Assembly: GCA_046882065.1 (NCBI GenBank) | Contig: JBKSMY010000006.1 | Coordinates: forward strand, 5,800 to 69,799 | DNA: 64,000 nt | Reading direction: 5' to 3' | Source of the DNA: Alphaproteobacteria bacterium | GTDB lineage: Bacteria > Pseudomonadota > Alphaproteobacteria > Rs-D84 | Shown: positions 1 to 64,000 of the stretch, piece after piece | Position numbering within the stretch: the stretch's first letter is position 1 | Layout of the letters: every line of letters starts with the position of its first letter | Notes under the pieces: model-generated | Database searches by the model: none | The model's input: only the letters and a program-made list of their open reading frames with translations | Told to the model about the DNA's origin: nothing | Made by a program: the position numbers and the translations under genes

Positions 1-84
1 AAAAACTGAAAATCGCAAAAAGTAAGCAAACAAAAGATTCAATAGAATTTAACAAAAACCAACAAATCACTAGATAATAAAACA

Positions 85-108
85 CCGCCCAAATGGGCGG
101 TATTTTTA
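85..108. terminator. GC hairpin ccgccc-aaat-gggcgg with flanking T/A runs; bidirectional rho-independent terminator
   Basis: Stem-loop plus T-run seen directly; sits after stop of minus-strand ORF 122..523. Confidence 0.5.
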
Positions 109-121
109 TACAACATTATGA

Positions 122-523
122 TTAGTGTACGCGCGCCAGTTTAGACAGGTTAGCATTATATGCCGCGACGTTCGTACTGTACAGACGCGTCATTAGAACA
201 CGATTGTCTAATGCATGTTTGACCGCAGATATATCAGCCGCAGTCGCAAATGTCGCAACAGGTGCGTTAAAGGTTTTGTTTTTGACAACGATTTTAGAAA
301 TAACCTTTTCTGATTTATCTGTGAATATAACTTCTATTTTGAAATTATCGCCAACAGAATAATGCGCAATGCCATAAGAATAATCACGGGTGTTTTTCTG
401 GCCGTTTGCCGCCAAATCAACGCGACGAACATTACTGTTGTTAATCAATGTTAAAAACTGTTCTTTCATATACATTTCCTTTTTACGTCTTTGCCATGAT
501 ATTGTATAGTATTTACAGCGCAT
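122..523 (-). CDS. hypothetical protein (133 aa ORF; likely starts at internal MKEQ)
   Basis: ORF track only; no recognisable motifs. Confidence 0.35.
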   Translation of the reverse strand: MRCKYYTISWQRRKKEMYMKEQFLTLINNSNVRRVDLAANGQKNTRDYSYGIAHYSVGDNFKIEVIFTDKSEKVISKIVVKNKTFNAPVATFATAADISAVKHALDNRVLMTRLYSTNVAAYNANLSKLARVH

Positions 524-679
524 GTCTAGAAAAACAGCAATTATTTCTCTGTGCCTGGGGTTTTACTACGCAAAATGCGCGTAAGTAAGCCAGGATAAAA
601 ATTTCCCAAACATATTTTTCATTAACACTTGATAATTTGTTGCACCAAACTATAATATTGTCAACAAAAGGATTATTAA

Positions 680-1123
680 ATGGCAAGTTTAGAAGACTTT
701 ATGACACCAGAAGAACGCGTACAACAGATTGAACGCGATATGGCCGAGATAACAGATGACCTGTTGGTGTTGGCAGGCAAAGAACGCAGACGCACCGAAC
801 GACTGGTGGGCGGTACCCCAAATGGCATGGGGATGATGGTGCAGTTAAAGGAAAAGCCGCGTATTGATTTCAAATTAGAAATATACCCAAACGAAATCGA
901 AGAACCGCATTTCAAGGTTGTATATCAAAACGCCACATGTCGTTTCAAGATTGTTGACTGTATGCCAATGAAGGCTGAGGCAACACGCGGAATCCCAACG
1001 CAAATAAACAAGATTATGAAAGAAATCAAGGCAACATGGGAATCAAACTATGACGATATTGTCAAGGTGTGGGAACAGACCCGACCGACAGATAAAACCC
1101 TGGGACATCAAAAGATAAAGTAG
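680..1123 (+). CDS. hypothetical protein (147 aa)
   Basis: ORF followed by terminator hairpin at 1155-1180; no recognisable domain. Confidence 0.4.
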   Translation: MASLEDFMTPEERVQQIERDMAEITDDLLVLAGKERRRTERLVGGTPNGMGMMVQLKEKPRIDFKLEIYPNEIEEPHFKVVYQNATCRFKIVDCMPMKAEATRGIPTQINKIMKEIKATWESNYDDIVKVWEQTRPTDKTLGHQKIK

Positions 1124-1154
1124 TTATAATCTAAAAATAGATTCAAATAAAAAA

Positions 1155-1180
1155 ACCCCCGGTACGCCGGGGATTTTGTC
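1155..1180 (+). terminator. rho-independent terminator (cccccgg-tacg-ccgggg + T-run)
   Basis: Hairpin plus T tract immediately after 680..1123. Confidence 0.55.
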
Positions 1181-1222
1181 CAATATATGTTAGTTTTTTT
1201 GTTTTTTTAGTTCTGTCCAAAA

Positions 1223-2209
1223 TTAGAACTGAACATTCATGCGAACACCCAATTCAGCCTTGACATCTGTCCCGTTCTGGGATTGTTCATGCGCTGTATC
1301 GAATGTGTATTCGCCATAAACCGCAACCTGGGTTGTGTCAGTCAACTGATACGCAGCAGTCAGGTTCAATATATATTCATCAAACCCGTCGTTCATATCT
1401 TTAACACTTGCCAAAAAGCCCTGGAACTGTGGCACAGATAACAACATTGGATTAACATCTGTTGCCAAGCCTTCTACGCCATTGTCTGCGTGATGTTTAT
1501 ATGTAAAACCACCACCAAAAGACCAGCGGTCATCCATTTGATAGAACGCCTTTAAGCCTGCATTAACTTCGGTCGTAGATTTCAAATCAACAGAGATTTC
1601 ATCTGGCAACAACCCATGGAACAAAGGAGCAATTGCAGAAACATCAATGCTGTTATTATCATTACCAAATGTACGCAGAACTTCTACGAAACCGGCCGCG
1701 CTGAATTTAGACCATGTGCGACCAACCAAAGTTCCAACATGGAATCCCCAGCGACCATTTGAATAGTTATCGTATGTAAAGCCATTCGCGGCATATGAAC
1801 CAGACATTTCACTGATTCCGCCCAACTGTGCGTCGGCATACAAATCCCATGCCCAACCTGTGTCTGTGTCAATGGCACGGTATTTTAACCCAGCGCGCCC
1901 CAGGTGCATACCCTTGCGATCAATGTCGCCGTCGTGGGTATAACCGAATTTCGCGTACGCTTCCAGGTTGTCTAAAATACCATATCCCAATTCTTCGTGC
2001 AAACGCCAGATTGGAAATTCTGTTGCGCCATCATGATTCTTTTTAACATGTGCGTCTGAATCATCTGCGATTTTATACATTACGCCCGCAGATGTTTTGG
2101 AATATACCGCGCCCTGTTTAGGCATATATAACGGATTTTCCAAGTTGGCCGCAATCGCAGGTGCCGCAAAAACGGACAAAGCAACTGCTGTACTGATAGT
2201 TTTTTTCAT
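1223..2209 (-). CDS. outer-membrane beta-barrel protein (porin/OMP-like) with signal peptide
   Basis: N-terminus MKKTISTAVALSVFAAPAIAA is a signal peptide. The C-terminus ends in Phe (..VRMNVQF) as in OMP beta-barrels. Residues alternate hydrophobic and polar. RBS aggag lies upstream of the ATG at 2209. Confidence 0.55.
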   Translation of the reverse strand: MKKTISTAVALSVFAAPAIAANLENPLYMPKQGAVYSKTSAGVMYKIADDSDAHVKKNHDGATEFPIWRLHEELGYGILDNLEAYAKFGYTHDGDIDRKGMHLGRAGLKYRAIDTDTGWAWDLYADAQLGGISEMSGSYAANGFTYDNYSNGRWGFHVGTLVGRTWSKFSAAGFVEVLRTFGNDNNSIDVSAIAPLFHGLLPDEISVDLKSTTEVNAGLKAFYQMDDRWSFGGGFTYKHHADNGVEGLATDVNPMLLSVPQFQGFLASVKDMNDGFDEYILNLTAAYQLTDTTQVAVYGEYTFDTAHEQSQNGTDVKAELGVRMNVQF

Positions 2210-2466
2210 CGTATTAACTCCTTGTAGTTTGATGAAATGCCACACCCCCATTATTGGCAAGATGCGGGTTCATATCCATACCGCCCATTCTTGGCAACAG
2301 TATGTTTTTGCGATATGAACATCTGTATTGTTGCACCAGATTAGGACAGATGTCAAAAAATCTTTTTTCTTGACATAGGGGACTTGAAAAGATATGGGGC
2401 GGAACTATATATATGTAATGCGGGGGATGGGCGCAGAACTTCGATAAAAAACCAAAGGAGTTCGTT

Positions 2467-3450
2467 ATGGAAAAGCAACAGAATATAGCGCAGGCGCAAG
2501 AAAAATTCGTTATTCATTTGGATGCAAATATCGCAAAAATAGTGTTGCCATTTGACCGCAAAGAATTAGCGGCGGCATATCTGCAATTATTTTCGGGATT
2601 TGCATGGGTGAATTGGACCAACAAACATTCACTTGGGCGCGCATGGCAGACCGCACTTGAACAATGTGGCGCGTTCGCGGAAACAAAAAACAAAAAGAAT
2701 CCAGCAGCAAAATATCTGAACAATGTGTACAGCGCACACAAAAAATACTGGTCGCGCGTAATCATGACGCATGGCGAACGCGACAATACGATTAACCCAG
2801 AAGAACCAAAAATCAAACAACTGCGTGCGCATGGCGAAAAAATGATTCGCGAAGCAATGGATAAGATCAATCTGATTTTGGCGCGATATAATGAACGCAC
2901 CGAAGAGTTAATCGCAACGCAAGCAAAAGAAAAAACACAAATGCATGCGACGGCACAGGCGCAGGAACAGGCAAAGATGGCGATGCCTGAACAAGCAAAA
3001 CAACAAAATGCAAAATCGGTGGCGGCGCCGGCACAACAATCGGGTGCATTTGCCATGGTACGCGACGCGGTCAAAAAACCTGCAACTGTGGTTGCTGATA
3101 AACCTGTGGATACGCCGACGGCGGTTGCAAAACCAGCCGAAGTAAAGCCAATCGAGAAAAAGCAAGAACAGCCACAGGTCAAGACAAAAGTTGCGCAGGA
3201 AAAGAAGCCAATTGTTCATCACATGGCAAAACCAGTCGCGGCACCGGTCAAGAAATCGGGCGCTTTGCCGGCCGTACGCGATAATGTCAAACAGCCGAAC
3301 ATTGTTAAAAGCGAAGAAAAAGTCAAAGAATTTCAAGCAGGACAACAACGTCTGGAAATTAGTGCGGAACAACGTGCACAAATGCAGTTGAAGTTCCAAC
3401 AGCAAATCCAGATGTGGCAAATTGGACAATACAGACAAAACGCAGCATGA
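2467..3450 (+). CDS. Lys/Ala/Gln-rich low-complexity protein with internal ~30-aa duplication (AKSVAAPAQQSGAFAMVRDAVKKPA / AKPVAAPVKKSGALPAVRDNVKQPN)
   Basis: Repeats visible in the translation; RBS aaaggag before the ATG at 2467; terminator at 3483-3508. Confidence 0.5.
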   Translation: MEKQQNIAQAQEKFVIHLDANIAKIVLPFDRKELAAAYLQLFSGFAWVNWTNKHSLGRAWQTALEQCGAFAETKNKKNPAAKYLNNVYSAHKKYWSRVIMTHGERDNTINPEEPKIKQLRAHGEKMIREAMDKINLILARYNERTEELIATQAKEKTQMHATAQAQEQAKMAMPEQAKQQNAKSVAAPAQQSGAFAMVRDAVKKPATVVADKPVDTPTAVAKPAEVKPIEKKQEQPQVKTKVAQEKKPIVHHMAKPVAAPVKKSGALPAVRDNVKQPNIVKSEEKVKEFQAGQQRLEISAEQRAQMQLKFQQQIQMWQIGQYRQNAA

Positions 3451-3482
3451 CTTAGGAGTCAGTAATGGATTTTGATTTTGAA

Positions 3483-3508
3483 AAAACCGGGAACTGTCCC
3501 GGTTTTTA
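3483..3508. terminator. bidirectional terminator between convergent genes
   Basis: aaaaaaccgggaactgtcccggttttt hairpin with A and T runs on both sides. Confidence 0.55.
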
Positions 3509-4888
3509 TCTGTCATAAATGACAGGGGTTTTATTTATCGTGTAAATGCGCCCGTCATTCTCAATATTATGATATATATACAACACATTTGATGCGCCGT
3601 CCTGGGTTAACCAGGGATTATAATAACCAATGATTTGGCGCGTTGCGTTATGCGGAAATACCGAACGAAATGTGTTATCAAATACACGAGAATATTTATC
3701 TTCAAATTCAGGTGATACAACCATATTCATCGCAACAATACCATTTGGCGCAATACGCGACTTTAATCGTTCCATAAATTCCGCCGTTATCATAGACTCG
3801 GGTACCTGATACGAATTAGAATACACGTCCAGCAATATAAAGTCATACTGTTCTGCTGTGTTCTTTAAGAACTGGCTGGCATCGGCAACAATAAACTTTT
3901 TATTCGGAGTTAATTTTTGATTCAAAAAGTGATTTTCTGAAACGTCTTTTAATGTGTGCTCGATATCAATAAAGGTATAGTCGTTACGCGTGTCGTTAAG
4001 CCCCAGGGTAAAGCCCCCTGCCCCCAGAACCAGAATTTTATAAGACTTGTCTTTGGGCATATTGTATATAAAATGCGCGTTCAGATAATTTACATACTTC
4101 GCTGTGTCGCCATTCTTATAATTATATACAGACATAGGCAAGCCATTCATATATAAAATACGTTCATCTTGTATATCTGATACCAAAATCGTAGAATTGG
4201 CATTGTTCACAATGATGCCGTATTTTTCACGCTGGTATTTATTACTGTTGACGTAAAACGATCCAATCAAAACCATCACACAGATTAACCACACCCACCA
4301 GCGACGCGACAATACCAACGCACCAATCACCGCAAGAATAGTTATCAAAACAACTGTGTAATTTACACCAAGAAACGGCATTAACAGCAATGTTGTTGCA
4401 ATCGAACCAAATACAGACCCAATTGTATCCCATGCCATTATGTTACCCGTACAATTTTTGTTATATGCATGCAACTGGCGCGATAACAAGGTTGTATTAA
4501 AACCAAACAAAAATGGCCCCGCGGACAAGAATATCAGTGAATAGATAAATGTTTGGATTGCACCTGAATGAATACCACCCGCATACATCCATGTGAAATA
4601 CTTTGTGATAAGTGGGAAACTGGCCGCAAACATGGATAAGATTGCAATAATTAAAAAACTAAAATTCAATATTTTGCGGATTTTTTTGTCGTCTATTTTC
4701 TGGGATTCGCCCATAAAATACCCCAGCGACATAAAGCCCAAGAATATCGCCATAATAATACTGGTGATAACAGCACTTGACCCGACATAGAATGACAACT
4801 GGCGCAGGACCGACAATTCCAAAGATAAACTAACATAGCCATTCAAAAAGATTAAAAACACCAATGCTGTGCGCGATAATTTATGCAT
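3506..4888 (-). CDS. membrane-anchored spermidine synthase-like (polyamine aminopropyltransferase family) protein
   Basis: N-terminal half is polytopic membrane. C-terminal half carries the class-I SAM-binding-like motif KILVLGAGGFTLG and the acidic DFILLDVYS typical of spermidine/spermine synthases. Start placed at second Met (MHKLS), which has a gggggaagg RBS. Confidence 0.55.
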   Translation of the reverse strand: MHKLSRTALVFLIFLNGYVSLSLELSVLRQLSFYVGSSAVITSIIMAIFLGFMSLGYFMGESQKIDDKKIRKILNFSFLIIAILSMFAASFPLITKYFTWMYAGGIHSGAIQTFIYSLIFLSAGPFLFGFNTTLLSRQLHAYNKNCTGNIMAWDTIGSVFGSIATTLLLMPFLGVNYTVVLITILAVIGALVLSRRWWVWLICVMVLIGSFYVNSNKYQREKYGIIVNNANSTILVSDIQDERILYMNGLPMSVYNYKNGDTAKYVNYLNAHFIYNMPKDKSYKILVLGAGGFTLGLNDTRNDYTFIDIEHTLKDVSENHFLNQKLTPNKKFIVADASQFLKNTAEQYDFILLDVYSNSYQVPESMITAEFMERLKSRIAPNGIVAMNMVVSPEFEDKYSRVFDNTFRSVFPHNATRQIIGYYNPWLTQDGASNVLYIYHNIENDGRIYTINKTPVIYDR

Positions 4889-4953
4889 ACCTTCCCCCTG
4901 AGACATATACGGTTAATCTTAGTAAAAAAAAAGCAAGGAACGCAATGGATTTT

Positions 4954-5259
4954 TTAATGCGCATTCATTAAACGAATATCGTCAAATTCGGAAAAACGAT
5001 TAAACATCGCACGCGCAAACGGACACAGAGCAATAACGTGACGGTGCTGGGCACGAGCCATGTTGGCAACGTTGCGAACCAACGTCAATCCAATGTTTTG
5101 GTGCCTGTATTCAGGCGCAACATCTGTGTAATCAATTATTAATTTATCCGCCCCAACACGAACAAACGTTATTTCACCAATTTTGACGCCTGCGACAAAG
5201 GCTTCGAAGCCATCGCGTGTTTCTGATAAAAAATACTGAACAACTTCTGCCATATACAC
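4954..5259 (-). CDS. small GNAT-family acetyltransferase-like protein
   Basis: ~100 aa with a GNAT-like core (..RHQNIGLTLVRNV..); weak call. Confidence 0.4.
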   Translation of the reverse strand: MYMAEVVQYFLSETRDGFEAFVAGVKIGEITFVRVGADKLIIDYTDVAPEYRHQNIGLTLVRNVANMARAQHRHVIALCPFARAMFNRFSEFDDIRLMNAH

Positions 5260-5309
5260 AATATATCACGGGGGATTTAATTTGTGTATCGGACTGTATT
5301 CAAGGCATA

Positions 5310-6506
5310 CTAGCGGCCACGGATATGGCGCGTCAACTGCCACGCCACAGCGGACGACAACAGAATTGCCGCCGTTATCACAACCAGATACCAACGCAAC
5401 CAACTATAACCACCGAATACACCAATGTATATCAGCCCTGTAAAGCCAATCCATCGACCAATAAATAAGGCAAAATCACGGAAAACAAAATACTCGACCT
5501 TGTGGTTGGCGGTGATACAGCGTGAATGAGACAAATTAAACACATTTACAGAAACAATCTGGTCCATCAAAATCATGGCGGTTGAATATATCAAATTATA
5601 GAACAGGAATGTAATCGGCGTTGTCGTGTACACAAATAAAGATATCGCGACCAATGTCAATAACATTGAACCTGTTAGTATGTATGGATAGTATTTTTTG
5701 CAGCCCCAACGACCAAACGCCCATGATGTGACAATAGAAAATATTGCGAAAATGGTCGTAAATATACCCAGATTCAAATCTGTCTGGAACATATATACTG
5801 TATACATTGTGATAACCGTATTCAGCAAACCAACCCCAAAACCACGCAAAATTTCCATAGCGAACATTTCTCGAATAACACGAAAGCGCATCATACAGCG
5901 AAAAAATCCAACAAAGTCAATTGGAGTACGACTGCGATGGCGCGATGGAGTCAGCATAAATGTAAGCCCTAACTCTATAATCGATAACCCGAACAGAACA
6001 TAGGCGATGTTTGTATATGACCCCATGTCAATAAAAACACCCAAAACAACAGGGGTTATAATTTTAGTAAGATAAATTACCGTGTTTTTAATGCCTATGA
6101 ATCGATTCATAACGGCAGGTGTGCCCTTTTCCCCGACCATGGCATTCATTGGCAAATGGTACATAGCAGACCCAATGCCGTACAGCAGCCCCAGCGGAAT
6201 CAGATAATCTACCACGCGATCGCCCAACAACATAATCGCCAGCAACAGCGCAATTTTCGGAATCAAATTCAGGGAAAAAACAGAGACCTTGTTATAGCGT
6301 TTACACCAATGCGCAAAAATAAAGAAACCAGCACAGGTCGCCGCATATTCAAACAATCTGTATGTCGAAACAGCGATAATTTCGCTGGATGACAGGTGCA
6401 TGATGAAAGATACCAAAAACGTGCCCAGGAACAGGTCTGTAATGTTGCGCAAGGCAGAAAAAACAATCAACAGACGCAAATCGCGTGATAATTTTGGTAT
6501 AATCAT
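5310..6506 (-). CDS. MFS-type transporter (12 predicted TM segments)
   Basis: 398 aa, hydrophobic throughout with paired 6-TM halves. Confidence 0.55.
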   Translation of the reverse strand: MIIPKLSRDLRLLIVFSALRNITDLFLGTFLVSFIMHLSSSEIIAVSTYRLFEYAATCAGFFIFAHWCKRYNKVSVFSLNLIPKIALLLAIMLLGDRVVDYLIPLGLLYGIGSAMYHLPMNAMVGEKGTPAVMNRFIGIKNTVIYLTKIITPVVLGVFIDMGSYTNIAYVLFGLSIIELGLTFMLTPSRHRSRTPIDFVGFFRCMMRFRVIREMFAMEILRGFGVGLLNTVITMYTVYMFQTDLNLGIFTTIFAIFSIVTSWAFGRWGCKKYYPYILTGSMLLTLVAISLFVYTTTPITFLFYNLIYSTAMILMDQIVSVNVFNLSHSRCITANHKVEYFVFRDFALFIGRWIGFTGLIYIGVFGGYSWLRWYLVVITAAILLSSAVAWQLTRHIRGR

Positions 6507-6600
6507 GGGAAACTCTCTCTGGGGTGAAATTATATCATAAAAAACCCAGGAAATGAATCATTATATGAAAAATTTGACATGTATGGGCGACTGGACTATA

Positions 6601-6729
6601 ATGCGAGGCATGAAAAAAGCACTAATTGGATTTGTCGTTGTGTCAATTTTGGCATTGGCGGGTTGCGGGGTAAAATCCGACCTGGCGCGACCAGACGCGT
6701 CGTTCCCACGCGACTATCCTGTGTATTAA
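6601..6729 (+). CDS. small lipoprotein (42 aa)
   Basis: MRGMKKALIGFVVVSILALAGCGV.. has a lipobox LAGC; not in the ORF track because <60 aa. Confidence 0.35.
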   Translation: MRGMKKALIGFVVVSILALAGCGVKSDLARPDASFPRDYPVY

Positions 6730-6777
6730 AGAACTGCGGGTATGGCGACTATGAAATGCCGTCATATCCACGATTTT

Positions 6778-6862
<85 letters not shown>

Positions 6863-6945
6863 AATACAAAACAGTATAAAAAATACTTGATTTGGCGAAA
6901 AAAATAACTTAATATACTGCGCATAATAAATAAAAGGCGAATAAA

Positions 6946-7125
6946 ATGGCATCTAAAAAAGGCAGCAAAGAAGTTGTACAGTTGAGAAATAACGAAACTG
7001 GTGTCTTCTATATTACTACAAAAAACACTAAGTCTGAAAATACTCAGGGCAAAATGAAATTCCGTAAGTACGACAAGAAATTGCGCAAGCATGTCGTTAT
7101 GACTGAAGCAAAGGTTTCACACTAA
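6946..7125 (+). CDS. rpmG: 50S ribosomal protein L33
   Basis: MASKKGSKEVVQLRNNETGVFYITTKNTKSENTQGKMKFRKYDKKLRKHVVMTEAKVSH matches the L33 consensus (..YxTxKN..KLxLxKYDPxxRKHV..). Missed by the ORF track (<60 aa). Confidence 0.85.
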   Translation: MASKKGSKEVVQLRNNETGVFYITTKNTKSENTQGKMKFRKYDKKLRKHVVMTEAKVSH

Positions 7126-7154
7126 ATATATACCTTGTGTATCAGATTAGATTT

Positions 7155-7178
7155 AGCCCCGCAATCGCGGGGCTTTTA
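7155..7178 (+). terminator. rho-independent terminator after rpmG (gccccgcaatcgcggggc + T-run)
   Basis: Perfect hairpin plus TTTTAT; the same hairpin core recurs at 24291. Confidence 0.6.
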
Positions 7179-7249
7179 TGTGTGTTGGTGGCTTGACATA
7201 AAGTAATTTTATTCTTAAGATAAGCATTGCACAATTTAAGGGGTTAGGC

Positions 7250-8359
7250 ATGCCAAAAATTTCAGTTATTGTTCCATGTTATAATGTTGCACCGTATATT
7301 GGGGCCTGTCTGGATTCGTTAATCAATCAAACCCTGGACGATATTGAAATTATCTGCGTTGACGATAAATCAACCGATAATACACTTGCGATTATCAAGG
7401 AACGCATACCGCAGGATTCGCGCATCAAAATAATTGAATTACCGAAAAATTCGGGCGTATCGGTTGCGCGTAATACAGGCATAGACGCAGCCACGGGTGA
7501 ATATGTTGGCTTTGTTGACCCCGACGACTATGTAGATTTAGATTTTTATAAAAAATTGTATGAAGCGGCAACACTTGAAAATGCCGATATTGCCAAGGCG
7601 AACTTAACCGTAATTAATGTGGATGGGGTTCATACTGTGGGACGACTGAACCGCTTTGTTAAACAAGATAAATTGAATTTTCAGTATGAGTTTACATCCG
7701 CAATTTATAAAAAAGAATTCTTGGACGAACACAATCTGCGATTTTTGCCAGGGGTGTCAATTGGCGAAGATGTGAATTGGCAGATTAAAGCGGCATATCT
7801 GGCAAATAAAATACCTGTGATTGATGAAGTTTCTTATTTTTATGTTAGACGAACCGATTCCGCGTATTGCCAGTTTCTGACCCGCGCAAAAATAGAAAAG
7901 GTGTGCAGTGCATCACAAGATTTGCTGACCTGGACAAACAATCAGACAGATATAACATTTTCAGATTATATGAATATCATGCGTTCGGTTTATGCGTTGA
8001 TGTTGAATAATATTCCTAAATCAATGACATACCAGGACAAAGAGTATATAGCACGCTGCGTTATCAACGCATATCGTGATACAAGATATCAACAAGATGC
8101 ATTAAAAAGAAATTTTAAAAAGCACTCGCGCAGACCTGTTGCGCATGGGCAGGTTGATGAAATTATAAAAACTTTGGCATATCAGAAAAGAAGATACAAA
8201 CTGTTTGGCAAATTACCAATTATCAAGGTATTACACGCACCAAATCAGGAATACAAATTGATTCTGTTTGATTTAATAACAATATTCAAGTGCGTGCGCG
8301 GACAGTATAACGACCGATTTTATATTTGCGGAATAGAAGTTATGAAAGTTGCCCACTAA
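7250..8359 (+). CDS. family-2 glycosyltransferase
   Basis: N-terminus MPKISVIVPCYNVAPYIGACLDSLINQTLDDIEIICVDDKSTD with downstream DPDD is a classic GT2 (GT-A) signature. Confidence 0.75.
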   Translation: MPKISVIVPCYNVAPYIGACLDSLINQTLDDIEIICVDDKSTDNTLAIIKERIPQDSRIKIIELPKNSGVSVARNTGIDAATGEYVGFVDPDDYVDLDFYKKLYEAATLENADIAKANLTVINVDGVHTVGRLNRFVKQDKLNFQYEFTSAIYKKEFLDEHNLRFLPGVSIGEDVNWQIKAAYLANKIPVIDEVSYFYVRRTDSAYCQFLTRAKIEKVCSASQDLLTWTNNQTDITFSDYMNIMRSVYALMLNNIPKSMTYQDKEYIARCVINAYRDTRYQQDALKRNFKKHSRRPVAHGQVDEIIKTLAYQKRRYKLFGKLPIIKVLHAPNQEYKLILFDLITIFKCVRGQYNDRFYICGIEVMKVAH

Positions 8360-8374
8360 CGCAAGGAGAAAACC

Positions 8375-10324
8375 ATGGCAAAACTGGCGGTAATTGTCCC
8401 TGTTTATAATGTCGAACCGTATATCAAGGACTGTATGAATTCGCTGATACAGCAGACTATGCACGACATTGACATTATTTGTGTTGATGACTGTGGGACA
8501 GATAAATCAATGAAAATTGTAGAACAATTTGCCCAACAGGATAAACGCATCAAGATTGTTCATAACGATAAAAACAGCGGACTGTCAGAAAGCCGAAACA
8601 ACGGTGTGCGGGCGTGTAATGCAGAATATATTATGTTCTGTGATTCTGATGATTTCTTTGCGCCGGATATGTGTGAAAAAATGTATAACGCAATTACGGC
8701 AGACGGTGCAGACTTGGCAATTTGTGGCACCGAAGTAATTTACGAGGCAGACCACGACCAAAAGCAATCTGATGATGCATATTTCGCAGTACGACATAAT
8801 GGCACAATGGAAAAAGATATGGACATTATGCGTTGGTACGCGGTGTGTGCGTGGAACAAAATATATAAACGCGAAATTATGACAAAGTACGACGTTTGGT
8901 TCCCACGCGGATTAAAATATGAAGATGAATTTTTTTATCCTGCATATCTGACATATACGCACAAAATCGCATTTGTGCCGGAAAAACTGTACAAATATCG
9001 CCGACGCGCAGGTTCTATTATGAACACCACGTTCAGTCAGAAACACAAACTGAATACAGATAGTTTGAAAATTGCCATTGCATACTGGGATTGGACAGCA
9101 ACACATGATTCAATTGGCGATAATGTTGACTGGTACTGGATTCATATGTTTGTCAAAATGTTTGAAGGCGCACTGAATAAAAATACGCCCGATAACTGGG
9201 ACACATTGTATGATATGGCAAACGATTTTATAAAAAAACACTATAATCCCATGGATGTTTCTTTTCATACTATGTGCGCAATGAATAATATCATCAAAAG
9301 ACACCCGCCCAAGAAAATGTATATTGGGGGTCTGATTCGCGTTCATACCGCACCATTAAAGCGTGAGTGGTGCATTTGCAAAACACCCGTGTGGAAGATT
9401 AAACGTCTGCAAACAAAAAACAAATATTATCTGTTTGGGATTCGTGTGGCACACAAAAAAATTAAACCCAAATTCCCAAAACCACGGAAAATTATCGAAT
9501 TACCAATTGACAATTCGCAATTGTTGCAGGAATTGCGGAAAATTGGTCGTTTTACATATATTCCGAACCCTGGGAACGCGGGTGACATGCTGATTGCGTC
9601 TGCGACAATGGGATTTTTTGATAAACATAAAATCCCATATGATACTTACACACCAAACGCCAATTTAGATGCGGTTGTTTATGGTGGCGGTGGTATTTGG
9701 ACCGCGGATTACAAAAAAGATTGGATGAATCATTTGGATTTATTTAGGAACGCCCGCAAGATTATCATATTGCCCAGTTCGTTTAATAACTGTCCAGAAC
9801 TGATTGATGCGCTGGACGAACGATTTGTTGTTTTTTGTCGCGAAAAACGCAGTTATGAATATCTGATGGCCGCAAACACACGGGCAACAATTTTACTGGA
9901 CCACGATATGGCTTTCCGTATGACGAAACAAATGTTGTTATCAAAACACACACTTTCGCCCAAAATGATAAAGACTTTGTTGAACATATCGTGGGAAAAT
10001 ATTCCAAAACGCGCACGCTTTATGCGCGTTGACCGTGAAAGCGCAGGCAAGTACAACAGCGATTTGGATGTATCTGATTTGGCAGGTGGATATTTTACAG
10101 ACAATCGGCAATGGATTGATTTTTGTGCCACATTGATGTTAGCGGTTGTAAATTGTGCAGACGTCGTTGTTACAGACAGACTGCACGTCGCGATTGCAGG
10201 ACTGTTGACAAGGAAAAAAGTTTATATGTTGGATAATACATACGGCAAACTGTCAGCCGTGTACGAACATTCAATGAAACAATTTGAAAACGTACATTTT
10301 TGTACAACTATGCCGGAATTATAG
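8375..10324 (+). CDS. bifunctional GT2 glycosyltransferase / polysaccharide pyruvyl-transferase (CsaB/WcaK-like) fusion
   Basis: N-terminus has a GT2 signature (VIVPVYNVEPYIKDCMNSLIQQT..IICVDDCGTD..DSDD). C-terminal ~300 aa has PS_pyruv_trans-like motifs (IPNPGNAGDMLIA .. GGGG .. TDRLHVAIAG). Confidence 0.6.
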   Translation: MAKLAVIVPVYNVEPYIKDCMNSLIQQTMHDIDIICVDDCGTDKSMKIVEQFAQQDKRIKIVHNDKNSGLSESRNNGVRACNAEYIMFCDSDDFFAPDMCEKMYNAITADGADLAICGTEVIYEADHDQKQSDDAYFAVRHNGTMEKDMDIMRWYAVCAWNKIYKREIMTKYDVWFPRGLKYEDEFFYPAYLTYTHKIAFVPEKLYKYRRRAGSIMNTTFSQKHKLNTDSLKIAIAYWDWTATHDSIGDNVDWYWIHMFVKMFEGALNKNTPDNWDTLYDMANDFIKKHYNPMDVSFHTMCAMNNIIKRHPPKKMYIGGLIRVHTAPLKREWCICKTPVWKIKRLQTKNKYYLFGIRVAHKKIKPKFPKPRKIIELPIDNSQLLQELRKIGRFTYIPNPGNAGDMLIASATMGFFDKHKIPYDTYTPNANLDAVVYGGGGIWTADYKKDWMNHLDLFRNARKIIILPSSFNNCPELIDALDERFVVFCREKRSYEYLMAANTRATILLDHDMAFRMTKQMLLSKHTLSPKMIKTLLNISWENIPKRARFMRVDRESAGKYNSDLDVSDLAGGYFTDNRQWIDFCATLMLAVVNCADVVVTDRLHVAIAGLLTRKKVYMLDNTYGKLSAVYEHSMKQFENVHFCTTMPEL

Positions 10325-10334
10325 GAGTTAGACT

Positions 10335-11954
10335 ATGATTCTGGTATATCATCATATATGCAAAAATTTAACAGATGACAAAAATAGTGTATCTGTTAAA
10401 ACATTCAAGCGACATATGAAATATTTGAAGCTCAACAAATTCCATGTCGTAAGTATGTTGGAATACAATCCAAATGATAAAAAGCATGTGGTATTAAATT
10501 TTGATGATGGCTATAAAGATGTTCTAAACGCATTACCTATATTAAAAAAATATAAATTTCCATTTCATGTATTTATTATTGGCGATTGGATTGGAAAACA
10601 TTGGGCAATAAGTGTACAAGACATTAAAAAAATTGTAAAATCTGGTGGTTTTATTGAATGGCACACAAATACACATCCTGATTTAACAACATGTGATGCA
10701 GAACAATTAAAAAGGGAATTACAGGTTCCAGACCAGATGCGACAGTTGGCACCAAATCATTTTAAATGTGTCGCATATCCGTATTGGAAACACAATAAAA
10801 ATGTTATTGAATATGCTGAAAAGTATTTTAAATTGGCACGTACTGGCAATGGAAACGGAATACCAAATAATCGTTTCGCAATGGAGGCAATAAAAATGAC
10901 AGAAAACATAACATTCGATGACAAAATTGTAAAATATGTTGAAATGGCGGTTCCGACATGGCCGTGTAATTTTAGATGTCAGTACTGTTATGTGGGACAA
11001 CATTACAGCGATATCGAACGTGGAAAAGTTCAGAAATTTGAATACACGCCAGAACAAATAGCGGATGCGCTGTCCAAGAAGCGACTGGGCGGAACCGCTA
11101 TTATGAATTTTTGTGCAAATGGCGAAACGTTAATTTTGCCACAAAATGTAGAACATATTAAGGCAATACTGGGGGTGGGACATTTTGTTATGGTGGTGAC
11201 GAATATGACCCAGACCAAGGCGCTGAAAGAACTATGCGAATTGCCCGCAGAATGGCGCGAAAGATTGTTTTTGAAATGTTCATTTCATTGGATGGAATTA
11301 AAACGCTTGGGGTTACTGGACATGTTTGCGGACAATGTAAATATGTGTTGGAACGCAGGCATCAGTTTTACAATAGAAATCACACCGCACGATGAACTGG
11401 TACCAGAAATTGATGAAATAAAGAAATTCTCGATGGAAAGATTTGGTGCGTTGCCACATATTACTGTTGCGCGCGACGAAAATAATCAGTTTGAACGTTT
11501 GACAGAGTATTCTGTTGATGAATACAATAAAATTTGGGGACAATTTGATTCAGAACTGTTCAGATTTAAAAGTCAAATGTGGAATAAAAAAATACATAAT
11601 TTTTGCTATGTCGGGGATTGGGGATATTCTGTAAATATCGCAGACGGAAATATTTTCAGATGTTCTTCGTACGGACATATTGGCAATTTATTTGAGAGTA
11701 AAAAATTACCTCGAAAACCCGCTTGTACAAAATGCCCACATATTCATTGTTATAATGCGCATGGTTGGCTGGGACTGGGCGGCATGGTGCCAAATATAAA
11801 ATCACCAACATATGCCCAAATGCGGGACCGTGTTCGCAATGACGGAACGCATTGGATATACCCAAGAATGAGATGGGTTTTTGAACACAAAATATCTGAT
11901 AACAATAAAAAATATTCTGGCATAAAAAAATTGATTACTAGATTAAAACGATAA
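10335..11954 (+). CDS. polysaccharide deacetylase (NodB-type) fused to a radical-SAM domain with extra C-terminal Cys cluster
   Basis: Residues ~50-130: VLNFDDGYKD .. HTNTHPDLT are NodB/CE4 motifs. CNFRCQYCYV is the CxxxCxxC radical-SAM motif. C-terminal CSSYG..CTKCPHIHC is a SPASM/twitch-like Cys cluster. Very AT-rich codon usage. Confidence 0.6.
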   Translation: MILVYHHICKNLTDDKNSVSVKTFKRHMKYLKLNKFHVVSMLEYNPNDKKHVVLNFDDGYKDVLNALPILKKYKFPFHVFIIGDWIGKHWAISVQDIKKIVKSGGFIEWHTNTHPDLTTCDAEQLKRELQVPDQMRQLAPNHFKCVAYPYWKHNKNVIEYAEKYFKLARTGNGNGIPNNRFAMEAIKMTENITFDDKIVKYVEMAVPTWPCNFRCQYCYVGQHYSDIERGKVQKFEYTPEQIADALSKKRLGGTAIMNFCANGETLILPQNVEHIKAILGVGHFVMVVTNMTQTKALKELCELPAEWRERLFLKCSFHWMELKRLGLLDMFADNVNMCWNAGISFTIEITPHDELVPEIDEIKKFSMERFGALPHITVARDENNQFERLTEYSVDEYNKIWGQFDSELFRFKSQMWNKKIHNFCYVGDWGYSVNIADGNIFRCSSYGHIGNLFESKKLPRKPACTKCPHIHCYNAHGWLGLGGMVPNIKSPTYAQMRDRVRNDGTHWIYPRMRWVFEHKISDNNKKYSGIKKLITRLKR

Positions 11955-11980
11955 AAACCGGGTTTCCCCGGTTTTTTTAT
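11955..11980. terminator. bidirectional terminator (aaaaccgggtttccccggttttttt)
   Basis: Hairpin between convergent genes ending at 11954 and 11977. Confidence 0.55.
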
Positions 11981-12477
11981 ATGGCGGATTGACCATAAAC
12001 AATCCAATACATATTATGTGAACCAGTTAAATAGGCCTGGATTACCAATGTGGTTGTTGTGCTGCTGTCTGATTTGACGACACCACTGTATGCGCCGGCG
12101 TTGCCTTCGCGACCCACCCATGAAAACCCGCACCAGTATTGATTATTCGCCATTTGTACTGGTAATGAAATGCTGCGTGTTTCACTTGTTAGTTCGTCCA
12201 ACTTTAATCGTCCGCCCATTTCAACCCAGCCACTTTTATATTTCCGGTACCAGGTGTAGTTATTGTCTGCCGTTGGCGTTTGCCAGGCGATGACATAATC
12301 GTATGGGGTCAAATCTGGAATTTCGCTTTGTTTCGCAAGTGTCGTGCCACCGGGTGTTTGCCCGTCGTGGACACGCAAAGTGTTTGCAGTTGTGTCAACC
12401 GTGATTTCACCGGGTGCGCCGGTAAATGTTTCATGTTCGGCCGACGTGCCGCGTCTGAATTGTATCTGTCGTGACAT
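11977..12477 (-). CDS. phage tail-fibre-like protein (conserved tail-fibre N-terminal domain), short
   Basis: MSRQIQFRRGTSAEHETFTGAPGEITVDTTANTLRVHDGQTPGG matches the widespread caudoviral tail-fibre/Mtd-N type N-terminal motif (QxRRGT..GE..D..T..L.VxDG.T.GG). Confidence 0.5.
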   Translation of the reverse strand: MSRQIQFRRGTSAEHETFTGAPGEITVDTTANTLRVHDGQTPGGTTLAKQSEIPDLTPYDYVIAWQTPTADNNYTWYRKYKSGWVEMGGRLKLDELTSETRSISLPVQMANNQYWCGFSWVGREGNAGAYSGVVKSDSSTTTTLVIQAYLTGSHNMYWIVYGQSAI

Positions 12478-12517
12478 TTTTATTCCTTTTTGAGTTTTTT
12501 TTTATACTGGTTAATGT

Positions 12518-12814
12518 ATGAAAAAAATTTTAATTATTTTTTATTGTTTTTTTACACCATTCTTGGCAATGGCTGTATTGCCAGTTGTAAAAACGAATAT
12601 CGAAATTCCGTATAGAATCGCTGTTGATTCCAGCGCAATTTCCAGCATCGGCTTCAAAGACAATGTTTTGGAAATCGAATTTAATTCTGGAAATACATAT
12701 CAATATAATGGTGTTGCCAAGGATACTTTTGAATTTTTTTTAAATTCTGAATCCAAAGGACAGTTTTTTAATCGTTATATCAAAGGTAACTATGATGTTA
12801 TTCGCATTAAATAG
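12518..12814 (+). CDS. KTSC-domain protein with signal peptide
   Basis: The signal peptide is MKKILIIFYCFFTPFLAMA. The KTSC-like core is SSAISSIGFKDNVLEIEFNSGNTYQYNGV..F..FLNSESKGQFFNRYIKG. Confidence 0.5.
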   Translation: MKKILIIFYCFFTPFLAMAVLPVVKTNIEIPYRIAVDSSAISSIGFKDNVLEIEFNSGNTYQYNGVAKDTFEFFLNSESKGQFFNRYIKGNYDVIRIK

Positions 12815-13278
12815 TTCCAATTTTTCATAACATACGTTCTGATGCCATAACCAGGATTATATTTTGGGTATAATTTTTGAAAATCTGCGCTGGCACAATA
12901 TATATCGTCTGATGATATCGCGCCAATTTGCGCCAGATACACCATCGCAATCGACGGAGAACGTGACACACCACAATCACAATGAATTAAAACAGGCATC
13001 GTTTCAATATGTGCAATAATAAACTTAATCGCAGCATCAAATATCGGATTGGTATAAGCCGGGTTAAATTCACATGGCATATCAACCAAATTTAAATATA
13101 GATTTTTTCCATGTTTATAGACTAAATAATCTGGATTGTCGCTACACAGACTGCCTTGGTACCCTAAAACGCGGCGATGACATGTTTTACACGCATGAAT
13201 TATTGCGATATTATCGTGACGATATGACATGCAATCATGCATATCACCGACATACAGGTTATTGTATACTTGTATCAT
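12790..13278 (-). CDS. dual-specificity / Cys-based protein phosphatase (CX5R active site)
   Basis: VLIHCDCGVSRSPSIAMVYL contains the HCxxGxxRS P-loop of DSP/PTP phosphatases. Its 3' end overlaps the convergent KTSC gene by 25 bp. Confidence 0.6.
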   Translation of the reverse strand: MIQVYNNLYVGDMHDCMSYRHDNIAIIHACKTCHRRVLGYQGSLCSDNPDYLVYKHGKNLYLNLVDMPCEFNPAYTNPIFDAAIKFIIAHIETMPVLIHCDCGVSRSPSIAMVYLAQIGAISSDDIYCASADFQKLYPKYNPGYGIRTYVMKNWNYLMRITS

Positions 13279-13288
13279 ATTACATCCA

Positions 13289-13525
13289 TTATTTTATAAC
13301 AGCCCCCTTAATCAGGGTCAGGTCTTCTTTGATATCGTCAATTTTAATCTGAATTTGACCAATGCCCGTTTCCAAAATCGTCGTGCGATTTTCAAGTGAT
13401 GTTATCCGGGTATCAAATGTTTCGTGTTCCGCAACAGATAAGTCTTGGCGGGCAGCCCAATAGACCAACCCACCAATGAACATTATCAAAAACCAACTGT
13501 TGCGCAGAAAGTCCAATGACATCAT
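13289..13525 (-). CDS. small membrane-anchored coiled-coil protein (phage accessory; spanin/holin-like?)
   Basis: N-terminal TM segment (WFLIMFIGGLVYWAA) followed by a helical repeat-like C-terminus. Confidence 0.3.
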   Translation of the reverse strand: MMSLDFLRNSWFLIMFIGGLVYWAARQDLSVAEHETFDTRITSLENRTTILETGIGQIQIKIDDIKEDLTLIKGAVIK

Positions 13526-13725
13526 GATTTGTCCCCCCTGCCCCGCACGATTTGTGATTCTATTTGGCGCACTAAGGCGCGTTGGGATTCAGCCCAGCGC
13601 AATTCCCCGTCCGATGCGTTCGCCCCTAGTGTGCGTTCAATCGTAATCTTGCGCAAATGATCCAAGACCGCACGACCGGACGGTGTGCCAAAACAACGCG
13701 CGTAGTTTAATGATATATCCGTCAT
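13522..13725 (-). CDS. hypothetical phage protein (67 aa)
   Basis: ORF translationally coupled (overlapping stop/start) with flanking phage genes. Confidence 0.3.
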   Translation of the reverse strand: MTDISLNYARCFGTPSGRAVLDHLRKITIERTLGANASDGELRWAESQRALVRQIESQIVRGRGDKS

Positions 13726-14957
13726 AGTTGCCCCCCAAGAACTGTTTCCAATGCCGTCATCTGGGCAATCGGCGCAATGTATTTTAGTTCTGCGTCCCCG
13801 TTCAGACGAATTGGTTCAATCAGCCCACGACGCGCCAATATCTGTAATCCACGGTCGCACAAGGGGCGTATAAATTCATGTAGCAAACGTCCATAGGTTG
13901 CGCCCAAAATACGCATCATATCGGCATTGCGCGCCATAATTTCTGTGGCGGTCATTTCTTTTTCAGACAACAACCCCAGTCGGTCCGCCAACAACGCATG
14001 ACGGATACGTTCGCGCAAATCGCGCAATATCAGTTGCGATACATCAAAGTTCGCACCACTGGTCAATGGGGTCAGACCAGATGAACCAACAGCCTTGGGT
14101 ATAATTGCGCCAGGGGTCAAGTTTATGTTCTGCAGATTGATTACGCCGTCGTCGTCCGCCATCCATATACCAGACACAGCAATTGTTGCATTTTTCAAGA
14201 CCAGTTCAACAACCTTGTTCGCGGTTTTAATGTCTGGCAATGCACGCAGGACCGGACCACGACCGTACAATTCACCAGATGATACCGCCCAGCGGAATAT
14301 AATGTATGGATTCGTTTCAAATGTACCCGTGGAAACAATGTTGTTTTCAATATCACCACCAACGTCCAGCCACGCAACAAAATCCGTTCCAACCAGGCTT
14401 TGTACCAATTTTAACGGGGTTTCAGGGTCGCGCTTTATCGTATCGCGCAGGTTTGCCGGCGGTGTCCATGTTGGGTATTTTTCCAGGACTTCGCGTGCAG
14501 ACATAGATGTTGTGTGGAATACTGCGTTTGGCAATATCGCAATATCTGTCATTGGAATGGCTGTAAATGTAAATGCAGATGATGCACCAATCGGCGATTC
14601 TGACATGAACAAACACGCCGTCCCCAGCACCACTAAGTCCATATAACACTGGTGGATTGTCGTATAAAAATTCGAGTCATTCAAATTCGCACGCAGGACA
14701 GTCGTCGCATAGTCTGCGTTCTGGGACAAATCACTTTCGCCCACCAATTGCAACCACATTGATTCCGGCGGTGTCAACAACGTGTAAATCGATGCCGCCA
14801 GATTGTCTGATGCGTCCATGGCGGTGGCGTCAAACAATGTTGCCGCATCGTCGTCGGCCGTCGGCATGGCATAGCGACGCGCCGCGTCCCAACGCGCAAC
14901 CCAAGGCGCACGCGTATCCAATGCACGTTTATAAAGGTTCTGTAAATTTTGATACAT
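13722..14957 (-). CDS. putative portal protein
   Basis: 411-aa ORF immediately downstream of the terminase-C fragment, which is the canonical TerL-portal order. The size fits; no motif-level proof. Confidence 0.35.
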   Translation of the reverse strand: MYQNLQNLYKRALDTRAPWVARWDAARRYAMPTADDDAATLFDATAMDASDNLAASIYTLLTPPESMWLQLVGESDLSQNADYATTVLRANLNDSNFYTTIHQCYMDLVVLGTACLFMSESPIGASSAFTFTAIPMTDIAILPNAVFHTTSMSAREVLEKYPTWTPPANLRDTIKRDPETPLKLVQSLVGTDFVAWLDVGGDIENNIVSTGTFETNPYIIFRWAVSSGELYGRGPVLRALPDIKTANKVVELVLKNATIAVSGIWMADDDGVINLQNINLTPGAIIPKAVGSSGLTPLTSGANFDVSQLILRDLRERIRHALLADRLGLLSEKEMTATEIMARNADMMRILGATYGRLLHEFIRPLCDRGLQILARRGLIEPIRLNGDAELKYIAPIAQMTALETVLGGQL

Positions 14958-14974
14958 TTTGTTTCCTTTTGGTT

Positions 14975-15859
14975 TTATATCTTGAAATTTGTGTTGGCAG
15001 AAAAGGTTTTTATCGATGTGCCAATTGCACGCACGGGCGTTGGAGTGTCCGTTATCGCGCCCGCGACCGCGTCCAGGCCGTCATCGTGAATGCCGGTTGC
15101 CCCAATCGGAGACCAGCCTAACATTTCCGACAACAGCGGCGTGTTTTGAACACGCGTGTGTGCGTGCAGGCGACCCGTTGATAGCAACGGTTCAATAGCA
15201 TTCAAAATTCGGTCTGATTTTGGTTTATTGTTCTGGATTTTATTTACATATATGTTTGCACCTTGCTTGATTGCACAATCGCGCATAATTTCAGGCAACC
15301 CAACCCCCAGGCCATTTGTTTCGATTGTTATGCGACGCAGTCCACGCGCAGACATAAATTCCAACACCATATCGCATTGGCGCGACAATGGGAACAGTTC
15401 ATCATCAGATACGGTCAGGTATAAAATATCGTGGATAAACACACGGCGCGAATTATCATCACGATACAGCAATACACAGGTACTGCCGTCGCGATGACGA
15501 CGGCCAGTCGCCGGATCCCAATATAATGTCATGCCTGTGATATGAAATTCATCAATCCGTGCAAAACGTGGGTCAAATTCAGTTTCATAAAATTTTAGTC
15601 CCCCCGGGTCCAGGCGGGCGCGTTCAAGCGGTGTGCATTCCAACATCATCTGGGACGAGAAGTGGCGCATACCAACTGTTTCGCGCAATTGTTCTATTCT
15701 TGAAAGCGGGAATAATTCGGGCCACGCGGGCGTCCCATCTGCGTTAACTATCGGAATTTTCAGCAATTTATACCCATGTAAAAAAGGCGTTGAAAAAGCA
15801 TTTTTTTCATATACTATGGGCATAGAAGAAAAGGAATTTGACATGGATTTTACCCCCAA
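14975..15859 (-). pseudogene. terminase large subunit, C-terminal nuclease-domain fragment
   Basis: LYWDPATG .. FIHDI .. IHDDGLDAVAGA are the RNaseH-like TerL nuclease motifs. There is no ATPase domain. The ORF opens with TTG and has no RBS. Its first ATG (CAT 15842-15844) overlaps the divergent dnaB ATG (15843). Confidence 0.6.
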
Positions 15860-17408
15860 AACATTACCAACAAATCTGGAAGCAGAACAGGCAGTATTGG
15901 CTGCGGTACTGATGAATAATCGTGCGTTGGAACGTGTGGGCGAATTCCTGAATTACAAGCATTTTTCACATCCTGCACACCAGGAAATTTATAAACTGGC
16001 CGAAAAGCAATTTGCCGCAGGTATTCCATTCGATATTATTACCGCAAAAAATTATCTGGACCAACAGGGCGTTCTGGAATCTGTTGGTGGCGTGGACTAT
16101 TTAAGCCAATTAACCAGCGCCGGCGCGACCGTCGTTAATGTTGAACAATATGGACGCATCGTTTATGAACATGCGTTGCGTCGTGATTTAATCGCCCTGG
16201 CCCAGGATATTACAGACAAGGCTTTTGTCGAAGATTTAGACAATCCGGTCGCGCGCCAGATTGAAATCGCAGAACAAAAGTTGTTCGATATGGCAACAAC
16301 AGGGACGTCTGAACGCGAACTGACTTCTATTTCAAGCGCGTTGCAAAGCGCCCTGGCTGAGGCAGAAATCGCATACAAAGCCGATGGTCAGTTATCCGGT
16401 CTGACGACGGGATTGAACGCATTGGATAAATCAATTAGTGGGCTGCATCATTCAGATCTGATTATTATCGCAGGACGTCCCGCGATGGGGAAAACCACAC
16501 TGGCAATGAATATCGCGTTCAATGCCGCCCAGGCAATTGCATTTGGTCGCGCAAACCAAAATTACAAGGGCGCAGTTGTGTTTTTCAGCCTTGAAATGTC
16601 GGCGTCCCAGTTGGCGGCGCGTGTGCTGTCATCGCAATCCAAGATTCCTGCAACCGCCATGCGTGAAGGAACACTGACGGATGAAGACTTTCTGAAAATG
16701 TCACAATATTCAGCCGCCATCGGACAGGTGCCGTTATTCATTGATGACACCCCGGGTATGAGTGTGCCAATGATGCGTACGCGTGCACGGCGTCTGGCGC
16801 GTAAACACGGTGGAATCGCGTTGATTGTTATCGACTATCTGCAGTTGATGACATCCCCCGGTGGCAAGCATAGTGACAATCGTGTTCAGGAAATTTCTGA
16901 AATTACACGAGGGCTGAAAATGCTGGCCAAGGAATTAGATGTCCCAGTTATCGCCCTGTCCCAGTTGTCGCGTAGCGTGGAATCGCGCGATGACAAACGA
17001 CCAATGCTGTCCGATTTGCGTGAATCTGGTTCTATTGAACAGGACGCGGACATTGTTATGTTCACATACCGCGAAGAATACTATTTGCAAAATCGTGACC
17101 CGTCTGACCGCATATCGAATAATGTTAATGATAAAATGCATGAATCATGGCAGAGCAGAATGGAACGCGCACGCGGCAAAGCAGATATTATCATCGGCAA
17201 AAACCGTCATGGTCGCCCTGAAACTGTACGCACAGCGTTCTTTGGCGATTACAGTCTGTTCGACAACCTGGACGAATTTGAGGCGCGTGGTGAAAATGAT
17301 TTTGCACAACCTGCACCAACAATTACAGCAGCACAACTGGCAAATGATGTGGATTCTATGCCGACTGCGATTGATCCAGACGCAATTCCAGACGACATGC
17401 CGTTGTAA
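15843..17408 (+). CDS. dnaB: DnaB-family replicative DNA helicase
   Basis: N-terminus LPTNLEAEQAVLAAVLMNN. Walker A is GRPAMGKTTLAMNIAFNAA. Walker B/H4 are IDYLQLM and SQLSRSVE. There is an unusual ~45-aa acidic C-terminal tail. The upstream in-frame extension from 15633 is judged non-coding. Confidence 0.8.
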   Translation: MDFTPKTLPTNLEAEQAVLAAVLMNNRALERVGEFLNYKHFSHPAHQEIYKLAEKQFAAGIPFDIITAKNYLDQQGVLESVGGVDYLSQLTSAGATVVNVEQYGRIVYEHALRRDLIALAQDITDKAFVEDLDNPVARQIEIAEQKLFDMATTGTSERELTSISSALQSALAEAEIAYKADGQLSGLTTGLNALDKSISGLHHSDLIIIAGRPAMGKTTLAMNIAFNAAQAIAFGRANQNYKGAVVFFSLEMSASQLAARVLSSQSKIPATAMREGTLTDEDFLKMSQYSAAIGQVPLFIDDTPGMSVPMMRTRARRLARKHGGIALIVIDYLQLMTSPGGKHSDNRVQEISEITRGLKMLAKELDVPVIALSQLSRSVESRDDKRPMLSDLRESGSIEQDADIVMFTYREEYYLQNRDPSDRISNNVNDKMHESWQSRMERARGKADIIIGKNRHGRPETVRTAFFGDYSLFDNLDEFEARGENDFAQPAPTITAAQLANDVDSMPTAIDPDAIPDDMPL

Positions 17409-17441
17409 TTTATAATTATTTGCTTGCGCAGGGAACAAAAA

Positions 17442-17460
17442 TTGACTATTATTTTGTCAA
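17442..17460 (+). promoter_or_regulatory. inverted repeat TTGAC-N9-GTCAA overlapping a -35-like TTGACT, upstream of repressor gene; candidate operator
   Basis: Palindrome seen directly; RBS aggag and ATG 17486 lie downstream. Confidence 0.3.
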
Positions 17461-17485
17461 GTATTAGTCATTTAGGAGTTTGCCC

Positions 17486-18493
17486 ATGGCCCAAGAAGAA
17501 ATTATATTTCCAAATAATATCCGCAACATTCGTTTGGCTAACGGTATGAAGATGACCGAACTGGCGCGTCGCGCAGGTTTATCTTTGTCTGCTGTTTCCA
17601 AGATTGAAAAAGGTGTTCGCCGACTGAACCAAAAACAGTTGTTGAATATTTGTAATATCCTGGGCTGTAAACTGTCCGATATTTTCATCAAAGAATCCGA
17701 TGATGTCGCAGACCAATGGCAAAGCGAAATCAAACGCCGTATGTCAGACAATGAAAACAGCGGTCTGAAAGTGTTCGGCAGCGGTCTGCGCAAGATTCGC
17801 CAGCAACGCGGAAAAACAATCGCACAGGCAGCAAAAGACGCCGGCATGACATTGTCTGTTTATCATAAAATCGAAGTCGGACAACGTGAAATCTATCAAA
17901 ATGAAATCGAACCATTGGCGCGTTCTTTTGCATTGGGTGCCGAAGAATTGTTCGATAAAATCGCAAGCCTGTATAAATCTGGCGAGTTGAACAAGCACAT
18001 CAGCAAAGTTAAAGAACGTGTAAAATCCGTTCTGATACCGGGCAATCCAATATCTGGTATGGACATGCACGGCGGTTTGTATGGCGCAAAATTGTATGAC
18101 AGCGCACGCAAAAAACTGGTTCCTGTGTTCGGCACACCCGCTGGCAAAGGAATCTCATTTAAAAAATCTGACAAAACAATGATTGTCGCCCCAATGACAT
18201 TAGAAGGACGCGCCGGCATCTATGCCGTTGCACCAAATTCTAAACGTTTGGGTGGTTTTGTGCCTGAAAATTCATATGTGTTTGCGGATTCCATGACCCC
18301 AGCACAGCCAGGCGATTTAGCAGTCGCAATTGATGTGGACTTTGACACATTGGATGGCGATACAACTGTTAATGCACAAATCGTTAGTGTGCGTCAGGAT
18401 TCCAAAGGCAGAGTTTATGGTCAGATGTCTTCACCAGATGAAAAATTGACAGCACAAACTATGCACAAGGTCGTTATGATTGTTATGGAATAA
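17486..18493 (+). CDS. CI/LexA-like repressor: two XRE-type HTH domains plus C-terminal S24-peptidase-like domain
   Basis: Two HTH_XRE-like segments (TELARRAGLSLSAVSKIEKG; IAQAAKDAGMTLSVYHKIEVG). C-terminal FADSMTPAQPGDLAVAIDVD resembles the GDSM..PGDLVVVD autocleavage module. Start moved to the ATG 7 nt after aggag. Confidence 0.6.
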   Translation: MAQEEIIFPNNIRNIRLANGMKMTELARRAGLSLSAVSKIEKGVRRLNQKQLLNICNILGCKLSDIFIKESDDVADQWQSEIKRRMSDNENSGLKVFGSGLRKIRQQRGKTIAQAAKDAGMTLSVYHKIEVGQREIYQNEIEPLARSFALGAEELFDKIASLYKSGELNKHISKVKERVKSVLIPGNPISGMDMHGGLYGAKLYDSARKKLVPVFGTPAGKGISFKKSDKTMIVAPMTLEGRAGIYAVAPNSKRLGGFVPENSYVFADSMTPAQPGDLAVAIDVDFDTLDGDTTVNAQIVSVRQDSKGRVYGQMSSPDEKLTAQTMHKVVMIVME

Positions 18494-18519
18494 TACAAAC
18501 ATACACGGAGAGAGAACCC

Positions 18520-19161
18520 ATGAACGTCAAAACCAGCGCAATCGCATTGAAATTATTAAACCTGTACCGCCAAGAACATGTTATTATTGGTGGCTGGACG
18601 ACTGTTAATCCGATTTTTTTAGCCGAGGCAACTGATGAAGTAATTAAAGAGTTGCGCACAATCCCCACAGGTAAATTATTGGTGCAACATATTGAAAATC
18701 TGCGCAGCGGCAAGACAGCCATGGACACCATAGATTCAGAATTGCTGCCATATGGCGGAATGATGACCGCAGAAGACATAGCAACAATTAAACTGACACC
18801 ATATCAATGGCGCGAACTGGAAGAAGGATTACGCAACTTTACACCAGATCAGGCAGGACTGGACAAATTTATGTCAATGGATGTTGTGCGCGAATTTGGC
18901 GAAGAATGGCAGAATTCTATTCGTTCCACTTTGAACGCACGACCACAATTGTTGGACAAATGGCGCACTGTTAAGCAAACCTATAATGCGTACAGACTGT
19001 GGGATATGGCGAATGAAATTATAGCCGCTCCGATATCCGAACGTAATCGCGCCCAGGTACAGGCCGATATGCCGGAATATGAAACATATTTACCTATGTT
19101 TGGCGACGCAGGTGCAGAATTGTTGACTAAATTACGCACATTTATCAGCAATATTGATTAA
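18520..19161 (+). CDS. hypothetical protein (213 aa)
   Basis: ORF with RBS; its stop overlaps the stop of the terminase-N fragment (convergent). Confidence 0.4.
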   Translation: MNVKTSAIALKLLNLYRQEHVIIGGWTTVNPIFLAEATDEVIKELRTIPTGKLLVQHIENLRSGKTAMDTIDSELLPYGGMMTAEDIATIKLTPYQWRELEEGLRNFTPDQAGLDKFMSMDVVREFGEEWQNSIRSTLNARPQLLDKWRTVKQTYNAYRLWDMANEIIAAPISERNRAQVQADMPEYETYLPMFGDAGAELLTKLRTFISNID

Positions 19162-19793
19162 TTGTTGCGGTATATTGTGTCGTGCGTATGTGGCGTTCCG
19201 ATGTAAATCATTGCCCCATTCGGCGAAAGGATAAAATCTAATTCGCGCAGTCTTTCACGCATTTGTTCCCGTTTCTGCGGGGTGTTTGATGTGTTGGGAA
19301 CTTCGACATCGTCACAAATAATTAGGTCTGCGCGCAATCCTGTAATGTTGCCATGCAAGCCTTGGCAGATGACGGAAGGTTCGCGGATGCCAATTGGTCG
19401 ATTAACCGTTATGCGTGCTGATGCCCATTCTTTTTTATTTTGCGGCACCAAATGGGCGCACCACGGATGATTTTCTAGTATATGCCGAATGTGTGATACC
19501 ATACGCGACGACAGCCCGGATTCCGCAGATAATATCAGTATTCTTGTTTGTGGACGCAGATACAATACACAGGCAACAAAAACACCAACAACTGTTGATT
19601 TGCCAGAATGTCGAAACGCCATCAACAGCCCACGATGTGGCGCATCACACAAAACATCATATAAAAATTCCATAATTTTGCGATGATGCGTTGGCGTCTG
19701 CAACCCCAAGACCCGATTCCATTCATCTAAGAAACTATAAAATTCCGTAATCATCGCGGTTTTCATTCGGGGCAGGTTCTGAAATAAAGCCAT
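19158..19793 (-). pseudogene. terminase large subunit, N-terminal ATPase-domain fragment
   Basis: Walker A is AFRHSGKST and Walker B is LIICDDVE, with a downstream GTP coupling-like motif. It ends after 211 aa with no nuclease domain. Confidence 0.65.
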
Positions 19794-20286
19794 AATCGTT
19801 TATCAATTTAGGCAATGCATTTTCCAGCACCCCAACCAAATTACGATACACCCCCAATACTGCGCCACCGCCCAGTTTATCGCGAATAACGTCATGCGTG
19901 TAATTTATCAACGATTTAACATCATTGTGGATGTTCGCCCATTCAACCAAGTCTGTGTTCACAGAATGTAAATCTTGAAATGCAGACAACAGAAAGTTAA
20001 AATCTGTGTTCAAATCTTCTGGGTCTATTCTGCGAGTTGGTTGATAGTCAATGGTGCGCGATAATGATATTTGTCGAAAAATGTCCAGTTTTGTATCCGC
20101 AGGTGGCGCAACATCAAAAACAACGTTGCCACCAGAAAAATCTTCGTTTGGTAGAACGGCATAATTAAATGCGCCATCCCCTATAACATCATTTATGGCA
20201 ACGCGCACATCTGCGGTCTGAAAAAAAGGAAACACAAACGCAAATTCCGTTGTCAGGCCGTCTGCAATATAAGATATTTTATACAT
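19735..20286 (-). CDS. phage structural/accessory protein, hypothetical (183 aa)
   Basis: ORF in the co-directional phage gene string. Confidence 0.35.
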   Translation of the reverse strand: MYKISYIADGLTTEFAFVFPFFQTADVRVAINDVIGDGAFNYAVLPNEDFSGGNVVFDVAPPADTKLDIFRQISLSRTIDYQPTRRIDPEDLNTDFNFLLSAFQDLHSVNTDLVEWANIHNDVKSLINYTHDVIRDKLGGGAVLGVYRNLVGVLENALPKLINDYGFISEPAPNENRDDYGIL

Positions 20287-20306
20287 AGTATGTCCCCCAC
20301 CCTGCC

Positions 20307-20654
20307 TTAGCCAACCAGGTCATCAAATCTGGACAGCAAAGATTTCAATAAATTTGGTTTCTTGGCGCGTGCATTTTTTAACTTGGTCATATTATTGCGA
20401 CGCTTTTCTTCGTATGGTGCAGACGTTTCCGATTTCAGGCGTTTCAAAACTGCGCCTTCGGTCACGCCGTTTGTGCGCATGCCAGACGCACCATATTTTG
20501 CGCGCTGGGCCGCCAACGCTTTTTTCACCAGGTTTGTTTTTTCTGCTTCGTCCGCAGCCATCTGTGCGATTATTTCTTGGCGTTGATTTTTTGCCGCCTT
20601 TTTAGCGTCTTTGTAATCCAAGATTTCCGTTATATCTGATACAACTTGTCCCAT
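20307..20654 (-). CDS. basic helical phage protein (115 aa); small-terminase or internal protein candidate
   Basis: Lys/Arg-rich composition; position just upstream of TerL. Confidence 0.3.
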   Translation of the reverse strand: MGQVVSDITEILDYKDAKKAAKNQRQEIIAQMAADEAEKTNLVKKALAAQRAKYGASGMRTNGVTEGAVLKRLKSETSAPYEEKRRNNMTKLKNARAKKPNLLKSLLSRFDDLVG

Positions 20655-20681
20655 GTTTATGTCCTTGTGTTTTATAATGTG

Positions 20682-22412
20682 TTAAACCGAGTACCAACCG
20701 TGCAAACTGACAGAAAGTACTGTTGTTGGATAATTTTCGTTGCCGTGCACCGTCCATGCGGGCGTCATACAATCTGTTGTTGTGCCTAATAGATTTATTG
20801 AAACGTCGCCGCTGAATCCAGGACTGGTCGCGGCATATATTTCATTTGGCAAACTAATCTGGAGATTGTTTATTGATATGGATTTAGTATCCAGAACACG
20901 CGCTGTAATCTTGCGCAGGCGCAGACGTGTCGCGTTATGCCCAGATGCGCGTAATGGCATGCCAGATGCCTGAAAAGAAAAACTGTATTTATCTGCATCC
21001 ATCATTGCACCTGCATCAAATCGTTCAAGATAAAACCCATCTTCGCGATGCGTCGCAACATATGTGCGTCCGTCACAGACAGCAACCGATATAAACTGGC
21101 CGCGTGTTTTATATTGCCCCCAGGCAGAAATCCCCAGCGCTGCATTCTGATTTAATACAGCCATCGTGCCGTCAGCCAGTACAACAAACAGCCGACGCGC
21201 TGTATCATTATATGCGATATCTATCGGATTGGTCAGCAGATGCTTGGACAATGCGCATAGGTCATTTGCATTGTAATTTTCACCTAACTCGTCCAATGCT
21301 AATTCGCGAATATCACGACCAGACGCAGATACGAATATGGTCGCACCTTCGATTTTCTGGGGCGGTAAATAACGCACAACATACGAACCAACCGATGTAT
21401 GTTGTTTAATGTCAACAACAGATGGAGTTAGCGGTTTACTGGAAATCGCCCATTCACCAACATTGGTTAAGATTTGTAAAGTATCGCTGCTGACGACGGT
21501 ACAAATCTGTTGACGCTGGGCCGATAACAGAGATATAAATATGGCTTCGTCATCCAGACCCGTGCCAGCATCAAAGTTATTGTGTTGCCCCACGCGTGAC
21601 AACCATATTCCAGCCGGCCATGAACGCGATCCACCGAACACCAAGCGATCCTGGTGAAAGGTGATGCTGCGTGGCCAACCACGACGCGCACCAAACGCAC
21701 ATTCATGCCAATCTGATATGGCGGAATCAGGCAAAGTATAGGTGCCATTTGTGTGTACGACAACCTGGGTTGGACTGATATATTCTATGATTTGCCATTG
21801 GCGATTTAACAAGCGCAAACGACCGCCAACATTTTCAGGTGTCCAAAAATCTGCATTCGTGGTAAATGTTGCATAATTGTTGCCTGATGAATGGGCGCTG
21901 ACCGTTATTTTTATATTAGACGCATCGTCAAATTTTACAAACGGCATATTGACCGTCATATCTGCGTCGTTGCGCGAAAATTCGAATTCACGCAAATAAA
22001 ACCTATTGCCAGATTTGTATAATGTTTGTGGCTGATAATCAGCATGCACAAATATCATTGTGCCAAAACGCTGGGCATACTGTAAATGCGATGCGTCGTT
22101 GTATGACCAAGGTGTTTTTAGCGACTGGTAAAGTGTGTCGCCCAGATATATATCAATGTAAAAATCTGTTATTGCCAACAGATATTCTTCGTCATCAGAA
22201 ACAGAAAAAGGTATTAGGCGTGCTGGGCCTTTGAGTGCGCTGATACTGCGTAAACCTGAACGACGCGACAGGCCACCGCCCGCCAGGACATCCATGTTTT
22301 CCAATCGGGACAGACCGTCTATATTATCGTGCGCATAGAATTCTGGGGCAACCGCACCATTTGCAAATGAATTTTGTGTTTTGATAAAATCTGCCATGCG
22401 AAAATCCCCCAT
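20682..22412 (-). CDS. tail tubular protein B-like (T7 gp12-like), putative
   Basis: 576 aa directly after the gp11-like gene. Local resemblance to T7 gp12 (LAGGGLSRRSG vs LKGGISQQP; FGGSRSW vs FASPRSSF). Recollection-based. Confidence 0.4.
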   Translation of the reverse strand: MGDFRMADFIKTQNSFANGAVAPEFYAHDNIDGLSRLENMDVLAGGGLSRRSGLRSISALKGPARLIPFSVSDDEEYLLAITDFYIDIYLGDTLYQSLKTPWSYNDASHLQYAQRFGTMIFVHADYQPQTLYKSGNRFYLREFEFSRNDADMTVNMPFVKFDDASNIKITVSAHSSGNNYATFTTNADFWTPENVGGRLRLLNRQWQIIEYISPTQVVVHTNGTYTLPDSAISDWHECAFGARRGWPRSITFHQDRLVFGGSRSWPAGIWLSRVGQHNNFDAGTGLDDEAIFISLLSAQRQQICTVVSSDTLQILTNVGEWAISSKPLTPSVVDIKQHTSVGSYVVRYLPPQKIEGATIFVSASGRDIRELALDELGENYNANDLCALSKHLLTNPIDIAYNDTARRLFVVLADGTMAVLNQNAALGISAWGQYKTRGQFISVAVCDGRTYVATHREDGFYLERFDAGAMMDADKYSFSFQASGMPLRASGHNATRLRLRKITARVLDTKSISINNLQISLPNEIYAATSPGFSGDVSINLLGTTTDCMTPAWTVHGNENYPTTVLSVSLHGWYSV

Positions 22413-22931
22413 TTAAAAGCGCGTGTTAACTAATGAAAAATCCGATATACCGTCGATTGTGGCGGTTGTACTGTCTATAAATTTCGCGGTCTGTAATTCT
22501 GTTTCGTATAATGCCGCCAACATACGAAATACTGTTTGATCCCCCATTAAGGGAATACAAAATTCCATCGCCAGTCGCGTTGCCGCCAAGGAAACAAAAT
22601 ATCCTGGGTATAATTCTGGGGCGGTTTTTACGACTGCGGTTATTGTTGTTGTGTCGCCGTCACATAAAATTCTGTTTCCGTTAATGCGTCCAGATGTTTT
22701 TAAAACACGCAGAACGTTGGCAGGAACTAAAAAATCGCCGTTTGTGTTCTTGGTTAAATCCATGGTCTGGGTCGCAAAACGCCACGGGTGGGCAGATATA
22801 ACAGAATCCATCACAGTATCGAATAATGTGCGTGCAAGTTTTGCAGGGGCGCTGTCGTCGGTAAGAGACTGAATTGGCTGTTCGCCAATCTTTAATAACG
22901 CCATCGAACATAAGTCTATTTTGGTAAGCAT
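22413..22931 (-). CDS. tail tubular protein A-like (T7 gp11 family)
   Basis: From internal Met MLTKIDLCSMALLKIGEQPIQSLTDDSAPAKLARTLFDTVMDSVISAHPWRF. This parallels T7 gp11 ..VNDILASIGEPPVSTLEGD..RRILNKINRQIQSRGWTFN. The size is ~172 aa. RBS aaggtg. Confidence 0.5.
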   Translation of the reverse strand: MLTKIDLCSMALLKIGEQPIQSLTDDSAPAKLARTLFDTVMDSVISAHPWRFATQTMDLTKNTNGDFLVPANVLRVLKTSGRINGNRILCDGDTTTITAVVKTAPELYPGYFVSLAATRLAMEFCIPLMGDQTVFRMLAALYETELQTAKFIDSTTATIDGISDFSLVNTRF

Positions 22932-22960
22932 TTTTGCACCTTTGGTTAATAAAAATTTTA

Positions 22961-22980
22961 GGTCGGCAATTTTGCCGACC
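22961..22980 (-). terminator. hairpin ggtcggcaa-aatt-ttgccgacc followed by T-rich tract on minus strand (intra-operon attenuator/terminator)
   Basis: Perfect 9-bp stem between the 77-aa ORF and the gp11-like gene. Confidence 0.35.
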
Positions 22981-23007
22981 TGTAAGGGAAAGGAGAAAAA
23001 AAGTTTG

Positions 23008-23241
23008 TTATGCCAATGCAACTGTTGTTACATTCAAATCTGTGATATTGATTTTCTTAATCGCAGTATTATCAGATGCGTTGATAATAATAATATCACC
23101 TATGTTCATCAATGTTTTGACTGCATTGAAATATCCGTTGGCGGTAATTGTCGCCAATGTTTCAGCCGAGCCACAGTAATGCCACAATGTAAATCCATTT
23201 GCATACGCGATAACAGATAAATTTTTGTTCTGAAAAGCCAT
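23008..23241 (-). CDS. small phage protein (77 aa), hypothetical
   Basis: ORF between capsid and gp11-like genes. Confidence 0.3.
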   Translation of the reverse strand: MAFQNKNLSVIAYANGFTLWHYCGSAETLATITANGYFNAVKTLMNIGDIIIINASDNTAIKKINITDLNVTTVALA

Positions 23242-23280
23242 ATGAGTTTTCCTTTTGGTTAAGTTGAATTTTAAATTGTG

Positions 23281-24102
23281 TTATTCGCCATCCGAACATT
23301 TAACGCGAACAATACCATCTGCATCAATCAAGACCGCGCCTTGGGACATGCTGTTGCTGATAAAGTGCGCAGCACGTTCGCCATGCCATGAAATGTCTGT
23401 CTTGACTTCCTGGCCACAGGCATGACCAATGCTGGATGCGTGATAGATAAAGCAATCACGATTTGTTTCCGTGCCCGGCAGACCGTTATACAGAACCCAT
23501 GTAATGCCCAACCATTTACGCGCAACACCACCATTCAACAATGGCAACGCATCGCCAACATAATCAGCAGAAACAAATTCATCCATGGACAGCAGTTCAT
23601 TCCACTGGCGCACACCAACAACCGCAAAGCGACGCCCATCGTCTGGAACATCGTTAGTGTTCAACACCTCAACCGCAGATAAAATTAAATCCTTGGTAAG
23701 ACCCGTCGAATAATCACCAACGTTTGCTGTCGCATTGTTCATGGCAGATACAATCAATTCGTCTGTTTTGCGACCCAAGGCATATGCGCCCGCAGATGCA
23801 ACAACACGACGTTCATCAATATTGACCTTTAATTCATCCAAAGCATCAACCCAATCGCCCGCATAGTAATCAGACAACATACATTCAACAGGTTCATGAT
23901 TCAGATTCATCACAGGCACAATGCCGTGACGTGATTTTGTGCTGGCCGTGCCACGACCAACCTTTTGAAATGTGGTGGATGCACCGATGACACCCGATTT
24001 GCTGCGAACCGTAGAACGCAGTTTTGTGCCCATTTGCTGATACGCCAAATGAACATCGGCTTCGAATTGTTTCACAAACACATTATCGATGGAAACAGAC
24101 AT
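23281..24102 (-). CDS. major capsid protein (T7 gp10-like / HK97-fold), putative
   Basis: 273 aa. C-terminal YHASSIGHACGQ..AAHFIS resembles the T7 gp10 MHRSAVGTVKL..IAKYAMGHGG region. Preceded by a scaffold-like gene and followed by tail tube genes. RBS aaagga. Confidence 0.45.
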   Translation of the reverse strand: MSVSIDNVFVKQFEADVHLAYQQMGTKLRSTVRSKSGVIGASTTFQKVGRGTASTKSRHGIVPVMNLNHEPVECMLSDYYAGDWVDALDELKVNIDERRVVASAGAYALGRKTDELIVSAMNNATANVGDYSTGLTKDLILSAVEVLNTNDVPDDGRRFAVVGVRQWNELLSMDEFVSADYVGDALPLLNGGVARKWLGITWVLYNGLPGTETNRDCFIYHASSIGHACGQEVKTDISWHGERAAHFISNSMSQGAVLIDADGIVRVKCSDGE

Positions 24103-24290
24103 AGAAAAATCCTTTGCTATAAAAAATTAAACACAGGTGCCAATGTACGGCACCGCAAAATATTTTGTATTTTGGTTGTGCATAAAATGCGCCATCAGAC
24201 AAAAAGTTTTAGGGTCCGCAGATGCGGATTGTCCATAAAAAATATCAGTCAGACCTGCGCAAATATCTGACTGATACTTTTATTAAAAAA

Positions 24291-24306
24291 CCCCGCAATC
24301 GCGGGG
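24291..24306 (-). terminator. ccccgcaatcgcgggg hairpin followed (minus strand) by TTTTTTAATAAAAG; strong terminator right after the repeat-protein gene
   Basis: Seen directly. A second hairpin, tcagtcaga..tctgactga, lies at 24246-24275. Confidence 0.5.
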
Positions 24307-24318
24307 TAAATATTTCAA

Positions 24319-24624
24319 TTATTTTTTCTTGCAAACTTTTTTAGCAGGTGCTTTTTTCGCACATACTTTTTTTGCAACTGGTTTTGCAACTACTTTTTTA
24401 GCAGGTGCTTTCTTTGCAACTGGTTTTGCAACTGGTTTTTTAGCAGGTGCTTTCTTTGCAACTGGTTTTGCAGCCGGTTTTTTAGCAGGCGCTTTCTTTG
24501 CAACTGGTTTTGCAGCCGGTTTTTTAGCAGGTGCTTTCTTTGCAACTGGTTTTGCAGCTGGTTTCGCGGCTGGTTTTTCAGCAACTACTTTCTTTGCTGC
24601 TTTTTTCTTAAACAAGAATGCCAT
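24319..24624 (-). CDS. histone-H1-like basic repeat protein (tandem KPAAKPVAKKAPAK 14-aa repeats)
   Basis: The protein is 101 aa and almost entirely Lys/Ala/Pro/Val. It contains about five tandem repeats and ends in a Cys-containing tail, VCAKKAPAKKVCKKK. Confidence 0.6.
   Translation of the reverse strand: MAFLFKKKAAKKVVAEKPAAKPAAKPVAKKAPAKKPAAKPVAKKAPAKKPAAKPVAKKAPAKKPVAKPVAKKAPAKKVVAKPVAKKVCAKKAPAKKVCKKK
24394..24561. repeat. 42-bp tandem DNA repeat x4 (plus partial copy) inside the basic-protein gene
   Basis: Unit ttttttagcaggtgctttctttgcaactggttttgcaRcYgg recurs at 24394, 24436, 24478 and 24520. Confidence 0.85.
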
Positions 24625-24736
24625 TCTTTCTCTCCTTCAATATAAAAAGTTTTGGACAGAACAAACCTGTTTTGTTCTTAATTGCATTTTATCGTAATTA
24701 CAAAACTTAGTAAAGAAGAAAGTGTGTTTTTTCAAA

Positions 24737-25393
24737 TTATGAATATAATTTTTTAAAACCGTTTTCTATTTTTCGAATGTATTCTAGATCACCATCACGC
24801 CAATATTTTGGATCGCGCATCATGCGACGCAAATCAGAATCTGACAAAATTTCATTTTCATTTTTATCTGTTTTAACGTCAGGCTCCATCGATTGCATCA
24901 TCTTGTAAACGCTTTGGATTCCCTGGGGTGTAGCGCACAACGATTCAAATGCGTCCTGCGGCAAAAAGCGTTCGCCAAATGTATTTATCGCACGCAACGC
25001 ATCTAACATTTTTTCATCGCCACCAAAGAAATTTTTCAATTCATTCATCGCAGATACATCATCACGCGTTGCAAATAATTCTGAAATTACTGGTGATAAA
25101 AAATTGTTCGCAATATCATAAATTTTTTCAACTTGTGTTTTAGTCAAACCAATTTCAAGAAATTTTTGTCGCAGATTTTCATCATCATATAATTCATGAA
25201 CAGGATATTCAGATGCATCATCCGGAACACCAATTGCGCGATTAAATTTCTGACGCGCAGCGCTATCTGAATTTTCATTTGGAACAGACACCATCGTGCC
25301 AATCTTTTTTTCTAATTCATTATACGAACGCATCAACGCGTCTGTATTCAATGTTCCGTCATTATTACGAAATTTTTCTGGGATGTTATCCAT
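24737..25393 (-). CDS. acidic helical protein, scaffolding-protein candidate
   Basis: ~218 aa from internal Met MDNIPEKF (RBS aaggaa), rich in D/E and predicted helices, and located upstream of the capsid gene as in T7 gp9. The long upstream extension is judged non-coding. Confidence 0.3.
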   Translation of the reverse strand: MDNIPEKFRNNDGTLNTDALMRSYNELEKKIGTMVSVPNENSDSAARQKFNRAIGVPDDASEYPVHELYDDENLRQKFLEIGLTKTQVEKIYDIANNFLSPVISELFATRDDVSAMNELKNFFGGDEKMLDALRAINTFGERFLPQDAFESLCATPQGIQSVYKMMQSMEPDVKTDKNENEILSDSDLRRMMRDPKYWRDGDLEYIRKIENGFKKLYS

Positions 25394-25583
25394 TGTCTTT
25401 TCCTTTGGTTTCGTTTGAACGGCGCAGAAAATATATTCCCGCCAATGTAAATATTGCCTGCAACATTGTAAATAAATCTGTATCACCCACCAGGTATGCA
25501 CCAACAGCCGACAAGATACCCGTCGCAGAAATTATGTATGTTCGGTACCCAGACAGGTAGCCACCATGTATTATTCGTTTCAT
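25386..25583 (-). CDS. holin-like small membrane protein
   Basis: 65 aa with two hydrophobic segments and a charged C-terminus, immediately downstream of the lysin gene. Confidence 0.35.
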   Translation of the reverse strand: MKRIIHGGYLSGYRTYIISATGILSAVGAYLVGDTDLFTMLQAIFTLAGIYFLRRSNETKGKDNG

Positions 25584-25595
25584 AGAAATCGCCCA

Positions 25596-26012
25596 TCATA
25601 AATAGAACAATATGCCATCTATGTCTGCAATATATCCGCGCGATGTAGCCCATGCAGGGATTTCATCTGCATAATGAAATTTTGTTGCACCATAACAACT
25701 GTCAGGTAATTGCCCCATCAACATTCGATAGGCCGTACGAACACACATTTGAAACGCACGATTTTGAGCCGGCACATGCAAACGCACATGATTTACATCT
25801 GAATCCGATAATGCCGGAAATATAGTTTTATCACAAATCAAATTAGATATCGTAACACCTGATGCGTCTGATAAATTTTTTATCATTGATGTAAACGCAC
25901 ATACCAATGGCAATGAGACACCACCTGTTTGCGCATAAACAACGCGTGCAATTTTATATGCCATGTTTGTAGTACCAGACGTGTCTGGATTTTTTATCAA
26001 TGTCAGTTGCAT
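25596..26012 (-). CDS. cell-wall hydrolase, SleB-like (Hydrolase_2) phage endolysin
   Basis: IARVVYAQTGGVSLP resembles the SleB/Hydrolase_2 motif (ARVVYAEAxGE); the size is ~138 aa. Confidence 0.55.
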   Translation of the reverse strand: MQLTLIKNPDTSGTTNMAYKIARVVYAQTGGVSLPLVCAFTSMIKNLSDASGVTISNLICDKTIFPALSDSDVNHVRLHVPAQNRAFQMCVRTAYRMLMGQLPDSCYGATKFHYADEIPAWATSRGYIADIDGILFYL

Positions 26013-26181
26013 TTAATGGCCCTATTGTTAGAAAAATAAAACCCATGCAGAAAATGCATGGGAAATAAAAAACCACAACGCATGTTGTGGACAGAATCTG
26101 TGCTGTTTATGTGTTATATAATATCATAAATTCAAACAAAAGTCAAGACAATATTTTCAAACCCGCAGAAATCCGCGATTT

Positions 26182-26862
26182 TTACACACTTATTTCATCA
26201 CCATAAACCAACAAATAGTGTGTACCACGACGTAAAACCAATGCGCCGTTTTCGTTTATTCCAATCAATTCTGCCACTTCGCCCTGGTATTTAACAGGAC
26301 AATTAATACATGCCGCCAGTTCGGTCCAACGGGCACGCACCGCACGAAAATCCGCACGACGCCATTTGTCCATATTGCGCATTAAACGATTCAGTAATTC
26401 GTTCATTGGAATTTCCGAATAGTTATCCATCTTGGTTGTTTTATACCGATCAACCGTTGGATTCGAATTTACATTTATGCCGATTCCAACAACAACAAAG
26501 TTGCCTGAATACTCGATCAATGTGCCCGCTATTTTTTTACCGTCAACCAGAATATCATTTGGCCACTTAATCGTTGGGCGAATGCCAAAGGACGCAATCG
26601 TTTCTGCAATCGCCACCGCCACCGCATAAGACAGACGCGCATCACGTTCAGGAGACGCATAAATAAAACTGATATACAAATTGCCATGATGGGATACCCA
26701 TGTGCGACGCATACGACCGCGCCCCGCAGACTGAGCCGCCGCCAAAACCGCCGTATGGTCAGTTGCACGACCAGATGAAATTAATTCCAGCGCATAATCC
26801 TGGGTACTGGGGATTTTGTCGAAAGATAATAATTTATAGTTTGCCAATGCGATATACCCCAT
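26182..26862 (-). CDS. birA: biotin--[acetyl-CoA-carboxylase] ligase
   Basis: GRGRMRRTWVSHHGNLYISF.. is the BirA catalytic-core motif (GRGRxGRxW). Start placed at internal Met MGYIALANY. Confidence 0.7.
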   Translation of the reverse strand: MGYIALANYKLLSFDKIPSTQDYALELISSGRATDHTAVLAAAQSAGRGRMRRTWVSHHGNLYISFIYASPERDARLSYAVAVAIAETIASFGIRPTIKWPNDILVDGKKIAGTLIEYSGNFVVVGIGINVNSNPTVDRYKTTKMDNYSEIPMNELLNRLMRNMDKWRRADFRAVRARWTELAACINCPVKYQGEVAELIGINENGALVLRRGTHYLLVYGDEISV

Positions 26863-27253
26863 TTGTGTTAACGATAAATCCGCGTCCGTACGTTCGACGC
26901 AGTTGATAAATTGCAGTATCAATTGTATGCGTCGCAACATCGGGCGCATAGCCAAGTACTTCTTTTAATTCATTACCGGTCATACCACCTGATTTGTGCA
27001 ACGACACAAGGATTTGCCCCTGAAGACGAGGCAACGACACGTCTGTGCCAAAAATATCGCGCAAAACACCCGCATCATCGTTCGCACTTAGTATCAAGGA
27101 TTTTAGTTCAAAAGAACTTAAAGGCCCGGAAATGTTCAAATTATCAAAATTTATATCTGTGGAATTTGGCGCGTCCAAAACAGTTGCCCCAAAGTCAGCC
27201 AGGATTTGGCGCCATATTGTGTCTGATGCATAAATACGAACACCGTTTAACAT
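26834..27253 (-). CDS. transcriptional regulator with OmpR/PhoB-type winged-helix DNA-binding domain (no receiver domain)
   Basis: C-terminus LTGNELKEVLGYAPDVATHTIDTAIYQLRRTYG resembles the Trans_reg_C wing. Confidence 0.4.
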   Translation of the reverse strand: MLNGVRIYASDTIWRQILADFGATVLDAPNSTDINFDNLNISGPLSSFELKSLILSANDDAGVLRDIFGTDVSLPRLQGQILVSLHKSGGMTGNELKEVLGYAPDVATHTIDTAIYQLRRTYGRGFIVNTNGVYRIGKL

Positions 27254-27325
27254 GGATTAATTCTAGAATATATAAATTCCCTTGTCCAATAAAAAACCGC
27301 CCAATCGGGCGATTTTGACATACAA

Positions 27326-27517
27326 CTATTTCATTTCTTTTGGGACATTAACAACAATCTTGCCACCCTGCCCCGTTTTAATCCATTCTAGTGCGGCAAT
27401 TCTGCCCTCTACATGCTTTCTGTCTTGCTCGTTATCTAACTTTAATTCCCGCAACAAACGAATTGTATTGTCTATTGATTGGATAATCTCTTCTGTTAAA
27501 ACTTTGTTTTTCAGCAT
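27326..27517 (-). CDS. hypothetical small protein (63 aa)
   Basis: ORF plus downstream terminator (27285-27308). Confidence 0.3.
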   Translation of the reverse strand: MLKNKVLTEEIIQSIDNTIRLLRELKLDNEQDRKHVEGRIAALEWIKTGQGGKIVVNVPKEMK

Positions 27518-27538
27518 GGCTTTCTCCTTCTGTCAAGA

Positions 27539-27982
27539 TTAACGACCTCGTGCAAACCTTTGCGGTTTTAGTAGCATAGCTTGATATTTTAAACCTCCTC
27601 CAATATGCCTATTAATTCTATATGCCTTGGGCTTATAACTTGGTTTCGAAACAGAGAATCCCTTAGAGCTATATGTTATCTCACCCTCGTCGTCTGCTTC
27701 TATTAAATCCGATACCGGAATCTCATATGTTTGCCCATCAGGCGATTCATAGATAACAGTTTCTGCATTAGCTGGAACCTCTATTGTTCCACGGTCTTCT
27801 GGTTTGTAGTTTGTATTATTCAAACGGTCATACGCATCCCAATCAATATTAACACCAGAATCATTTTTCTTGTCATCATCATTTCGCCCAAACCACCCCA
27901 TCTGATACACAATACCAGATTTCTTGGCGTTTGAAACTATTGACTGATTATTTTTAAGAGAATAAGAAATTATAACAATCAA
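27539..27982 (-). CDS. hypothetical protein (147 aa)
   Basis: ORF track only. Confidence 0.3.
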   Translation of the reverse strand: MIVIISYSLKNNQSIVSNAKKSGIVYQMGWFGRNDDDKKNDSGVNIDWDAYDRLNNTNYKPEDRGTIEVPANAETVIYESPDGQTYEIPVSDLIEADDEGEITYSSKGFSVSKPSYKPKAYRINRHIGGGLKYQAMLLKPQRFARGR

Positions 27983-28101
27983 ATTATCTCCTTTGATTAA
28001 TATAATTATCTGATTTTAGTGTAATACAGTATTCTTTATTTTGCAATAAAAAACCGCGGTGGGGTGTCACCGCGGTTCTAGAGTGTCGAAACCATTGAAT
28101 T

Positions 28102-28353
28102 CTAGTCGTGTACAGGCTCTGGCGGATCAATATATTTGGTAAAGTCCTGAATTTTTGCACCTGTGGACGACAAAATCTTGGAAATACTGTTGGTGGATGG
28201 CCATCGTGGTTGCCCTTCTTTGGACCAGCGTTTGCTTTTGTTGAACGTCGTCGGGTCCAGACCGCTGCACTTTGCCAGCCCAGAACATGACATACCGTGC
28301 TCTGTTGCAAAGCGTTCTATGGCACGCCACACATCTTCATGTGTCATTTTTCT
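28102..28353 (-). CDS. XRE-like HTH transcriptional regulator (phage-type), start at MTHEDVW
   Basis: GMSCSGLAKCSGLDPTTFNKSKR is an HTH-like segment; the protein is small, as in Cro/CI-like regulators. Confidence 0.4.
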   Translation of the reverse strand, partial: RKMTHEDVWRAIERFATEHGMSCSGLAKCSGLDPTTFNKSKRWSKEGQPRWPSTNSISKILSSTGAKIQDFTKYIDPPEPVHD

Positions 28354-28529
28354 CTCCCTCTTGGTTATGCACCAGAAAAACTTTACGTCTGATACAATGT
28401 TGATTTTATTCCAGAAATCCGGGCAAAACAACAAGTACCATTTCCTAGGAATATTAGGATTTTAATTATACAAAAAATTTTTTTGACAAAACACTTGACG
28501 AATCGATTTTAGTGTACTATATTTTAAAT

Positions 28530-28722
28530 CGTCAAAGGGATAAAACCTGATGACTGATGCGAAAACATCATGTGGGGACCAGAGGTTCAGACTCCCTCCT
28601 ACATTCTCTCTCCTCTGGACTCTGGTGCCCACACCACAGTTTAGAGTGTCCAATTTCTTTTTCTCCTTTCCTTCCTTTCGGGACACTCGGAAATACCGCC
28701 GGCAACGGCGGTGTTTTTTTGT
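28530..28722 (+). ncRNA. candidate small RNA (~190 nt) with own promoter and terminator, CU-rich (anti-SD-like) tracts
   Basis: The promoter is TTGACG (28495-28500) - 17 nt - TATATT (28518-28523). The terminator is accgccggcaacggcggt plus T8 (28695-28720). Internal hairpins include ccagagg..cctctgg and gagtgtcc..gggacactc. CU tracts include ctcctacattctctctcctctgg and tctttttctcctttccttcctttc. The overlapping 61-aa ORF is low-complexity. Confidence 0.35.
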
Positions 28723-28770
28723 TTTGTACAAATAGAAATAAAAACCCCACCATTTGGTGGGGTTGTTTCT

Positions 28771-29655
28771 TTACACGACGTGGCGGCGAATTGCGCTGAA
28801 TATCGCAAACCCCAGCAACAATACCATAATGAACATAAATATAGCCAACGCAATATCATCATGTTCTGCAAACGGCAACCGCACATTCATGCCGTAATAG
28901 CCAACAATTACCGTCGGTATCACCAATAAGATATTCCAGATAGTTAAACGGTTAATGTTTGTATTCGAATCCATGTTAATAACACTTTCGAATGTTTCCT
29001 TAATCGATTTTAACATTTTGCTGTACGATGTCACAACCTCGGTCGCCTGGCCTAATTCGATACGGGCATCTTCGGCCAGTTCTTGGGCCTCGTCCGTTTT
29101 AACAAAACCACGAACCTTTTCTAATTTATCCAACACTGCAATATTACCACGAATGCCCGCCATATACAGGGTATAACTGTTTTCAACTTCTAATAAATCA
29201 AGTAATTCTTTTTTTCGAATACGTTCCAATAACACATGCTTGGACGCGATAACACGTTTATTCAATTCTTTTAACATGCGCAGGTACGATTCCGCAATAT
29301 AGTACAAAATGTTCAAAATGAATTCTTCGCGAGATGTCTTTTCAGACTTTTTAATTTTATCCAATAAATCACAGCGTTTGCGACATACCGTTATAACGCG
29401 GTTTGATGACAGAATAATAGACAATGGTTCTGTATGCCACAATGTGTCTGTTTCACGGTTGATAATTGGGAAACGAACGATGATAACCTTGTAATCATCT
29501 TCAATTTCAAGACGGGGTTGTTCGTCTGGGTCCAAAATGTCAGATATAGTGTCTTCGTCAATCTTGTACTGGGTTTGCAGTTTTTCAAAATCTTCGTGAT
29601 CAGGATTGCCAACATTTACCCAAGAGAATGTTTTTAATTTTTCTGTTACAAACAT
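28771..29655 (-). CDS. corA: CorA-family Mg2+/Co2+ transporter
   Basis: C-terminal two TM segments with the GMN-type signature (YYGMNVRLPF). Start at internal Met MFVTEKL, which has a strong RBS aagggggat. Confidence 0.65.
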   Translation of the reverse strand: MFVTEKLKTFSWVNVGNPDHEDFEKLQTQYKIDEDTISDILDPDEQPRLEIEDDYKVIIVRFPIINRETDTLWHTEPLSIILSSNRVITVCRKRCDLLDKIKKSEKTSREEFILNILYYIAESYLRMLKELNKRVIASKHVLLERIRKKELLDLLEVENSYTLYMAGIRGNIAVLDKLEKVRGFVKTDEAQELAEDARIELGQATEVVTSYSKMLKSIKETFESVINMDSNTNINRLTIWNILLVIPTVIVGYYGMNVRLPFAEHDDIALAIFMFIMVLLLGFAIFSAIRRHVV

Positions 29656-29794
29656 ATCATCCCCCTTTGGCAGATTTAAATCCAGTCTATAATATCGCAA
29701 AAAAATGTTTTTTGCAATAAATTCTGGGAATATAAATTCGTATTTTGTAATAGGCAACTGTGATAATATTATAAAAAACAACAGGAAATATCAC

Positions 29795-30292
29795 ATGGCA
29801 AAAAAATTTAAGACAAATACCAACGCATTCAGTATCGCACACTATATCTTGTTATTTTTGGTCGCAGGATTTAGTATAGCAATAATCGCATGGGTAATGA
29901 TAAAAAATAATAATCATAATCCTGCAAATAACGTATCAGCCAATGTAATTCACATCAAAGATACCGACCCGTGTGTTCAACGAACCCGCGACATGGTGGC
30001 ACGCATGTGGGCATATGACCCAGGAACCGTACCGGAAAAATACTGGAAAATCGCAGAAAACTATCTGTACCAGGTCATCACAACACGCACATATGGCATA
30101 TGCCAAGACGTCGCGTTTACATGCCATGTGGGACAAATTCGCATTGACTGTGATCCATGCGCAGTACCAAGCGCGCGTGATTGGGCACAAAGTATTCATG
30201 TTGCGGATTTAATACGAAAAAACTGTGGCGTGGACGTTAACGAACACGCGATGGAATCAGTCGACGCAACGCATCACCCAATAATTGAATAG
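29795..30292 (+). CDS. membrane-anchored hypothetical protein (start MAKKFKT)
   Basis: RBS acaggaaat. One TM segment (ILLFLVAGFSIAIIAWVMI) followed by a Cys-containing soluble domain. Confidence 0.4.
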   Translation: MAKKFKTNTNAFSIAHYILLFLVAGFSIAIIAWVMIKNNNHNPANNVSANVIHIKDTDPCVQRTRDMVARMWAYDPGTVPEKYWKIAENYLYQVITTRTYGICQDVAFTCHVGQIRIDCDPCAVPSARDWAQSIHVADLIRKNCGVDVNEHAMESVDATHHPIIE

Positions 30293-31004
30293 CATATGGC
30301 GTGTCAGTACGAGTTAAAATTTTTGCCAGTTTGTCCTGGTGTTCCGGGCATAAGACCAGACAACCCGTATCGATATTATACTTATTTGCGCACCAGTTTT
30401 TGAATACCAACTGTTTCTGGTACATGGTGGCGTATTCAGATTGACTTTTGTTCAGCGCGTTGTGGTGCGTGATAAATTCATTGATATCACGGGGATGAAA
30501 CTGAAAACCAACACCCAATAAAAAGTTTAATATCAACCCCCAATCGCGATACATGTGAAAACGCGTTGCGTAATCAAAGCGGGATTGTGGATTCAATGCC
30601 CAAATATACTGGGCATAGTAATAAGACACACGGGCAGCATCGTCAAAAATACGTCTGACCGCGCCGCGATGTCCAAACAGAACACCTAAACTGGGGTCGG
30701 TTGCCAGATTATAATAATATTCCAGTTTATATGCGTCATTGACGATTTTATCGTACGTCAGACCGTCTATGCGATAATCATGGGCAAATTTATAAGTCGT
30801 TTTATAGCCTGCATCACGCAGTTGTTTGTCCAAACTTAGCGCGCTGGATTTTGTATCGGCATATAATTTGATTTGCTTTTTTGCATATTCATCGGGGCTT
30901 GATTTCACACAGGCAACATGTTTGCGCAAATCGGCAGATGTCACCGCGCCTACAGAATCACGCAAATCATTGACCGTAAACATATCACCATTTTGAATCA
31001 TTAT
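30237..31004 (-). CDS. hypothetical protein (~255 aa)
   Basis: ORF track; start placed at internal Met MIQNGDM. Confidence 0.35.
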   Translation of the reverse strand: MMIQNGDMFTVNDLRDSVGAVTSADLRKHVACVKSSPDEYAKKQIKLYADTKSSALSLDKQLRDAGYKTTYKFAHDYRIDGLTYDKIVNDAYKLEYYYNLATDPSLGVLFGHRGAVRRIFDDAARVSYYYAQYIWALNPQSRFDYATRFHMYRDWGLILNFLLGVGFQFHPRDINEFITHHNALNKSQSEYATMYQKQLVFKNWCANKYNIDTGCLVLCPEHQDKLAKILTRTDTPYAIQLLGDALRRLIPSRVR

Positions 31005-31078
31005 ACACCCCCAAGATTGGGAGTATTTTACATACTTATTTTCGTACGTCAATAAAAACCCGCCGGTGGCGGGTGCTT

Positions 31079-32191
31079 TTATCGATTTGTTAACTGTAAT
31101 TCAATACGACGGTTTTTCTGAAGTGCCGCCGGGTCGTTACCCAATTCAACAGGATGCATATCACCAAAGCCACTGGGGACCAGGCGACGTGGCGAAACGC
31201 CCGCATTTGCCAATTCATTCGCAACCGCTGTTGCGCGCAACAAAGACAGTTCCGTGTTGTTTTTATACCCCGCCGTACCAGATATAACCTGTTTCTTGTC
31301 AGTATGACCGTCAACACGAATAATCCAGTTAACGTCAGTTGGGATTTTTTCTTCCATGTCTTTAATCACGTTCGCAATCAAATGCAGTTGACGTTTACCG
31401 TCCGCGGACAATTTGTATGCGCCACTTGGGAATAAAATATCGCTGTTGACAATAAAGCGGTCGCCATCTGACTGAATTGTTGTGCGATCACCCATGGCCA
31501 GTTTAACCGCCTTGTAAAACTCAGACTGATACTGGGACATGTCTTTTAATTCAGCAACCTTGTCCGCCAGGGCACGATTCAAGCGCGTTGACATTTCAAC
31601 ATACCGAATTTCCTGGGCGCGGGATTTTTCTTCGGCTGCATCCAGCGCGGCCTGTAATTTCGCCAACTGGTCCGACAGATTAGCACGCTGGGCCTCCATC
31701 TCGTCCTGTAATAACTTGCGTTCCTGTTCCAGGGCAGCCGTTTTTTCCTTGTCCAGGTTTGCCTGATTCAACTGTGTATTTAATTCAGCCACCATTTTTT
31801 GCAGGTCGTTGCCCTGGGCCTGTAATTCAAGAACCTTGGCTTCGTATGCGGTGATAAGTTCCGCGACGCTTAAATCAACCTCGGCCAATTCGTTGTTCAG
31901 GTCTGCATTAGACTGTTCCAATGATTCCAATTGGTTGCGCGCCAATATCAACAAGCGTTTTGCTTCTTCTTCGTCCATGGTCATTTGCGCAATCATTTCA
32001 GCCTGCTCTGCATTCGTTGCCTTTAATTCTGCAACGGTTTTCGCCCCAGTTGTTTTATTAAACACACTGGTTGTAGTCCACAAAAACACAAAAACTATCA
32101 TCAAAAATATCAAAATGATTACCAGATTCGAAAACAAGTCTACGAATCCTGGCCATGCATTTGTTGATGTACGATAACGAATGTTCATCAT
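31079..32191 (-). CDS. MotB/OmpA-family protein with N-terminal TM, ~200-aa coiled coil and C-terminal peptidoglycan-binding OmpA-like domain
   Basis: TM is LVIILIFLMIVFVFLW, followed by a long heptad-rich region. The C-terminus has the OmpA_C-like motif TDKKQVISGTAGYKNNTELSLLRATAVANELANAGV..RIELQL. Confidence 0.55.
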   Translation of the reverse strand: MMNIRYRTSTNAWPGFVDLFSNLVIILIFLMIVFVFLWTTTSVFNKTTGAKTVAELKATNAEQAEMIAQMTMDEEEAKRLLILARNQLESLEQSNADLNNELAEVDLSVAELITAYEAKVLELQAQGNDLQKMVAELNTQLNQANLDKEKTAALEQERKLLQDEMEAQRANLSDQLAKLQAALDAAEEKSRAQEIRYVEMSTRLNRALADKVAELKDMSQYQSEFYKAVKLAMGDRTTIQSDGDRFIVNSDILFPSGAYKLSADGKRQLHLIANVIKDMEEKIPTDVNWIIRVDGHTDKKQVISGTAGYKNNTELSLLRATAVANELANAGVSPRRLVPSGFGDMHPVELGNDPAALQKNRRIELQLTNR

Positions 32192-32218
32192 GATACTACT
32201 CTCTCTCTTGCTTTTGTT

Positions 32219-32992
32219 TTATATTTCTGAAACAGCCTGTTCCAGTGATTGGACACTTTTAGTTAATTCGCGGGTTGCCAGATTTATCTGGGGCAATATT
32301 TGCGATACTGTGTCCGTCGCGGCAACGCGTGTGTGTGATGCCAAGTAATCTTCTAGTTCGTGATAAATCATATTTTGGGCGGTTTGAACCTGAAGCCCCA
32401 GGAAACCGACAGTCAAACTGCCCCCCAGACCCAGTAACGAACTGGTGAACGCGGTCGCCATACCCGCCAGCGGACGGGACAGCCCAGCCTGCATAGACTG
32501 CAGAACAGTTTCATCAGAAAAGTTCAGATTTCCAATCAATTCTGCAAAACCACCAACCGTCAAAATCAATCCCCAAAACGTTCCCAACAAACCCAAAAAG
32601 ATTAACGTGTTTGTGATGTAACGAACCGATTCACGCGAATCTTCGAATCGCAACAATATCATTTCCATAAAACCATTCAACGTTGTCGCAGAAATCTGTT
32701 TCGGACGCGATGATAACATTTGCGCCACAGGTCGCAATAAATTTGGTGGCAACTTTAACCCACGATGACCAGTTGTATAGCCACGCAACCATTTGTATTC
32801 AGGCAACAGTCCAAACATCAAAATAAAACACAAACCAATTCCAAATAGTGTGGTGCCAATAATAATGCCGTTCAGCCAAATGTTCGCAGCCGAAATCGCC
32901 ATAAAATCCGCCCAAAAATACAACACACCCGCAACCAGCAATGCGGTAAATAATGCCATGCGATTAAGTGCGCCATGAAAATGTTTTGTCAT
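32219..32992 (-). CDS. MotA/TolQ/ExbB-family proton-channel protein
   Basis: 257 aa with 3-4 TM segments and the conserved GLLGTFWGL-type segment of MotA_ExbB proteins. Confidence 0.55.
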   Translation of the reverse strand: MTKHFHGALNRMALFTALLVAGVLYFWADFMAISAANIWLNGIIIGTTLFGIGLCFILMFGLLPEYKWLRGYTTGHRGLKLPPNLLRPVAQMLSSRPKQISATTLNGFMEMILLRFEDSRESVRYITNTLIFLGLLGTFWGLILTVGGFAELIGNLNFSDETVLQSMQAGLSRPLAGMATAFTSSLLGLGGSLTVGFLGLQVQTAQNMIYHELEDYLASHTRVAATDTVSQILPQINLATRELTKSVQSLEQAVSEI

Positions 32993-33060
32993 ATGAACGT
33001 TCCCCCGCTTAATCGTAGGTTAGTAAATTTAACTGAACATTGTCAATAGACTTTATTGCG

Positions 33061-34302
33061 TTATTTACACACTGCCACATAGGGTGGCGCGGAACGCGAC
33101 ATGTCAATTTCGCCCACCCCACAATCCAGACAATTAAAACGACGATTCTGCGCGTGCGATTTGTCCAACGGAACCGCAACATTCACCATCGTTTCGACCG
33201 TTTCTATGTACGCAGGGGACGGAAAACCAAAGTAAAACGCACGACTTGGGCCGCTGCATTCGTCAGCCTGCCCTGGATAACAAAGTGGATCTGTCAAACG
33301 CGCAGGATCCGGAACACACGAAGAAACGCACGTTTCAGCATCAACCACCATACGTTCACAATCTGTACAGGACGTTTGCGGAACACGCAATGTCGCCCCC
33401 AGCGCACCATACACCGCACCAGATGTTATATGTGTACACTTTTTACTGTTTGTGGTTGCGGACGGGTCCATGACACATTCCCATTCCAACGTATTATAAT
33501 TCAAACGCGCAATCATTTTGTCTGGGCAGTTTTTATCCGGGAATGGATCAACACATTCCCAAACGCTGTCCACCATAACCGCCGTTTGAGCATCCGCACA
33601 CAGCGGCTTACGCGTTTCGTCGGGTACACACTCGTACAAATCAGAATCCCATATCATATCACCACCACAATCGGTTTTGGTGTTATATTCAACACATTGC
33701 CAACGACCAAAACGATATGCCTGGGCGGTGCCAACAGGACAAACAATGTCAGGTGTAGGCGCAATATCATATACAACACCCGCATCTGGGATTTCATACT
33801 GGGTCAAATACACCAATTGACCGTCCACCAATTCCATATTCTTTACAATTTCCGCAGGGATTTGACGGCGCATCGACGTTCCACCAGACACTATCATGCC
33901 ATCGTTTAACACACCAAACGTTCCTGCGTCTGAATAATATTTTTCCAGAATTTCCATCATAGCATTATGATCGGTCGTATCAATCGGATGAGTTGCCGTG
34001 ACAATATAACTGAATGCAGGCTTTTTATTTTTTACAATTTCGCATTTTGTGCTTTTTAACTTATTATCCAGACAGATAAATTCGCTGATGATTCCGTTTT
34101 GCTCGATACAAATATCGTTAAAATCCGTGCCGTTAATCTGGGCATTATGTAACGCAGTTGCACACTGGGCCACCGTACGCAGGTCAGAGCGAGAAACCGC
34201 ATATTCTGTTTCATGTTTGGCAACCTTTTGACTGGGTGAATCCATCATATAGTACCCCGCCATAAACAACGCCACCAAAATCATGATAAAAATATTCATC
34301 AT
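33061..34302 (-). CDS. Cys-rich (>30 Cys) membrane-anchored/secreted protein, unknown function
   Basis: N-terminal TM/signal anchor MMNIFIMILVALFMAGYYMM. Dense Cys spacing throughout (CxxC, C-x-C pairs). First gene of a co-directional trio with the MotA/MotB-like genes. Confidence 0.45.
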   Translation of the reverse strand: MMNIFIMILVALFMAGYYMMDSPSQKVAKHETEYAVSRSDLRTVAQCATALHNAQINGTDFNDICIEQNGIISEFICLDNKLKSTKCEIVKNKKPAFSYIVTATHPIDTTDHNAMMEILEKYYSDAGTFGVLNDGMIVSGGTSMRRQIPAEIVKNMELVDGQLVYLTQYEIPDAGVVYDIAPTPDIVCPVGTAQAYRFGRWQCVEYNTKTDCGGDMIWDSDLYECVPDETRKPLCADAQTAVMVDSVWECVDPFPDKNCPDKMIARLNYNTLEWECVMDPSATTNSKKCTHITSGAVYGALGATLRVPQTSCTDCERMVVDAETCVSSCVPDPARLTDPLCYPGQADECSGPSRAFYFGFPSPAYIETVETMVNVAVPLDKSHAQNRRFNCLDCGVGEIDMSRSAPPYVAVCK

Positions 34303-34369
34303 TCCCCCTTGCGATTTATAAAAAGTCTAGGTAATATAAAAACAAATTGCAACAGGAAATGGATGTGGC

Positions 34370-34858
34370 ATGAAAAAAATTTTGTTATTCTTTGTGTTGG
34401 TTGTTGTGTCTGCATGTGGCTTTGAGCCTATGTTTTCAGGACAAGATACAAATATTTATGTAGAACCAATTAGCGGAATTAACGGTATCGAATTACGCAA
34501 TGCACTGTGGGCTAAATTTGGCGGTCAACACGGGGCAGACGCAGCGTATAAACTGACCGTAAAACTAAGCAACCCAAACACACAGTACAAGGCGTTAGAA
34601 AGAACCGGGGACGCAACCTGGCAGGAAGTATCTTTGACCGCGACATATACATTAACACATGACGGGGAACAGATTGCAACCGGCACAGAACGCGCAGCGG
34701 AATCATATACATTTGTACGATACTTGGTTGCGTCAAATGCGTCGTATAATAATGCTGTACAGAACACTATCAATGTTTTAGCAGAAAAGATTGGTACACG
34801 CGCAATCGCAGAAACATATAAATATTCACACAATGTTACAGGTGCGGACGCAAAATAA
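34370..34858 (+). CDS. lptE: LPS-assembly lipoprotein LptE (RlpB-like)
   Basis: Lipoprotein signal MKKILLFFVLVVVSAC, ~160 aa, immediately upstream of holA as in the conserved leuS-lptE-holA arrangement. Confidence 0.55.
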   Translation: MKKILLFFVLVVVSACGFEPMFSGQDTNIYVEPISGINGIELRNALWAKFGGQHGADAAYKLTVKLSNPNTQYKALERTGDATWQEVSLTATYTLTHDGEQIATGTERAAESYTFVRYLVASNASYNNAVQNTINVLAEKIGTRAIAETYKYSHNVTGADAK

Positions 34859-35847
34859 TGAAATGGAAAGACGCTGATTTTAAAGGTGGTATTGATACAA
34901 TCCGTGCTGTTCTGATTTATGGACCCGACGCCGGCCAGGTGGATGAATACTGCGATTTGGCGGTTGAAAAACTGGGGATTGAAAAAGACAATCTGTTTGC
35001 GCTGGATTCAGATGAACTGCGCGAAAAACAAGACGCCCTGTTTGCTGAGGCATGTACCCCATCTATGTTTGGGGGACGGAAAATGGTGATTATTTCCAAC
35101 GCGGGGGACGCATGCGCCAAACAAGTGGCGGATTTAGTTAATCATCCTGGACTGTGCGCAACGGTGATTGTGGCCGCAGGCGACCTGCGTGCGGGGGGCG
35201 GATTGCGTTCCCTGTTCGAAGGTGCCGACAATATGTCCGCATTGGCATGCTATACCGATGATGCGCGAACACTTGCCACATTGATTCGCAACGAATTGTC
35301 GGCAGCCGCCGGGATTCAACAGATTACACCAGACGCAATGGCGTACATGACATCACACCTGGGGGGCGACCGCGGAATTACGCGTGGATTTTTAACAAAA
35401 ATCGCGCTGTATGTTGATGACAAACGAATTGTAGAACTGTCAGACGTGGAAAAATGTTTGCCAGACACAGGGGCAGCAGATTTAGATGATTTTCTGTATT
35501 CCTTGACGGCCGGCCATATTCAGCAAACTATGCAGGCGTTGGACAGACTGTTATACGACAACAAGGAACCAAATATGTTGGTTCGCATGCTGGATGGACA
35601 TTTCAAAAAATTACAAACCGCCGTTGTGGATGGACAATTGCCACGACTGTTCTGGAAAGTAGAAGACAAATTCAAGCAGGCAATTAAAATTTGGCCAGAC
35701 GCAGAAATCACCGCTGTTCTGGTCCGATTAAATGAATTAGAACGCCAACTGCGCACAACCGGTATGCCGGGCGAGGTTTTATTACGCGACTTTGCGTTAA
35801 AACTGTGTGCGCGCGCGGCAAAATTAGCAATCAAAAGAAGGAACTGA
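34858..35847 (+). CDS. holA: DNA polymerase III delta subunit
   Basis: ~330 aa with AAA+-like N-terminus (VLIYGPDAGQVDEY). Position after lptE, start overlapping the lptE stop. Confidence 0.6.
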   Translation: MKWKDADFKGGIDTIRAVLIYGPDAGQVDEYCDLAVEKLGIEKDNLFALDSDELREKQDALFAEACTPSMFGGRKMVIISNAGDACAKQVADLVNHPGLCATVIVAAGDLRAGGGLRSLFEGADNMSALACYTDDARTLATLIRNELSAAAGIQQITPDAMAYMTSHLGGDRGITRGFLTKIALYVDDKRIVELSDVEKCLPDTGAADLDDFLYSLTAGHIQQTMQALDRLLYDNKEPNMLVRMLDGHFKKLQTAVVDGQLPRLFWKVEDKFKQAIKIWPDAEITAVLVRLNELERQLRTTGMPGEVLLRDFALKLCARAAKLAIKRRN

Positions 35848-35853
35848 TAAACT

Positions 35854-36615
35854 ATGTTGGCATCTGTGTACGCACCAAAAGATTTTAAAAGACTGCGCGC
35901 CGCGGGCGATGTTGTGGCACGCTGTTTTGATTTTATTTCCCCGTATATCAAGGCGGGTATTTCCACCGGTGAAATTGACCGTATGGTTGCACAGTTTCTG
36001 AAGGAAAATGGGGCACGGTCATCTGATTTGGGATACCAGGGTTACCCAAAACATATTTGCACATCCGTTAACGATGTTATCGTGCACGGCATCCCAAGCG
36101 ACGAAGTTATATTGAAGGATGGCGATATTGTTAACGTCGATTTAACGGCCGAGTATAAAGGCTTTCATGGTGACGCATCGCGTATGTTTATGATTGGCAA
36201 TGTCACCCCCCAGGCACGAAAATTGGTTCAGGTTTGCCAAGACGCATTGAATGCTGCAATTTCAATTTGTGCGCCGGGTGTGCCGTTGTCTGAAATCGGC
36301 AAGACAATCGAAGCGGTTGTTAAGCCACATGGATTTTCAATATCGCGCGATTTTGTTGGTCACGGTATCGGCAAGGTAATGCATGACGATCCACAAATTT
36401 ATCATTTCTATGATAAACGCTGGGACAAGGTTAAAATGGTCCCGGGTTTGGTATTTACAATCGAACCTATGATTAACACGGGGTCGGCAGAATGCAAGAT
36501 TGATGATGATGGCTGGACTGCACGCACGGTGGATGGTGGACTGTCCGCACAATGGGAACACACAATCGGCATTACCGAAGATGGCGCAATTATTTTCACA
36601 GAAAAAATGGTCTGA
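35854..36615 (+). CDS. map: methionine aminopeptidase type I
   Basis: Metal-ligand motifs are seen in order: GYQGYPKHICTSVNDVIVHGIP, FHGDASRM, VGHGIG and WEHT. Confidence 0.85.
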   Translation: MLASVYAPKDFKRLRAAGDVVARCFDFISPYIKAGISTGEIDRMVAQFLKENGARSSDLGYQGYPKHICTSVNDVIVHGIPSDEVILKDGDIVNVDLTAEYKGFHGDASRMFMIGNVTPQARKLVQVCQDALNAAISICAPGVPLSEIGKTIEAVVKPHGFSISRDFVGHGIGKVMHDDPQIYHFYDKRWDKVKMVPGLVFTIEPMINTGSAECKIDDDGWTARTVDGGLSAQWEHTIGITEDGAIIFTEKMV

Positions 36616-36623
36616 TATTCAAT

Positions 36624-37325
36624 ATGCCAAAACCAGACGAACTGTTTCACGCGGGACACCGCGAAAGATTAAAAGAAAAGTTGCTGAAAGGTCAATTGGC
36701 TGACTATGAAAAATTGGAACTATTGTTGACCTATGCGATTCCACGTCGTGATGTCAAACCATTGGCACGCAGGTTAATCGACCATTTCCAAGGAATATAT
36801 TTTGTATTGCGGGCGCCCATCGAAGAATTGGCCAGGGTACCAGGTATTGGCAAAAACACAGCAATTCTTATTAAACTGTTTCATGAACTGGAACTGGTGG
36901 CGTATGAGCAACGCGCAATGTCTGGTAATTATTTAATGGACGAAAAATATAGATATGAATTTTGTCGCAGCCTGGTCATCAATGAAACCGTCGAAAAATT
37001 CTTTGTATTGTACATGGGCGACAATATGCGGTTGATATACAAAGAAGAACATACCAGCGGTACAATAAATCAAACCGGTGCATATCCACGCGAAATCGCC
37101 AAGAAAGCATTGGAACTGAATGCGTTAAGCGTATTGCTGTTGCACAATCATCCTGTATCCGACAACAGTTTTTCATTTGATGACTGTTGTCTGACCGAAC
37201 ATGTTGAACAGGCATTGGCTGCATTAAATATCGCCTTGGTCGACCATTTAGTACTGGCATCTAATGGCGTTATGCATTCATATCGCGCATCACCATGGCT
37301 GCACAAGAAATCGTTAAAGTCTTAA
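36624..37325 (+). CDS. radC: RadC-family JAB-domain protein
   Basis: Helix-hairpin-helix region (VPGIGKNTAILIK) and the JAMM motif HNHPVSDNSFSFDD. Start at MPKPDELFH. Confidence 0.7.
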   Translation: MPKPDELFHAGHRERLKEKLLKGQLADYEKLELLLTYAIPRRDVKPLARRLIDHFQGIYFVLRAPIEELARVPGIGKNTAILIKLFHELELVAYEQRAMSGNYLMDEKYRYEFCRSLVINETVEKFFVLYMGDNMRLIYKEEHTSGTINQTGAYPREIAKKALELNALSVLLLHNHPVSDNSFSFDDCCLTEHVEQALAALNIALVDHLVLASNGVMHSYRASPWLHKKSLKS

Positions 37326-37835
37326 ATCTGACGGTTCGCCCGCCGACGTTAATGGGGCGTCAGAAAATGGCACTTCGTGAATTGGTACATCTGTGTATAT
37401 TGCGCCAGAATCATAGATATCGAAATCTTCGTATAAATCAAAATTGTCGCGTGTTTTCAATTTGGAATTGCGCGCGTCCAGCAATCGATTCATTTCCGTT
37501 ATGGGTACCGTAATCGTGCGACAGCCACGCGCAAACAAATCATCGCCATAGACTATATTCATTATAGGTTTGGCAATTGATAAAACCCCAAAGATAATTA
37601 TTAAATTGCGCATATTGGTAAAGAAATCATTCTTGGCGCCGCGTATCATTGATATTGCCCATCCGGTCAACAACAATCCCGTCAGTACAAGAATCGCAAA
37701 CCAGGCATAATGCGCAAAAGTTTCAAAACTGCGCAGGATACAAGACGGATCTTCCATATATACAAAATCAGGGTCCACACGCACGTTGTGAAACCCAGAA
37801 TTTGTTAGCAATCGAATAATCGTGTCTGCGTTCAT
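37314..37835 (-). CDS. membrane protein, hypothetical (173 aa)
   Basis: Two TM segments in the middle (FAILVLTGLLLTGWAISMI; LIIIFGVLSIAKPIM). Confidence 0.35.
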   Translation of the reverse strand: MNADTIIRLLTNSGFHNVRVDPDFVYMEDPSCILRSFETFAHYAWFAILVLTGLLLTGWAISMIRGAKNDFFTNMRNLIIIFGVLSIAKPIMNIVYGDDLFARGCRTITVPITEMNRLLDARNSKLKTRDNFDLYEDFDIYDSGAIYTDVPIHEVPFSDAPLTSAGEPSDLRL

Positions 37836-37844
37836 ATCAGCCCA

Positions 37845-38918
37845 TTATGCGCCCTGCTTTTTCGATGCGGCAGGGGTAAAGAATCCTGGAATCGAAAAGT
37901 CTTCGTCGTTGGCGGCGATACCGGCCCAGCCGAACAAATCGCCCACCAGACCACTGTCATCGCGTTTAGCCTTTTTAAATGGCAAGATGTTTTTCAATTT
38001 ACCAATTTTTCCCGCACCGGTTGCGCGTGGTGCAGCCGGAATTTTGTCCTGGGCGTCAGCAAATTCGGTTGCCAACTGGGCCAATGTTGCATCCGTGTCA
38101 TCGCCTTCAAAAATATCAGCGGGAACTTCTGCAACTGGGGCTGTCTGGACATCTTCGCGCAGGGGCGCCATGGTTTCCAATAATTCTTCCAGCGTTTTTT
38201 CCATCTGGGGTACCGGCGCATCGTCTGTAATCATATCGCCAATTGTTACGGTTTCAACCGCATCGTCCGCCGCGACCACAGGCGCAGATAATTCTGAATC
38301 AACATTGATATCAGAAATAATTGCGGTTTCGACAACATCGGCCACGGGTTCTGTGATAACTTCAACGACAGATTCCATAACCGGTTCTGCAACAACTTCT
38401 GCGACAGGTTCAACGACAACTTCTGCGACAGGTTCAACAACCGGTTCAATCACCGTTTCAACGACGGGTTCAACCGGCGTTTCCTGGGCAGATAAAATTG
38501 ATAAAATTGGAATAACTGGTTCAGACGCAGGGGATTCTGGCGTTTCTGGCGTTTCTGGTGTTTCTGGTGTTTCTGGCGCGACATCAACAATTGGTTCTGG
38601 GACAATTTCTGCGACGGGCGCATACTGTGTTTCAGCAACAGGTTCAATAACAGACCCAACGACAGGTTCAATCACGGGTTCAATCACAGGTTCAACGATG
38701 GGTTCTATTTCTGGTTTGTTTGCCGTTGCAACAACAGGTTCCGCAACTGGTGCGACATCATAAACGCCTGATAACGCATTGTCTGCATCCACCGGAACAC
38801 CAAATAATATCGTATCCTTGTCCAGACCAAGTGCAGCACGCACAGAATCAAAAGCCGCACGAATTTCAGACATTTCAAACACTTCATTACCGGAAATATA
38901 GATTATTTTGGTCTTCAT
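37845..38918 (-). CDS. acidic Val/Pro/Glu repeat protein (EPV/ETP repeats) with small folded N- and C-terminal segments
   Basis: Repeats PVIEPVIEPVVGSVIEPVAE, ETPETPETPETPE, VEPVVETVIEPVVEPVAEVVVEPVAEVVAEPV. RBS gggggat before MKTKIIYISG. The antisense 313-aa S/T/G-rich ORF is judged a shadow. Confidence 0.45.
   Translation of the reverse strand: MKTKIIYISGNEVFEMSEIRAAFDSVRAALGLDKDTILFGVPVDADNALSGVYDVAPVAEPVVATANKPEIEPIVEPVIEPVIEPVVGSVIEPVAETQYAPVAEIVPEPIVDVAPETPETPETPETPESPASEPVIPILSILSAQETPVEPVVETVIEPVVEPVAEVVVEPVAEVVAEPVMESVVEVITEPVADVVETAIISDINVDSELSAPVVAADDAVETVTIGDMITDDAPVPQMEKTLEELLETMAPLREDVQTAPVAEVPADIFEGDDTDATLAQLATEFADAQDKIPAAPRATGAGKIGKLKNILPFKKAKRDDSGLVGDLFGWAGIAANDEDFSIPGFFTPAASKKQGA
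38531..38578. repeat. 9-bp tandem DNA repeat (ggcgtttct/ggtgtttct x5) encoding ETP repeats
   Basis: Seen directly in sequence. Confidence 0.8.
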
Positions 38919-39000
38919 AAATTCATCCCCCACAATATATGGTCGTATTATATCACATTTTAGGGTTGAACGCATATAAAAAATGTCTTAAACTGAAAAT

Positions 39001-39213
39001 ATGGCAGATATAAAACAGCAAATTTTTCAAGAACTGAGTCATCTGGAAGAAGCCGCCGCAAAACTGCGCGGAACAGCAATTCACGCAGGCAAGCAGACTG
39101 ATTTAGAGGTGGCAATATTAACAGAACAAGTGCGCGGTCTGCGTGAAAAGAATGCACGCGCGGTTGATATGATTGATAAATCTGTATCTATACTAAGGAA
39201 ATTGAAAAAATGA
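39001..39213 (+). CDS. small coiled-coil protein upstream of zapA (ZapB/DUF4164-like?)
   Basis: 70 aa, all-helical heptad pattern, with its stop overlapping the zapA start. Confidence 0.3.
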   Translation: MADIKQQIFQELSHLEEAAAKLRGTAIHAGKQTDLEVAILTEQVRGLREKNARAVDMIDKSVSILRKLKK

Positions 39214-39488
39214 GTGTTGTTTCTATTCCAATTGTAAACAAAAATTACCCGATGGGGTGCGAAGACGGGCAAGAAGCGCGTCTGATTGAACTGGGGAAAA
39301 TGGTTGATGCGCGCGCACGTCAGATTCTGGACAAGATTGGCCCCCTGCCCGAGAGTTCTTTGTTGGCGACGTTGTGTATTGTTTTGGCGGACGAAGTGCA
39401 CAACAAACCAGAACCCGCCGCGACCGAGGCCGATCTGAAAGAAATCTTGGCCCGAATACGCGAAATTAAGCACAAGATTGCACAATAA
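39210..39488 (+). CDS. zapA: cell-division protein ZapA
   Basis: VSIPIVNKNYPMGCEDGQEARLIELGKMVDARARQI matches the ZapA N-terminal pattern (V.I.G..Y.L.C..GEE..L...A..VD). The size is 92 aa. Confidence 0.55.
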   Translation: MSVVSIPIVNKNYPMGCEDGQEARLIELGKMVDARARQILDKIGPLPESSLLATLCIVLADEVHNKPEPAATEADLKEILARIREIKHKIAQ

Positions 39489-39517
39489 ATCCCCCGCCAA
39501 ATGGCGGGATTTTTATT
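39489..39517 (+). terminator. rho-independent terminator after zapA (cccccgccaaatggcggg + T-run)
   Basis: Hairpin plus T tract. A second hairpin at 39553-39578 serves the convergent gene. Confidence 0.6.
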
Positions 39518-39574
39518 TAGATATTATTAAACAAGTTTAATGAATATAATAAAAATCCCCCAAACGGGGGATTT

Positions 39575-41644
39575 TTATTGTTTGTCTGAGTCTTTAAATA
39601 TATTCTCGACCCATTTCTTCATGTCGTCTGGACTTGGATCTTTAGTAGAATCGCCGTTTACAGACATACATGTGCGAACCTGGGAACGACATGCATTGAT
39701 AGCAATATTTTGCTTTGCGGTGTTTGTATCATCATAATTGTTTGATGCCAAGCATGATGAAACATCTGTTATGCAATTTTCTGCATAGTCAGAAATCACC
39801 TTGTCCTGGGCAACCTTAATCTTGGTCAATGTGCGCTGCAGGTATTCCTTGACAACATTGTTGTCTGGTTTGTATTCACGATTAGACGCGTTCGTACCTT
39901 TATATGTATAATCCTGGCACTTGTTCAATACCGACATACACATACCAAAGTTTTTGCCACCTTCGTTATATCCGATTTTGTACAACAAATAGTTTGACAT
40001 TATGTCAGACGGTTCTTTCTGGGCAGTGGCAACGACTGTGCTATTTATATAATCAGTTAGTGTGCCGTCATTCTGTGTAGCACCCCACGCGTATTTTTCT
40101 TCGGAACCATAATACCATGTGCCATACAGTGTATTACTGGCATAATCTGCACTTGGCGCTGGAACCTGCGTGTCACTAACCACATAGCCCGGGGTTGAAC
40201 CAACAACGATTTCGCCGTCAACAATGTATTTGCCCGTTGGGTCCAGACAGTATTCATAATCTGTACCGCATACATAGTCGTCCTGCATACAGGAATCCAA
40301 TGCATTCACACAACCGCGTAAATCATATGAATTCTTTTCCTGGGCAACCATAAGGCGTGCGCGTTGCAGAACACTTTTCGCATTACGAACTGTTTGAGTC
40401 ATTTCCGTATTCGTATCGGTCAAACTGCGTTCATACGCGATACATTGTTTATCAATTTCCAAATCATAAGAATTTGTGATAACAGAAATATCAACACCCT
40501 GGGCCGCGCAACTGTTCAAGACAGATGCCTTGCAACGGGATGCCGCCGTTTTGTACAATGTTTCACCGCGCTGGTTGCTGATGGATGACGTGTCCGCAGT
40601 TGATGCACCAAACAAGGATGCCAAATCAAAGCCTGTGCTGCTGATACTGAAATCCAACAAGCCAGACAGGTCAAAATTCATGCCAGAATCGGTTGCCGTA
40701 GATGCACTGCCAGATTTCACATCAACAATCAGATTTTTGATTCGATCCAGGTCATTTTTCAGACTGGTATTATCTTGGGTTGACTGCATTTTGATTTCAG
40801 CCTCGGTCTGGGTGAACAATGTTTCAATTTCATCCGCAGACAGACCAATATATTGAATCTGCTGAGCCACATCTTGTAATGCCTCGGTTGCAGCCTTTAA
40901 CGCTTCTTCTGTCTTGGCATAGTTTTTGATATTTTTCGAGCAAGAGCAACGTCCCTGGTTATCGTCCAGAACGTTACAGAAATTATCCATACATGATGTG
41001 TACTGGGCCTTGCAAAAATCGGTGATTTGCGCCAATTCATCCATAGACTGGGTTGTTTCCGCAACAGTTTCCGTCGCAGTTGTTGAAGAACCAGACAAAG
41101 CCGTAATTGTTGGAATGCGTGCACGAACCGCACTTGCACGAGAGCCGACACGACCGGTATATAACGGTGTGTTCACGGTATCTGTTTGAACAATTGATGC
41201 GCGTGCCGCAACCGCCGGCTGGGCCGACTGCATTGCGCGACGTGTTGTCGCAATCTGTTGTGTTCCGTTTGTTGCGCTGCGCGCTGCACGCGTCGACACA
41301 CGCGTTGCAGCATTACGCGACGCCGCGTTCGTTGTAGTACGCGAAGTAACGGCATTTGACGTAGTGCGTGAAGACGCAACAGCACGATTACCCGAGGTAC
41401 GCGAAGCAACATCCGAAGTTGTCGGAACCGTACGCGATGCATTTCGATTCGTTGTGCGAGGATTTACCGCAGATGGCGCCATTACCGGTACAACAGGTGC
41501 CGCAACCGACGCTTCTTCGACCACTTCTTCGGCCGGCGTTTCTTCGTCAGCGTATTCAACCACTTCGTCATAGTAGATGGGCGCAACCTCAGCAAATGCG
41601 GGCAACACCAGCAGACCACTAAGCACGGCAATAAATCTTTTCAT
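39575..41644 (-). CDS. large secreted Cys-rich protein with Ser/Thr/Arg/Ala-rich low-complexity N-region
   Basis: The signal peptide is MKRFIAVLSGLLVLPAFA. A ~130-aa TTNRNASRTV..SRTTSNAVTSRTTTNAASR region follows. The C-terminal ~480 aa carries many Cys. Confidence 0.45.
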   Translation of the reverse strand: MKRFIAVLSGLLVLPAFAEVAPIYYDEVVEYADEETPAEEVVEEASVAAPVVPVMAPSAVNPRTTNRNASRTVPTTSDVASRTSGNRAVASSRTTSNAVTSRTTTNAASRNAATRVSTRAARSATNGTQQIATTRRAMQSAQPAVAARASIVQTDTVNTPLYTGRVGSRASAVRARIPTITALSGSSTTATETVAETTQSMDELAQITDFCKAQYTSCMDNFCNVLDDNQGRCSCSKNIKNYAKTEEALKAATEALQDVAQQIQYIGLSADEIETLFTQTEAEIKMQSTQDNTSLKNDLDRIKNLIVDVKSGSASTATDSGMNFDLSGLLDFSISSTGFDLASLFGASTADTSSISNQRGETLYKTAASRCKASVLNSCAAQGVDISVITNSYDLEIDKQCIAYERSLTDTNTEMTQTVRNAKSVLQRARLMVAQEKNSYDLRGCVNALDSCMQDDYVCGTDYEYCLDPTGKYIVDGEIVVGSTPGYVVSDTQVPAPSADYASNTLYGTWYYGSEEKYAWGATQNDGTLTDYINSTVVATAQKEPSDIMSNYLLYKIGYNEGGKNFGMCMSVLNKCQDYTYKGTNASNREYKPDNNVVKEYLQRTLTKIKVAQDKVISDYAENCITDVSSCLASNNYDDTNTAKQNIAINACRSQVRTCMSVNGDSTKDPSPDDMKKWVENIFKDSDKQ

Positions 41645-41730
41645 GATAAATCCTTCCCTTCTATTATGTTTGATTTTATCATACCGGGCTTTTTTTTACA
41701 AATGAAAAAATCGAAAAACACGCGTTTTTT

Positions 41731-42753
41731 TTATTTTATTCCCGACACATGCTTTTGCCAATTCCACGCAGACGCCAACGTTTCTGTCAATGGCACAGTC
41801 GCACGCCACCCAAGGACGCGTTCCGCCAAATCTACATTCGCCCATATCGCAGGAACATCGCCCGGTCTGCGCGCAGCAATCTTGTGCGGAACACAAACAC
41901 CAGTCGCAGCACAAAACGCATTCAACAATTCCATAACAGACGCACCACACCCCGTGCCTATGTTATACACCCTGACCCCGTCCGCACCAGACAGCATATG
42001 ACGCAATGCCGCAACGTGAGCGCGCGCCAAATCGTTGACATCAATATAGTCGCGCACACAAAAACCATCTGGGGTGTCATAGTCATCGCCAAAAACACTT
42101 AAACATTCACGGACACCCGCCGCAGTCTGTGTAATATACGGCATCAAATTATTTGGAACACCGTTTGGCAACTCGCCAATTTCGGCCGAAGAATGTGCAC
42201 CAATCGGATTAAAATAGCGCAATATCGTTGCATGCATCTGTGGAAACGCGCGAACTGTATCGCGAATAATATTTTCGCCCATAACCTTGGTCTGGCCGTA
42301 TGGCGATGTAGCGGGCTGTAATGGAGTTTCTTCGGTCACAGGCAACACATCCGGCACACCGTATACCGTCGCCGATGACGAGAACACTATGTTCGGCACA
42401 GCAAATTCACGCATCAAATCCAAAACATTTATCAGACCACCCAAATTATTACGATAATACAACAAAGGCTTTTCAACAGATTCACCAACAGCCTTTAACG
42501 CGGCGAAATGAATCACCCCCACCGCATCACTGTGCGCGGCAAACGCAGACCGCAGGGCCGACACATCTGTACAATCAACCTTGATAAATTCTGGACGAAC
42601 GCCCGTTATTCGCGCAACACCGTCCAATGAATCAGTACTGGAATTTGACAGATTATCAAAAACAACTACATCAAAGCCGGCCTCGATTAACGCAACACAT
42701 GTGTGCGAACCAATATAACCTGCACCGCCTGTGATAATAATTTTTTGCGACAT
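41731..42753 (-). CDS. galE: UDP-glucose 4-epimerase
   Basis: MSQKIIITGGAGYIGSH Rossmann motif, YxxxK region, ~340 aa. RBS aaggag. Confidence 0.75.
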   Translation of the reverse strand: MSQKIIITGGAGYIGSHTCVALIEAGFDVVVFDNLSNSSTDSLDGVARITGVRPEFIKVDCTDVSALRSAFAAHSDAVGVIHFAALKAVGESVEKPLLYYRNNLGGLINVLDLMREFAVPNIVFSSSATVYGVPDVLPVTEETPLQPATSPYGQTKVMGENIIRDTVRAFPQMHATILRYFNPIGAHSSAEIGELPNGVPNNLMPYITQTAAGVRECLSVFGDDYDTPDGFCVRDYIDVNDLARAHVAALRHMLSGADGVRVYNIGTGCGASVMELLNAFCAATGVCVPHKIAARRPGDVPAIWANVDLAERVLGWRATVPLTETLASAWNWQKHVSGIK

Positions 42754-42925
42754 ACACAAAACTCCTTTGGACAAATTATACAGCAACTAAAAAACAAGGC
42801 AACGGTATTTTTTCCTAATTCATTAAAAATTATAATGAATTTATCTTGCGAGTGTGTTATGCTTGCTTTATAATCTTCAGAAAATCAAGGGAGCGTTTGG
42901 ATTGTCGATACTGAAAAAAGTTTCA

Positions 42926-44491
42926 ATGTGGATTTTGGCATTACCATTGATGGGATGCACAACCGTACCGACAACAACAAATGACACCCGACTGGACGGA
43001 TACATCTCAAAGGTCAGCGCAACAGACTTTGACTATAACCCATACGACACACCGATTGCACAATGCTATGCAGACGAATTGGCGGTGCGCGAAGATGCGT
43101 CGGGTGCGACACTTATCGAAGACGGGCTGTCCGCGTTCGTGATACGTTCGGCATTTGCACGAATGGCAACAAAAACAATCGATTTGCAGACATATATTTA
43201 TAGTAATGATTTCACATCCAAAATTCTGATTGCCGAACTGAAAAGTGCCGCCGACCGCGGGGTCAAAGTACGAATTTTACTGGATGACTATGGTACTAAA
43301 TCAGACATCGTGGATGTGATGCTGTTGAATCAGCACCCGAACATCGAAGTCAAAGTTTTTAACACCGTCGGAAATCGTTCCAGACTTTTGTACTATCCAC
43401 AATTTCTGACAGACTTTAATCGACTGAATTCGCGCATGCACAACAAACTGTTCATCGTGGACAATATTGCATATATCACAGGCGGGCGAAATGTGGGCAG
43501 TAATTATTTCTATCCAGAAACCGCATCAAACTTTTCAGACACAGACGTTTTGTTCATTGGCGATATGACACACTTTGCAACAAACAGTTTTAACGAATAC
43601 TGGAATCACCACCTGTCTATACCGGCGTCTGTATTCCCCAAGGCAAAATCTAAAAAAGCACTAAAAAAACTGGAAAAATCATTTGTCGAAATCGAACAGC
43701 GCGCATCCGAAGACGTTCGCAAATATAATACTATCATCAATATGGCAATTCGCGAATACAAACAAAAGCGATTTGATTTCAGTTGGGGACGTGGAAAATT
43801 CTTGGCCGACCCACCCGAAAAGGTGGAAATGAGCATGGCTGAAAAAGAAGCATACCGTGGCGATATTATACGCGCATTGCAACACCTGTGGAACCAAACA
43901 TCAGATTCCGTGTATCTGTCGGCGGCATACTTTGTGCCAGGACAAGGCGGACTGGAACATATGCTGGGCGAAGAAAAAGCCGGCGTGCATATGACAATCG
44001 TAACTAATTCGCTGGCATCAACCAACGCGCCAACCGTTTATGCCAAATGGGAAAAATATAGAAAACAACTGATTGAATCTGGCGCAGATGTATACGAATT
44101 TATGGCGTCGGCAGAAAATCTGCGCGGCAAAGAACACGACCGCGAACGCAAACAATCCAGTTTTTCCGTTCTGCACAGCAAGACAATGGTGTTTGATGAC
44201 AACATTTCTTGGATAGGCAGTTTTAATCTGGACCCACGCAGCGCGTATTACAATACCGAAAATGTTGCAATTTTTGAAAGTCGCGACTTTGCCGACAAAC
44301 TGCGTAAAATGATAATCCAAGACACTCAGACTTCGTGGCAGGTATCTTTGGACGATAACGGCAAGCCCGTTTGGACAGGCAGTCGCCCAGGCGACACCAC
44401 ACCACGGGTACACAAACACGCCCCAGATACAGGATTACTGCGCAGAATTTGGAAAAATATATGTAATCTGGTCCCTGAAAAATTCGTATAA
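42926..44491 (+). CDS. phospholipase D-family (two HKD motifs) lipoprotein; cardiolipin-synthase/PLD-like
   Basis: HKD motif 1 is HNKLFIVDNIAYITGGRNVGSNY. HKD motif 2 is LHSKTMVFDDNISWIGSFNLDPRS. The lipobox is LPLMGCTT. Confidence 0.65.
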   Translation: MWILALPLMGCTTVPTTTNDTRLDGYISKVSATDFDYNPYDTPIAQCYADELAVREDASGATLIEDGLSAFVIRSAFARMATKTIDLQTYIYSNDFTSKILIAELKSAADRGVKVRILLDDYGTKSDIVDVMLLNQHPNIEVKVFNTVGNRSRLLYYPQFLTDFNRLNSRMHNKLFIVDNIAYITGGRNVGSNYFYPETASNFSDTDVLFIGDMTHFATNSFNEYWNHHLSIPASVFPKAKSKKALKKLEKSFVEIEQRASEDVRKYNTIINMAIREYKQKRFDFSWGRGKFLADPPEKVEMSMAEKEAYRGDIIRALQHLWNQTSDSVYLSAAYFVPGQGGLEHMLGEEKAGVHMTIVTNSLASTNAPTVYAKWEKYRKQLIESGADVYEFMASAENLRGKEHDRERKQSSFSVLHSKTMVFDDNISWIGSFNLDPRSAYYNTENVAIFESRDFADKLRKMIIQDTQTSWQVSLDDNGKPVWTGSRPGDTTPRVHKHAPDTGLLRRIWKNICNLVPEKFV

Positions 44492-44531
44492 ACAAATTGA
44501 CAACAAATTATTTTGTGCCATACTGTCAAGT

Positions 44532-45701
44532 ATGACAGATGATGGTGATGCAATTTTAGTACCACAAGACGAACACACGGACAAACGCGGTTTTATTCAA
44601 CGTTTCCGCGAGGAGTTTATACACCCTTTTCAAAAATCTCGCTTCTTGAATCAATGGACAAACGCACCAATCGAAATACGGTTTCGCCTGACGAATAAAT
44701 GTAATGAAAATTGTGCACGATGCTTTGAGTGTTCGGGACCAAACAACCCATTAAACACAATACCGGTTGACGACGTGGTATGCTATGCCAATGCGCCAGA
44801 TGTTAAATTTACAGACATTTTTATGACGGGCGGTGAATGGTCGCTGATATATGACGTACAACCACATTATTTGCGCAGCATTTTTGATAAATTGGATTTA
44901 TCTAAATCAGACGAATATATAATTCAAACTAATGCACGATGGATTCACGAAACGCATCGCGATGAGATACTGGGCGATATAAAACACATACAATCGAAAC
45001 TGGGACAAAAAAATCGCATATTAAAACTGGACATGAGCATAGATAGATATCGCAGCGCAAAAAGTATTGATGGCGTTCGCGATACAATTTGCGCCGTGGC
45101 AGGTGATTCCGATTTCAAACACACCAAGATTCGCATTATGTCATGCGCATTGGATGCACAGATGACAAACGAACGTGTTTTAATTCCAGAATATTTTGAT
45201 GCGCGCGGAATAAAACTGAAATTCGAGCCACGTTCATGGTTCAACATGTATTTTCAAGTTTGCCACGCAAACGATACACGCATTGTAATTCACGAAGAAG
45301 ACCCAACAATGCGAATTGGACGCGCAAAACAAAATGGATTCGGTTATAAAATCTATGACCCACAATTACAATGTGGCGGTCTGCAAAGCAACAATACAAG
45401 AATGGAACTGTCGTTGCGCGAAGACGGAATGATTAAATGGCACAACTGGTACGACTGGGACATTATGGTGCCATACAAAGACGCAAACAAACAAAATAAA
45501 CCAATTCAACAAATTCATGATGAACTGGTTCAGATGGCATGGCGCAAATTGTTGCGACACAATATCAAAAATACTGCGCTGAATTTGATTCCGATTTATG
45601 GCCCAATTCGAAAACTGTATATTTACAGACAAATCAAAAAATCATACGAAGATAACCAAAAACAGTTCCAATTCCACGCACAACCTGTCAAACAATTCTA
45701 A
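44532..45701 (+). CDS. radical-SAM enzyme, unknown subfamily
   Basis: CNENCARC is CxxxCxxC, and the downstream FMTGGE glycine-rich segment is the SAM-binding motif. Confidence 0.55.
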   Translation: MTDDGDAILVPQDEHTDKRGFIQRFREEFIHPFQKSRFLNQWTNAPIEIRFRLTNKCNENCARCFECSGPNNPLNTIPVDDVVCYANAPDVKFTDIFMTGGEWSLIYDVQPHYLRSIFDKLDLSKSDEYIIQTNARWIHETHRDEILGDIKHIQSKLGQKNRILKLDMSIDRYRSAKSIDGVRDTICAVAGDSDFKHTKIRIMSCALDAQMTNERVLIPEYFDARGIKLKFEPRSWFNMYFQVCHANDTRIVIHEEDPTMRIGRAKQNGFGYKIYDPQLQCGGLQSNNTRMELSLREDGMIKWHNWYDWDIMVPYKDANKQNKPIQQIHDELVQMAWRKLLRHNIKNTALNLIPIYGPIRKLYIYRQIKKSYEDNQKQFQFHAQPVKQF

Positions 45702-46027
45702 TGATGTGAAGCGACGTGCAATAATAAACTGATAATAAACAACACCGTTATAACACCAACAACAATTTTCTGGGTGCGATGCGATTTATCCCCACCACAA
45801 TGCGCGCACGCACATCGACAATCGCGCAAGACTAAATACCACGACAGCACCAACATAGCGCCGGAAAACACAAACAACCATGGTTCTAGCCAATGTGGTA
45901 AAATATGAAAATGCGCCGCGTCCGGTGCAATCAACCCAACAACCGCCAACAACATCGGCAGTCCACAACAAAAAACGTGTGGTAATATAGTCGCAACAAT
46001 TCCAATTTTAACCGCTTTGTCTTTCAT
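45698..46027 (-). CDS. small membrane protein with paired-Cys motifs (FCCGLP; CRCACAHCGG), metal-handling candidate
   Basis: Three TM segments; Cys motifs sit in TM1 and the C-terminal tail. Start at internal MKDKAVK. Confidence 0.3.
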   Translation of the reverse strand: MKDKAVKIGIVATILPHVFCCGLPMLLAVVGLIAPDAAHFHILPHWLEPWLFVFSGAMLVLSWYLVLRDCRCACAHCGGDKSHRTQKIVVGVITVLFIISLLLHVASHH

Positions 46028-46091
46028 GTGTATTCCCATTTGATATTGCCGTATTATATATTTTTTTGAACACATATCAACCAATAAAACG

Positions 46092-46120
46092 TTGACAATT
46101 TTCCCATCCGTGCTATAAAC
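46092..46120 (+). promoter_or_regulatory. sigma70-like promoter TTGACA-N17-ATAAAC ending 1-5 nt before the ATG (leaderless transcript candidate)
   Basis: Consensus -35 and a reasonable -10 lie directly upstream of ATG 46122/46126 with no space for an RBS. Confidence 0.3.
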
Positions 46121-46125
46121 CATGC

Positions 46126-47079
46126 ATGACAAAAATATCAAGTGCAGATGTATTTTCTTCGTACGCGTTTCAGGACGGCGACTCGGTTTATTTATTCACA
46201 AACGAAAACATACACGGCACATTAAAAACCGCAGGCGATTTATCAGGCAAGAAAATTCTGACGGTTGGCGCATCGGGCGATCAAGTGTTTGAATCATACC
46301 TGATGGGCGCAGGCGACGTTCATACATTCGACATAAATTCAAATCAAAAAAATGTTATCGAATTAAAAAATCACATGATACGCGGCTTGTCATATGAAAA
46401 TTTTATGGACTTCTTTTTTAGCGCAGGTAATTTCTTTAATCAAAATATACTGGCACCGATAAGCCCCTTTTTTTCGGACGACCTGCGAAATTTTCTGAAA
46501 CAATGTTCACGCAAAGACGCATGTAAAAACTTTAAATATCGCGCAGCCTATACCCGCGAATACGATATAAATAAATTGCAATACATTTCAAATGAAAACA
46601 ACTTTAATGCCGTTCGCGACAAACTGCCGGAACAAATACCGTTCAAGCATTGCGACATTTCAACAGCATACAAAGCAATGCAATATTGCGTACAACATTA
46701 CGGTTCAAATTATTTGAACCAAAAAACAGATTTTACAAACGTTCCGCCACTTTATGCGAATTTCACAGAAAAATATGATTTGATATTACTGTCTAATATT
46801 TTTAACTATTTATATCTTGATTCGATTTACACAGAAGAAAAATTCTTAAAAATGCACCGCAATGTTTTGGCGCCACTGATTGCAAACAACACAACAGAAA
46901 ACGGACGCGTATATTTTCATTATATCTGGGACGGACACACAGGCGCATGGATGAATTTTCTGGATTACTTTCAGAAAAAAAATTCAATACCAACAGAAAT
47001 TGTCGCACGAACAGTCGAAGCCGCATACAAGGATTCTTTGTATGATGTAGTTTTGTATGCCGCGCGCCGACAGAAGTAA
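46126..47079 (+). CDS. SAM-dependent methyltransferase-like / DUF3419(BtaA)-like protein, tentative
   Basis: KKILTVGASGDQ is a glycine-rich SAM-binding-like motif I. The rest is not assignable by eye. Confidence 0.3.
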   Translation: MTKISSADVFSSYAFQDGDSVYLFTNENIHGTLKTAGDLSGKKILTVGASGDQVFESYLMGAGDVHTFDINSNQKNVIELKNHMIRGLSYENFMDFFFSAGNFFNQNILAPISPFFSDDLRNFLKQCSRKDACKNFKYRAAYTREYDINKLQYISNENNFNAVRDKLPEQIPFKHCDISTAYKAMQYCVQHYGSNYLNQKTDFTNVPPLYANFTEKYDLILLSNIFNYLYLDSIYTEEKFLKMHRNVLAPLIANNTTENGRVYFHYIWDGHTGAWMNFLDYFQKKNSIPTEIVARTVEAAYKDSLYDVVLYAARRQK

Positions 47080-47257
47080 AAAAAATTGGATAGACTGGCG
47101 TGCCGGCCGGGTTGTAAATTCCCATTTGTGGCGCGTCGCCACAATGGGCCCCTTTCACTACGTAGGACTCGAACTTCGTTAAAAACTCGTTCTCGTCAAC
47201 TGGCGTTCCGAACCTGACGCAACTGCGTTGCTGAGACGGTTCTCGCCCTGCGTGGAC

Positions 47258-47333
47258 TGGCGTCCCCAGCAGGGCTCGAACCTGCATCTAATTCTTAGGA
47301 GGAATTTGTTCTATCCTGTTGAACTATGGGGAC
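47258..47333 (-). tRNA. tRNA-Arg (anticodon CCT), encoded CCA
   Basis: Manual fold on the minus strand: acceptor GTCCCCA/TGGGGAC, D arm GTTC-AACAGGATA-GAAC, anticodon stem AATTC/GAATT with loop CTCCTAA, T arm GCAGG-TTCGAGC-CCTGC, discriminator G, then CCA. Confidence 0.8.
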
Positions 47334-47370
47334 AATGAATGTTGCTATTTTATTCACAACAAAATAATAT

Positions 47371-47399
47371 TGCAAGCATGCTTTTGCAAATGTATAATG
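47371..47399 (+). promoter_or_regulatory. promoter TTGCAA-N17-TATAAT upstream of ihfA
   Basis: Perfect -10 with a 17-nt spacer, ~55 nt before the ATG. Confidence 0.4.
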
Positions 47400-47454
47400 C
47401 GTTGATGATTATTTCAATACTAATACAGATAAAAAACAAGGCAGAGGTAGAAAA

Positions 47455-47745
47455 ATGGCAACAATAACAAGAAGTGATTTTGCAAACAGATTACGCGAAC
47501 GTTTTGGTTTAACAACCGCAGATGCGTATAAAATGATTGATATTGTGTTCGATGAAATCCGTGACGCATTGGTCAATGGCGAAGAAGTAAAATTTGCCGG
47601 ATTTGGCAGTTTTAAAATCTTGGAAAAAAACGCTCGTATGGGTCGCAACCCAAAGACAGGTGAAAGCGCAATTATTTCTGCACGCCGCGTCGCAACATTC
47701 CGTCCAAGCAATGAATTTCGCGATCGTGTCGCAAATAAAAATTAA
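47455..47745 (+). CDS. ihfA: integration host factor alpha subunit (HU/IHF family)
   Basis: [36 protein letters not shown] resembles IHF-alpha [36 protein letters not shown]. Confidence 0.7.
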   Translation: [96 protein letters not shown]

Positions 47746-47761
47746 AATTCAAAAATTAAAA

Positions 47762-47788
47762 ATCCCGCCAATTGGCGGGATTTTTATT
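47762..47788. terminator. bidirectional terminator between ihfA and rplI
   Basis: aaaatcccgccaattggcgggattttt. Confidence 0.6.
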
Positions 47789-47807
47789 TGTATTTAATTC
47801 AACAGAA

Positions 47808-48404
47808 TTATTCTGCATCTGCCGCGGCTTCAACAGTTTCTTCTGCTGCAACTTCTGTTGCAACCTCTGCTGCTGGTGCTTCTTCGGCAACTTCTTCTTC
47901 GACCTTTTTAGTGCCGAATGTCAAAGATTTACCTGCAACCAATGCGTTGATTTCGTCCTGAGTCTGAGCAACATAGATTTTAACAGGAACGATAACATCT
48001 GGGTGCAAAGCAATTTTTGTATCGAATGCGCCAACAGATTTAATTGGGGCACCCAACATAACCTGAGCGGATTCAACAGATACATTTGCAACTTCTTTCA
48101 ACATACGCGCAATGTCGCGTGTTGATACAGAACCGTACAACTGACCTGTGTCACCAGCCTGGCGAATCATGTGCAGTTTTGCGTTCTTGACCGCGTCAAT
48201 GTTTGCTTCTGCATTCTTTTTCACCGCTTCTTGGCGTGCCGTCAATTCAGCCTTTTTCGCTTCGAACAAGGCAACGTTTTCACGCGTGAAACGCATTGCT
48301 TTGCCGTTTGGCAACAGATAGTTGCGTGCATAACCTGTTTTAACTTCGACTGCGTCGCCGATGTTACCCAACTTGGTGATTTTTTCTGTCAAAATAACTT
48401 TCAT
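47808..48404 (-). CDS. rplI: 50S ribosomal protein L9 with acidic C-terminal extension
   Basis: MKVILTEKITKLGNIGDAVEVKTGYARNYLLP is the L9 N-domain. Gene order is rpsF-rpsR-rplI. Confidence 0.85.
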   Translation of the reverse strand: MKVILTEKITKLGNIGDAVEVKTGYARNYLLPNGKAMRFTRENVALFEAKKAELTARQEAVKKNAEANIDAVKNAKLHMIRQAGDTGQLYGSVSTRDIARMLKEVANVSVESAQVMLGAPIKSVGAFDTKIALHPDVIVPVKIYVAQTQDEINALVAGKSLTFGTKKVEEEVAEEAPAAEVATEVAAEETVEAAADAE

Positions 48405-48436
48405 TTTATCTGTCCTTATATTCTATAAGTTAGGGA

Positions 48437-48664
48437 TTAACCCAAATTGTTACGAACGAATGGCATCAAGCCCAAATGACGTGCACGCTTGATGGCAGTT
48501 GCCAATGCGCGCTGATCTTTCTGGGAAACACCGCTGATACGGGATGGCACAATCTTACCACGTTCTGTGATATAGTGTGACAATGTCTTGATGTCTTTGT
48601 AATCGATAACCTTGCCCTTTAATGGGTTTGATTTTTTACGATAAATTGCTGCACGAACTGCCAT
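48437..48664 (-). CDS. rpsR: 30S ribosomal protein S18
   Basis: [50 protein letters not shown]. Confidence 0.85.
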
Positions 48665-49002
48665 TATTCTGCCTCCTCGGTATTCTTTTTCATCATGATA
48701 GAAGGTGTAGATGACAATTCATCAACACGAACGTTCAAGAAACGGATAACGTCTTCGTCAATGCGAGAACGACGTTCCAATTCTGTAATTTGCGCACCAG
48801 GCAATTCAATGTTTAACATAACATAGTGTGCCTTGCGATTTTTGCGGATGATATATGCCAAATTTTTCAAGCCCCAGAATTCTGTAGACTTAACATCACC
48901 ACCCAGTTCTTTGATGATTTCTGTGAATTTAGCCGCTTTTTCTTTAACCTGCGGTTCGGTCAGGTCCTGGCGGAAAACCAAGACGCTTTCATAGTAAGCC
49001 AT
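48664..49002 (-). CDS. rpsF: 30S ribosomal protein S6
   Basis: [45 protein letters not shown]. Confidence 0.85.
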
Positions 49003-49097
49003 TTTATTTCCTTTGGTCTTAAGTCAGCCGACGACCCCATGCCGTCAGCAGGAACGTGCCTTATTATGGCAATTTATAAACAAAAATCAAGTGTTTT

Positions 49098-51329
49098 TTA
49101 TTTGCCAAACTTGCCACTGCGCGGGAAACCGACCGGAACGGTGCGACCCTGGGATGCACGCTTGCCACGCCATGGCGTCCAATCTTCCAATTTCGTGGTG
49201 CCACGACCCGTTGTCCAGCCAAATCCGTTCGCCGCGTCAAAGAACATAACATCCAGAACATATGTGCGTTCGGCATTGTATTTTTGTAAAATCACACCCT
49301 TGCCGCGGGACATTTGTGGTATTTCATCGGTTGCAAATATCAACAGTTTATCATTCGAGCCAGACATAGCCACACTGTCACCCGATACATGTACGCACAT
49401 GTGCGCAGGATTTTTTGGCTCAACATTCATAACCTGTTTGCCGTTTCGGGTTTGTGCAACACAGGCGTCGCCCGATACGATAAACCCATTACCATGACGC
49501 GAGACCAACAAGTACTTGGCATTAACATCCAGCACAAATGCGTGTACGATATCTTCGTCGGCGGCGATATCTGCCATCATGCGAACAGATTCACCGAAAC
49601 CGCGCGCAGACGGCAATTCATTCGCGGACAATGTAAACATTTTGCCAGACGAACCAAATATATTGATTTTATCAATTGACTGGGCATGGAATGCGGTTTG
49701 CAGTTCGTCACCTTCTTTGAATTTCAAATCCAACGCATTCAAATCCAGATGTCCCTTGGCCGCACGAATCCAGCCCATTGTGGACAAGATGATTGTAAGA
49801 GGTTCTTTTTCTATAAATTCGTCCGCGTTGACAACAATTTCTTCGGTTTGTTCCGCCCATGTTGTACGGCGACGCCCCAGTTTCGTTTTTTTGTCATAGG
49901 TCTTTTTAATGTCGTTGAACCACGCCTTTAACTGTTCGTTTTGCGCATCATCACTGGCCAATAATGCCTGCAACTGTTCCTGTTCTGCGCGCAAGGCAGC
50001 ATCTTCGCGCTTAATCTCCATTTCCTCTAATTTACGCAAAGAACGCAGACGGGTGTTTAATATCGCCTCGACCTGGATATCGGTCAGGTTAAATTCTGCG
50101 ATTAACACAGCCTTGGCATCGTCTTCGTTGCGAATAATTTCGATAACGCGATCCAGGTTCAGATACACAACCAGCAAACCGCCCAAAATTTCCAAACGAC
50201 GCGCAATATTATTCAAACGCCATTTTGTGCGACGCTGTAAAACTAATTTCTGGTGCGCGATAAATTCACGCAGTACATCACCAATCGGCATAACACGCGG
50301 TGCACCATGTGAATCAATCACGTTAAAGTTCATATTGAAACGATATTCCAAATCCGTTAACGCAAACAGGTGCGCCATCATTTTATCCGCCGGAATATTA
50401 CGCGTTTTCGGCGTTATAACAATACGGACATCCGTCGTAGATTCATCAACGATATCGTCAACCAATGGCAATTTCTTGGAATCAATTAAGGTCGCAATCT
50501 GTTCCACCAATTTCGTTTTCACAATACCGTACGGGATTTCGGAAATCACAACCTGCCAGCCACCGCGTTCCAGGTTTTCAATTTCCCAACGTGCGCGAAC
50601 ACGGAATGCGCCGCGACCAGTATCATAATTCTTTACAATGGTTTCAAAACTGTCAATCAATACGCCACCGGTCGGGAAATCTGGCCCAACCATTTTTTTC
50701 ATAATCTGGGCGGTCGTCGCGTCTGGTTTATCAACGACCAGATTTAAGGCATCGCAAACCTCAGCCACGTTGTGGGTCGGGATGTTTGTTGCCATACCAA
50801 CCGCAATACCCATACCGCCGTTTGCCAACAAATTCGGGAACGCGCCCGGCATTACAACAGGTTCCATTGTCGTGCCGTCAAAGTTTGGCATCATATCAAC
50901 ACTGTCTTCGTCCAGACCCTCCATAATCAACATGGCGGCTTCGGTCATTTTAGATTCTGTGTATCGATACGCCGCCTGGGGGTCACCGTCGATATTACCA
51001 AAGTTACCCTGGCCATCAATCAATGGATAGCGTACGGAAAAGTCCTGGGCCAGGCGAACCATCGCATCATACACGGACGAATCCCCGTGTGGGTGATAAT
51101 GACCCAACACGTCACCAACAACCGTCGCGCATTTGCGAAACGCGGCGTTGGGCGCTAATTTCTGGCGCAACATGGAATATAAAATACGGCGATGTACAGG
51201 CTTTAACCCGTCGCGAACGTCCGGCAAGGCACGCGATACAATCGTGCTGACCGCGTATGACAGATAGCGTTCAGACAACGCGTCTGACAACTGTTGTGAA
51301 TCAATGTTTTCAATAATTTCTTTTCCCAT
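49098..51329 (-). CDS. parC: DNA topoisomerase IV subunit A (type IIA topoisomerase A subunit; 743 aa favours ParC over GyrA)
   Basis: [54 protein letters not shown], and the active-site Tyr region AAYRYTE. Confidence 0.7.
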
Positions 51330-51397
51330 AGCACAGGAAATTTAAAACATTTCAAAAAAAATAACAACACAAAAATTCCCCCAATTTGGGGGAAGTG

Positions 51398-52522
51398 CTA
51401 CATAGTCTTTTGATTTAATTTCAAATCCAGCATCGCATTTTTCGCCAATTCAATCTGGGGTGCGGGTATGCCAGATGTTAAAGTGGTCGCAATCGGCAGA
51501 TCCATATACATATCAGAACGATTAAAATAGCGATCGCGCGCCATGCGCACCAATGTCGTGCGTGGATATGAACGCAACATAAATGCCGGCGTTTTATCAT
51601 TCGATAAAAACGAAATCAAATCGGCAGAATCCATGGATTCAATGCGCTTTAATTCATTTGAATATTCTGCGCGGGCGATTTTGCGCGTATCGGCAGCAAA
51701 AACATTTGACGCATCATATGTCTTGAACAAATCACCAATATTTTCACGATTATGCCCGACATAGATATGACGACCCGTGGAATCGGCAACAAATTTACCC
51801 TGTTCAACCCGGCCACGCCCCAGGTACATAATCGCATGGAATTTACTGCGACTGCCGCGATAGCGGGGAACAATCAAAATAGAACCAGCATCCAGTCCGT
51901 CCGCACTGAAATTACGTTCGGCAAATTTCTTGGCATATTCAGAACGAACAGAATCAGATGTTTCGGCCGTCACACGATTACGCACCAGATATTTATCCAA
52001 CGCCGCATTGTACGCTGTGTCTGATTCATACATAACACCATTGTGGATACAGTCCGCAAATTCGGGCGTATTATATTTTTTTCCCATATGATACTTGAAA
52101 CCATCACACGATGTATGGCCACCGTGGGGGATAATTGTCAATGTATCACCCATTTCCGTCAAGGCGCGCGTCAGATGCGTATATTGCCCATAAACACAAT
52201 GCATACCCACCGGCGCACCCGGCAATTCAGCGCGCACCGCGGCACGATAACCATTGCGCCCCATCAATGGATGTAATTTTTCCTGGGCGCGCAACATGTT
52301 GGACACATATACATCGCGCAGACTGTCGGCCTTGTCATCTAAGTACATTTCGTTGACTTTGTATTCCATCGATGCGTTATACAGCACCGTTCGCGCATAT
52401 AACCCGGCCGGCAATTCCCCCAGCGCGCAATCAGAATCACGTTCATTTTGGGCGGTTGTCATACCCGGCCCCAGCATCAACGCCACGCCCGACAGAATAT
52501 ACGGCAAAGTCCATTTCCACTT
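51398..52522 (-). CDS. secreted hypothetical protein
   Basis: Signal peptide MKWKWTLPYILSGVALMLGPGMTTAQ; no recognisable domain. Confidence 0.4.
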   Translation of the reverse strand, partial: KWKWTLPYILSGVALMLGPGMTTAQNERDSDCALGELPAGLYARTVLYNASMEYKVNEMYLDDKADSLRDVYVSNMLRAQEKLHPLMGRNGYRAAVRAELPGAPVGMHCVYGQYTHLTRALTEMGDTLTIIPHGGHTSCDGFKYHMGKKYNTPEFADCIHNGVMYESDTAYNAALDKYLVRNRVTAETSDSVRSEYAKKFAERNFSADGLDAGSILIVPRYRGSRSKFHAIMYLGRGRVEQGKFVADSTGRHIYVGHNRENIGDLFKTYDASNVFAADTRKIARAEYSNELKRIESMDSADLISFLSNDKTPAFMLRSYPRTTLVRMARDRYFNRSDMYMDLPIATTLTSGIPAPQIELAKNAMLDLKLNQKTM

Positions 52523-52812
52523 CATCTTTGTCACCCTTTGGCAATCAAACAGACACAATAAACACAGATGTGTTTAACCATGTCAAATTGTTAATATTCG
52601 TTTTCTATTTTGATTGGTTCGTCACATACAAAAAAATTGCGACGTACATTCAGACAAAGAATAAAACCAATGCCCCGACTTGCCATAACATCATAAGAAC
52701 CGGCAGCCCGCCCCGTTTCCAGGGAACCAAAGTTTGTATATACAATATATGTAAATATATACCGTTTGTCAAGTCTAGTTTTGTTATTTTTTTAAAAAAA
52801 AATCCCCCAGGA

Positions 52813-52834
52813 CGGGGGATTTTGAACAAAGTCT
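52813..52834 (-). terminator. terminator after cold-shock gene (tcccccgtcctggggga + T-run on minus strand)
   Basis: Hairpin plus T8 in minus orientation just beyond the stop at 52839. Confidence 0.55.
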
Positions 52835-52838
52835 AGAT

Positions 52839-53180
52839 TTATTTTTTCCAGAACGCAAAACCACGACGAGACGATTTTTCTTCACGCTGTTTGCGATCTT
52901 CGACCGCACGTCTGCGTTCGGCACGACGTTCCTGGAAACGACGCGCTGATTCTTCGTCACGCTGGACAACCGCAATTGTTGTCGCGGATAATTTACCATT
53001 GCGAACTTCTTCTTCGAATTCGACAATGTCGTTTTCATTCAAAAATCTGATGCCTGCGGCCTTTAATGAACTGGAATGAACAAATACATCATCTGTGTTG
53101 CCGTCTGCGTTTGGGGTGTCAGGACTGATAAACCCAAAACACTTTTTACCGTTATACCATTTTACTTTTCCTTGACGCAT
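52839..53180 (-). CDS. cold-shock-domain protein with basic/acidic C-terminal extension
   Basis: MRQGKVKWYNGKKCFGFISPD..DVFVHSSSL has the CspA RNP1/RNP2 pattern. Confidence 0.7.
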   Translation of the reverse strand: MRQGKVKWYNGKKCFGFISPDTPNADGNTDDVFVHSSSLKAAGIRFLNENDIVEFEEEVRNGKLSATTIAVVQRDEESARRFQERRAERRRAVEDRKQREEKSSRRGFAFWKK

Positions 53181-53307
53181 AATCCTATCCTTTCCTTATG
53201 CTGTTATGGTTCTGCGAAGCACGTTCAGAACCTGATATAATTTTGACAGTTTTGAACATCGAAAGCAAGGGGAATAAAAATGCCCGCAAAACCTGCGGGC
53301 ATTTGGC

Positions 53308-54708
53308 TTATTTTTTGTAGTAACGCTGGACTTCGGTCATAACAAAGTTAAATAACTTGCCCGCCTGGGTGTCTGATGGCACTGCCCAATCGCGCTGCAT
53401 ATATGGCATAGCCGCAATCAAGACAAAGCGCGCCATAAAATGGAAAATACGCGATTCTTGGTGCTTGGACAATTTTGCCGGCGCGCTCTGAACATGAAAA
53501 ACTTCGTTTTCAATTGCGTCGTCTAACTTCTCGTTAATATTATCCAGAATCTTTTGCGGATAGTACAGGCGACATTCCTTGGGGAAGCCTTCGAACATCG
53601 ATACATCGTTGTTGCGCGAATATAAAATGTTCCAGCCAACACGGTCGAACAAATCCGACAGACAGTCACAAATCATAAGGTTGTATGTCTTGACGCCGTT
53701 TTCCATGTATGTTGCAAGGCGCGCTTCCATATTATCAGATTTGGCGCACTTCTTTTTACGCGCCGCTTCGTAGACATCGTGCGTCTTGCTTTCGAATTCA
53801 AAGAATGTACGAACCTGGCATATAATTTCCATTGGAATTATGTTTTCTGCATTTGGGCCGATGTTCAAAATAATCTTGGCATCGCGATAGTTGCGTGGAT
53901 TTTTCATATTATAAAACGTGTCGCGAACCGCCAAAATGCGATCTGGCATCATTTCATACAGGCGTTCAATAAACGTACGCGCCTGGGGGATTAAATCAAA
54001 CAGACATTTAACACGCCACACATCTTGCAGTCTTTTGCGTGGCGGCGCAATTTTATCAATCGCACGAACCAAATCCACCGCAATTTTTTCATGACCACGC
54101 CCGATTATGGACAACACGGTTTCAGATGCCGCACTAATGTATTTTTCAGAAAATTTTTGACGGATTTTTTCCGCAATCGCACGCGCCGACGCATCACGTT
54201 CATGCGACGCCAATACATGATACGCAGCATCCGCCACATCGTTGACATAATCTGTGTAATATTTGCCAGTAATCTTGTCCAGGGCACGATTAATATTCTT
54301 TTGCGCGCCAACAATAACCGTCACAATCGAAGACACCGCCAGGTCAACACGCTGGCCCACGGCACTGGTAAAAAACTGGTTACGCATAGGGTCGGCGTCC
54401 AGACGGTGATTTACCACATATGGCGATAACGGGTTAATGTCCGATATGCGAATTGGGGCATCAACCGCACTGTTGGTTTCATAGTCGTATTTCATAACCG
54501 CGGCCTTGGGCGCGCCAAAGCATTTGCCCAAAACATAGAACACTTCGCGAAACCAGTGCATACTGTTTGAATACAGCCCCTTTAGGTATTCGCCTGCTTC
54601 GTCATTTATGCGACCGTCGGCAATTGCACGATTTATTATTTCTTGGTTTTTCCGGTCGTTGTCGGTGGCAATATCTTGCGCCCAACTGTCCGACCCAATA
54701 TAAGACAT
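53308..54708 (-). CDS. RelA/SpoT-domain (alarmone synthetase-like nucleotidyltransferase) containing protein, tentative
   Basis: The central region DAKIILNIG..IPMEIICQVRTFFEFESKTHDVYEAARKKK resembles the synthetase-domain (h)E(I)Q(I)RT..W....H..YK block. The flanks are unassignable. Confidence 0.3.
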   Translation of the reverse strand: MSYIGSDSWAQDIATDNDRKNQEIINRAIADGRINDEAGEYLKGLYSNSMHWFREVFYVLGKCFGAPKAAVMKYDYETNSAVDAPIRISDINPLSPYVVNHRLDADPMRNQFFTSAVGQRVDLAVSSIVTVIVGAQKNINRALDKITGKYYTDYVNDVADAAYHVLASHERDASARAIAEKIRQKFSEKYISAASETVLSIIGRGHEKIAVDLVRAIDKIAPPRKRLQDVWRVKCLFDLIPQARTFIERLYEMMPDRILAVRDTFYNMKNPRNYRDAKIILNIGPNAENIIPMEIICQVRTFFEFESKTHDVYEAARKKKCAKSDNMEARLATYMENGVKTYNLMICDCLSDLFDRVGWNILYSRNNDVSMFEGFPKECRLYYPQKILDNINEKLDDAIENEVFHVQSAPAKLSKHQESRIFHFMARFVLIAAMPYMQRDWAVPSDTQAGKLFNFVMTEVQRYYKK

Positions 54709-54724
54709 TTTATCCCCCGTGTGT

Positions 54725-56200
54725 TTACTTCATTATTGGGAACAAGATTACGTCGCGCAGAGTTGGCTGGTCGAAAATAATGCTGGCCAAACGATCTACG
54801 CCAACGCCAACACCGGAAATCGGTGGGAAACCATGTTCCATTGCGCGGACAAAGTCATTGTCGGGGTTAAAGGCTTCTTCGTCGCCGTCGGCGATATTGC
54901 GCGCCTGTTCTTCGAATGCGGCCAACTGCTGAATTGGGTTGACTAATTCTGAATACCCCTTGCAGATTTCGGCACCACAGACCAACAATTGGTACATATC
55001 AATGCGGCGTTCGTCGTCGTCATTACGACGCGCCAATGGCACCATGTATGCAGGATAATTATACAAGAATGTCGGATTTACAATGTCGCCACGGATTTTA
55101 CGCTTGTACACATAGTCAACCAGGGTTGGGATTGACTTTAAATCTTCCAATTCCGACATCGGGAACATGCCAGCATCAACCAGTTTTTGACGCAAGGCAT
55201 CAACATCGTCAAAGTCCAAAATGTTGCAGCCAAAGAATTCGTTCATCTTGGCAGTATAGTCAATCATTTCATAGGACGAGAAATCCAGTTTTGTACCCTG
55301 ATATTCAATCTGCAATGTACCACGGCACTTCATCAACAATTCCTGGATTAAGTCCCATGTAAATTTGATATTGTCATTAAAGTCCCAATACGCCGCGTAC
55401 CATTCAACCATGGAAAATTCCTGCAGGTGCATGGCATCCATACCTTCGTTGCGGAAGTCTTTTGCCACTTCGTACACACGGTCAAAACCGGCACCGATTG
55501 CCTGCTTTAAGAATAATTCCGGCGAAATACGCAATTGAAAATCTGCATCCAACGCATTGTGATGTGTTGTAAACGGACGTGCCGCCGCACCCGACGCAAT
55601 ATTCTGCATAATTGGCGTTTCAATTTCCAAGAAACCGCGCGCATTCATAAAATCACGCCAGTATTGCATCATCTTGAAACGACCCAACAGCGCGTTGCGC
55701 GATTCTGGATTTGAAATAATGTCCAGATAGCGCTGACGATAGCGGGTTTCCATATCAGTCAAACCATGATATTTTTCTGGTAATGGACGCAGGGCCTTGG
55801 ACAGAATTTCGTACGCCGACACACGCACAGTCAATTCACCAGCAGTCGTGTGATACAACTCACCAGTAATGCCAACAAAATCACCCAAGTCAACGTTAGC
55901 CTTCATAAATTTGTAGTTTTCTTCCCCTAATTCTTCGCGGGACATAGAAAACTGAATCTCGCCATTAATGTCATAGATACGACCAAACATCAATTTACCC
56001 AGCCAACGCAATGCAGTCACACGCCCAGCCAGACGTACAGGCGTACCATCTGCCAATTCACGGGCATTTTCAATTGTGTGAGTACGGTCAAATTTAGCCT
56101 TCCAAACAACACCGTCGCGTGCGCGAATATTTTCTGCCTTTTGCAGGCGCGCCTGAAGTTCGTTAGTTGAAATTGGTGTGTTTGTTGTGTTTTCTGACAT
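54725..56200 (-). CDS. lysS: lysyl-tRNA synthetase, class II
   Basis: OB-fold anticodon-binding N-domain (VRLAGRVTALRWLGKLMFGRI), class-II motifs 2 and 3 (..FRNEG.. ; GVGVGVDRLASII). Confidence 0.85.
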   Translation of the reverse strand: MSENTTNTPISTNELQARLQKAENIRARDGVVWKAKFDRTHTIENARELADGTPVRLAGRVTALRWLGKLMFGRIYDINGEIQFSMSREELGEENYKFMKANVDLGDFVGITGELYHTTAGELTVRVSAYEILSKALRPLPEKYHGLTDMETRYRQRYLDIISNPESRNALLGRFKMMQYWRDFMNARGFLEIETPIMQNIASGAAARPFTTHHNALDADFQLRISPELFLKQAIGAGFDRVYEVAKDFRNEGMDAMHLQEFSMVEWYAAYWDFNDNIKFTWDLIQELLMKCRGTLQIEYQGTKLDFSSYEMIDYTAKMNEFFGCNILDFDDVDALRQKLVDAGMFPMSELEDLKSIPTLVDYVYKRKIRGDIVNPTFLYNYPAYMVPLARRNDDDERRIDMYQLLVCGAEICKGYSELVNPIQQLAAFEEQARNIADGDEEAFNPDNDFVRAMEHGFPPISGVGVGVDRLASIIFDQPTLRDVILFPIMK

Positions 56201-56480
56201 TTTTGTTTTCCTTTGTATTTATGTCGGTATAAAAAAACGGGCACCTAAAAAGTGCGCCCGCAGTTTTGTTTCTGTTGGTCGCACGTTATCAATTAAAACG
56301 TTTAATAAACAATTTCATATTCTGTGCACCCTGTTATTTTTGTTTGCCCACAGATTATATATTTGTTTCACAAAAAGTAAAGTAAAAAAACACCGATGGC
56401 AATTACTTGCCACCGGCGGCTCCCTTCCTTCTGGATTACCAGAAACTGTGTGTCCTGATGCGCAATACCATGTCGCTGTA

Positions 56481-56820
56481 TTATGCAGCCATTGCAACAC
56501 CAGACGTTAATGCACCGTCCGTTGCGTCCATTGTTCTTTTCGCTTCGGCAAAAACCATTTCTTTGACGCGCAGCGCCAATGTTTTTGTATCCATGCTTTC
56601 TGCTGCGGTATCAAAATTATCTGTACGAATCTGTAATGATACATAAGCACCAACCAAGGACGCACGGGGCAAATCCTCAATCGAACGAGGTGCATTGTTA
56701 TGACCAATTTTCAATTCATCAGCCAATGAAATAATCTGTCTGTCTTCGTTAACCCAAACTGTTGTTGTCAGGACCTGATTCAATGCAATCATAATTTCTT
56801 TAATATTCTTTGGCATGCGC
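56481..56820 (-). CDS. hypothetical protein (~112 aa from MPKNIKEIM)
   Basis: ORF followed by hairpins at 56386-56410 and 56238-56260. Confidence 0.3.
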
Positions 56821-57079
56821 TTTCCCCTCCTTCCTGGGCGAATGTTGAAAAATATCTCTATTTTTGTGTAAATACGTCGGTATTTACAAATCACAGAAAT
56901 AATCTTTTGTTTGTTATCTTGTTTTTCCCAAAAAACCGCCAAATCCGCTGATTTCCTGGGGTTTTATTTCTTTTTCCCTTGTCTATACAAACATCTTAGA
57001 ACAAAAACGAATCGGAGGTCAAGCACAAAATATAATTATTTTCATTTTATTTTAATTTTTTTAATTTTTAATAGCCAAA

Positions 57080-57127
57080 CCATAAAATACCATAAAAAAA
57101 CCATAAATTGTCATTGACAACCATAAA
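57080..57127 (+). promoter_or_regulatory. four direct repeats of CCATAAA (period 10-11, then 20 nt) flanking a TTGACA box: candidate MraZ operator/promoter
   Basis: ccataaaata ccataaaaaaa ccataaattgtcattgacaa ccataaattcc lies ~75 nt upstream of mraZ. MraZ proteins bind short direct repeats with ~10-bp period. Confidence 0.4.
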
Positions 57128-57200
57128 TTCCCGTGCTACATTCATCGTGAAGCAGGAAAGAAAAACCGGGGAAAAGGCCCTAAAATAAGAAGTTCATAAA

Positions 57201-57650
57201 ATGTCATTGTTTCTCTCATCTTATGAAAATCGTTTGGATACCAAGGGACGCGTTTCGGTACCGGCCTCTTTCCGTGCTTCGGTTGCAAATGAAAAATTCG
57301 CTGGCGTTGTATTGTTTCGTTCCTTTACACACAATTGTATCGAAGGTATGACGATGTCCCGCATGGAACAGATGGCCGCCGCAACTGATAAAATGGGCGT
57401 ATTCGACAGCGAACTGGACGATTTAACGGCAATGTTGTTCGCAGACGCACGCGAATTAGCGTTTGACGTGACCGGACGTATCGTAATACCAGCAGACATG
57501 TTAAAACACGCTGGCATTACTGGCACCGCAATATTCGTTGGACGTGGGAACAGTTTCCAAATATGGAACCCAGACGCATTCCGTGCCGCCCAGGAACAAG
57601 CATTAAAAAATCTGCGCAACGCACGACCAAATCTGAAAATCGGCGAATAA
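57201..57650 (+). CDS. mraZ: transcriptional regulator MraZ
   Basis: MSLFLSSYENRLDTKGRVSVPASFR plus a second SpoVT/AbrB-like half (TGRIVIPADMLKHAGI). Confidence 0.8.
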   Translation: MSLFLSSYENRLDTKGRVSVPASFRASVANEKFAGVVLFRSFTHNCIEGMTMSRMEQMAAATDKMGVFDSELDDLTAMLFADARELAFDVTGRIVIPADMLKHAGITGTAIFVGRGNSFQIWNPDAFRAAQEQALKNLRNARPNLKIGE

Positions 57651-57683
57651 AAAAATTACAGTTTCCTTTCTTGAAAACAAAAA

Positions 57684-57708
57684 ATCCCGCGTTTGCGGGA
57701 TTTTTTTA
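57684..57708. terminator. bidirectional terminator between mraZ and plsX (tcccgcgtttgcggga + T7)
   Basis: Hairpin seen directly. Confidence 0.6.
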
Positions 57709-58770
57709 TTCTTCGGCTTTAATCGTGGCACGAACATCAGATAATGCACGGGCGCGTTCCTCAATCAATCCATTCAGATTGGCAGTCGTTAAATCGGCCG
57801 CATACTTGATAGAATTCGCAAATGCCAACGCATCGCTGTTACCATGGGTTTTTACCGCAAACCCACGCAACCCCAAGAATGTTGCCCCTGCATATGAACG
57901 CGGGTCAATTTTGTTCTTTAAACGTTTGAAAACATGCACCAAGAAGAAGGCACCTATCATCGCAAAAACAGATTTCTTGAAGTTTTCGACGATAACGCGC
58001 TTAATCAATTTTGCTGTTCCTTCGACCGTCTTCAATACGATATTTCCGGTAAACCCATCAGTCACAACAACCTGGACACGACCTGTGCTGATGTCATTAC
58101 CTTCGACAAAGCCAATGTATTCGTATGGCAATTTATCTTTGTATTCGGTCAAAACTTTGTTCAAATGAATCAAGGTTTCGTTACCCTTGGTTTCTTCGGA
58201 TCCAATATTCAAAATACCCAATTTTGGTTTTGGCATTTTGCCGACAACCTCGGCATAGACGCTGCCCAGGATGGCAAAGTCAAATAAAATCGCCTCGTCA
58301 CAATGGACATTAGCCCCCAGGTCCAAAACAACCACACGGCTGTCCCCAGTACCAGATGGCAACATCGTTGTAATCGCAGGACGCGCAATACCATCAATCG
58401 TCTTTAATGCCAATTTCGATAACGACATCAAAATCCCAGTATTGCCCGCGCTGATGACCGCAGCAGATTTACCTTCGCGCACATCCTTAATCGCCATGTA
58501 CATGGATGTGTCCTGGGCATGACGCAGAACATCCATAACCTTGTCCGTGCCCCTAATCACATTGGGGGCGTGAATCAATTCACAATTGCGCGCAACGCGT
58601 GGATATTTACCCAACAGTTTACGCAATTTCTTTTCATCGCCAAAAACACGGAAAAATACATGATTTTCACCATGTTGATACAGGTACTGATTCATACCAC
58701 CCAGAACCGCATTTGGTCCTTTGTCACCACCCATGGCATCAATTGAGATTATTTTTTTATCTTCTGACAT
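57706..58770 (-). CDS. plsX: phosphate acyltransferase PlsX
   Basis: ISIDAMGGDKGPNAVLGG N-terminus; ~350 aa; rpmF immediately upstream. Confidence 0.85.
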   Translation of the reverse strand: MSEDKKIISIDAMGGDKGPNAVLGGMNQYLYQHGENHVFFRVFGDEKKLRKLLGKYPRVARNCELIHAPNVIRGTDKVMDVLRHAQDTSMYMAIKDVREGKSAAVISAGNTGILMSLSKLALKTIDGIARPAITTMLPSGTGDSRVVVLDLGANVHCDEAILFDFAILGSVYAEVVGKMPKPKLGILNIGSEETKGNETLIHLNKVLTEYKDKLPYEYIGFVEGNDISTGRVQVVVTDGFTGNIVLKTVEGTAKLIKRVIVENFKKSVFAMIGAFFLVHVFKRLKNKIDPRSYAGATFLGLRGFAVKTHGNSDALAFANSIKYAADLTTANLNGLIEERARALSDVRATIKAEE

Positions 58771-58842
58771 AGTCTATAAAAAAGCAGAAAAGGCACAACA
58801 TTGCGCCCTGCCCTTTCTGCCATTATCCATTTGTTGGTTAAA

Positions 58843-58992
58843 TTATTTTGCACCACATGCAGGACAAACGTGATGTGGACGTTTCTTTTCGCCACATGTT
58901 TTGCATACACCGCATGGCATTACAGACAATGCATCGTGTGAACGGCGCTGTGCACTGCGTGCTTTACTTGTTTTACTTTTTGGCGTTGCCAT
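58843..58992 (-). CDS. rpmF: 50S ribosomal protein L32
   Basis: Reverse-strand translation MATPKSKTSKARSAQRRSHDALSVMPCGVCKTCGEKKRPHHVCPACGAK; missed by the ORF track (<60 aa). Confidence 0.8.
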   Translation of the reverse strand: MATPKSKTSKARSAQRRSHDALSVMPCGVCKTCGEKKRPHHVCPACGAK

Positions 58993-59101
58993 TTTACTAT
59001 CCTTTTTATTTATAACTGTCCTATTTTATTCAAATCATTACGATTTGCAAGGAAAACTTTACGTTGCCCGGGGAAATGTCCCCGAACAACGATTTTTTTC
59101 A

Positions 59102-62100
59102 TTAGATGTCCAACAACTGTTGCTGACCATTGCCTTCGCGCGCCAGTTTTTCTGCACGCTGTTCTTCTTTGGCAATTTCGCGTACGCGACGGACATATGC
59201 ACCAGTTCCAATTGGAATCAGACGACCAACAATCAAGTTTTCGTTGATACCAACCAATTTATCAGTCGAACCAGAGATAGCCGCATCCACCAGAACCTTG
59301 GTCGTCTGTTGGAACGACGCGTTCGAAATAAATGAACGTGATGTCAATGACGCACGGGTCAAACCAACCAAGACCTGAGAGGCTTCGGCCAGACGACCAT
59401 TGTCGCGTGCAACACGCGCGTTTTCTTCTTCGAAATCAACACGGTCAACAACCTGGCCCATCAGGAAGCCTGTGTCACCTGGATTTGTGATTTCAACACG
59501 ACGTGTCATTTCACGAATCAAAATTTCAATGTGCTTGTCATTGATCGACACACCCTGCAAGCGATAAACCTGCTGAATCTGGTCAACCATAAATGTTGCC
59601 AGGGCTTTCTGACCCAAGATACGCAGAATGTCCTGAGGCACCGGATCACCATCGACCAGTTTTTCCGCTTTTTTCACGGTGTCGCCCGTGCGTACCAACA
59701 GGTTTGTACCCTTTGGCACCGCATATTCGACAGGTGCGCTGCCGTCTGTTGGTTCGATGCGGATGATGATTTTTGATTTTGCATCTTCCAATTCAACTGT
59801 ACCGTCGATTTCAGCCAACAACGCTGGGTTTGTTGGACGACGAACTTCCAGCAATTCGTTAACGCGTGGCAGACCGCCCGTAATGTCACCTGTACGTTTT
59901 GCCTGAACAGGGATACGCGCGATAATGTCGCCCGCGCGAACTGTATCGCCGTTCGCAACGTTCAGAGTTGAGTATACTGGCAACAGGTATTCCGCAATCT
60001 TTTTGCCACCCAGAGAGATTACTTCGCCCTTAGCGTCAACCAATGTGATTGCAGGTTTTAATGCCTTTTTCGTGTTTGTCTTCCAGTTAATAACCTTGCG
60101 AGAAACGATACCAGTCATGGAATCGACTTCTTCCTGGAAGGATACGTTTTCAACCAAATCACAGAAGTTTACTGTACCATCTGTTTCAGCGATGATTGTG
60201 TTGGAATATGGATCCCATTCTGCAACCTTGGCACCCTTTTCAACTGCGTCACCGTCGTTCACAATCAACATAGCCGCATATGGCAGGGACTGGCTGAACA
60301 ATTCTTTGCCATTGTCATCCACAACCGCAAGTTTACCATTGCGCGACAGAACAACAACACGACCTGCGCTGTTCTTAATTGTGTTAACGTCAATCAGTTT
60401 AATGCGACCCGCAACAGGAACTTCGATAAAGTGGCTGTCTGCACCACCGGCCGCAATACCACCAATGTGGAAGGTACGCAACGTCAACTGGGTACCTGGT
60501 TCACCAATGGACTGACCCGCGATAACACCAACCGCTTCGCCAACGTGTACCAGCGCATTACGCGACAAGTCCATACCATAACATTTCGCACACAGACCGT
60601 CGCTGCAACATGTCAGAACGCTGCGAACGCGTACAGATGGCAAGCCAGATTCGTTAATCTTTTTCGCTGCTGCCTTGGTAATCAGTTCGCCCTGAGGCAC
60701 GATGATTTCATTGTTGTTAGATGGGTCTTTGATGTCTTCGGCCGCTGTGCGTCCCAAAACAACGTCGCCCAATGGAACAGACAATGTTGAACCAGTATAA
60801 ACAGGTTTGGCTTCAATCGATTCCGTTGTGCCACAGTCGTGTTCTGTGATAACTGTATTCTGGGCCAATTCAACCAAACGACGTGTCAAATAACCTGCGT
60901 CAGCCGTTTTCAAAGCCGTGTCCGACATACCCTTACGCGCACCGTGGGTGGATGTAAAGTATTCAGACATGGTCAGACCTTCTTTAAAGTTCGAAATAAT
61001 TGGAACTTCGATAATCGAACCGTCTGGTTTCTGCATCATACCACGCATACCTGCCAACTGCTGAATCTGACGTTTGGAACCACGGGCACCAGACAACGCC
61101 ATCATGTATACAGAATTCCAATTGTCACCAGTTGACTTACCCAATGCTGCGTACGCCATGTCACCCAGTTTATCGGTTGTTTTCTGCCACAAGTCAATCA
61201 GTTTATTGTGACGTTCACCACCAGACAACAAACCGTTCTGGTATTGATCTTCGATTTCTTCGGCTGCCTTTTCAGACTGGGCAATGATGTCTTTCTTTTC
61301 ATCTGGAATAACGATGTCGTCATAACCAATGGAAATACCACTGCGTGCCGCCTGTTCAAAGCCTGTGTTCTTTAATGCGTCGGCCAACAGAATCGTTTCT
61401 TTGTCACCGCAACGTTCATATGTTGTTGCCAACAAAGCCTTGATTTCTTTTACCGGCATAACTTTGTTCACCAGGTCAAATGGCATATTGTCGCACTTTG
61501 GCAACAATTCACCCAAAATCATACGACCCGCTGTTGTTTTGTATGTTTTGCCGTTGATACGCGCAACGATTGGTGTGTGCAATGTAATTGTCTTGTTTTC
61601 CAACGCCAATTTCACTTCGTCCATGTTCGCAAAACGTGGTGATTTTTCGGTGTGTTCGCCGTTAATCAGCGAAATGTAGTACACACCCAAAACCATGTCT
61701 TGGGATGGAACAATCATTGGTTCACCATTCGCAGGTGACAGAACGTTGTTTGATGACAGCATCAATGTGCGTGCTTCTAATTGTGCCTCTAATGAAATTG
61801 GAACGTGAACAGACATCTGGTCACCGTCAAAGTCAGCGTTAAAGCCCTTACATACCAATGGATGCAGACGGATTGCCTTGCCTTCAATCAATACTGGTTC
61901 AAATGCCAACAACGACAAACGGTGCAAGGTTGGTGCACGGTTCAACAATACTGGATGTTCGTGGATAACCTTTTCCAGGATTTCCCATACGATATCTTCG
62001 CCGTTTTCAACCATTTTGCGTGCAGTCTTTAATGTGTTTGCATAATCACCCGCCAACAGACGCGCATAAACGAATGGTTTGAACAATTCCAATGCCATCG

Positions 62101-63214
62101 TTTTTGGCAAACCGACCTGGTGCAATTTCAGGCTTGGACCAGATACGATAACCGAACGGCCGGAATAGTCTACACGTTTACCCAACATGTTCATACGGAA
62201 ACGACCTGATTTACCGCGCAGAGAATCAGACAATGATTTCAGTGGACGACGGTTCTGGGACACCATTGGACGTGCCTTGTGCCCGTTGTCGAACAGGGAA
62301 TCAACCGCTTCTTGCAACATGCGTTTTTCATTGCGGATAATGATATCCGGTGCGTGCATTTCCATAAAGCGTTTCAAACGATTGTTACGGATGATAACGC
62401 GACGATACAAATCGTTCAGGTCAGATGCCGCGACATGACCCGCATCCAATGTAACCAATGGACGCATATCTGGTGGGATAACCGGAATAATGTCAGGCAT
62501 CATCCATGCTGGTTCTGTTTTAGAATCCAAAAATGCTTCGACCAGTTTCAACTGTTTAATCAGGGCCTTGCGTTTGGCTTCGGATTTTGTATCCGCCAAT
62601 TCTGCGCGCAGACGTGTGCGTTCATCGCCCATGTCCAAGCCCGCGATAATTTCACGCACGCCTTCGGCACCAATACCAACGCGGAATGCGTCTGCGCCGA
62701 ATTCTTCAACGGCAGCCTGGTATTCATCTTCGCTGATGACGTCGTATTGTTTCAGATTTGTTAAACCTGGTTCAATAACAATGTATGCATCGTATGAAAT
62801 AACCTGTTCCAGTTTCTTTTGTGGCAGGTTGTTCAACAATGTCGCAATTTTACCTTCGCGCAGGAACCATGTATGCGCAACAGGAATTGCCAATTTGATG
62901 TGCCCCATGCGTTCGCGACGAACAGATGCAGATCCAACTTCGACCCCACAACGTTCGCAGACAACACCACGGTATTTGATGCGCTTGTACTTGCCACATG
63001 CACATTCATAATCTTTGACTGGACCGAAAATCTGCTGGCAGAATAAACCTTCTGCTTCTGGTTTCATGGAATGATAGTTAATTGTTTCTGGTTTTTTAAC
63101 TTCGCCATGGGACCAGGACAGAATTTCTTCGGGAGATGCAATTGTAATGCGCAGGGCATCAAACTGTTCCTTGGTTTCAATTTGTCCAAATATCTTTTGC
63201 AACATATTGCTCAT
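59102..63214 (-). CDS. rpoC: DNA-directed RNA polymerase subunit beta'
   Basis: 1370 aa; Zn finger CACGKYKRIKYRGVVCERCGVEV; NADFDGDQM catalytic motif; C-terminal conserved regions. Confidence 0.95.
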   Translation of the reverse strand: MSNMLQKIFGQIETKEQFDALRITIASPEEILSWSHGEVKKPETINYHSMKPEAEGLFCQQIFGPVKDYECACGKYKRIKYRGVVCERCGVEVGSASVRRERMGHIKLAIPVAHTWFLREGKIATLLNNLPQKKLEQVISYDAYIVIEPGLTNLKQYDVISEDEYQAAVEEFGADAFRVGIGAEGVREIIAGLDMGDERTRLRAELADTKSEAKRKALIKQLKLVEAFLDSKTEPAWMMPDIIPVIPPDMRPLVTLDAGHVAASDLNDLYRRVIIRNNRLKRFMEMHAPDIIIRNEKRMLQEAVDSLFDNGHKARPMVSQNRRPLKSLSDSLRGKSGRFRMNMLGKRVDYSGRSVIVSGPSLKLHQVGLPKTMALELFKPFVYARLLAGDYANTLKTARKMVENGEDIVWEILEKVIHEHPVLLNRAPTLHRLSLLAFEPVLIEGKAIRLHPLVCKGFNADFDGDQMSVHVPISLEAQLEARTLMLSSNNVLSPANGEPMIVPSQDMVLGVYYISLINGEHTEKSPRFANMDEVKLALENKTITLHTPIVARINGKTYKTTAGRMILGELLPKCDNMPFDLVNKVMPVKEIKALLATTYERCGDKETILLADALKNTGFEQAARSGISIGYDDIVIPDEKKDIIAQSEKAAEEIEDQYQNGLLSGGERHNKLIDLWQKTTDKLGDMAYAALGKSTGDNWNSVYMMALSGARGSKRQIQQLAGMRGMMQKPDGSIIEVPIISNFKEGLTMSEYFTSTHGARKGMSDTALKTADAGYLTRRLVELAQNTVITEHDCGTTESIEAKPVYTGSTLSVPLGDVVLGRTAAEDIKDPSNNNEIIVPQGELITKAAAKKINESGLPSVRVRSVLTCCSDGLCAKCYGMDLSRNALVHVGEAVGVIAGQSIGEPGTQLTLRTFHIGGIAAGGADSHFIEVPVAGRIKLIDVNTIKNSAGRVVVLSRNGKLAVVDDNGKELFSQSLPYAAMLIVNDGDAVEKGAKVAEWDPYSNTIIAETDGTVNFCDLVENVSFQEEVDSMTGIVSRKVINWKTNTKKALKPAITLVDAKGEVISLGGKKIAEYLLPVYSTLNVANGDTVRAGDIIARIPVQAKRTGDITGGLPRVNELLEVRRPTNPALLAEIDGTVELEDAKSKIIIRIEPTDGSAPVEYAVPKGTNLLVRTGDTVKKAEKLVDGDPVPQDILRILGQKALATFMVDQIQQVYRLQGVSINDKHIEILIREMTRRVEITNPGDTGFLMGQVVDRVDFEEENARVARDNGRLAEASQVLVGLTRASLTSRSFISNASFQQTTKVLVDAAISGSTDKLVGINENLIVGRLIPIGTGAYVRRVREIAKEEQRAEKLAREGNGQQQLLDI

Positions 63215-63242
63215 TATATTTTGCTCCTTGATAAAATAGTTC

Positions 63243-64000
<758 letters not shown>

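What the first reader, a model, noticed from the sequence alone, without database searches (positions are those of the whole stretch)
11977..26012. Compact podovirus-like structural and lysis module without integrase or replication genes: candidate domesticated phage-like particle
Minus-strand genes run from a SleB-like lysin and holin (25.4-26.0 kb) to a tail-fibre N-domain protein (11977-12477). In order they are a scaffold-like acidic protein, a T7 gp10-like capsid, a gp11-like tail tubular A, a gp12-like tail tubular B, two small proteins, TerL (split), a putative portal, two small proteins and the tail fibre. No integrase, excisionase, small terminase with clear signature, or primase is visible. 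The left flank is tRNA-Leu and the right flank is birA. The element is ~14 kb, far smaller than a T7-like genome (~40 kb). The interrupted terminase argues it cannot package autonomously. Possibilities are a decaying prophage or a host-maintained particle, either GTA-like or a killer particle.
Basis: partly seen in the sequence, partly recalled or inferred. Interest (0 to 1): 0.6.

Follow-up and report, generated by a model that had tools for sequence, protein, structure and literature searches.

The report
Domesticated podovirus cluster with split terminase
Uncultured gut Alphaproteobacteria carry, at one fixed chromosomal site, a selection-maintained set of podovirus head, tail, packaging and lysis genes whose DNA-packaging enzyme is permanently split in two around the cell's own replication helicase gene, which points to a new gene-transfer-agent-like particle and a natural two-piece terminase.

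Summary
The structural calls hold. Profile searches confirm scaffold, major capsid protein, tail tubular A and B, portal, Bbp19, an Mtd_N fibre and both halves of a T7-type large terminase (TerL).

It holds a cellular alphaproteobacterial-type dnaB, a double-HTH regulator and an unknown 213-aa protein.

This is not decay. The whole arrangement, including birA on one side and dnaB inside TerL, recurs in about 70 independent contigs from uncultured gut, rumen and termite Alphaproteobacteria. TerL nuclease-half identity falls as low as 51%.

Every gene is under purifying selection (dN/dS 0.02-0.35, with dS 0.5 to saturated). Capsid and portal are as constrained as DnaB. All ATPase and nuclease motifs are invariant, and divergence tracks the flanking birA.

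The split lies in the interdomain linker. It also occurs in sister elements with 4-nt, 270-nt or 490-nt gaps.

A conserved promoter followed by two covarying terminators precedes the first gene. The dnaB promoter sits inside the first codons of the TerL nuclease-half gene (terL-C).

Best reading: an independently domesticated podovirus-derived particle system, GTA-like or PBSX-like, with a two-polypeptide terminase. Particles and DNA transfer are untested.

The parts
26042..26146 (-). Conserved sigma-70-type promoter (-35 TTGACT at 26146-26141, extended -10 TATTAT at 26123-26118). It is followed by a ~30-nt leader and two tandem intrinsic terminators (26090-26073 and 26062-26042), all upstream of the first gene.
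   Evidence: the promoter is invariant in 8 loci; both hairpins are recovered by RNAalifold, and 10 of 15 pairs show compensatory changes.
25596..26012 (-). lys138: diverged Hydrolase_2 (SleB/CwlJ-type) lysin homologue. The conserved GEARGE motif is altered to AQTGGV.
   Evidence: PHROG endolysin, E 5e-4; intermediate homologues hit PF07486; dN/dS 0.2-0.35.
25386..25583 (-). sm65: 65-aa protein with two hydrophobic helices and a charged C-terminus; holin-like.
   Evidence: One search gives the translation. It is conserved in relatives, with dN/dS 0.05-0.3. No family hit; the assignment rests on composition and position.
24737..25393 (-). Scaffolding protein (T7 capsid assembly family).
   Evidence: PF05396, E 8e-8; phrog_3742. 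Gene calls of 218 aa in relatives.
24319..24624 (-). AKP: lysine/alanine/proline tandem-repeat polycation resembling histone H1/HC2. Repeat number varies between relatives (101-165 aa).
   Evidence: weak HC2 / H1-like matches; orthologue translations; 42-nt tandem repeats.
24103..24318 (-). Structured, conserved leader of the capsid gene. It contains a terminator (24307-24290), a conserved palindrome ATCAGTCAGA/TCTGACTGAT (24275-24266 / 24253-24244) followed by a U-tract, three further hairpins and the ribosome binding site.
   Evidence: alignment of 13 loci with symmetric compensatory changes; fold z-score -5.3; the palindrome is unique in the window.
23281..24102 (-). Major capsid protein (Phage_capsid_2, HK97 fold).
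   Evidence: PF19821, E 6e-72; dN/dS 0.02-0.11; 45% identity to Pelagibacter phage Hodr.
23008..23241 (-). p77: small conserved head-module protein (phrog_18004). A hairpin at 22981-22960 follows it.
22413..22931 (-). Tail tubular protein A (adaptor, gp11-like).
   Evidence: PF17212; phrog_394, E 8e-31.
20682..22412 (-). Tail tubular protein B (nozzle, gp12-like).
   Evidence: phrog_376, E 3e-82.
20307..20654 (-). p115: charged small protein in the position of the T7 internal proteins.
   Evidence: weak internal head/virion protein matches. It is conserved in all relatives.
19735..20286 (-). p183: protein resembling a tail-fibre N-terminal (tail-attachment) domain. It is absent from some relatives.
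   Evidence: phrog_1640, E 2e-10, N-terminal 84 residues; patchy presence.
19158..19793 (-). TerL-N: ATPase domain of the large terminase as a separate polypeptide. It ends at GTPHTHDTIYRNN*.
   Evidence: phrog_38 positions 268-459. Walker A, Walker B and GTP motifs invariant in 63 distinct sequences; dN/dS 0.02-0.08.
18520..19161 (+). u213: conserved all-helical protein of unknown function, confined to this clade. Its stop overlaps the TerL-N stop by 4 nt.
   Evidence: no family, sequence or fold match; dN/dS 0.08-0.19.
17486..18493 (+). XRE-family regulator with two HTH domains and a C-terminal domain of about 140 aa with unknown fold.
   Evidence: HTH_3, two stretches; no LexA/S24 similarity; dN/dS 0.05-0.11.
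15843..17408 (+). dnaB: cellular, alphaproteobacterial-type replicative DNA helicase.
   Evidence: NF006606 scores 614 bits against a cutoff of 540, and the protein falls below the phage_DnaB cutoff; 44-50% identity to chromosomal DnaB of other Alphaproteobacteria; no dnaB follows rplI in the window.
15790..15817 (+). dnaB promoter (TTGAAA-N16/17-TAtACt) embedded in codons 2-12 of terL-C.
   Evidence: conserved in 13 loci; the same-codon fraction is 0.90-0.94 in terL-C codons 1-17, against a gene mean of 0.46.
14975..15844 (-). TerL-C: nuclease (RNase H-like) domain of the large terminase as a separate polypeptide. Its start codon is at 15823, or at 15844 where it overlaps the dnaB ATG as CATG.
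   Evidence: PF22530; phrog_38 positions 475-708; more than 120 stand-alone clusters of about 280 aa. WDP, ExNG and DDGxDA motifs invariant in 70 sequences; dN/dS 0.08-0.13.
13722..14957 (-). Portal protein (head-to-tail connector).
   Evidence: PF12236, E 1.6e-82; dN/dS 0.03-0.08.
13522..13725 (-). Bbp19-like small phage protein.
   Evidence: PF25181, E 4e-12.
13289..13525 (-). p78: small protein with an N-terminal membrane helix and a coiled coil (weak XhlA-like match). Possible lysis accessory protein.
   Evidence: weak matches; dN/dS 0.02-0.09.
12518..13278 (.). Variable cargo slot. In this window it holds a DSPc-type phosphatase (12790-13278, minus strand) and a signal-peptide KTSC protein (12518-12814, plus strand).
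   Evidence: The contents differ in relatives.
11953..12477 (-). Mtd_N tail-fibre/receptor-binding protein (11977-12477) and its terminator (11976-11953). This is the left end of the element.
   Evidence: PF18454, E 3e-16; terminator; 51-64% identity in relatives, the most variable structural gene.

Best explanation
This is a phage-derived particle gene cluster that has become a resident, vertically inherited part of the chromosome in a clade of uncultured gut-associated Alphaproteobacteria. It is an independent domestication of an HTVC023P/BPP-1-like, T7-architecture podovirus. It most likely makes small tailed particles that package cellular DNA, in the manner of a GTA.

Shown:
- The locus encodes a complete head, portal, tail tube, fibre and packaging set, plus a holin-like and a lysin-like gene.
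- It lacks an integrase, a phage replication module, the large internal core proteins, and the small ORF that overlaps the TerL start in its intact-TerL relatives.
- The locus, its order and its birA neighbour are conserved, and all genes are under purifying selection.
- TerL is encoded as two polypeptides, cut in the variable interdomain linker, with every catalytic motif intact.
- A cellular dnaB, a 2xHTH regulator and an unknown gene sit on the opposite strand between the halves.
- The dnaB promoter lies inside the first terL-C codons.
- The cluster begins with a conserved promoter that runs into two conserved terminators.

Inferred:
- Most transcripts stop at the two leader terminators. 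A regulator (candidates: the HTH protein and u213) allows read-through, as in the lambda PR'-tR' late operon or the GafYZ system of the Caulobacter GTA.
- Terminator-resistant RNA polymerase then transcribes lysin through TerL-N and continues antisense across u213-HTH-dnaB. No conserved promoter for terL-C was found, and its start codon is 0-19 nt from that of dnaB. This expresses TerL-C, portal and fibre, and opposes dnaB and regulator expression.
- TerL-N and TerL-C associate non-covalently on the portal and fill heads without sequence specificity.
- The cell lyses and releases the particles.
For: Gene identities.

Conservation: the same cluster is found in GTDB species representatives L011-L019 (full-length where the contig allows; L015 and L018 deviate), in the MAG/metagenome loci L005-L010 and in 59 IMG/VR contigs.

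Selection: dN/dS is 0.02-0.35 for all genes, with dS 0.5 to saturated. Capsid (0.02-0.11) and portal (0.03-0.08) are comparable to DnaB (0.03-0.06).

Vertical descent: protein distances of element genes correlate with the flanking birA, r 0.76-0.89.

Terminase: the concatenated TerL halves align collinearly to intact T7-like TerL, residues 18-478. The split falls in the variable linker. Motifs are invariant.

Sister elements carry the same split with 4-nt, 270-nt and 490-nt gaps. The nearest intact-TerL relatives have the canonical T7 gene order.

dnaB is of the cellular type and is missing from its usual rplI-adjacent site. No second dnaB locus from the nine species genomes appeared in the genome scan.

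Regulation: promoter plus double terminator with covariation. Embedded dnaB promoter with synonymous-site constraint, and no comparable constrained window in dnaB.

The TerS-position ORF of the relatives is absent here.

L018 shows that decay does occur when selection lapses, while dnaB is kept.
Against: No particle, packaged DNA or transfer has been observed, and every host is uncultured.

The lysin homologue has lost the family signature, and the window copy has Q in place of the conserved Glu of GEARGE. Lysis-based release is therefore uncertain.

No ejection or internal core proteins are present, so DNA delivery may be impaired or may need recipient uptake functions.

No antiterminator homologue was identified. 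u213 has no detectable relatives of known function.

The two hairpins could simply terminate birA transcription.

Antisense read-through across dnaB is inferred only from the absence of a detectable conserved promoter.

That dnaB is the only helicase gene could not be verified on whole genomes.

Capsid size, and therefore whether the particle can hold its own 14-kb locus, is unknown.
Confidence: 0.6

Rival explanations
1. PBSX-like defective-prophage killer particle. The cluster is host-maintained and makes DNA-containing particles. Their selected role would be to kill or compete with related strains through the fibre, not to transfer genes.
For: The evidence of domestication is the same as for the main explanation. 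An Xre-type regulator lies inside the cluster. The fibre gene is the most variable structural gene and sits beside variable surface-polysaccharide genes. There are no ejection proteins.
Against: Nothing in the sequence separates killing from transfer. Podovirus-type killer particles are not a known class (my knowledge). A full packaging machine under strong selection is not needed merely to kill.
Confidence: 0.15
2. Functional temperate phage, or a satellite that depends on a helper. On this view the 14-kb cluster is the structural half of a mobile element whose other genes lie elsewhere or are supplied in trans.
For: IMG/VR classifies about 59 such contigs as viral. Related elements with an intact TerL and the canonical order exist.
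Against: The chromosomal neighbour (birA) is the same across genomes in which birA itself is only 59-85% identical. There is no integrase, no att repeats and no phage replication genes. A cellular dnaB is embedded in the cluster. Flanks on both sides are host genes.
Confidence: 0.05
3. Inert prophage remnant kept only because it is physically interlocked with the essential dnaB gene and its promoter (hitch-hiking).
For: The dnaB promoter lies inside terL-C. In L018, TerL-C, dnaB, HTH and u213 survive while the capsid and portal genes are deleted.
Against: Hitch-hiking cannot hold dN/dS at 0.02-0.1 in capsid, portal and tail genes several kb from dnaB once dS is saturated. It cannot keep all terminase motifs invariant either. 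L018 shows that the distal genes can be deleted without losing dnaB. Their retention elsewhere therefore reflects selection on them.
Confidence: 0.04
4. The two TerL halves are rejoined into one protein or one mRNA, by an intein, an intron, or DNA excision of the dnaB cassette. On this view the terminase is not really two-piece.
For: Terminase genes are frequent hosts of inteins and introns (my knowledge). Sister elements have short non-coding gaps at the same site.
Against: The combined length, 211 + 282 aa, equals that of intact homologues, which leaves no room for intein halves. There is no non-coding sequence at either junction in the window. Rfam finds no intron in the 490-nt gap of L093 or in the window. 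The cassette has no flanking repeats and no recombinase. Excision would also remove dnaB.
Confidence: 0.05

Closest known systems
RcGTA-type gene transfer agents (Rhodobacter capsulatus, Caulobacter; Rhodogtaviriformidae)
   Same: Both are phage-derived head, tail and packaging clusters fixed in alphaproteobacterial chromosomes. Both are vertically inherited, under purifying selection, lack an integrase and a replication module, and have lysis genes. [quoted passage not shown]
   Different: RcGTA is siphovirus-like and has a tape measure and different portal, capsid and terminase families. The cluster here is a T7-architecture podovirus set (PF12236 portal, tail tubular A/B, PF19821 capsid). 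No RcGTA-type families were hit. Here TerL is split and a cellular dnaB is embedded.
BaGTA (Bartonella gene transfer agent)
   Same: Both are domesticated clusters of about 14 kb at a fixed site in Alphaproteobacteria and are conserved across a host radiation.
   Different: The gene table in PMC3610622 lists a 1863-nt portal, an intact 1344-nt TerL and an 1119-nt 'phage related protein' gene. Here the portal gene is 1236 nt, the capsid gene is 822 nt and TerL is split. BaGTA is linked to a run-off replication origin, which was not seen here.
FpGTA of Faecalibacterium (PMC12946183)
   Same: Both are candidate GTAs of gut bacteria with a compact ~10-kb operon and podovirus-like morphology.
   Different: The hosts belong to different phyla. 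FpGTA has an adjacent TerS candidate and an intact TerL. Homology between the two was not tested. That paper calls FpGTA the first podovirus-like GTA and the first GTA-like element found in the human gut, and does not describe this alphaproteobacterial element.
PBSX-type defective prophages of Bacillus
   Same: Both are chromosomally fixed defective phages with an Xre-type regulator. PBSX makes particles that package host DNA and are released by lysis.
   Different: PBSX is myovirus-like and belongs to Firmicutes, with an intact terminase and a killing function. No homology was tested.
HTVC023P/Hodr-type pelagiphages and intact-TerL proviral contigs (L154-L175, MT838907)
   Same: They share homologous capsid (45-63%), portal, scaffold, p77, tail tubular A/B, fibre N-domain and Hydrolase_2 lysin.
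   Different: These relatives have the canonical order portal-scaffold-capsid-tube-...-fibre-TerL-lysin, an intact TerL, a small ORF overlapping the TerL start, and (in Hodr) large internal proteins in a 34-kb genome.
Lambdoid late operon (PR', tR', Q antiterminator)
   Same: In both, a promoter is followed closely by terminator(s) upstream of lysis genes and then morphogenesis genes in one long operon.
   Different: No Q homologue or Q-binding element was identified. There are two tandem terminators. The operon would also have to cross 3.3 kb of antisense genes.

Membership tests
Gene transfer agent / viriform | Structural genes resident at a fixed chromosomal locus, inherited vertically with the host | tested here: met
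   The birA neighbour and the gene order are the same in all loci that reach that far. Distances correlate with birA, r 0.76-0.89.
Gene transfer agent / viriform | Purifying selection on the phage-derived genes | tested here: met
   dN/dS 0.02-0.35 for every gene against 10 relatives.
Gene transfer agent / viriform | No integrase, excision, lysogeny or phage replication module | tested here: met
   Pfam/PHROG scans of all cluster ORFs and of 10 flanking ORFs found none. The only replication gene is a cellular-type dnaB.
Gene transfer agent / viriform | Particles are produced and released | not testable with these tools
   This needs culture, metaproteomics or EM.
Gene transfer agent / viriform | Particles carry random host DNA, too little to encode the element | not testable with these tools
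   This needs VLP sequencing. The only indirect hint is that the TerS-position ORF of relatives is absent.
Gene transfer agent / viriform | DNA is delivered to recipient cells | not testable with these tools
   No ejection or core protein genes were found. Transfer is untested.
T7-architecture podovirus structural module | PF12236 portal, tail tubular A and B, T7-type scaffold, T7-type TerL | tested here: met
T7-architecture podovirus structural module | Internal core proteins (gp14-16 equivalents), with no T7 gp10-family capsid match expected to be missing | tested here: not met
   The capsid matches PF19821, and no T7 gp10 family was hit. No large internal proteins lie between tail tubular B and TerL, only a 115-aa protein.
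BaGTA | BaGTA gene set (about 620-aa portal, intact 447-aa TerL, linked ROR origin) | tested here: not met
   Gene sizes and layout from PMC3610622 do not match. Direct sequence comparison was not done.
RcGTA-like cluster | Siphovirus head-tail cluster with RcGTA-type portal, protease, capsid and tape measure | tested here: not met
   Only podovirus-type families were hit. No tape measure or prohead protease is present.
Hydrolase_2 (SleB/CwlJ) lysins | Match to PF07486, including the conserved GEARGE Glu | tested here: inconclusive
   The window protein does not reach any Pfam threshold. Homology is visible only through intermediates. The motif reads AQTGGV.
Q-type antitermination late operon | Promoter-proximal terminator upstream of late genes | tested here: met
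   A conserved promoter is followed by two covarying terminators.
Q-type antitermination late operon | A Q-family antiterminator protein | tested here: inconclusive
   No Pfam, NCBIfam, PDB sequence or fold match was found for u213 or any other ORF.
Intein- or intron-interrupted terminase genes | Extra intein domains, or a structured intron RNA at the break | tested here: not met
   The lengths of the halves sum to that of an intact TerL. The window has no spare sequence at the junctions. Rfam found no intron.

The most novel reading that the evidence does not exclude
The large terminase works as two separate subunits: an ATPase polypeptide and a nuclease polypeptide. This state has been fixed for a long evolutionary time.

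In this clade the gap has been colonised by the cell's only replicative helicase gene and two regulators. The arrangement would create an interlocked switch. Antiterminated late transcription must run antisense through dnaB and its promoter to reach terL-C and the portal gene. Committing to particle production would then simultaneously shut down replication-helicase and regulator expression.
Probability: 0.2. Interest if true: 0.9.

Novelty: new variant of a known kind. Interest (0 to 1): 0.78.

Why it matters
Four consequences would follow if this reading is true.

1. It would add an independent, podovirus-derived lineage to the few known gene-transfer-agent-like systems. The hosts are uncultured Alphaproteobacteria of human and animal guts, where capsid-mediated DNA exchange is only beginning to be mapped.

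2. A terminase whose ATPase and nuclease domains are separate proteins, conserved over deep divergence and in several gene arrangements, is a natural experiment. It bears on packaging-motor models that rely on movement between covalently linked domains.

3. An essential replication gene nested head-to-head inside a packaging gene, with its promoter inside the other gene's codons, is an unusual example of host and ex-viral functions becoming genetically interlocked.

4. IMG/VR lists dozens of these loci as viruses. Recognising them as host elements would correct virome and host-prediction analyses.

Tried and rejected
- HTH C-terminal domain: tested against LexA as an S24 autoprotease by hhalign, with no similarity.
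- Intron in the 490-nt TerL gap of L093, or in the window: no Rfam match.
- Intein: excluded by lengths.
- att-like or cassette-flanking repeats: none.
- A conserved antisense promoter for terL-C inside dnaB or HTH: no strong synonymous-constraint window in dnaB. A weak one in HTH codons 75-92 showed no promoter-like motif.
- P0001, an apparently longer TerL-C, is an internal duplication and not a fusion.
- GenBank phage records hold nothing similar at the DNA level apart from the conserved DnaB core.
- BaGTA and RcGTA membership: rejected.
- Literature searches for a split terminase in GTAs, or for a podovirus-type alphaproteobacterial GTA, found nothing relevant.

Full report
**What is in the window**

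ORF listing and profile searches confirm a podovirus structural and packaging set on the minus strand between 26.0 and 12.0 kb. In order it contains:
- a lysin-like gene (25596-26012);
- a two-helix holin-like gene (25386-25583);
- a T7-type scaffold (PF05396);
- a lysine/alanine/proline repeat protein (24319-24624);
- the major capsid protein (PF19821, E 6e-72);
- a 77-aa protein;
- tail tubular A and B;
- a 115-aa charged protein;
- a 183-aa fibre N-domain protein;
- the ATPase half of a T7-type TerL (19158-19793; phrog_38 positions 268-459);
- the nuclease half of the same TerL (14975-15823; phrog_38 positions 475-708);
- the portal (PF12236, 2e-82), Bbp19 and a 78-aa membrane protein;
- a DSPc phosphatase and a KTSC protein;
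- an Mtd_N fibre (11977-12477), closed by a terminator.

These are dnaB (15843-17408), a regulator with two HTH domains (17486-18493) and an unknown 213-aa gene (18520-19161). The junctions are tight. The u213 stop overlaps the TerL-N stop by 4 nt. The dnaB ATG is 19 nt from the terL-C start, or overlaps an alternative terL-C start as CATG.

birA is the right neighbour. Surface-polysaccharide genes lie to the left. tRNA-Leu is 5 kb away. No integrase is present.

**The arrangement is conserved, not decaying**

A search with the joined TerL halves returned more than 120 clusters of stand-alone proteins of about 280 aa. These are 61-100% identical to the nuclease half and come from uncultured Alphaproteobacteria.

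Contig look-ups and a scan of GTDB species genomes with DnaB recovered the same layout in MAGs from human, ruminant and deer guts. That layout is birA, lysin ... TerL-N, [u213, HTH, dnaB on the other strand], TerL-C, portal, Bbp19, p78. Two further loci deviate. The termite-gut locus L015 shows only TerL-C about 2.2 kb from dnaB. L018 is rearranged, as described below. Another 59 copies are filed in IMG/VR as viral contigs of about 10-12 kb, with TerL-C identity down to 51%.

Pairwise dN/dS against ten relatives is 0.02-0.35 for every gene, with dS from 0.5 to saturation:

| Gene | dN/dS |
|---|---|
| Capsid | 0.02-0.11 |
| Portal | 0.03-0.08 |
| TerL-N | 0.02-0.08 |
| TerL-C | 0.08-0.13 |
| DnaB | 0.03-0.06 |

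Protein distances of element genes correlate with those of the flanking birA (r 0.76-0.89, 15 genome pairs), as expected for vertical descent.

One relative, L018, shows real decay. A capsid fragment is fused to the last 28 residues of TerL-N, the portal is deleted and dnaB is inverted. Yet dnaB, HTH, u213 and TerL-C are still intact. The distal genes can therefore be lost, and their retention elsewhere reflects selection.

**The split terminase**

The joined halves align in one collinear piece (residues 18-478) to intact TerL of T7-like phages. An alignment with full-length relatives places the cut in the length-variable linker, between GTPH..TIY and ..FL.GY..LKIP.

Walker A, Walker B and the GTP coupling motif are invariant in 63 distinct TerL-N sequences. 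The WDP, ExNG and DDGxDA nuclease motifs are invariant in 70 TerL-C sequences.

An exhaustive search of 1.8 billion representatives shows at least 14 further 50%-identity clusters of stand-alone nuclease halves, at 36-45% identity. Full-length TerLs appear at 32-39% identity.

Three of these were looked up. The halves are separated by 4 nt in L177, about 270 nt in L172 and about 490 nt in L093, on the same strand and without dnaB. L093 and L172 have capsids 77% and 69% identical to the window's. Relatives with an intact TerL are at 52-62% and keep the canonical order portal, Bbp19, scaffold, capsid, tube, fibre, TerL, lysin. This suggests the split is older than the dnaB insertion (inference).

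An intein is excluded by length. An intron is excluded by the lack of spare sequence and by Rfam. No repeats or recombinase suggest excision.

**dnaB is the cell's helicase**

The protein passes the NCBIfam equivalog NF006606 (614 bits against a 540 cutoff), which I take to be the alphaproteobacterial-type DnaB model. It falls below the phage_DnaB cutoff.

It is 44-50% identical to DnaB of other Alphaproteobacteria. Many of those sit in an rpsF-rplI-dnaB context. In the window, rplI (47808-48404) is not followed by dnaB. None of the nine species genomes that carry the element gave a second dnaB locus among the best 80 of the scan.

**Regulatory anatomy**

*Leader of the cluster.* The birA-lysin spacer holds an invariant TTGACT-17-TATTAT promoter. 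After about 30 nt come two intrinsic terminators whose stems covary (10 of 15 pairs compensatory). This is the layout of a lambdoid late operon. It implies that expression needs terminator read-through, which is an inference. No antiterminator homologue was found. u213 is all-helical with no fold or sequence match, and the HTH protein's C-terminal domain is not LexA-like.

*dnaB promoter.* The promoter (TTGAAA-N16/17-TAtACt) lies within terL-C codons 2-12. Those codons show a same-codon fraction of 0.90-0.94 against a gene mean of 0.46.

*No terL-C promoter found.* No comparably constrained window exists in dnaB, so no conserved terL-C promoter was detected. The simplest reading is that terL-C, the portal gene and the fibre gene are reached by read-through antisense across the dnaB operon. 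This too is an inference.

*Capsid leader.* The 216-nt capsid leader carries a terminator, a conserved palindrome with symmetric compensatory changes and three more hairpins (z -5.3).

**What is missing**

Four things were not found:
- large internal or ejection proteins;
- a counterpart of the 92-124-aa ORF (phrog_31793) that overlaps the TerL start in intact relatives, a TerS-like position whose function is unproven;
- a phage replication or lysogeny module;
- an intact lysin signature: relatives hit Hydrolase_2 at 1e-21, the window copy hits nothing, and GEARGE reads AQTGGV.

**Comparison with known systems**

The element behaves like a GTA or viriform in every feature that sequence can test. 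It is not RcGTA-like, since none of the siphovirus families are present. It is not BaGTA, whose gene sizes and intact TerL differ.

A 2026 paper calls Faecalibacterium FpGTA the first podovirus-like GTA and the first in the human gut, and does not mention this element. Literature searches found no report of a split terminase in a GTA, or of this cluster.

**Verdict**

The domestication reading is well supported, and the decay reading is not. The particle function (GTA versus killer particle), the two-subunit terminase activity and the antitermination and antisense model remain inferences with clear tests.

Noticed in passing
window 24319-24624 (-): This gene encodes an (AKPVAKKAPAKKV)n polycation of 101 aa ending in CKKK, between scaffold and capsid. 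Relatives carry 125-165-aa versions with different repeat numbers. It gives weak histone H1/HC2-like matches. It may be a DNA-condensing or head-internal protein.
   Followed up: partly
L005 10846-13129; L109 and L126 between TerL-C and portal: The junction between terL-C and the portal gene is a recurrent insertion site. L005 has five extra small genes there, including a SocA_Panacea-domain protein. L109 and L126 have 2-3 kb of extra DNA.
   Followed up: no
window 12518-13278: The variable slot before the fibre gene holds a DSPc-type dual-specificity phosphatase and, on the other strand, a signal-peptide KTSC-domain protein. Relatives carry other genes or nothing there.
   Followed up: no
window 7250-11954 (+): The left flank holds glycosyltransferase, pyruvyl-transferase and deacetylase/radical-SAM genes. 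It differs in every relative, yet a polysaccharide gene set always lies beside the variable Mtd_N fibre gene. This may be a receptor-and-fibre pairing.
   Followed up: no
L018 600-5700: This is a decayed, rearranged copy of the element. Capsid residues 1-85 are fused to the last 28 residues of TerL-N, the portal is deleted and dnaB is inverted. dnaB, HTH, u213 and TerL-C remain intact.
   Followed up: partly
L008-L014 around the dnaB start (for example L008 9981-10001): In the more distant relatives the dnaB ATG lies only 7 nt from the terL-C ATG and about 10 nt from the -10 box. This suggests a leaderless or near-leaderless dnaB mRNA. The window group has a 12-nt insertion that supplies a Shine-Dalgarno sequence.
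   Followed up: no
L093 8677-9198; L094 1091-1561: In sister elements with short-gap split TerL, the nuclease half is followed by a type IV pilin-like (Bundlin-like) gene rather than a portal gene. In L172 it is followed directly by a host ABC-F gene. The portal genes must lie elsewhere in those genomes.
   Followed up: no
L154-L175 (IMG/VR): All intact-TerL relatives recovered lie on contigs of only 9-16 kb that hold structural genes. It was not determined whether these are fragments of phages or further compact domesticated clusters.
   Followed up: no
window about 12000: GC skew and the predominant coding strand both change sign near the left end of the element. This could be local gene-orientation bias or a nearby replication landmark.
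   Followed up: no
window 15843-17408, C-terminus: DnaB carries an acidic C-terminal tail of about 45 aa (521 aa in total). This tail falls outside the aligned region in DnaB of other Alphaproteobacteria, where matches end near residue 478.
   Followed up: no

What the first reader, a model, noticed from the sequence alone, without database searches (positions are those of the whole stretch)
14975..19793. Phage terminase large-subunit gene split into collinear ATPase and nuclease halves by a 3.3-kb insertion
ORF 19158..19793 (-) contains only the TerL ATPase domain, with Walker A AFRHSGKST and Walker B LIICDDVE, in 211 aa. ORF 14975..15859 (-) contains only the TerL nuclease motifs (LYWDPATG, IHDDGLDAVAGA) in ~290 aa. 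Both lie on the same strand in the correct N-to-C order, and together they make ~500 aa, a normal TerL length. They are separated by 15860..19157, which carries three plus-strand genes: a DnaB helicase, a CI-like repressor and an unknown gene. The left junction is sharp. The C fragment has no RBS, its ORF opens with TTG, and its first ATG (CAT 15842-15844) overlaps the dnaB ATG (15843-15845). The right junction is also sharp. The TAA of the N fragment (19158-19160) overlaps the TAA of the inserted 213-aa gene (19159-19161). This looks like a foreign segment that landed inside the packaging ATPase gene. The likely result is a defective or domesticated phage-like element. A less likely alternative is a satellite-like element that targets terminase.
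Basis: partly seen in the sequence, partly recalled or inferred. Interest (0 to 1): 0.8.

Follow-up and report, generated by a model that had tools for sequence, protein, structure and literature searches.

The report
Conserved two-piece terminase flanking host dnaB
In a clade of uncultured gut Alphaproteobacteria, a domesticated T7-like virus-particle gene cluster encodes its DNA-packaging enzyme as two separate proteins with the cell's own replication helicase gene between them, and this is an old arrangement kept by selection, not a broken gene.

Summary
ORF 19793..19158(-) is the ATPase half and ORF 15844..14975(-) the nuclease half of one T7-type large terminase (TerL). They are collinear and break in the interdomain linker, 3.3 kb apart, with dnaB, an XRE-type regulator and an unknown gene on the opposite strand between them.

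The interpretation of a recent disruptive insertion is wrong. The same layout, chromosomal flanks and junction geometry recur in at least 9 species-level MAGs and hundreds of metagenome contigs. Synonymous sites are near saturation, while dN/dS is about 0.05 for TerL-N and 0.06-0.14 for TerL-C, as constrained as the flanking host gene.

The surrounding ~14-kb cluster has lysin, holin, scaffold, capsid, tail tube A/B, fibre, portal and a receptor-binding protein. It has no integrase or replication module and co-diverges with the chromosome, so it is GTA-like.

The DnaB passes the cellular alphaproteobacterial equivalog and fails the phage-DnaB model. Its promoter is embedded in TerL-C codons.

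The nearest outgroup TerLs are intact, about 500 aa. One unrelated lineage has adjacent, translationally coupled halves.

There is no intron, intein, recombinase or att repeat. The most likely mechanism is a two-subunit terminase, with antitermination-type read-through to express TerL-C and portal. That expression route is inferred.

The parts
26118..26146 (-). Head promoter of the cluster: TTGACT-N17-TATTAT with an extended -10 (TGATA)
   Evidence: Best promoter-like hit in the region. The -35 is invariant and the -10 conserved in 7 species. The motif occurs once in the 64-kb window.
26042..26090 (-). Two tandem intrinsic-terminator hairpins in the leader, between the promoter and the first gene
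   Evidence: Both hairpins plus T-tracts are present in 7 species, and 9 of 15 stem pairs show compensatory changes.
25596..26012 (-). p138, a probable cell-wall hydrolase (lysin)
   Evidence: The orthologue in L001-L004 carries a weak or faint PF07486 Hydrolase_2 hit. No Pfam hit was found here. dN/dS 0.11-0.25.
25386..25583 (-). 65-aa hydrophobic, holin-like protein
   Evidence: ORF and sequence. A 74-aa gene sits at the same place in L001-L004. The function is inferred.
24737..25393 (-). T7 gp9-like scaffold protein (start taken at Met38 of the ORF)
   Evidence: PF05396 Phage_T7_Capsid. 218 aa in L001.
24319..24624 (-). 101-aa Lys/Ala/Pro-repeat basic protein
   Evidence: A 111-116-aa gene sits at the same place in L001-L004.
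23281..24102 (-). Major capsid protein
   Evidence: PF19821 at 6e-72 and phrog_3437. dN/dS 0.02-0.05.
22960..22981 (-). Strong terminator hairpin downstream of the capsid gene
   Evidence: An equivalent hairpin follows the capsid gene in L005.
22413..22931 (-). Tail tubular protein A (gp11-like)
   Evidence: PF17212 Tube and phrog_394.
20682..22412 (-). Tail tubular protein B (gp12-like)
   Evidence: phrog_376 at 2.7e-82.
20307..20654 (-). p115, a conserved basic coiled-coil protein of unknown role
   Evidence: dN/dS 0.05-0.16. No similarity to the ORF upstream of the intact TerL in L085.
19735..20286 (-). Tail-fibre N-terminal-domain protein (fibN)
   Evidence: phrog_1640 and other tail-fibre families. 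Absent in L007, L008 and L010.
19158..19793 (-). TerL-N: the ATPase subunit of the T7-type large terminase
   Evidence: phrog_38 positions 268-459. NF033889 positions 2-190 at 228 bits. 838 homologues, and the top 120 are all 198-221 aa. dN/dS about 0.05.
18520..19161 (+). unk213: a clade-restricted all-helical protein of unknown function, whose stop codon overlaps the TerL-N stop
   Evidence: No Pfam, PHROG or NCBIfam hit. 1288 homologues, and the best 120 are all exactly 213 aa, none with a functional name. AF2 pLDDT 76 with no PDB fold match. Overlapping YTAR stops in 8 of 11 loci.
17486..18493 (+). XRE-family regulator: two HTH_3 domains plus a beta-rich C-terminal domain
   Evidence: Pfam HTH_3 x2. 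820 homologues, nearly all of the best 120 being 335 aa. AF2 and Foldseek. dN/dS 0.04-0.10.
17442..17460 (+). Conserved palindrome TTGAC-N9-GTCAA in the dnaB-HTH spacer, a probable operator/promoter of the HTH gene
   Evidence: Alignment of 8 species. The function is inferred.
15843..17408 (+). dnaB: a cellular-type replicative DNA helicase
   Evidence: PF00772 and PF03796. NF006606 at 614 bits (cutoff 540). It fails TIGR03600 phage_DnaB, 401 against 499. 45-50% identity to alphaproteobacterial chromosomal DnaB. dN/dS 0.02-0.05.
15790..15817 (+). dnaB promoter-like TTGAAA-N16-TACTAT, embedded in TerL-C codons
   Evidence: Conserved in all orthologues. TerL-C codons 1-35 show a synonymous different-codon fraction of 0.06-0.27 against 0.53 gene-wide.
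14975..15844 (-). TerL-C: the RNase H-like nuclease subunit of the large terminase. Its ATG shares a CATG with the dnaB ATG.
   Evidence: phrog_38 positions 475-708. PF22530. NF033889 positions 331-500. Catalytic motifs conserved. dN/dS 0.06-0.14.
13722..14957 (-). Portal (T7 gp8-type head-tail connector)
   Evidence: PF12236 at 1.6e-82. dN/dS 0.01-0.04.
13522..13725 (-). Bbp19-like 67-aa protein
   Evidence: PF25181 Phage_Bbp19 on the orthologues. Conserved.
13289..13525 (-). p78, a conserved 78-aa protein
   Evidence: dN/dS 0.04.
12790..13278 (-). Dual-specificity-phosphatase-like gene in a variable cargo slot
   Evidence: PF00782. The slot holds different genes in L001 and L003.
11977..12477 (-). 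Mtd_N-domain tail / receptor-binding protein, the last gene of the cluster
   Evidence: PF18454 and phrog_9648. Present in L001-L005 and L011.
11953..11976 (-). Terminator at the end of the cluster

Best explanation
The locus is a vertically inherited, domesticated T7/BPP-1-like podovirus gene cluster in a clade of uncultured gut and rumen Alphaproteobacteria. It carries lysis, scaffold, capsid, tail tube, fibre, terminase, portal and receptor-binding genes and resembles a gene transfer agent (GTA). Its large terminase is made as two separate polypeptides, an ATPase (TerL-N) and an RNase H-like nuclease (TerL-C), cut in the interdomain linker. A block on the opposite strand sits between the two genes. 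It holds the cell's own replicative helicase gene dnaB, an XRE-type regulator and a clade-specific unknown gene.

Shown: the collinear split; its conservation with identical junction geometry across species; purifying selection on both halves and on all structural genes; co-divergence with the chromosome; the cellular type of the DnaB; a dnaB promoter region embedded in TerL-C codons; and a single conserved promoter followed by two covarying terminators at the head of the cluster.

Inferred: (a) The two TerL polypeptides associate non-covalently on the portal. Alternatively, the ATPase alone translocates DNA, as in phi29, and the nuclease acts as a separate headful cutter. (b) The cluster makes particles that package host DNA. 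(c) TerL-C, portal and the genes downstream have no conserved promoter of their own. They are reached by antiterminated late transcription that runs antisense through unk213, HTH and dnaB. (d) This dnaB is the host's only replicative helicase.
For: Split and collinearity.

Conservation: the best 120 of 838 TerL-N homologues are all 198-221 aa at 75-94% identity, on contigs up to 857 kb. Gene order and flanks (LplA on one side, glycosyltransferases on the other) are identical in L001-L004 and in L005-L008, L010, L011 and L013. Termite-gut relatives keep TerL-C, portal, Bbp19 and p78 beside dnaB.

Selection: dN/dS is 0.05-0.06 for TerL-N, 0.06-0.14 for TerL-C, 0.02-0.05 for capsid and 0.01-0.04 for portal. 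The flanking host gene LplA gives 0.09-0.15 with a comparable dS of 1.3-2.4. Catalytic motifs are intact in all orthologues.

Junctions: a shared CATG start and overlapping YTAR stops are conserved. An SD-like element precedes the TerL-C ATG.

Ancestral state: the nearest non-clade TerLs are intact at about 480-510 aa, and P0122 (55% identity) reads through the linker.

Two-gene TerL without any insert: L091 and L092 have an ATGGGTGA overlap and a GGAGGAG SD.

Cellular DnaB: it passes NF006606 and fails phage_DnaB. The outgroup dnaB sits in a housekeeping context. It is retained when phage genes decay in L012. recG lies beside it in L009 and L095.

No integrase or replication module in or beside the cluster.

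Embedded dnaB promoter: synonymous variation is suppressed in TerL-C codons 1-35.

Late-operon layout: a unique conserved promoter, two covarying leader terminators and further internal terminators. Antitermination control is documented for CcGTA and BaGTA (titles and abstracts listed: 10.1101/2023.11.12.565669 and 10.1101/2024.11.20.624540).
Against: There is no expression or particle data, so the GTA function is inferred from gene content and evolution only.

I found no TerS and no T7 gp14-16-type internal core proteins.

For T4 gp17, splitting at the linker kept the ATPase and nuclease activities but abolished DNA translocation (PMC3012670). A working split motor is therefore not a given.

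TerL-C has diverged faster than TerL-N: 30% against 49% identity to the nearest intact TerL.

In L012, TerL-C persists without TerL-N, portal or most of the capsid gene. In L100 no TerL-N or capsid gene lies within 10 kb. TerL-C may therefore have, or have acquired, a role independent of TerL-N.

Read-through transcription is inferred from the absence of a detectable internal promoter or terminator. A promoter embedded in dnaB coding sequence cannot be excluded.
Confidence: 0.7

Rival explanations
1. Recent insertional inactivation. A foreign 3.3-kb segment landed in terL and left a defective, decaying prophage.
For: The topology looks like an insertion, and the nearest outgroup TerLs are intact. 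One locus, L012, is visibly decayed.
Against: The same split and cargo occur in every close relative and in hundreds of contigs. dS is near saturation, yet all ORFs are intact and dN/dS is 0.05-0.14 for the halves. Junction geometry is conserved to the nucleotide. The cargo DnaB is of the cellular type.
Confidence: 0.02
2. Programmed DNA excision, as with skin/sigK or nifD elements. In particle-producing cells the block is cut out and an intact terL is restored.
For: Producer cells would lyse anyway, so losing dnaB could be tolerated. The halves are collinear and on the same strand.
Against: The block encodes no recombinase, and there are no direct or inverted repeats at the junctions. Each half has its own conserved start with SD, or its own stop, and the TerL-N tail varies in length. 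In relatives, dnaB can be inverted, recG or defence genes are added, and the halves can lie more than 10 kb apart. L091 shows a working-looking two-gene TerL with no insert.
Confidence: 0.03
3. Restoration by splicing: a group I/II intron, or a split or contiguous intein, rejoins the halves at the RNA or protein level, as in intron-split terL of jumbo phages.
For: Split terL restored by group I intron splicing is documented in Jug phages (PMC12880540).
Against: Rfam finds no intron or ribozyme anywhere in the window. The intervening genes are on the opposite strand. TerL-N is entirely ATPase domain, so there is no room for an N-intein. The ~20-30 N-terminal residues of TerL-C align to the linker of intact TerLs and lack a C-intein HN/Cys-Ser-Thr junction.
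Confidence: 0.01
4. The cluster genes are conserved but the halves no longer act together in packaging. TerL-C, and perhaps other genes, would have been exapted for a different cellular role, and the cluster would not be a DNA-transferring GTA.
For: TerL-C survives without TerL-N, portal or capsid in L012. A TerL-C/portal half-cluster occurs without nearby TerL-N or capsid in L100. TerL-C evolves faster than TerL-N. Splitting T4 gp17 abolishes translocation. No TerS was found.
Against: In all nine closest species the complete set of head, tail, lysis and packaging genes is retained together under strong constraint. That is hard to explain without particle assembly. Portal is the most constrained gene and travels with TerL-C. 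GTAs are known to be multi-locus (Introduction of PMC12946183).
Confidence: 0.12
5. The three-gene block is the ancestral phage's own replication and lysogeny module (repressor plus DnaB), not host DNA. The phage dnaB either coexists with the host dnaB or has replaced it.
For: A repressor-like HTH gene next to a helicase is typical of temperate-phage early regions. HTH and unk213 never accompany dnaB outside the clade. Some phage DnaBs reach 43-49% identity.
Against: The DnaB passes the alphaproteobacterial cellular equivalog and fails the phage_DnaB model. Identity falls off as taxonomy predicts: ~50% to other gut Alphaproteobacteria, 45-47% to other Alphaproteobacteria and 40-43% to other phyla. 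It is the most conserved gene in the block and is kept when phage genes decay. Host recG lies beside it in deeper lineages, where HTH and unk213 are not adjacent. No second dnaB from the nine MAGs turned up in the scan (weak evidence).
Confidence: 0.1

Closest known systems
Alphaproteobacterial gene transfer agents (RcGTA, CcGTA, BaGTA)
   Same: A compact (~10-15 kb) head, tail, packaging and lysis cluster with no integrase or replication genes. It sits at a fixed chromosomal locus, is vertically inherited and is under purifying selection. The promoter-plus-leader-terminator layout fits the antitermination control reported for CcGTA and BaGTA.
   Different: Those GTAs are siphovirus-like and HK97-type, or chimeric. 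They have an intact TerL and no essential host gene inside the cluster. Here the genes are T7/BPP-1-type podoviral, TerL is two genes, and dnaB is nested. No particle or transfer data exist for this cluster.
FpGTA of Faecalibacterium prausnitzii (PMC12946183)
   Same: A GTA-like element from gut bacteria with a probably podovirus-like morphology, a ~10-kb operon with TerL, portal, scaffold and capsid, and a second locus for other parts.
   Different: It is in Firmicutes, its TerL is intact and a TerS is present. It has experimental VLP DNA evidence. It is not homologous in layout to this cluster and has no nested host gene.
T7 gp19-type large terminase (NCBIfam NF033889, phrog_38) in T7-like and BPP-1-like podophages
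   Same: The same family, with Walker A/B ATPase and RNase H-like nuclease motifs and adjacency to a T7 gp8-type portal. The nearest intact relatives are 44-55% identical in the ATPase domain.
   Different: In those phages TerL is a single ~500-590-aa polypeptide. Here it is two polypeptides of ~200 and ~289 aa encoded 3.3 kb apart.
Intron- or intein-interrupted terL (for example Jug jumbo phages, PMC12880540)
   Same: terL appears as collinear fragments on one strand.
   Different: In those phages the fragments are co-transcribed and rejoined by group I intron splicing or inteins, and the inserts carry homing endonucleases. Here there is no intron or intein, the insert holds opposite-strand cellular genes, and each half has its own translation signals.
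phi29 gp16 packaging ATPase with a vestigial nuclease domain (PMC7672431), and the T4 gp17 domain-splitting experiment (PMC3012670)
   Same: phi29 shows that a packaging motor can translocate without an active nuclease domain (abstract seen). The T4 work defines the same linker as the boundary between the two functional domains.
   Different: phi29 keeps the vestigial domain covalently attached. Artificially split T4 gp17 loses translocation, whereas here selection maintains the split.
Adjacent two-ORF T7-type TerL in L091/L092 (uncharacterised chromosomal island)
   Same: The break is in the same interdomain linker. TerL-N is 210 aa and TerL-C 271-284 aa, and each is translated separately.
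   Different: The halves are adjacent and translationally coupled, with nothing between them. No capsid or portal genes lie nearby. It is not closer in sequence to this clade (43-46%) than intact TerLs are (47-50%), so the split is probably independent.

Membership tests
T7-type large terminase (NF033889 / phrog_38) | Collinear match to the whole family profile | tested here: met
   N half covers phrog_38 268-459 and NF033889 2-190. C half covers phrog_38 475-708 and NF033889 331-500. Alignment with intact homologues shows no gap.
T7-type large terminase (NF033889 / phrog_38) | Walker A/B ATPase motifs and acidic RNase H-like nuclease residues | tested here: met
   AFRHSGKST, LIICDDVEVPN, YWDPxxG, ETNG and HDDGLDAV are conserved in all orthologues.
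T7-type large terminase (NF033889 / phrog_38) | ATPase and nuclease domains on one polypeptide | tested here: not met
   There are two ORFs 3.3 kb apart with their own start and stop. TerL-C alone scores below the family cutoff, 91 against 150 bits.
Gene transfer agent | Structural, packaging and lysis genes without integrase or own replication module | tested here: met
   The only replication gene present is a cellular-type dnaB.
Gene transfer agent | Fixed chromosomal locus, vertical inheritance and purifying selection | tested here: met
   The flanks and gene order are the same in at least 9 species. The identity ranking is congruent across genes. dN/dS is at most 0.25 for all genes, with dS similar to the host gene LplA.
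Gene transfer agent | Particles package random host DNA and cannot transfer their own full gene set | not testable with these tools
   This needs VLP DNA sequencing or culture work.
Gene transfer agent | Expression under host or antitermination control | tested here: inconclusive
   A conserved promoter, two covarying leader terminators and internal terminators are present. No antiterminator or activator was identified.
Intron- or intein-split gene | Group I/II intron RNA or intein blocks at the break | tested here: not met
   Rfam finds only two tRNAs. There is no extra sequence at either side of the break.
Developmentally excised intervening element (skin/nifD type) | Element-encoded site-specific recombinase and flanking direct repeats | tested here: not met
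   No recombinase domain in the three genes. No junction repeats.
Cellular replicative helicase DnaB (NF006606 / TIGR00665) | Score above the equivalog cutoff and below the phage-DnaB exception model | tested here: met
   NF006606: 614 bits, above 540. TIGR00665: 509, above 385. TIGR03600 phage_DnaB: 401, below 499.
Cellular replicative helicase DnaB (NF006606 / TIGR00665) | The only dnaB in the genome | tested here: inconclusive
LexA/cI-type (S24) repressor | C-terminal S24 peptidase fold with a Ser-Lys dyad | tested here: inconclusive
   No Pfam S24 hit. PDB sequence hits cover the HTH only. In the AF2 model the C-domain is beta-rich but of low confidence. Foldseek gives weak full-length matches to lambda cI and to HTH-cupin proteins alike.

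The most novel reading that the evidence does not exclude
The arrangement works as a commitment switch. When the single head promoter fires and RNA polymerase becomes terminator-resistant, late transcription must run antisense through unk213, the XRE regulator and dnaB to reach TerL-C, portal and the receptor-binding genes. Making the second half of the particle would then necessarily silence the cell's replicative helicase and the cluster's own regulator. That would lock a doomed producer cell into particle production. In addition, the packaging motor would work with its ATPase and nuclease as separate subunits, which the T4 gp17 splitting experiment suggests should not translocate DNA.
Probability: 0.2. 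Interest if true: 0.85.

Novelty: new variant of a known kind. Interest (0 to 1): 0.7.

Why it matters
There are three reasons.

1. Packaging-motor mechanics. For T4 gp17, cutting the linker between the ATPase and nuclease domains abolishes DNA translocation (PMC3012670). Here evolution has kept exactly that cut for a very long time under strong constraint. This offers a natural system to test whether covalent coupling of the two domains is required, or whether the nuclease can act as a detachable subunit.

2. GTA diversity. This would be a T7/BPP-1-type, podovirus-like GTA candidate in gut and rumen Alphaproteobacteria. It would extend GTAs beyond the HK97-type siphovirus-like elements known in that class, and would sit alongside the recently described FpGTA of Firmicutes.

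3. Host-element entanglement. An essential-type host gene, dnaB, has its promoter written into terminase codons and its start codon sharing four bases with the TerL-C start. That is an unusually intimate fusion of a domesticated virus with core replication machinery. It may stabilise the cluster or couple particle production to replication arrest.

These bacteria are uncultured but abundant in public metagenomes. The predictions can therefore be tested with existing metatranscriptomes and VLP long-read data.

Tried and rejected
Near-identity DNA search of 13-23 kb against isolate phages found no match.

Junction repeats, att sites and TIRs: none.

Generic sigma-70 scan: not above chance overall, 37 found against 37.2 expected. 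Only the cross-species conserved sites were used.

Rfam over the whole window: only two tRNAs.

Split-intein idea: rejected on lengths and on the alignment.

unk213 function: Pfam, PHROG, NCBIfam, an AF2 model (pLDDT 76) and Foldseek against PDB gave nothing below E 0.7.

HTH C-terminal domain: PDB sequence search and Foldseek were inconclusive.

TerS candidate: p115 has no similarity to the ORF upstream of the intact TerL in L085.

Internal promoter for TerL-C and portal: there is no second copy of the head-promoter motif. Synonymous variation is not suppressed at the dnaB 5' end. The - strand -10 in the dnaB-HTH spacer is not conserved.

The viral-contig scan returned only two short fragments of the same element.

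My first dN/dS run had artefactual values near 1 for some pairs. HSPs had run through upstream stop codons that MAFFT then dropped. This was fixed. One script timed out and one failed on file names.

Literature searches found no description of this arrangement.

Full report
OBSERVATION. TerL-N (19793..19158, - strand, 211 aa) matches the PHROG large-terminase profile phrog_38 at positions 268-459 (E 5e-40). TerL-C (15859/15844..14975, - strand) matches the same profile at 475-708 (E 2.9e-30). In the curated 500-position T7-type terminase model NF033889, the halves cover 2-190 (228 bits, above the 150-bit cutoff) and 331-500 (91 bits). Aligned with intact ~500-aa homologues, TerL-N ends (…GTPHTHDTIYRNN*) and TerL-C begins (MSN…IVYEKNAFSTPFLHGYKLLKIPIVN…) inside the variable linker between the ATPase and nuclease domains. 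No residues are missing, and a few (IY/VY) may be duplicated. The three + strand genes between the halves are a DnaB helicase, a protein with two HTH_3 domains and a 213-aa unknown. The junction details are correct: a CATG at 15842-15845 supplies both the dnaB and the TerL-C start codons, and the TerL-N and unk213 stop codons overlap at 19158-19161. One claim needs correcting. TerL-C does have a Shine-Dalgarno-like GGGGG/GGGAG 8 nt upstream of its ATG, formed by the antisense of the DnaB Thr-Pro codons, in every orthologue.

WHAT SURROUNDS IT. On the - strand from 26.15 to 11.95 kb lies a compact cluster. Its parts, in order, are:
- a promoter and two leader terminators;
- a lysin-like gene and a holin-like gene;
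- a T7 gp9-like scaffold gene;
- a Lys/Ala/Pro-repeat basic protein;
- the major capsid protein and a 77-aa protein;
- tail tubular proteins A and B, then p115;
- a fibre N-terminal-domain protein and TerL-N;
- the three + strand genes;
- TerL-C, a T7 gp8-type portal, a Bbp19-like protein and p78;
- a variable slot, occupied here by a dual-specificity phosphatase-like gene;
- an Mtd_N-domain receptor-binding protein and a terminator.
The flanks are ordinary host genes: glycosyltransferases, a polysaccharide deacetylase/radical-SAM protein and tRNA-Leu on one side, and lipoate-protein ligase, CorA and OmpA-family genes on the other. I found no integrase, polymerase or other phage replication gene. 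No isolate phage is similar at the DNA level. The best isolate-phage TerL matches are about 36% identical T7-like podophages.

THE SPLIT IS OLD, CONSERVED AND SELECTED. Of 838 TerL-N homologues (E<=1e-10), the best 120 are all 198-221 aa long and 75-94% identical. They are labelled 'Alphaproteobacteria bacterium' where named, and sit on contigs up to 857 kb. Four contigs carrying an 81%-identical TerL-N show the same gene order, the same three opposite-strand genes between the halves, and the same chromosomal flanks. A DnaB-based scan of GTDB species representatives returned nine species-level MAGs from deer, yak, goat, human-type and termite gut samples with DnaB at 71-94% identity. In seven of them the locus is collinear with the window wherever the contig allows, and every gene is full-length even where TerL-C has dropped to 56-60% identity. 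The other two, L009 and L012, are rearranged and are described below. The identity ranking of the loci is the same for host and cluster genes. Pairwise NG86 estimates give dS of about 1 to over 2.5, which is near saturation, so the ratios are rough. Even so, dN/dS is 0.05-0.06 for TerL-N, 0.06-0.14 for TerL-C, 0.02-0.05 for capsid, 0.01-0.04 for portal and at most 0.25 for every cluster gene. The flanking host gene LplA gives 0.09-0.15 with a similar dS. The Walker A/B motifs and the acidic nuclease residues (YWDPxxG, ETNG, HDDGLDAV) are kept in all orthologues.

JUNCTION ANATOMY. In 10 of 11 loci the dnaB ATG and the TerL-C ATG share a CATG. In the eleventh (L087) the TerL-C ATG lies one codon further in. 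In 8 of 11 loci the TerL-N and unk213 stops overlap as YTAR, although the residues around them differ. Almost no intergenic DNA is left at either junction, so regulatory signals must lie inside coding sequence. Across 10-11 orthologues, the fraction of same-amino-acid pairs that use different codons is 0.53 over the whole of TerL-C but only 0.06-0.27 in its first ~35 codons. That stretch is the antisense of the dnaB start plus the 90-100 nt upstream of it. It contains a conserved TTGAAA-N16-TACTAT (15790-15817). The simplest reading is that the dnaB promoter and leader are written into TerL-C codons. An 18-nt indel (SFSSMP in TerL-C) supplies dnaB with an SD in the window's subgroup. In the other species the -10 lies only ~7 nt from the ATG. 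TerL-N codons 1-25 are also suppressed (0.12-0.26), which is explained by their overlap with the fibre gene. The dnaB 5' end is not suppressed (0.45 against 0.52), so I see no evidence of a conserved antisense promoter for TerL-C there.

WHAT THE INTERVENING BLOCK IS. The DnaB scores 614 bits on NF006606 (cutoff 540) and 509 on TIGR00665 (cutoff 385). It fails the phage_DnaB exception model, 401 against 499. Its identity falls as taxonomy would predict: about 50% to other gut Alphaproteobacteria MAGs, 45-47% to Asticcacaulis, Paracoccus and Hyphomonas, and 40-43% to other phyla. The best named phage DnaB is 43% identical, and an unannotated 'Bacteriophage sp.' faecal contig reaches 49.5%. In an outgroup MAG, dnaB lies among metK, trmB, an MFS transporter and rpmB, with no phage genes. 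HTH and unk213 never accompany dnaB outside the clade. In deeper termite-gut relatives the intervening DNA differs. In some a recG-like helicase gene lies between TerL-C and dnaB. In others dnaB is co-directional with TerL-C. In L100 an AAA_21/RloB defence-like pair has been inserted. In L012, most of the capsid gene, the tail genes, most of TerL-N and portal are deleted, but dnaB, HTH and unk213 persist. No second DnaB from the nine MAGs appeared among the best 80 loci. I conclude, at roughly 80% confidence, that this is the host's replicative helicase gene. The HTH protein is an XRE-family regulator with two HTH domains and a beta-rich C-terminal domain. A cI-like architecture is possible but unproven. 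A conserved palindrome TTGAC-N9-GTCAA (17442-17460) just upstream of it looks like its operator/promoter. unk213 is a clade-restricted all-helical protein with no detectable relatives of known function.

ANCESTRAL STATE AND OTHER SPLITS. At 50% clustering, the nearest non-clade TerL relatives (44-55% identical in the ATPase domain) are mostly intact proteins of 450-530 aa. The closest, P0122 (55%, from the same gut dataset as L001), reads straight through the linker (…TIYDTTSEGFLRDF…). P0123, from a sponge metagenome, sits in a normal TerL, 194-aa ORF, portal, scaffold order. Uninterrupted TerL is therefore ancestral. Among 50 representatives with both motifs, the only other clean ATPase-only protein is P0155. 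In two long chromosomal contigs (L091, L092) it is followed directly by a separate TerL-C gene. The two overlap by ATGGGTGA and the TerL-C ATG is preceded by GGAGGAG, which indicates translational coupling. The cut is in the same linker and nothing lies between the halves. That lineage is no closer to the window (43-46%) than intact TerLs are (47-50%), so the split probably arose independently. It shows that a two-polypeptide T7-type TerL can exist without an insertion. Half-length PHROG families (phrog_4758, phrog_5573) hint at the same thing in sequenced phages, which I did not follow up.

HOW IT IS PROBABLY EXPRESSED. The LplA-lysin spacer contains an invariant TTGACT -35 and an extended -10, a motif found only once in the window. 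About 20 nt downstream are two tandem hairpin-plus-T-tract terminators whose stems differ between species but stay paired: 9 of 15 pairs show compensatory changes. More - strand terminators lie before and after the capsid gene, both in the window and in L005. A promoter, then terminators, then lysis genes, then structural genes is the layout of an antitermination-controlled late operon. Antitermination is reported for CcGTA and BaGTA (abstracts). I found no strong - strand terminator between TerL-N and TerL-C, and no conserved promoter for TerL-C or portal. My inference is that terminator-resistant late transcription continues antisense through unk213, HTH and dnaB to reach TerL-C, portal and the rest. 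I put this at about 35% confidence. A promoter hidden inside dnaB codons is the alternative.

MECHANISM, BEST ESTIMATE. TerL-N and TerL-C are translated separately. Either they assemble non-covalently on the portal, or the ATPase alone translocates DNA, as in phi29 whose C-terminal domain is a vestigial nuclease (PMC7672431, abstract), while TerL-C acts as a separate cutting subunit. This is notable because artificially splitting T4 gp17 at the linker preserved both enzymatic activities but abolished translocation (PMC3012670). The cluster as a whole has the genomic hallmarks of a GTA, but particle production and DNA transfer are untested.

RIVALS. Conservation and selection exclude recent inactivation. 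Programmed excision lacks a recombinase and repeats, and it is at odds with the variable arrangements in relatives. Rfam and the alignment exclude splicing. Two rivals remain. In the first, TerL-C and perhaps other genes have a role independent of packaging: L012 and L100 keep TerL-C without nearby TerL-N, and TerL-C evolves faster. In the second, the block descends from the ancestral phage's early region instead of from host DNA. NCBIfam typing, the taxonomic identity gradient and the neighbouring recG argue against this.

COMPARISON AND NOVELTY. The cluster behaves like a GTA. It differs from RcGTA, CcGTA and BaGTA in being T7/BPP-1-type. It differs from FpGTA, described in PMC12946183 as the first podovirus-like GTA-like element, in host phylum, in the split TerL and in the nested dnaB. 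Known split terL genes are rejoined by introns or inteins (PMC12880540), and that is not the case here. Full-text searches found no description of this arrangement. I rate it a new variant of a known kind.

LIMITS. All evidence is comparative sequence analysis of MAGs and metagenome contigs. dS is near saturation. The host taxonomy is known only as 'Alphaproteobacteria bacterium'. TerS and internal core proteins were not identified. Sole-copy dnaB, the transcription route and particle function all remain inferences.

Noticed in passing
L091:10001-11480 and L092:10001-11441: A T7-type TerL is encoded as two adjacent, translationally coupled ORFs (210 aa, then 284 or 271 aa; ATGGGTGA overlap; GGAGGAG SD), cut in the same linker. 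It sits in a small chromosomal island without capsid or portal genes. Variable defence-like genes lie next to it: OLD-like TOPRIM/AAA_15 in L092, and Beta_protein plus Peptidase_M78 in L091. It may be a satellite-like or exapted terminase pair.
   Followed up: partly
L012:600-5700: A decayed version of the cluster. A 94-aa ORF fuses capsid residues 1-85 to TerL-N residues 182-209. Portal and the tail genes are gone and dnaB is inverted. TerL-C is still intact with all its catalytic motifs, and it starts just after a dnaB terminator hairpin. I cannot explain why TerL-C alone survives. This is a single MAG contig.
   Followed up: partly
L094-L102 (termite-gut metagenome contigs), especially L100:3895-16242: The TerL-C, portal, Bbp19 and p78 half-cluster always sits next to dnaB, but the arrangement varies. 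recG may lie between them, dnaB may be co-directional, an AAA_21+RloB defence-like pair lies between dnaB and TerL-C, and a 994-aa unknown ORF lies between TerL-C and portal. In L100, host uppS-cdsA-rseP follow p78, and no TerL-N or capsid gene lies within 10 kb upstream.
   Followed up: partly
window 24319-24624 (-): A 101-aa protein made almost entirely of KKAPAKKPAAKPVA-type Lys/Ala/Pro repeats (histone H1-like composition) lies between the scaffold and capsid genes. A gene of similar size (111-116 aa) occupies the same position in L001-L004. It may be a DNA-condensing or internal head protein.
   Followed up: no
window 12480-13290; L001:16531-19088; L003:16532-19044: The slot between p78 and the Mtd_N tail gene holds different cargo in different species. 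Here it holds a dual-specificity-phosphatase-like gene plus a 98-aa protein with a signal-peptide-like N-terminus on the opposite strand. L001 has 178-aa and 429-aa ORFs there, and L003 a 660-aa ORF.
   Followed up: no
window 15818-15842 and the orthologous junctions: An 18-nt indel encoding SFSSMP in TerL-C is present in the window, L013, L010, L087 and L088. It supplies dnaB with an AAGGA Shine-Dalgarno. In the species that lack it, the dnaB -10-like TACTAT lies only ~7 nt from the ATG, which implies a nearly leaderless dnaB mRNA.
   Followed up: partly
window 17442-17460: A perfect palindrome, TTGAC-N9-GTCAA, lies in the dnaB-HTH spacer and is conserved (with minor changes in the left arm) in 8 species. 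It is a probable operator for the XRE regulator. Its half-site resembles the -35 (TTGACT) of the cluster's head promoter.
   Followed up: partly
window 19735-20286; L007, L008, L010: The fibre N-terminal-domain gene upstream of TerL-N is absent from three of the nine related species, where p115 abuts TerL-N. The tail-fibre module is therefore variable, while the Mtd_N protein may be the constant receptor binder.
   Followed up: partly
L089 (GenBank MT835812.1, 'UNVERIFIED: Bacteriophage sp.', human faeces): This unannotated 17-kb 'phage' record carries a DnaB 49.5% identical to the window's, similar to the ~50% seen for the chromosomal DnaB of other gut Alphaproteobacteria MAGs. It may be a bacterial contig filed as a phage.
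   Followed up: no
PHROG families phrog_4758, phrog_17672 and phrog_5573: Short 'terminase large subunit' PHROG families match only the ATPase half (243-position profile) or only the nuclease half (250-position profile). This suggests that half-length T7-type TerL ORFs already exist unremarked in sequenced phage genomes.
   Followed up: no

What the first reader, a model, noticed from the sequence alone, without database searches (positions are those of the whole stretch)
15843..19161. Cargo inside the terminase: DnaB-family helicase plus dual-HTH LexA/CI-like repressor plus unknown gene
The helicase looks like a complete replicative DnaB, with GRPAMGKTT, the N-terminal LEAEQAVLAAVL and a ~45-aa acidic C-terminal tail. 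In many alphaproteobacteria dnaB lies just downstream of rplI. Here rplI (47808-48404) is followed by ihfA instead. This copy could therefore be the cell's replicative helicase, relocated into a prophage. It could equally be a phage or satellite replication module. The adjacent repressor has two XRE HTH domains and an S24-like C-terminus (FADSMTP..PGDLAVAIDVD), so it may be SOS-cleavable. It is preceded by a TTGAC-N9-GTCAA palindrome (17442-17460) overlapping a -35-like box. That layout fits an autoregulated genetic switch placed on the opposite strand to the phage late genes.
Basis: partly seen in the sequence, partly recalled or inferred. Interest (0 to 1): 0.6.

Follow-up and report, generated by a model that had tools for sequence, protein, structure and literature searches.

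The report
Host dnaB nested in split terminase
In a lineage of uncultured gut Alphaproteobacteria, a cellular-type replicative helicase gene and a conserved two-gene regulator module sit inside the DNA-packaging (terminase) gene of an immobile, phage-derived particle gene cluster; the terminase persists as two conserved pieces, an arrangement I found no description of.

Summary
A complete DnaB (15843-17408), a two-HTH regulator (17486-18493) and a 213-aa orphan (18520-19161) lie on the + strand. They sit between the two halves of one T7-like large terminase on the - strand (terN 19158-19793, terC 14975-15847).

This is not a recent insertion into a prophage. The same layout occurs in 9 species-level MAGs and about 60 metagenome contigs, always next to birA. 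It co-diverges with birA. dN/dS is 0.01-0.12 for every gene, and the terminase catalytic motifs are invariant. The surrounding ~14 kb holds only head, tail, packaging and possible lysis genes. No integrase or phage replication gene was found, so the cluster resembles a gene transfer agent (GTA).

The DnaB passes the cellular alphaproteobacterial equivalog model and fails the phage DnaB model. It stays intact where the particle genes are deleted. The regulator and orphan gene pair also occurs in phage-free chromosomal contexts in other lineages.

The regulator's C-terminus has a predicted LexA/CI fold, but 0 of 57 orthologs carry the Ser/Lys dyad, so SOS self-cleavage is not supported. The dnaB promoter lies inside the first codons of terC.

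Not shown: that this is the cell's only dnaB, or that particles are made.

The parts
14975..15847 (-). terC: C-terminal fragment of the T7-like large terminase, holding the remainder of the ATPase domain plus the nuclease domain. The start is ATG 15845-15847 (MSNSFSSMPIVY...) or ATG 15821-15823 (MPIVY...).
   Evidence: PHROG 38 positions 475-708 and PF22530. Separate proteins of 279-288 aa in more than 120 clusters. The nuclease acidic residues in YWDP, ETNG and HDDGLDA are invariant in 46/46. dN/dS 0.09.
15790..15817 (+). Predicted dnaB promoter (TTGAAA, 16-nt spacer, TACTAT), embedded in the first ~15 codons of terC.
   Evidence: Consensus scan. Nearly invariant in 46 distinct orthologous sequences. 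Synonymous-site conservation in terC codons 16-30 is 0.81 against a gene mean of 0.60. Function is inferred, not shown.
15843..17408 (+). dnaB: complete DnaB-family replicative helicase, 521 aa.
   Evidence: Pfam DnaB and DnaB_C. NF006606 scores 614 against a cut-off of 540; TIGR00665 scores 509 against 385; TIGR03600 phage_DnaB scores 401 against 499 and so is not met. dN/dS 0.02.
17268..17405 (+). DnaB C-terminal extension: a variable acidic linker ending in a conserved tip, IPDD(M/I/F)(P/I)(L/I).
   Evidence: Lies beyond the end of the DnaB_C match at residue 475. The tip is conserved in most of 48 orthologs.
17424..17460 (+). Predicted regulator promoter and operator: conserved CTTGC (-35, TTGCGC 17424-17429), 17-nt spacer, TATTAT (-10, 17447-17452). 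The palindrome arms TTGAC (17442-17446) and GTCAA (17456-17460) bracket the -10.
   Evidence: Sequence. Alignment of 41 distinct intergenic regions, with TTTTGTCAAG invariant in the rows displayed and in the 90% consensus; the left arm is lost in L005 and L006. The -35 matches only 3 of 6 positions and the scan tool did not call this site, so the promoter is an inference.
17486..18493 (+). XRE/CI-like regulator, 335 aa: two HTH domains plus a C-terminal S24-like domain that lacks the catalytic residues.
   Evidence: HTH_3 twice. The C-terminal domain model has pLDDT 85.6. Foldseek top hits are lambda CI 2HO0/2HNF, LexA, 186 CI and UmuD'. 0/57 orthologs have the Ser+Lys dyad.
18520..19161 (+). 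h213: 213-aa all-helical protein of unknown function, the conserved partner of the regulator.
   Evidence: No family hit. AF2 model pLDDT 75, all helical. No fold match in the PDB or BFVD libraries. Distant homologues lie directly downstream of a two-HTH regulator (full-length homology checked for two of the three) in phage-free contexts.
19158..19793 (-). terN: N-terminal fragment of the large terminase (Walker A, Walker B, motif III). Its stop codon overlaps the h213 stop codon within TTAA at 19158-19161.
   Evidence: PHROG 38 positions 268-459. Aligns to T7 gp19 (8DGC, 4BIJ) residues 19 to about 215. RHSGKST, CDDxE and GTPH are invariant in 59/59. dN/dS 0.02. Sequence.
11977..26012 (-). Surrounding phage-derived cluster, read along the - strand: scaffold 24737-25504, HC2-like protein 24319-24624, capsid 23281-24102, tail tube A 22413-23021, tail tube B 20682-22412, fibre N-terminal part 19735-20286, terN, [the three nested genes], terC, portal 13722-14957, Bbp19 13522-13725, a 78-aa gene, DSPc, and the Mtd_N fibre tip 11977-12477. 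A 138-aa ORF (25596-26012) and a 65-aa ORF (25386-25583) may be lysis genes.
   Evidence: Pfam and PHROG hits. Gene order is conserved across loci. The lysis-gene reading of the 138-aa and 65-aa ORFs is my own reading of the sequences; neither has a family hit.
26182..26955 (-). birA (biotin-protein ligase), the conserved host gene on the right flank.
   Evidence: TIGR00121 scores 146 against a cut-off of 83. It is adjacent in every locus that reaches that far. It co-diverges with DnaB and with the capsid.

Best explanation
The three genes are resident chromosomal genes, not phage cargo. They are the cell's DnaB replicative helicase, plus a two-gene module (a CI-like two-HTH regulator and a helical partner protein) that other Alphaproteobacteria carry in ordinary chromosomal contexts.

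In the ancestor of this gut lineage these genes became fixed inside the large-terminase gene of an immobilised T7/pelagiphage-like head-tail-packaging cluster. That cluster has since been inherited vertically under purifying selection, as a gene transfer agent (GTA) would be.

The terminase is made as two polypeptides. terN carries Walker A, Walker B and motif III. terC carries the rest of the ATPase domain plus the nuclease. The two must reassemble non-covalently (inferred).

dnaB is transcribed from a sigma-70-type promoter that lies inside the first codons of terC, and the two start codons abut or overlap. The regulator has its own promoter, whose -10 hexamer is bracketed by a conserved TTGAC-N9-GTCAA operator, so it probably represses itself (inferred). 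Its LexA/CI-like C-terminal domain has lost the catalytic dyad, so it would serve for oligomerisation, not RecA-stimulated self-cleavage.

One consequence is that the particle operon is cut into two units. terC and portal can be expressed only from inside dnaB, or by transcription running antisense through it (inferred).
For: Split but whole terminase:
- The PHROG 38 matches of the two halves abut.
- The joined halves align as one piece to intact TerL.
- The junction maps after motif III of T7 gp19.
- All catalytic motifs are invariant in 46-59 orthologs.

Fixed, vertically inherited locus:
- The layout is the same in 7 of the 9 species-level MAGs, and in every IMG/VR, ENA or Logan contig that spans the terminase. 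The other two MAGs are L010 (degenerate, dnaB inverted) and L007 (recG inserted).
- birA is always on the flank.
- Distance matrices correlate: DnaB against terN, terC, portal and capsid r=0.77-0.79, p=0.001; birA against DnaB r=0.77 and against capsid r=0.75.
- dN/dS is 0.01-0.12 at dS 0.5-1.0 for every gene.
- No integrase was found and there are no flanking repeats.

Host nature of the nested genes:
- DnaB passes NF006606 and TIGR00665 and fails TIGR03600.
- Its clade is monophyletic and branches with alphaproteobacterial DnaBs, not inside a phage clade.
- The best genuine phage DnaB is at most 43% identical, against about 50% for cellular DnaBs of gut Alphaproteobacteria.
- In L010 the capsid, tail, portal and most of terN are deleted, yet DnaB, the regulator and h213 are intact.
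- In L007, recG lies between terC and dnaB.
- The regulator+h213 pair is found in L150, L153 and L155 beside recR, dnaG, greA or efp with no phage genes nearby. For L150 and L153 the regulators were compared directly and are 33-37% identical to this one over their full length.

Regulation:
- Conserved promoters and operator.
- Synonymous-site constraint in the 5' end of terC.
Against: - I could not show that this is the only dnaB. The single genome-collection scan returned no second hit from the nine MAGs among its best 80. However, that scan finds only sequences sharing an exact 8-residue pattern, so it is weak evidence.
- The DnaB clade sits on a long stem. It is sister to all other alphaproteobacterial DnaBs in 81 of 100 bootstraps, rather than nested with the gut relatives. 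That placement is compatible with a period spent in a phage.
- Phages do capture host DnaBs. The Caulobacter phage DMCA helicase nests with Asticcacaulis.
- A CI-like repressor next to a helicase, on the strand opposite the late genes, is also the classic layout of a temperate phage early region.
- No conserved promoter for terC was found inside dnaB.
- Particle production, DNA packaging and reassembly of the two terminase pieces are all untested.
- Every sequence comes from a MAG or metagenome contig; there is no isolate.
Confidence: 0.6

Rival explanations
1. The three genes are a remnant of a temperate phage's early region. DnaB, the CI-like repressor and h213 would be the element's own replication and immunity module. 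DnaB would serve to amplify the locus in situ or replicate the element, and the regulator would hold the late genes off.
For: - The block lies on the opposite strand, between packaging genes.
- The regulator has a CI/LexA-like fold.
- In the canonical T7-like order the portal precedes the scaffold. In a circular permutation of that order, the early region would fall between the terminase and the portal, roughly where these genes sit.
- Phage DnaBs of host origin exist.
- Run-off replication linked to a GTA is known in Bartonella (PMC2697382, listed; the abstract only was read).
Against: - No integrase, initiator, primase or polymerase was found.
- The locus is fixed and co-diverges with birA.
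- The phage_DnaB model cut-off is not met.
- The regulator+h213 pair occurs in phage-free contexts in other lineages.
- The three genes outlive the particle genes in L010.
- The block sits inside the terminase, not after it.
Confidence: 0.18
2. This DnaB is an accessory paralogue. The cell would have a canonical dnaB elsewhere, and this copy would serve a specialised role, for example with the particle cluster or in repair.
For: - The clade has a long stem branch and an unusual C-terminal tail with a conserved tip.
- The rest of the genome could not be examined.
Against: - It scores above the equivalog cut-offs for the housekeeping helicase.
- It is among the most conserved genes at the locus, with dN/dS 0.02.
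- It is retained when the particle genes are lost.
- No second hit from the nine MAGs appeared in the best 80 of the scan, which is weak evidence.
- There is no dnaB after rplI in the window.
Confidence: 0.13
3. A dead prophage. An insertion destroyed the terminase, and the flanking phage genes are decaying pseudogenes.
For: - A gene interrupted by 3.3 kb normally means inactivation.
- One lineage (L010) really is degenerate.
Against: - dN/dS is 0.01-0.12 at dS near 1, with full-length ORFs in dozens of lineages.
- The catalytic motifs are invariant.
Confidence: 0.02
4. A programmed intervening element of the skin/sigK or comK-prophage type. The 3.3-kb block would be excised in cells committed to particle production, rebuilding an intact terminase gene.
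For: The split is clean and no terminase sequence is missing.
Against: - No recombinase is present: DnaB and the regulator are identified, and h213 matches no recombinase family or fold.
- There are no direct or inverted repeats at the two junctions.
- terC has its own start codon and Shine-Dalgarno sequence, conserved across loci.
- No contig with a rejoined terminase appeared among the 120 listed (highest-scoring) of 1575 hits.
Confidence: 0.03

Closest known systems
Gene transfer agents (RcGTA-type viriforms of Alphaproteobacteria; FpGTA of Faecalibacterium, PMC12946183)
   Same: A phage-derived head, tail and packaging cluster in which no integrase or phage replication gene was found. It sits at a fixed chromosomal locus, is inherited vertically and is under purifying selection.
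   Different: The cluster is T7/pelagiphage-like, that is podovirus-type. The alphaproteobacterial GTAs known to me are siphovirus-like. PMC12946183 describes FpGTA as the first podovirus-like GTA-like element. No described GTA that I know of has a split terminase or an essential-type host gene nested in it. Packaging of host DNA is not shown here.
Phage enzymes naturally split into two polypeptides by an insertion, for example the split DNA polymerase, NrdA and topoisomerase genes of T4-family phages
   Same: An insertion divides one enzyme gene into two ORFs, and both stay under selection, presumably because the pieces reassemble.
   Different: In those cases the insert is a homing endonuclease or a short mobile element. 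Here it is 3.3 kb of host-type genes on the opposite strand. The split gene is the large terminase, cut inside its ATPase domain.
Phage 186 CI and lambda CI / LexA repressors
   Same: An N-terminal HTH DNA-binding part plus a C-terminal S24-type beta-barrel, with a palindromic operator in the gene's own promoter.
   Different: This protein has two HTH domains in tandem. The Ser/Lys dyad is absent in all 57 orthologs. In lacking that dyad it resembles the non-cleaving 186 CI (a comparison from memory) rather than lambda CI or LexA. Its orthologs occur in non-phage contexts.
Intervening elements and phage regulatory switches (the skin element in sigK, the comK prophage)
   Same: A gene is interrupted by a multi-gene block without loss of coding sequence.
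   Different: The roles are reversed: host genes interrupt a phage gene. There is no recombinase and there are no repeats. Both pieces have their own translation signals.
Phage- or plasmid-borne DnaB analogues (P1 Ban; Caulobacter phage DMCA helicase)
   Same: A full-length DnaB-family helicase physically linked to phage genes.
   Different: Those lie in mobile genomes alongside replication modules. This one passes the cellular equivalog model, fails the phage model and is fixed in the chromosome.

Membership tests
Cellular replicative helicase DnaB | N-terminal DnaB domain plus a C-terminal RecA-type ATPase with a Walker A motif | tested here: met
   PF00772 2.8e-29 and PF03796 2.3e-100; GRPAMGKTT is present.
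Cellular replicative helicase DnaB | Scores above the curated equivalog cut-offs | tested here: met
   NF006606 scores 614.4 against 540; TIGR00665 scores 508.6 against 385.25.
Cellular replicative helicase DnaB | The only DnaB in the genome, and essential | not testable with these tools
   Only 64 kb of this genome and +/-10 kb of related contigs could be read. There is no second copy in the window, and no second hit from the nine MAGs among the best 80 of the scan.
Phage DnaB (TIGR03600) | Score above the model's cut-off | tested here: not met
   400.8 against a cut-off of 498.65.
LexA/CI self-cleaving repressors (peptidase S24) | S24-type C-terminal fold | tested here: met
   The AF2 model has pLDDT 85.6. 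Foldseek hits are lambda CI 2HO0 (E 8e-4, probability 1.0), LexA, 186 CI and UmuD'. There is no sequence-level hit in Pfam or in a PDB profile search.
LexA/CI self-cleaving repressors (peptidase S24) | Catalytic Ser/Lys dyad | tested here: not met
   The Ser column reads A36/S9/I4/V4/T3/P1 and the Lys column R44/H8/K4/A1. 0/57 orthologs have both residues. The window protein has Ser+Arg.
LexA/CI self-cleaving repressors (peptidase S24) | Ala-Gly (or Cys-Gly) cleavage site in the linker | not tested
   The linker region has low model confidence (residues 1-11 of the model). I made no structure-based mapping of a cleavage site.
Large terminase, T7-like | ATPase Walker A, Walker B and motif III, plus the acidic residues of the RNase H-like nuclease | tested here: met
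   All are invariant in 46-59 orthologs. Supported by PHROG 38, PF22530 and the 8DGC/4BIJ alignment.
Large terminase, T7-like | A single polypeptide | tested here: not met
   There are two ORFs 3.3 kb apart. terC is a separate protein of about 280 aa in more than 120 clusters. No intact relative was among the 120 listed (highest-scoring) of 1575 hits.
Gene transfer agent | A phage-like structural and packaging cluster with no integrase or replication module, at a fixed locus, vertically inherited and under purifying selection | tested here: met
Gene transfer agent | Particles are produced and package more or less random host DNA | not testable with these tools
   This needs virus-like-particle sequencing or a culture.
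Active temperate prophage or phage satellite | An integrase or recombinase, attachment-site repeats, and a variable insertion site | tested here: not met
   No integrase was found. There are no junction repeats. The same birA flank appears wherever it is visible. No tRNA gene is conserved at the left side.
Split intein / protein trans-splicing | An IntN of about 100 aa after the N-extein, and an IntC ending in HN followed by C, S or T before the C-extein | tested here: not met
   terN ends 2 residues after its terminase match. The roughly 20 residues that precede the terC match contain no HN[CST] motif.

The most novel reading that the evidence does not exclude
The cluster is a podovirus-type gene transfer agent (GTA), and its operon is deliberately interrupted by the cell's only dnaB. 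Because the dnaB and terC start codons abut, and no room is left for an independent terC promoter, full particle expression (terC and portal) would require transcription running antisense through dnaB and the regulator gene. Commitment to particle production and lysis would then be mechanically coupled to shutting off the replicative helicase and the repressor. During growth the reverse would hold: dnaB transcription would block leaky particle assembly. In addition, the essential gene would act as a hostage that prevents loss of the cluster by deletion.
Probability: 0.1. Interest if true: 0.9.

Novelty: new variant of a known kind. Interest (0 to 1): 0.7.

Why it matters
If DnaB is the sole replicative helicase, this is an essential replication gene embedded in, and sharing promoter and coding sequence with, a phage-derived packaging gene. 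The arrangement has been kept across many species, which makes it an unusually intimate case of phage domestication.

It also gives a naturally split large terminase, cut inside the ATPase domain, with every catalytic motif conserved. That offers a ready-made system for studying how the terminase domains assemble.

The cluster is a candidate podovirus-type GTA in gut Alphaproteobacteria, a group with no cultured members that I know of. Only one podovirus-like GTA-like element has been reported, in Faecalibacterium (PMC12946183).

Finally, the work points to an uncharacterised gene pair that recurs in other, probably alphaproteobacterial, chromosomes: a two-HTH regulator with a dead S24 domain, followed by a helical partner protein.

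Tried and rejected
- Flanking repeats or target-site duplications at the two junctions: none found.
- Intact-terminase relatives: none among the 120 listed (highest-scoring) of 1575 hits. The one longer hit, P0001 (402 aa), is a terC with an internal tandem duplication.
- Sequence-profile search of the regulator's C-terminal domain against the PDB: found no LexA or CI. Only the fold search did.
- Extra copies of the operator in the late-gene regions of the window: none above chance.
- A conserved antisense promoter for terC inside dnaB: not found.
- An 'empty site' for an ancestral dnaB, sought by comparing the neighbours of DnaB in sister gut lineages: uninformative.
- A conserved tRNA attachment site: tRNA-Leu lies left of the cluster in the window only.
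- RNA families: only two tRNAs in the whole window.
- The best 'phage' DnaB hit, MT835812.1, is a bacterial chromosome fragment and was discarded as phage evidence.
- Literature searches found no description of this arrangement.

Full report
**1. The observation**

The + strand between 15843 and 19161 carries three ORFs.

- The first, 521 aa, is a complete DnaB. It has the Pfam N-terminal domain (2.8e-29) and DnaB_C (2.3e-100, residues 186-475), followed by a 46-aa acidic tail.
- The second has two HTH_3 domains. Its start is ATG 17486, behind a conserved AGGAG.
- The third, 213 aa, matches nothing in Pfam, PHROGs or NCBIfam.

On the - strand these genes are flanked by two ORFs that match adjacent parts of the same large-terminase profile. 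terN (19158-19793) matches PHROG 38 positions 268-459, and terC (14975-15859) matches positions 475-708. Joined end to end, the two align as a single piece (aa 18-478) to intact T7-like terminases. Against T7 gp19 (8DGC, 4BIJ) the break falls just after the motif III helix, so it lies inside the ATPase domain. 'Cargo inside the terminase' is therefore literally correct.

**2. Surroundings**

The - strand from about 26012 to 11977 encodes, in order:

- a T7-type scaffold, an HC2-like basic protein, the capsid, tail tubular proteins A and B, and a fibre N-terminal part;
- terN, the three nested genes, then terC;
- a T7-type portal, a Bbp19-like protein, small ORFs, and an Mtd_N fibre tip.

A 138-aa ORF and a 65-aa ORF at the right end may be lysis genes. 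That is my own reading; neither has a family hit.

I found no integrase, polymerase, primase or initiator in the ORFs I screened between 1223 and 34302. The right flank is birA (TIGR00121). The left flank is a low-GC glycosyltransferase island lying behind a tRNA-Leu gene.

The closest isolated phage by capsid is Pelagibacter phage Hodr, at 45% identity. In Hodr, and in a 63%-identical faecal contig, the order is the canonical portal-scaffold-capsid. In the window the portal follows terC instead.

**3. The arrangement is old, fixed and under selection**

A scan of one genome per species with DnaB as query found nine MAGs of uncultured gut or rumen Alphaproteobacteria at 71-94% identity, and then a drop to 50% or less.

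- Seven of the nine show the order portal-terC-[DnaB-regulator-h213]-terN-...-capsid.
- So do 59 IMG/VR contigs wherever they span the region, and so do ENA and Logan contigs.
- Every contig that reaches beyond the scaffold continues into the 138-aa gene, birA, a 139-aa gene and a 110-aa HTH gene.

Pairwise distance matrices correlate. DnaB against terN, terC, portal and capsid gives r = 0.77-0.79 (p = 0.001). birA against DnaB gives r = 0.77, and against capsid r = 0.75.

For the closest pair (dS 0.5-1.0), dN/dS is 0.01-0.12 for every gene, including terN (0.02) and terC (0.09). Walker A, Walker B, motif III and the three nuclease acidic motifs are invariant in 46-59 distinct orthologs. More than 120 protein clusters of terC are separate proteins of about 280 aa, and no unsplit relative was among the 120 listed hits.

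This is not a decaying prophage, and it is not a mobile one. It behaves like a domesticated, GTA-like cluster with a working two-piece terminase. Reassembly of the two pieces is an inference.

**4. What the nested genes are**

*DnaB.* It scores above the cut-offs of the alphaproteobacterial equivalog NF006606 (614 against 540) and of TIGR00665, and below the phage_DnaB cut-off (401 against 499).

- Genuine phage DnaBs are at most 43% identical. The 49.5% 'phage' hit, MT835812.1, is a bacterial chromosome fragment.
- In a neighbour-joining tree the clade is monophyletic (100/100). It joins the alphaproteobacterial DnaBs as sister to all of them in 81 of 100 bootstraps, or to the gut group in 17 of 100. 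It does not fall inside a phage clade, although it sits on a long stem.
- In MAG L010 the capsid is truncated at about residue 85 and fused to the tail end of terN. The tail genes and the portal are gone. DnaB, the regulator and h213 are nevertheless intact.
- In the termite-gut MAG L007, recG lies between terC and dnaB.

*Regulator and h213.* Distant homologues of h213 were found by a profile search of 1.8 billion representative proteins. In the three loci I examined, the homologue lies immediately downstream of a two-HTH regulator of 332-350 aa, in ordinary chromosomal neighbourhoods (recR, ksgA, dnaG, greA, efp, pheST) with no phage genes. For two of them I compared the regulators directly: they are 33-37% identical to this one over the full length.

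All three nested genes therefore look like host genes. Whether this DnaB is the only one could not be tested. The window has no second copy, rplI is followed by a convergent HU/IHF gene, and the pattern-limited scan returned no second hit from the nine MAGs.

**5. The regulator in detail**

The C-terminal 150 residues model confidently (pLDDT 85.6). The best fold matches are the lambda CI C-domain (2HO0, 2HNF), the LexA C-domains, the 186 CI C-domain and UmuD'.

The motif FADSMTP is not conserved, however. The Ser column reads A36/S9/I4/V4/T3/P1 and the Lys column R44/H8/K4/A1. No ortholog has both residues, and the distant homologues in L150 and L153 lack the Ser as well. Self-cleavage, and with it SOS induction by that route, is not supported.

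Upstream of the gene, 41 distinct orthologous sequences conserve CTTGC, a 17-nt spacer and TAnTAT. The arms TTGAC and GTCAA bracket that -10 hexamer, and TTTTGTCAAG is invariant in the rows displayed and in the 90% consensus. This looks like an autorepressed promoter. That is an inference: the -35 is weak and the scan tool did not call the site.

**6. Shared regulatory and coding sequence**

TTGAAA, a 16-nt spacer and TACTAT (15790-15817) are almost invariant and lie inside the first ~15 codons of terC. Synonymous sites there are the most constrained in terC, at 0.81 against a gene mean of 0.60.

In most loci the dnaB and terC start codons overlap at CATG, and only 7 nt separate the -10 hexamer from the dnaB ATG, which suggests a leaderless mRNA. 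The window and its closest relatives carry an 18-nt insertion there that supplies an AAGGA Shine-Dalgarno sequence.

At the other end, the stop codons of h213 and terN overlap within TTAA. The particle operon is thus cut into two units. I found no conserved promoter for terC-portal inside dnaB. Its expression must come from a weak internal promoter or from read-through antisense to the three genes, and neither has been tested.

**7. Mechanism I commit to, and the rivals**

Confidence in the committed model is 0.6. Host dnaB and a host regulator pair are nested in a domesticated podovirus-type particle cluster. The terminase works as two polypeptides. dnaB and the regulator are transcribed from their own conserved promoters, and the regulator is a non-cleavable CI-like autorepressor.

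- Shown: the anatomy, conservation, selection, family membership, the fold, and the absence of the dyad.
- Inferred: sole-copy status, terminase reassembly, promoter and operator function, and particle production.

Rivals:

| Rival | Confidence |
|---|---|
| Remnant phage early region with its own replication and immunity module | 0.18 |
| Accessory DnaB paralogue | 0.13 |
| Dead prophage | 0.02 |
| Excisable intervening element | 0.03 |

**8. Comparison with what is known, and novelty**

The cluster works like a GTA but is T7-like. The only podovirus-like GTA-like element in the literature I could search is FpGTA of Faecalibacterium (PMC12946183). Split phage enzymes are known in T4-family phages (from memory), but not a terminase split by host genes. 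The regulator resembles 186 CI more than LexA. Four literature searches found no description of this arrangement.

I rate it a new variant of known kinds: a domesticated phage cluster, a split gene and a CI-like repressor. The combination of features is unusual.

Noticed in passing
window 17268-17405; orthologs in L003-L143: The C-terminal extension of DnaB has a variable acidic linker but a conserved tip, IPDD(M/I/F)(P/I)(L/I), in most of 48 orthologs. It looks like a docking peptide, reminiscent of the acidic tip of SSB (a comparison from memory).
   Followed up: partly
window 15818-15842 compared with L003, L004, L005, L006, L009, L088, L091, L092: An 18-nt insertion (GGGCATAGAAGAAAAGGA) between the dnaB -10 hexamer and the ATG supplies a Shine-Dalgarno sequence in the window's subclade. 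Loci without the insertion have only 7 nt there, which suggests a leaderless dnaB mRNA, and their dnaB and terC start codons overlap at CATG.
   Followed up: partly
window 24319-24624 (-); L010 8-442: A histone-H1/HC2-like AKKP-repeat protein is encoded between the scaffold and capsid genes. It may be a DNA-condensing or internal virion protein.
   Followed up: no
window 11977-13278: The left end of the cluster is variable. It holds an Mtd_N-type fibre tip (166 aa), a KTSC-domain gene on the + strand and a dual-specificity phosphatase. Among the genome loci L003-L011, only L003 and L009 showed an Mtd_N homologue by tblastn, and none a KTSC or DSPc homologue. No reverse transcriptase was noticed nearby.
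   Followed up: no
window 6778-11954: A tRNA-Leu gene is followed by a low-GC (35-39%) island of glycosyltransferase, pyruvyl transferase and deacetylase/radical-SAM genes that abuts the cluster. No tRNA gene was found in the eight other loci scanned.
   Followed up: partly
window 28102-28434 (-): A 110-aa HTH protein two genes beyond birA is 78-93% identical across loci in which birA is about 60% identical. A TTTTGTCAAA half-site lies about 50 nt upstream of it. It may be a regulator linked to the cluster.
   Followed up: no
L007 1072-3150: In a termite-gut MAG, recG (692 aa) lies between terC and dnaB, and no regulator or h213 gene follows dnaB within the contig.
   Followed up: partly
L010 1-5700: This is a degenerate version of the locus. 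The capsid is truncated and fused to the 3' end of terN, and the tail genes and portal are deleted. dnaB is inverted, so that dnaB and terC are co-directional and overlap by 4 nt. The three nested genes are intact.
   Followed up: yes
L150 8720-11481; L153 9478-11616; L155 10741-12876: In other lineages the regulator+h213 pair is followed by further genes with no Pfam hit. L153 and L155 have genes of about 270 aa and about 420 aa; L150 has genes of 574, 185 and 161 aa. This hints at a larger uncharacterised operon.
   Followed up: no
L143 8228-9436 (protein P0001): One metagenome contig carries a terC with an internal tandem duplication of about 120 residues (402 aa). It could be an assembly artefact or a real variant.
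   Followed up: partly
L142 (GenBank MT835812.1): This record is labelled 'Bacteriophage sp.' but is a bacterial chromosome fragment (MurJ, an MFS transporter, an inositol monophosphatase-like gene, DnaB). It would mislead phage-based comparisons.
   Followed up: yes
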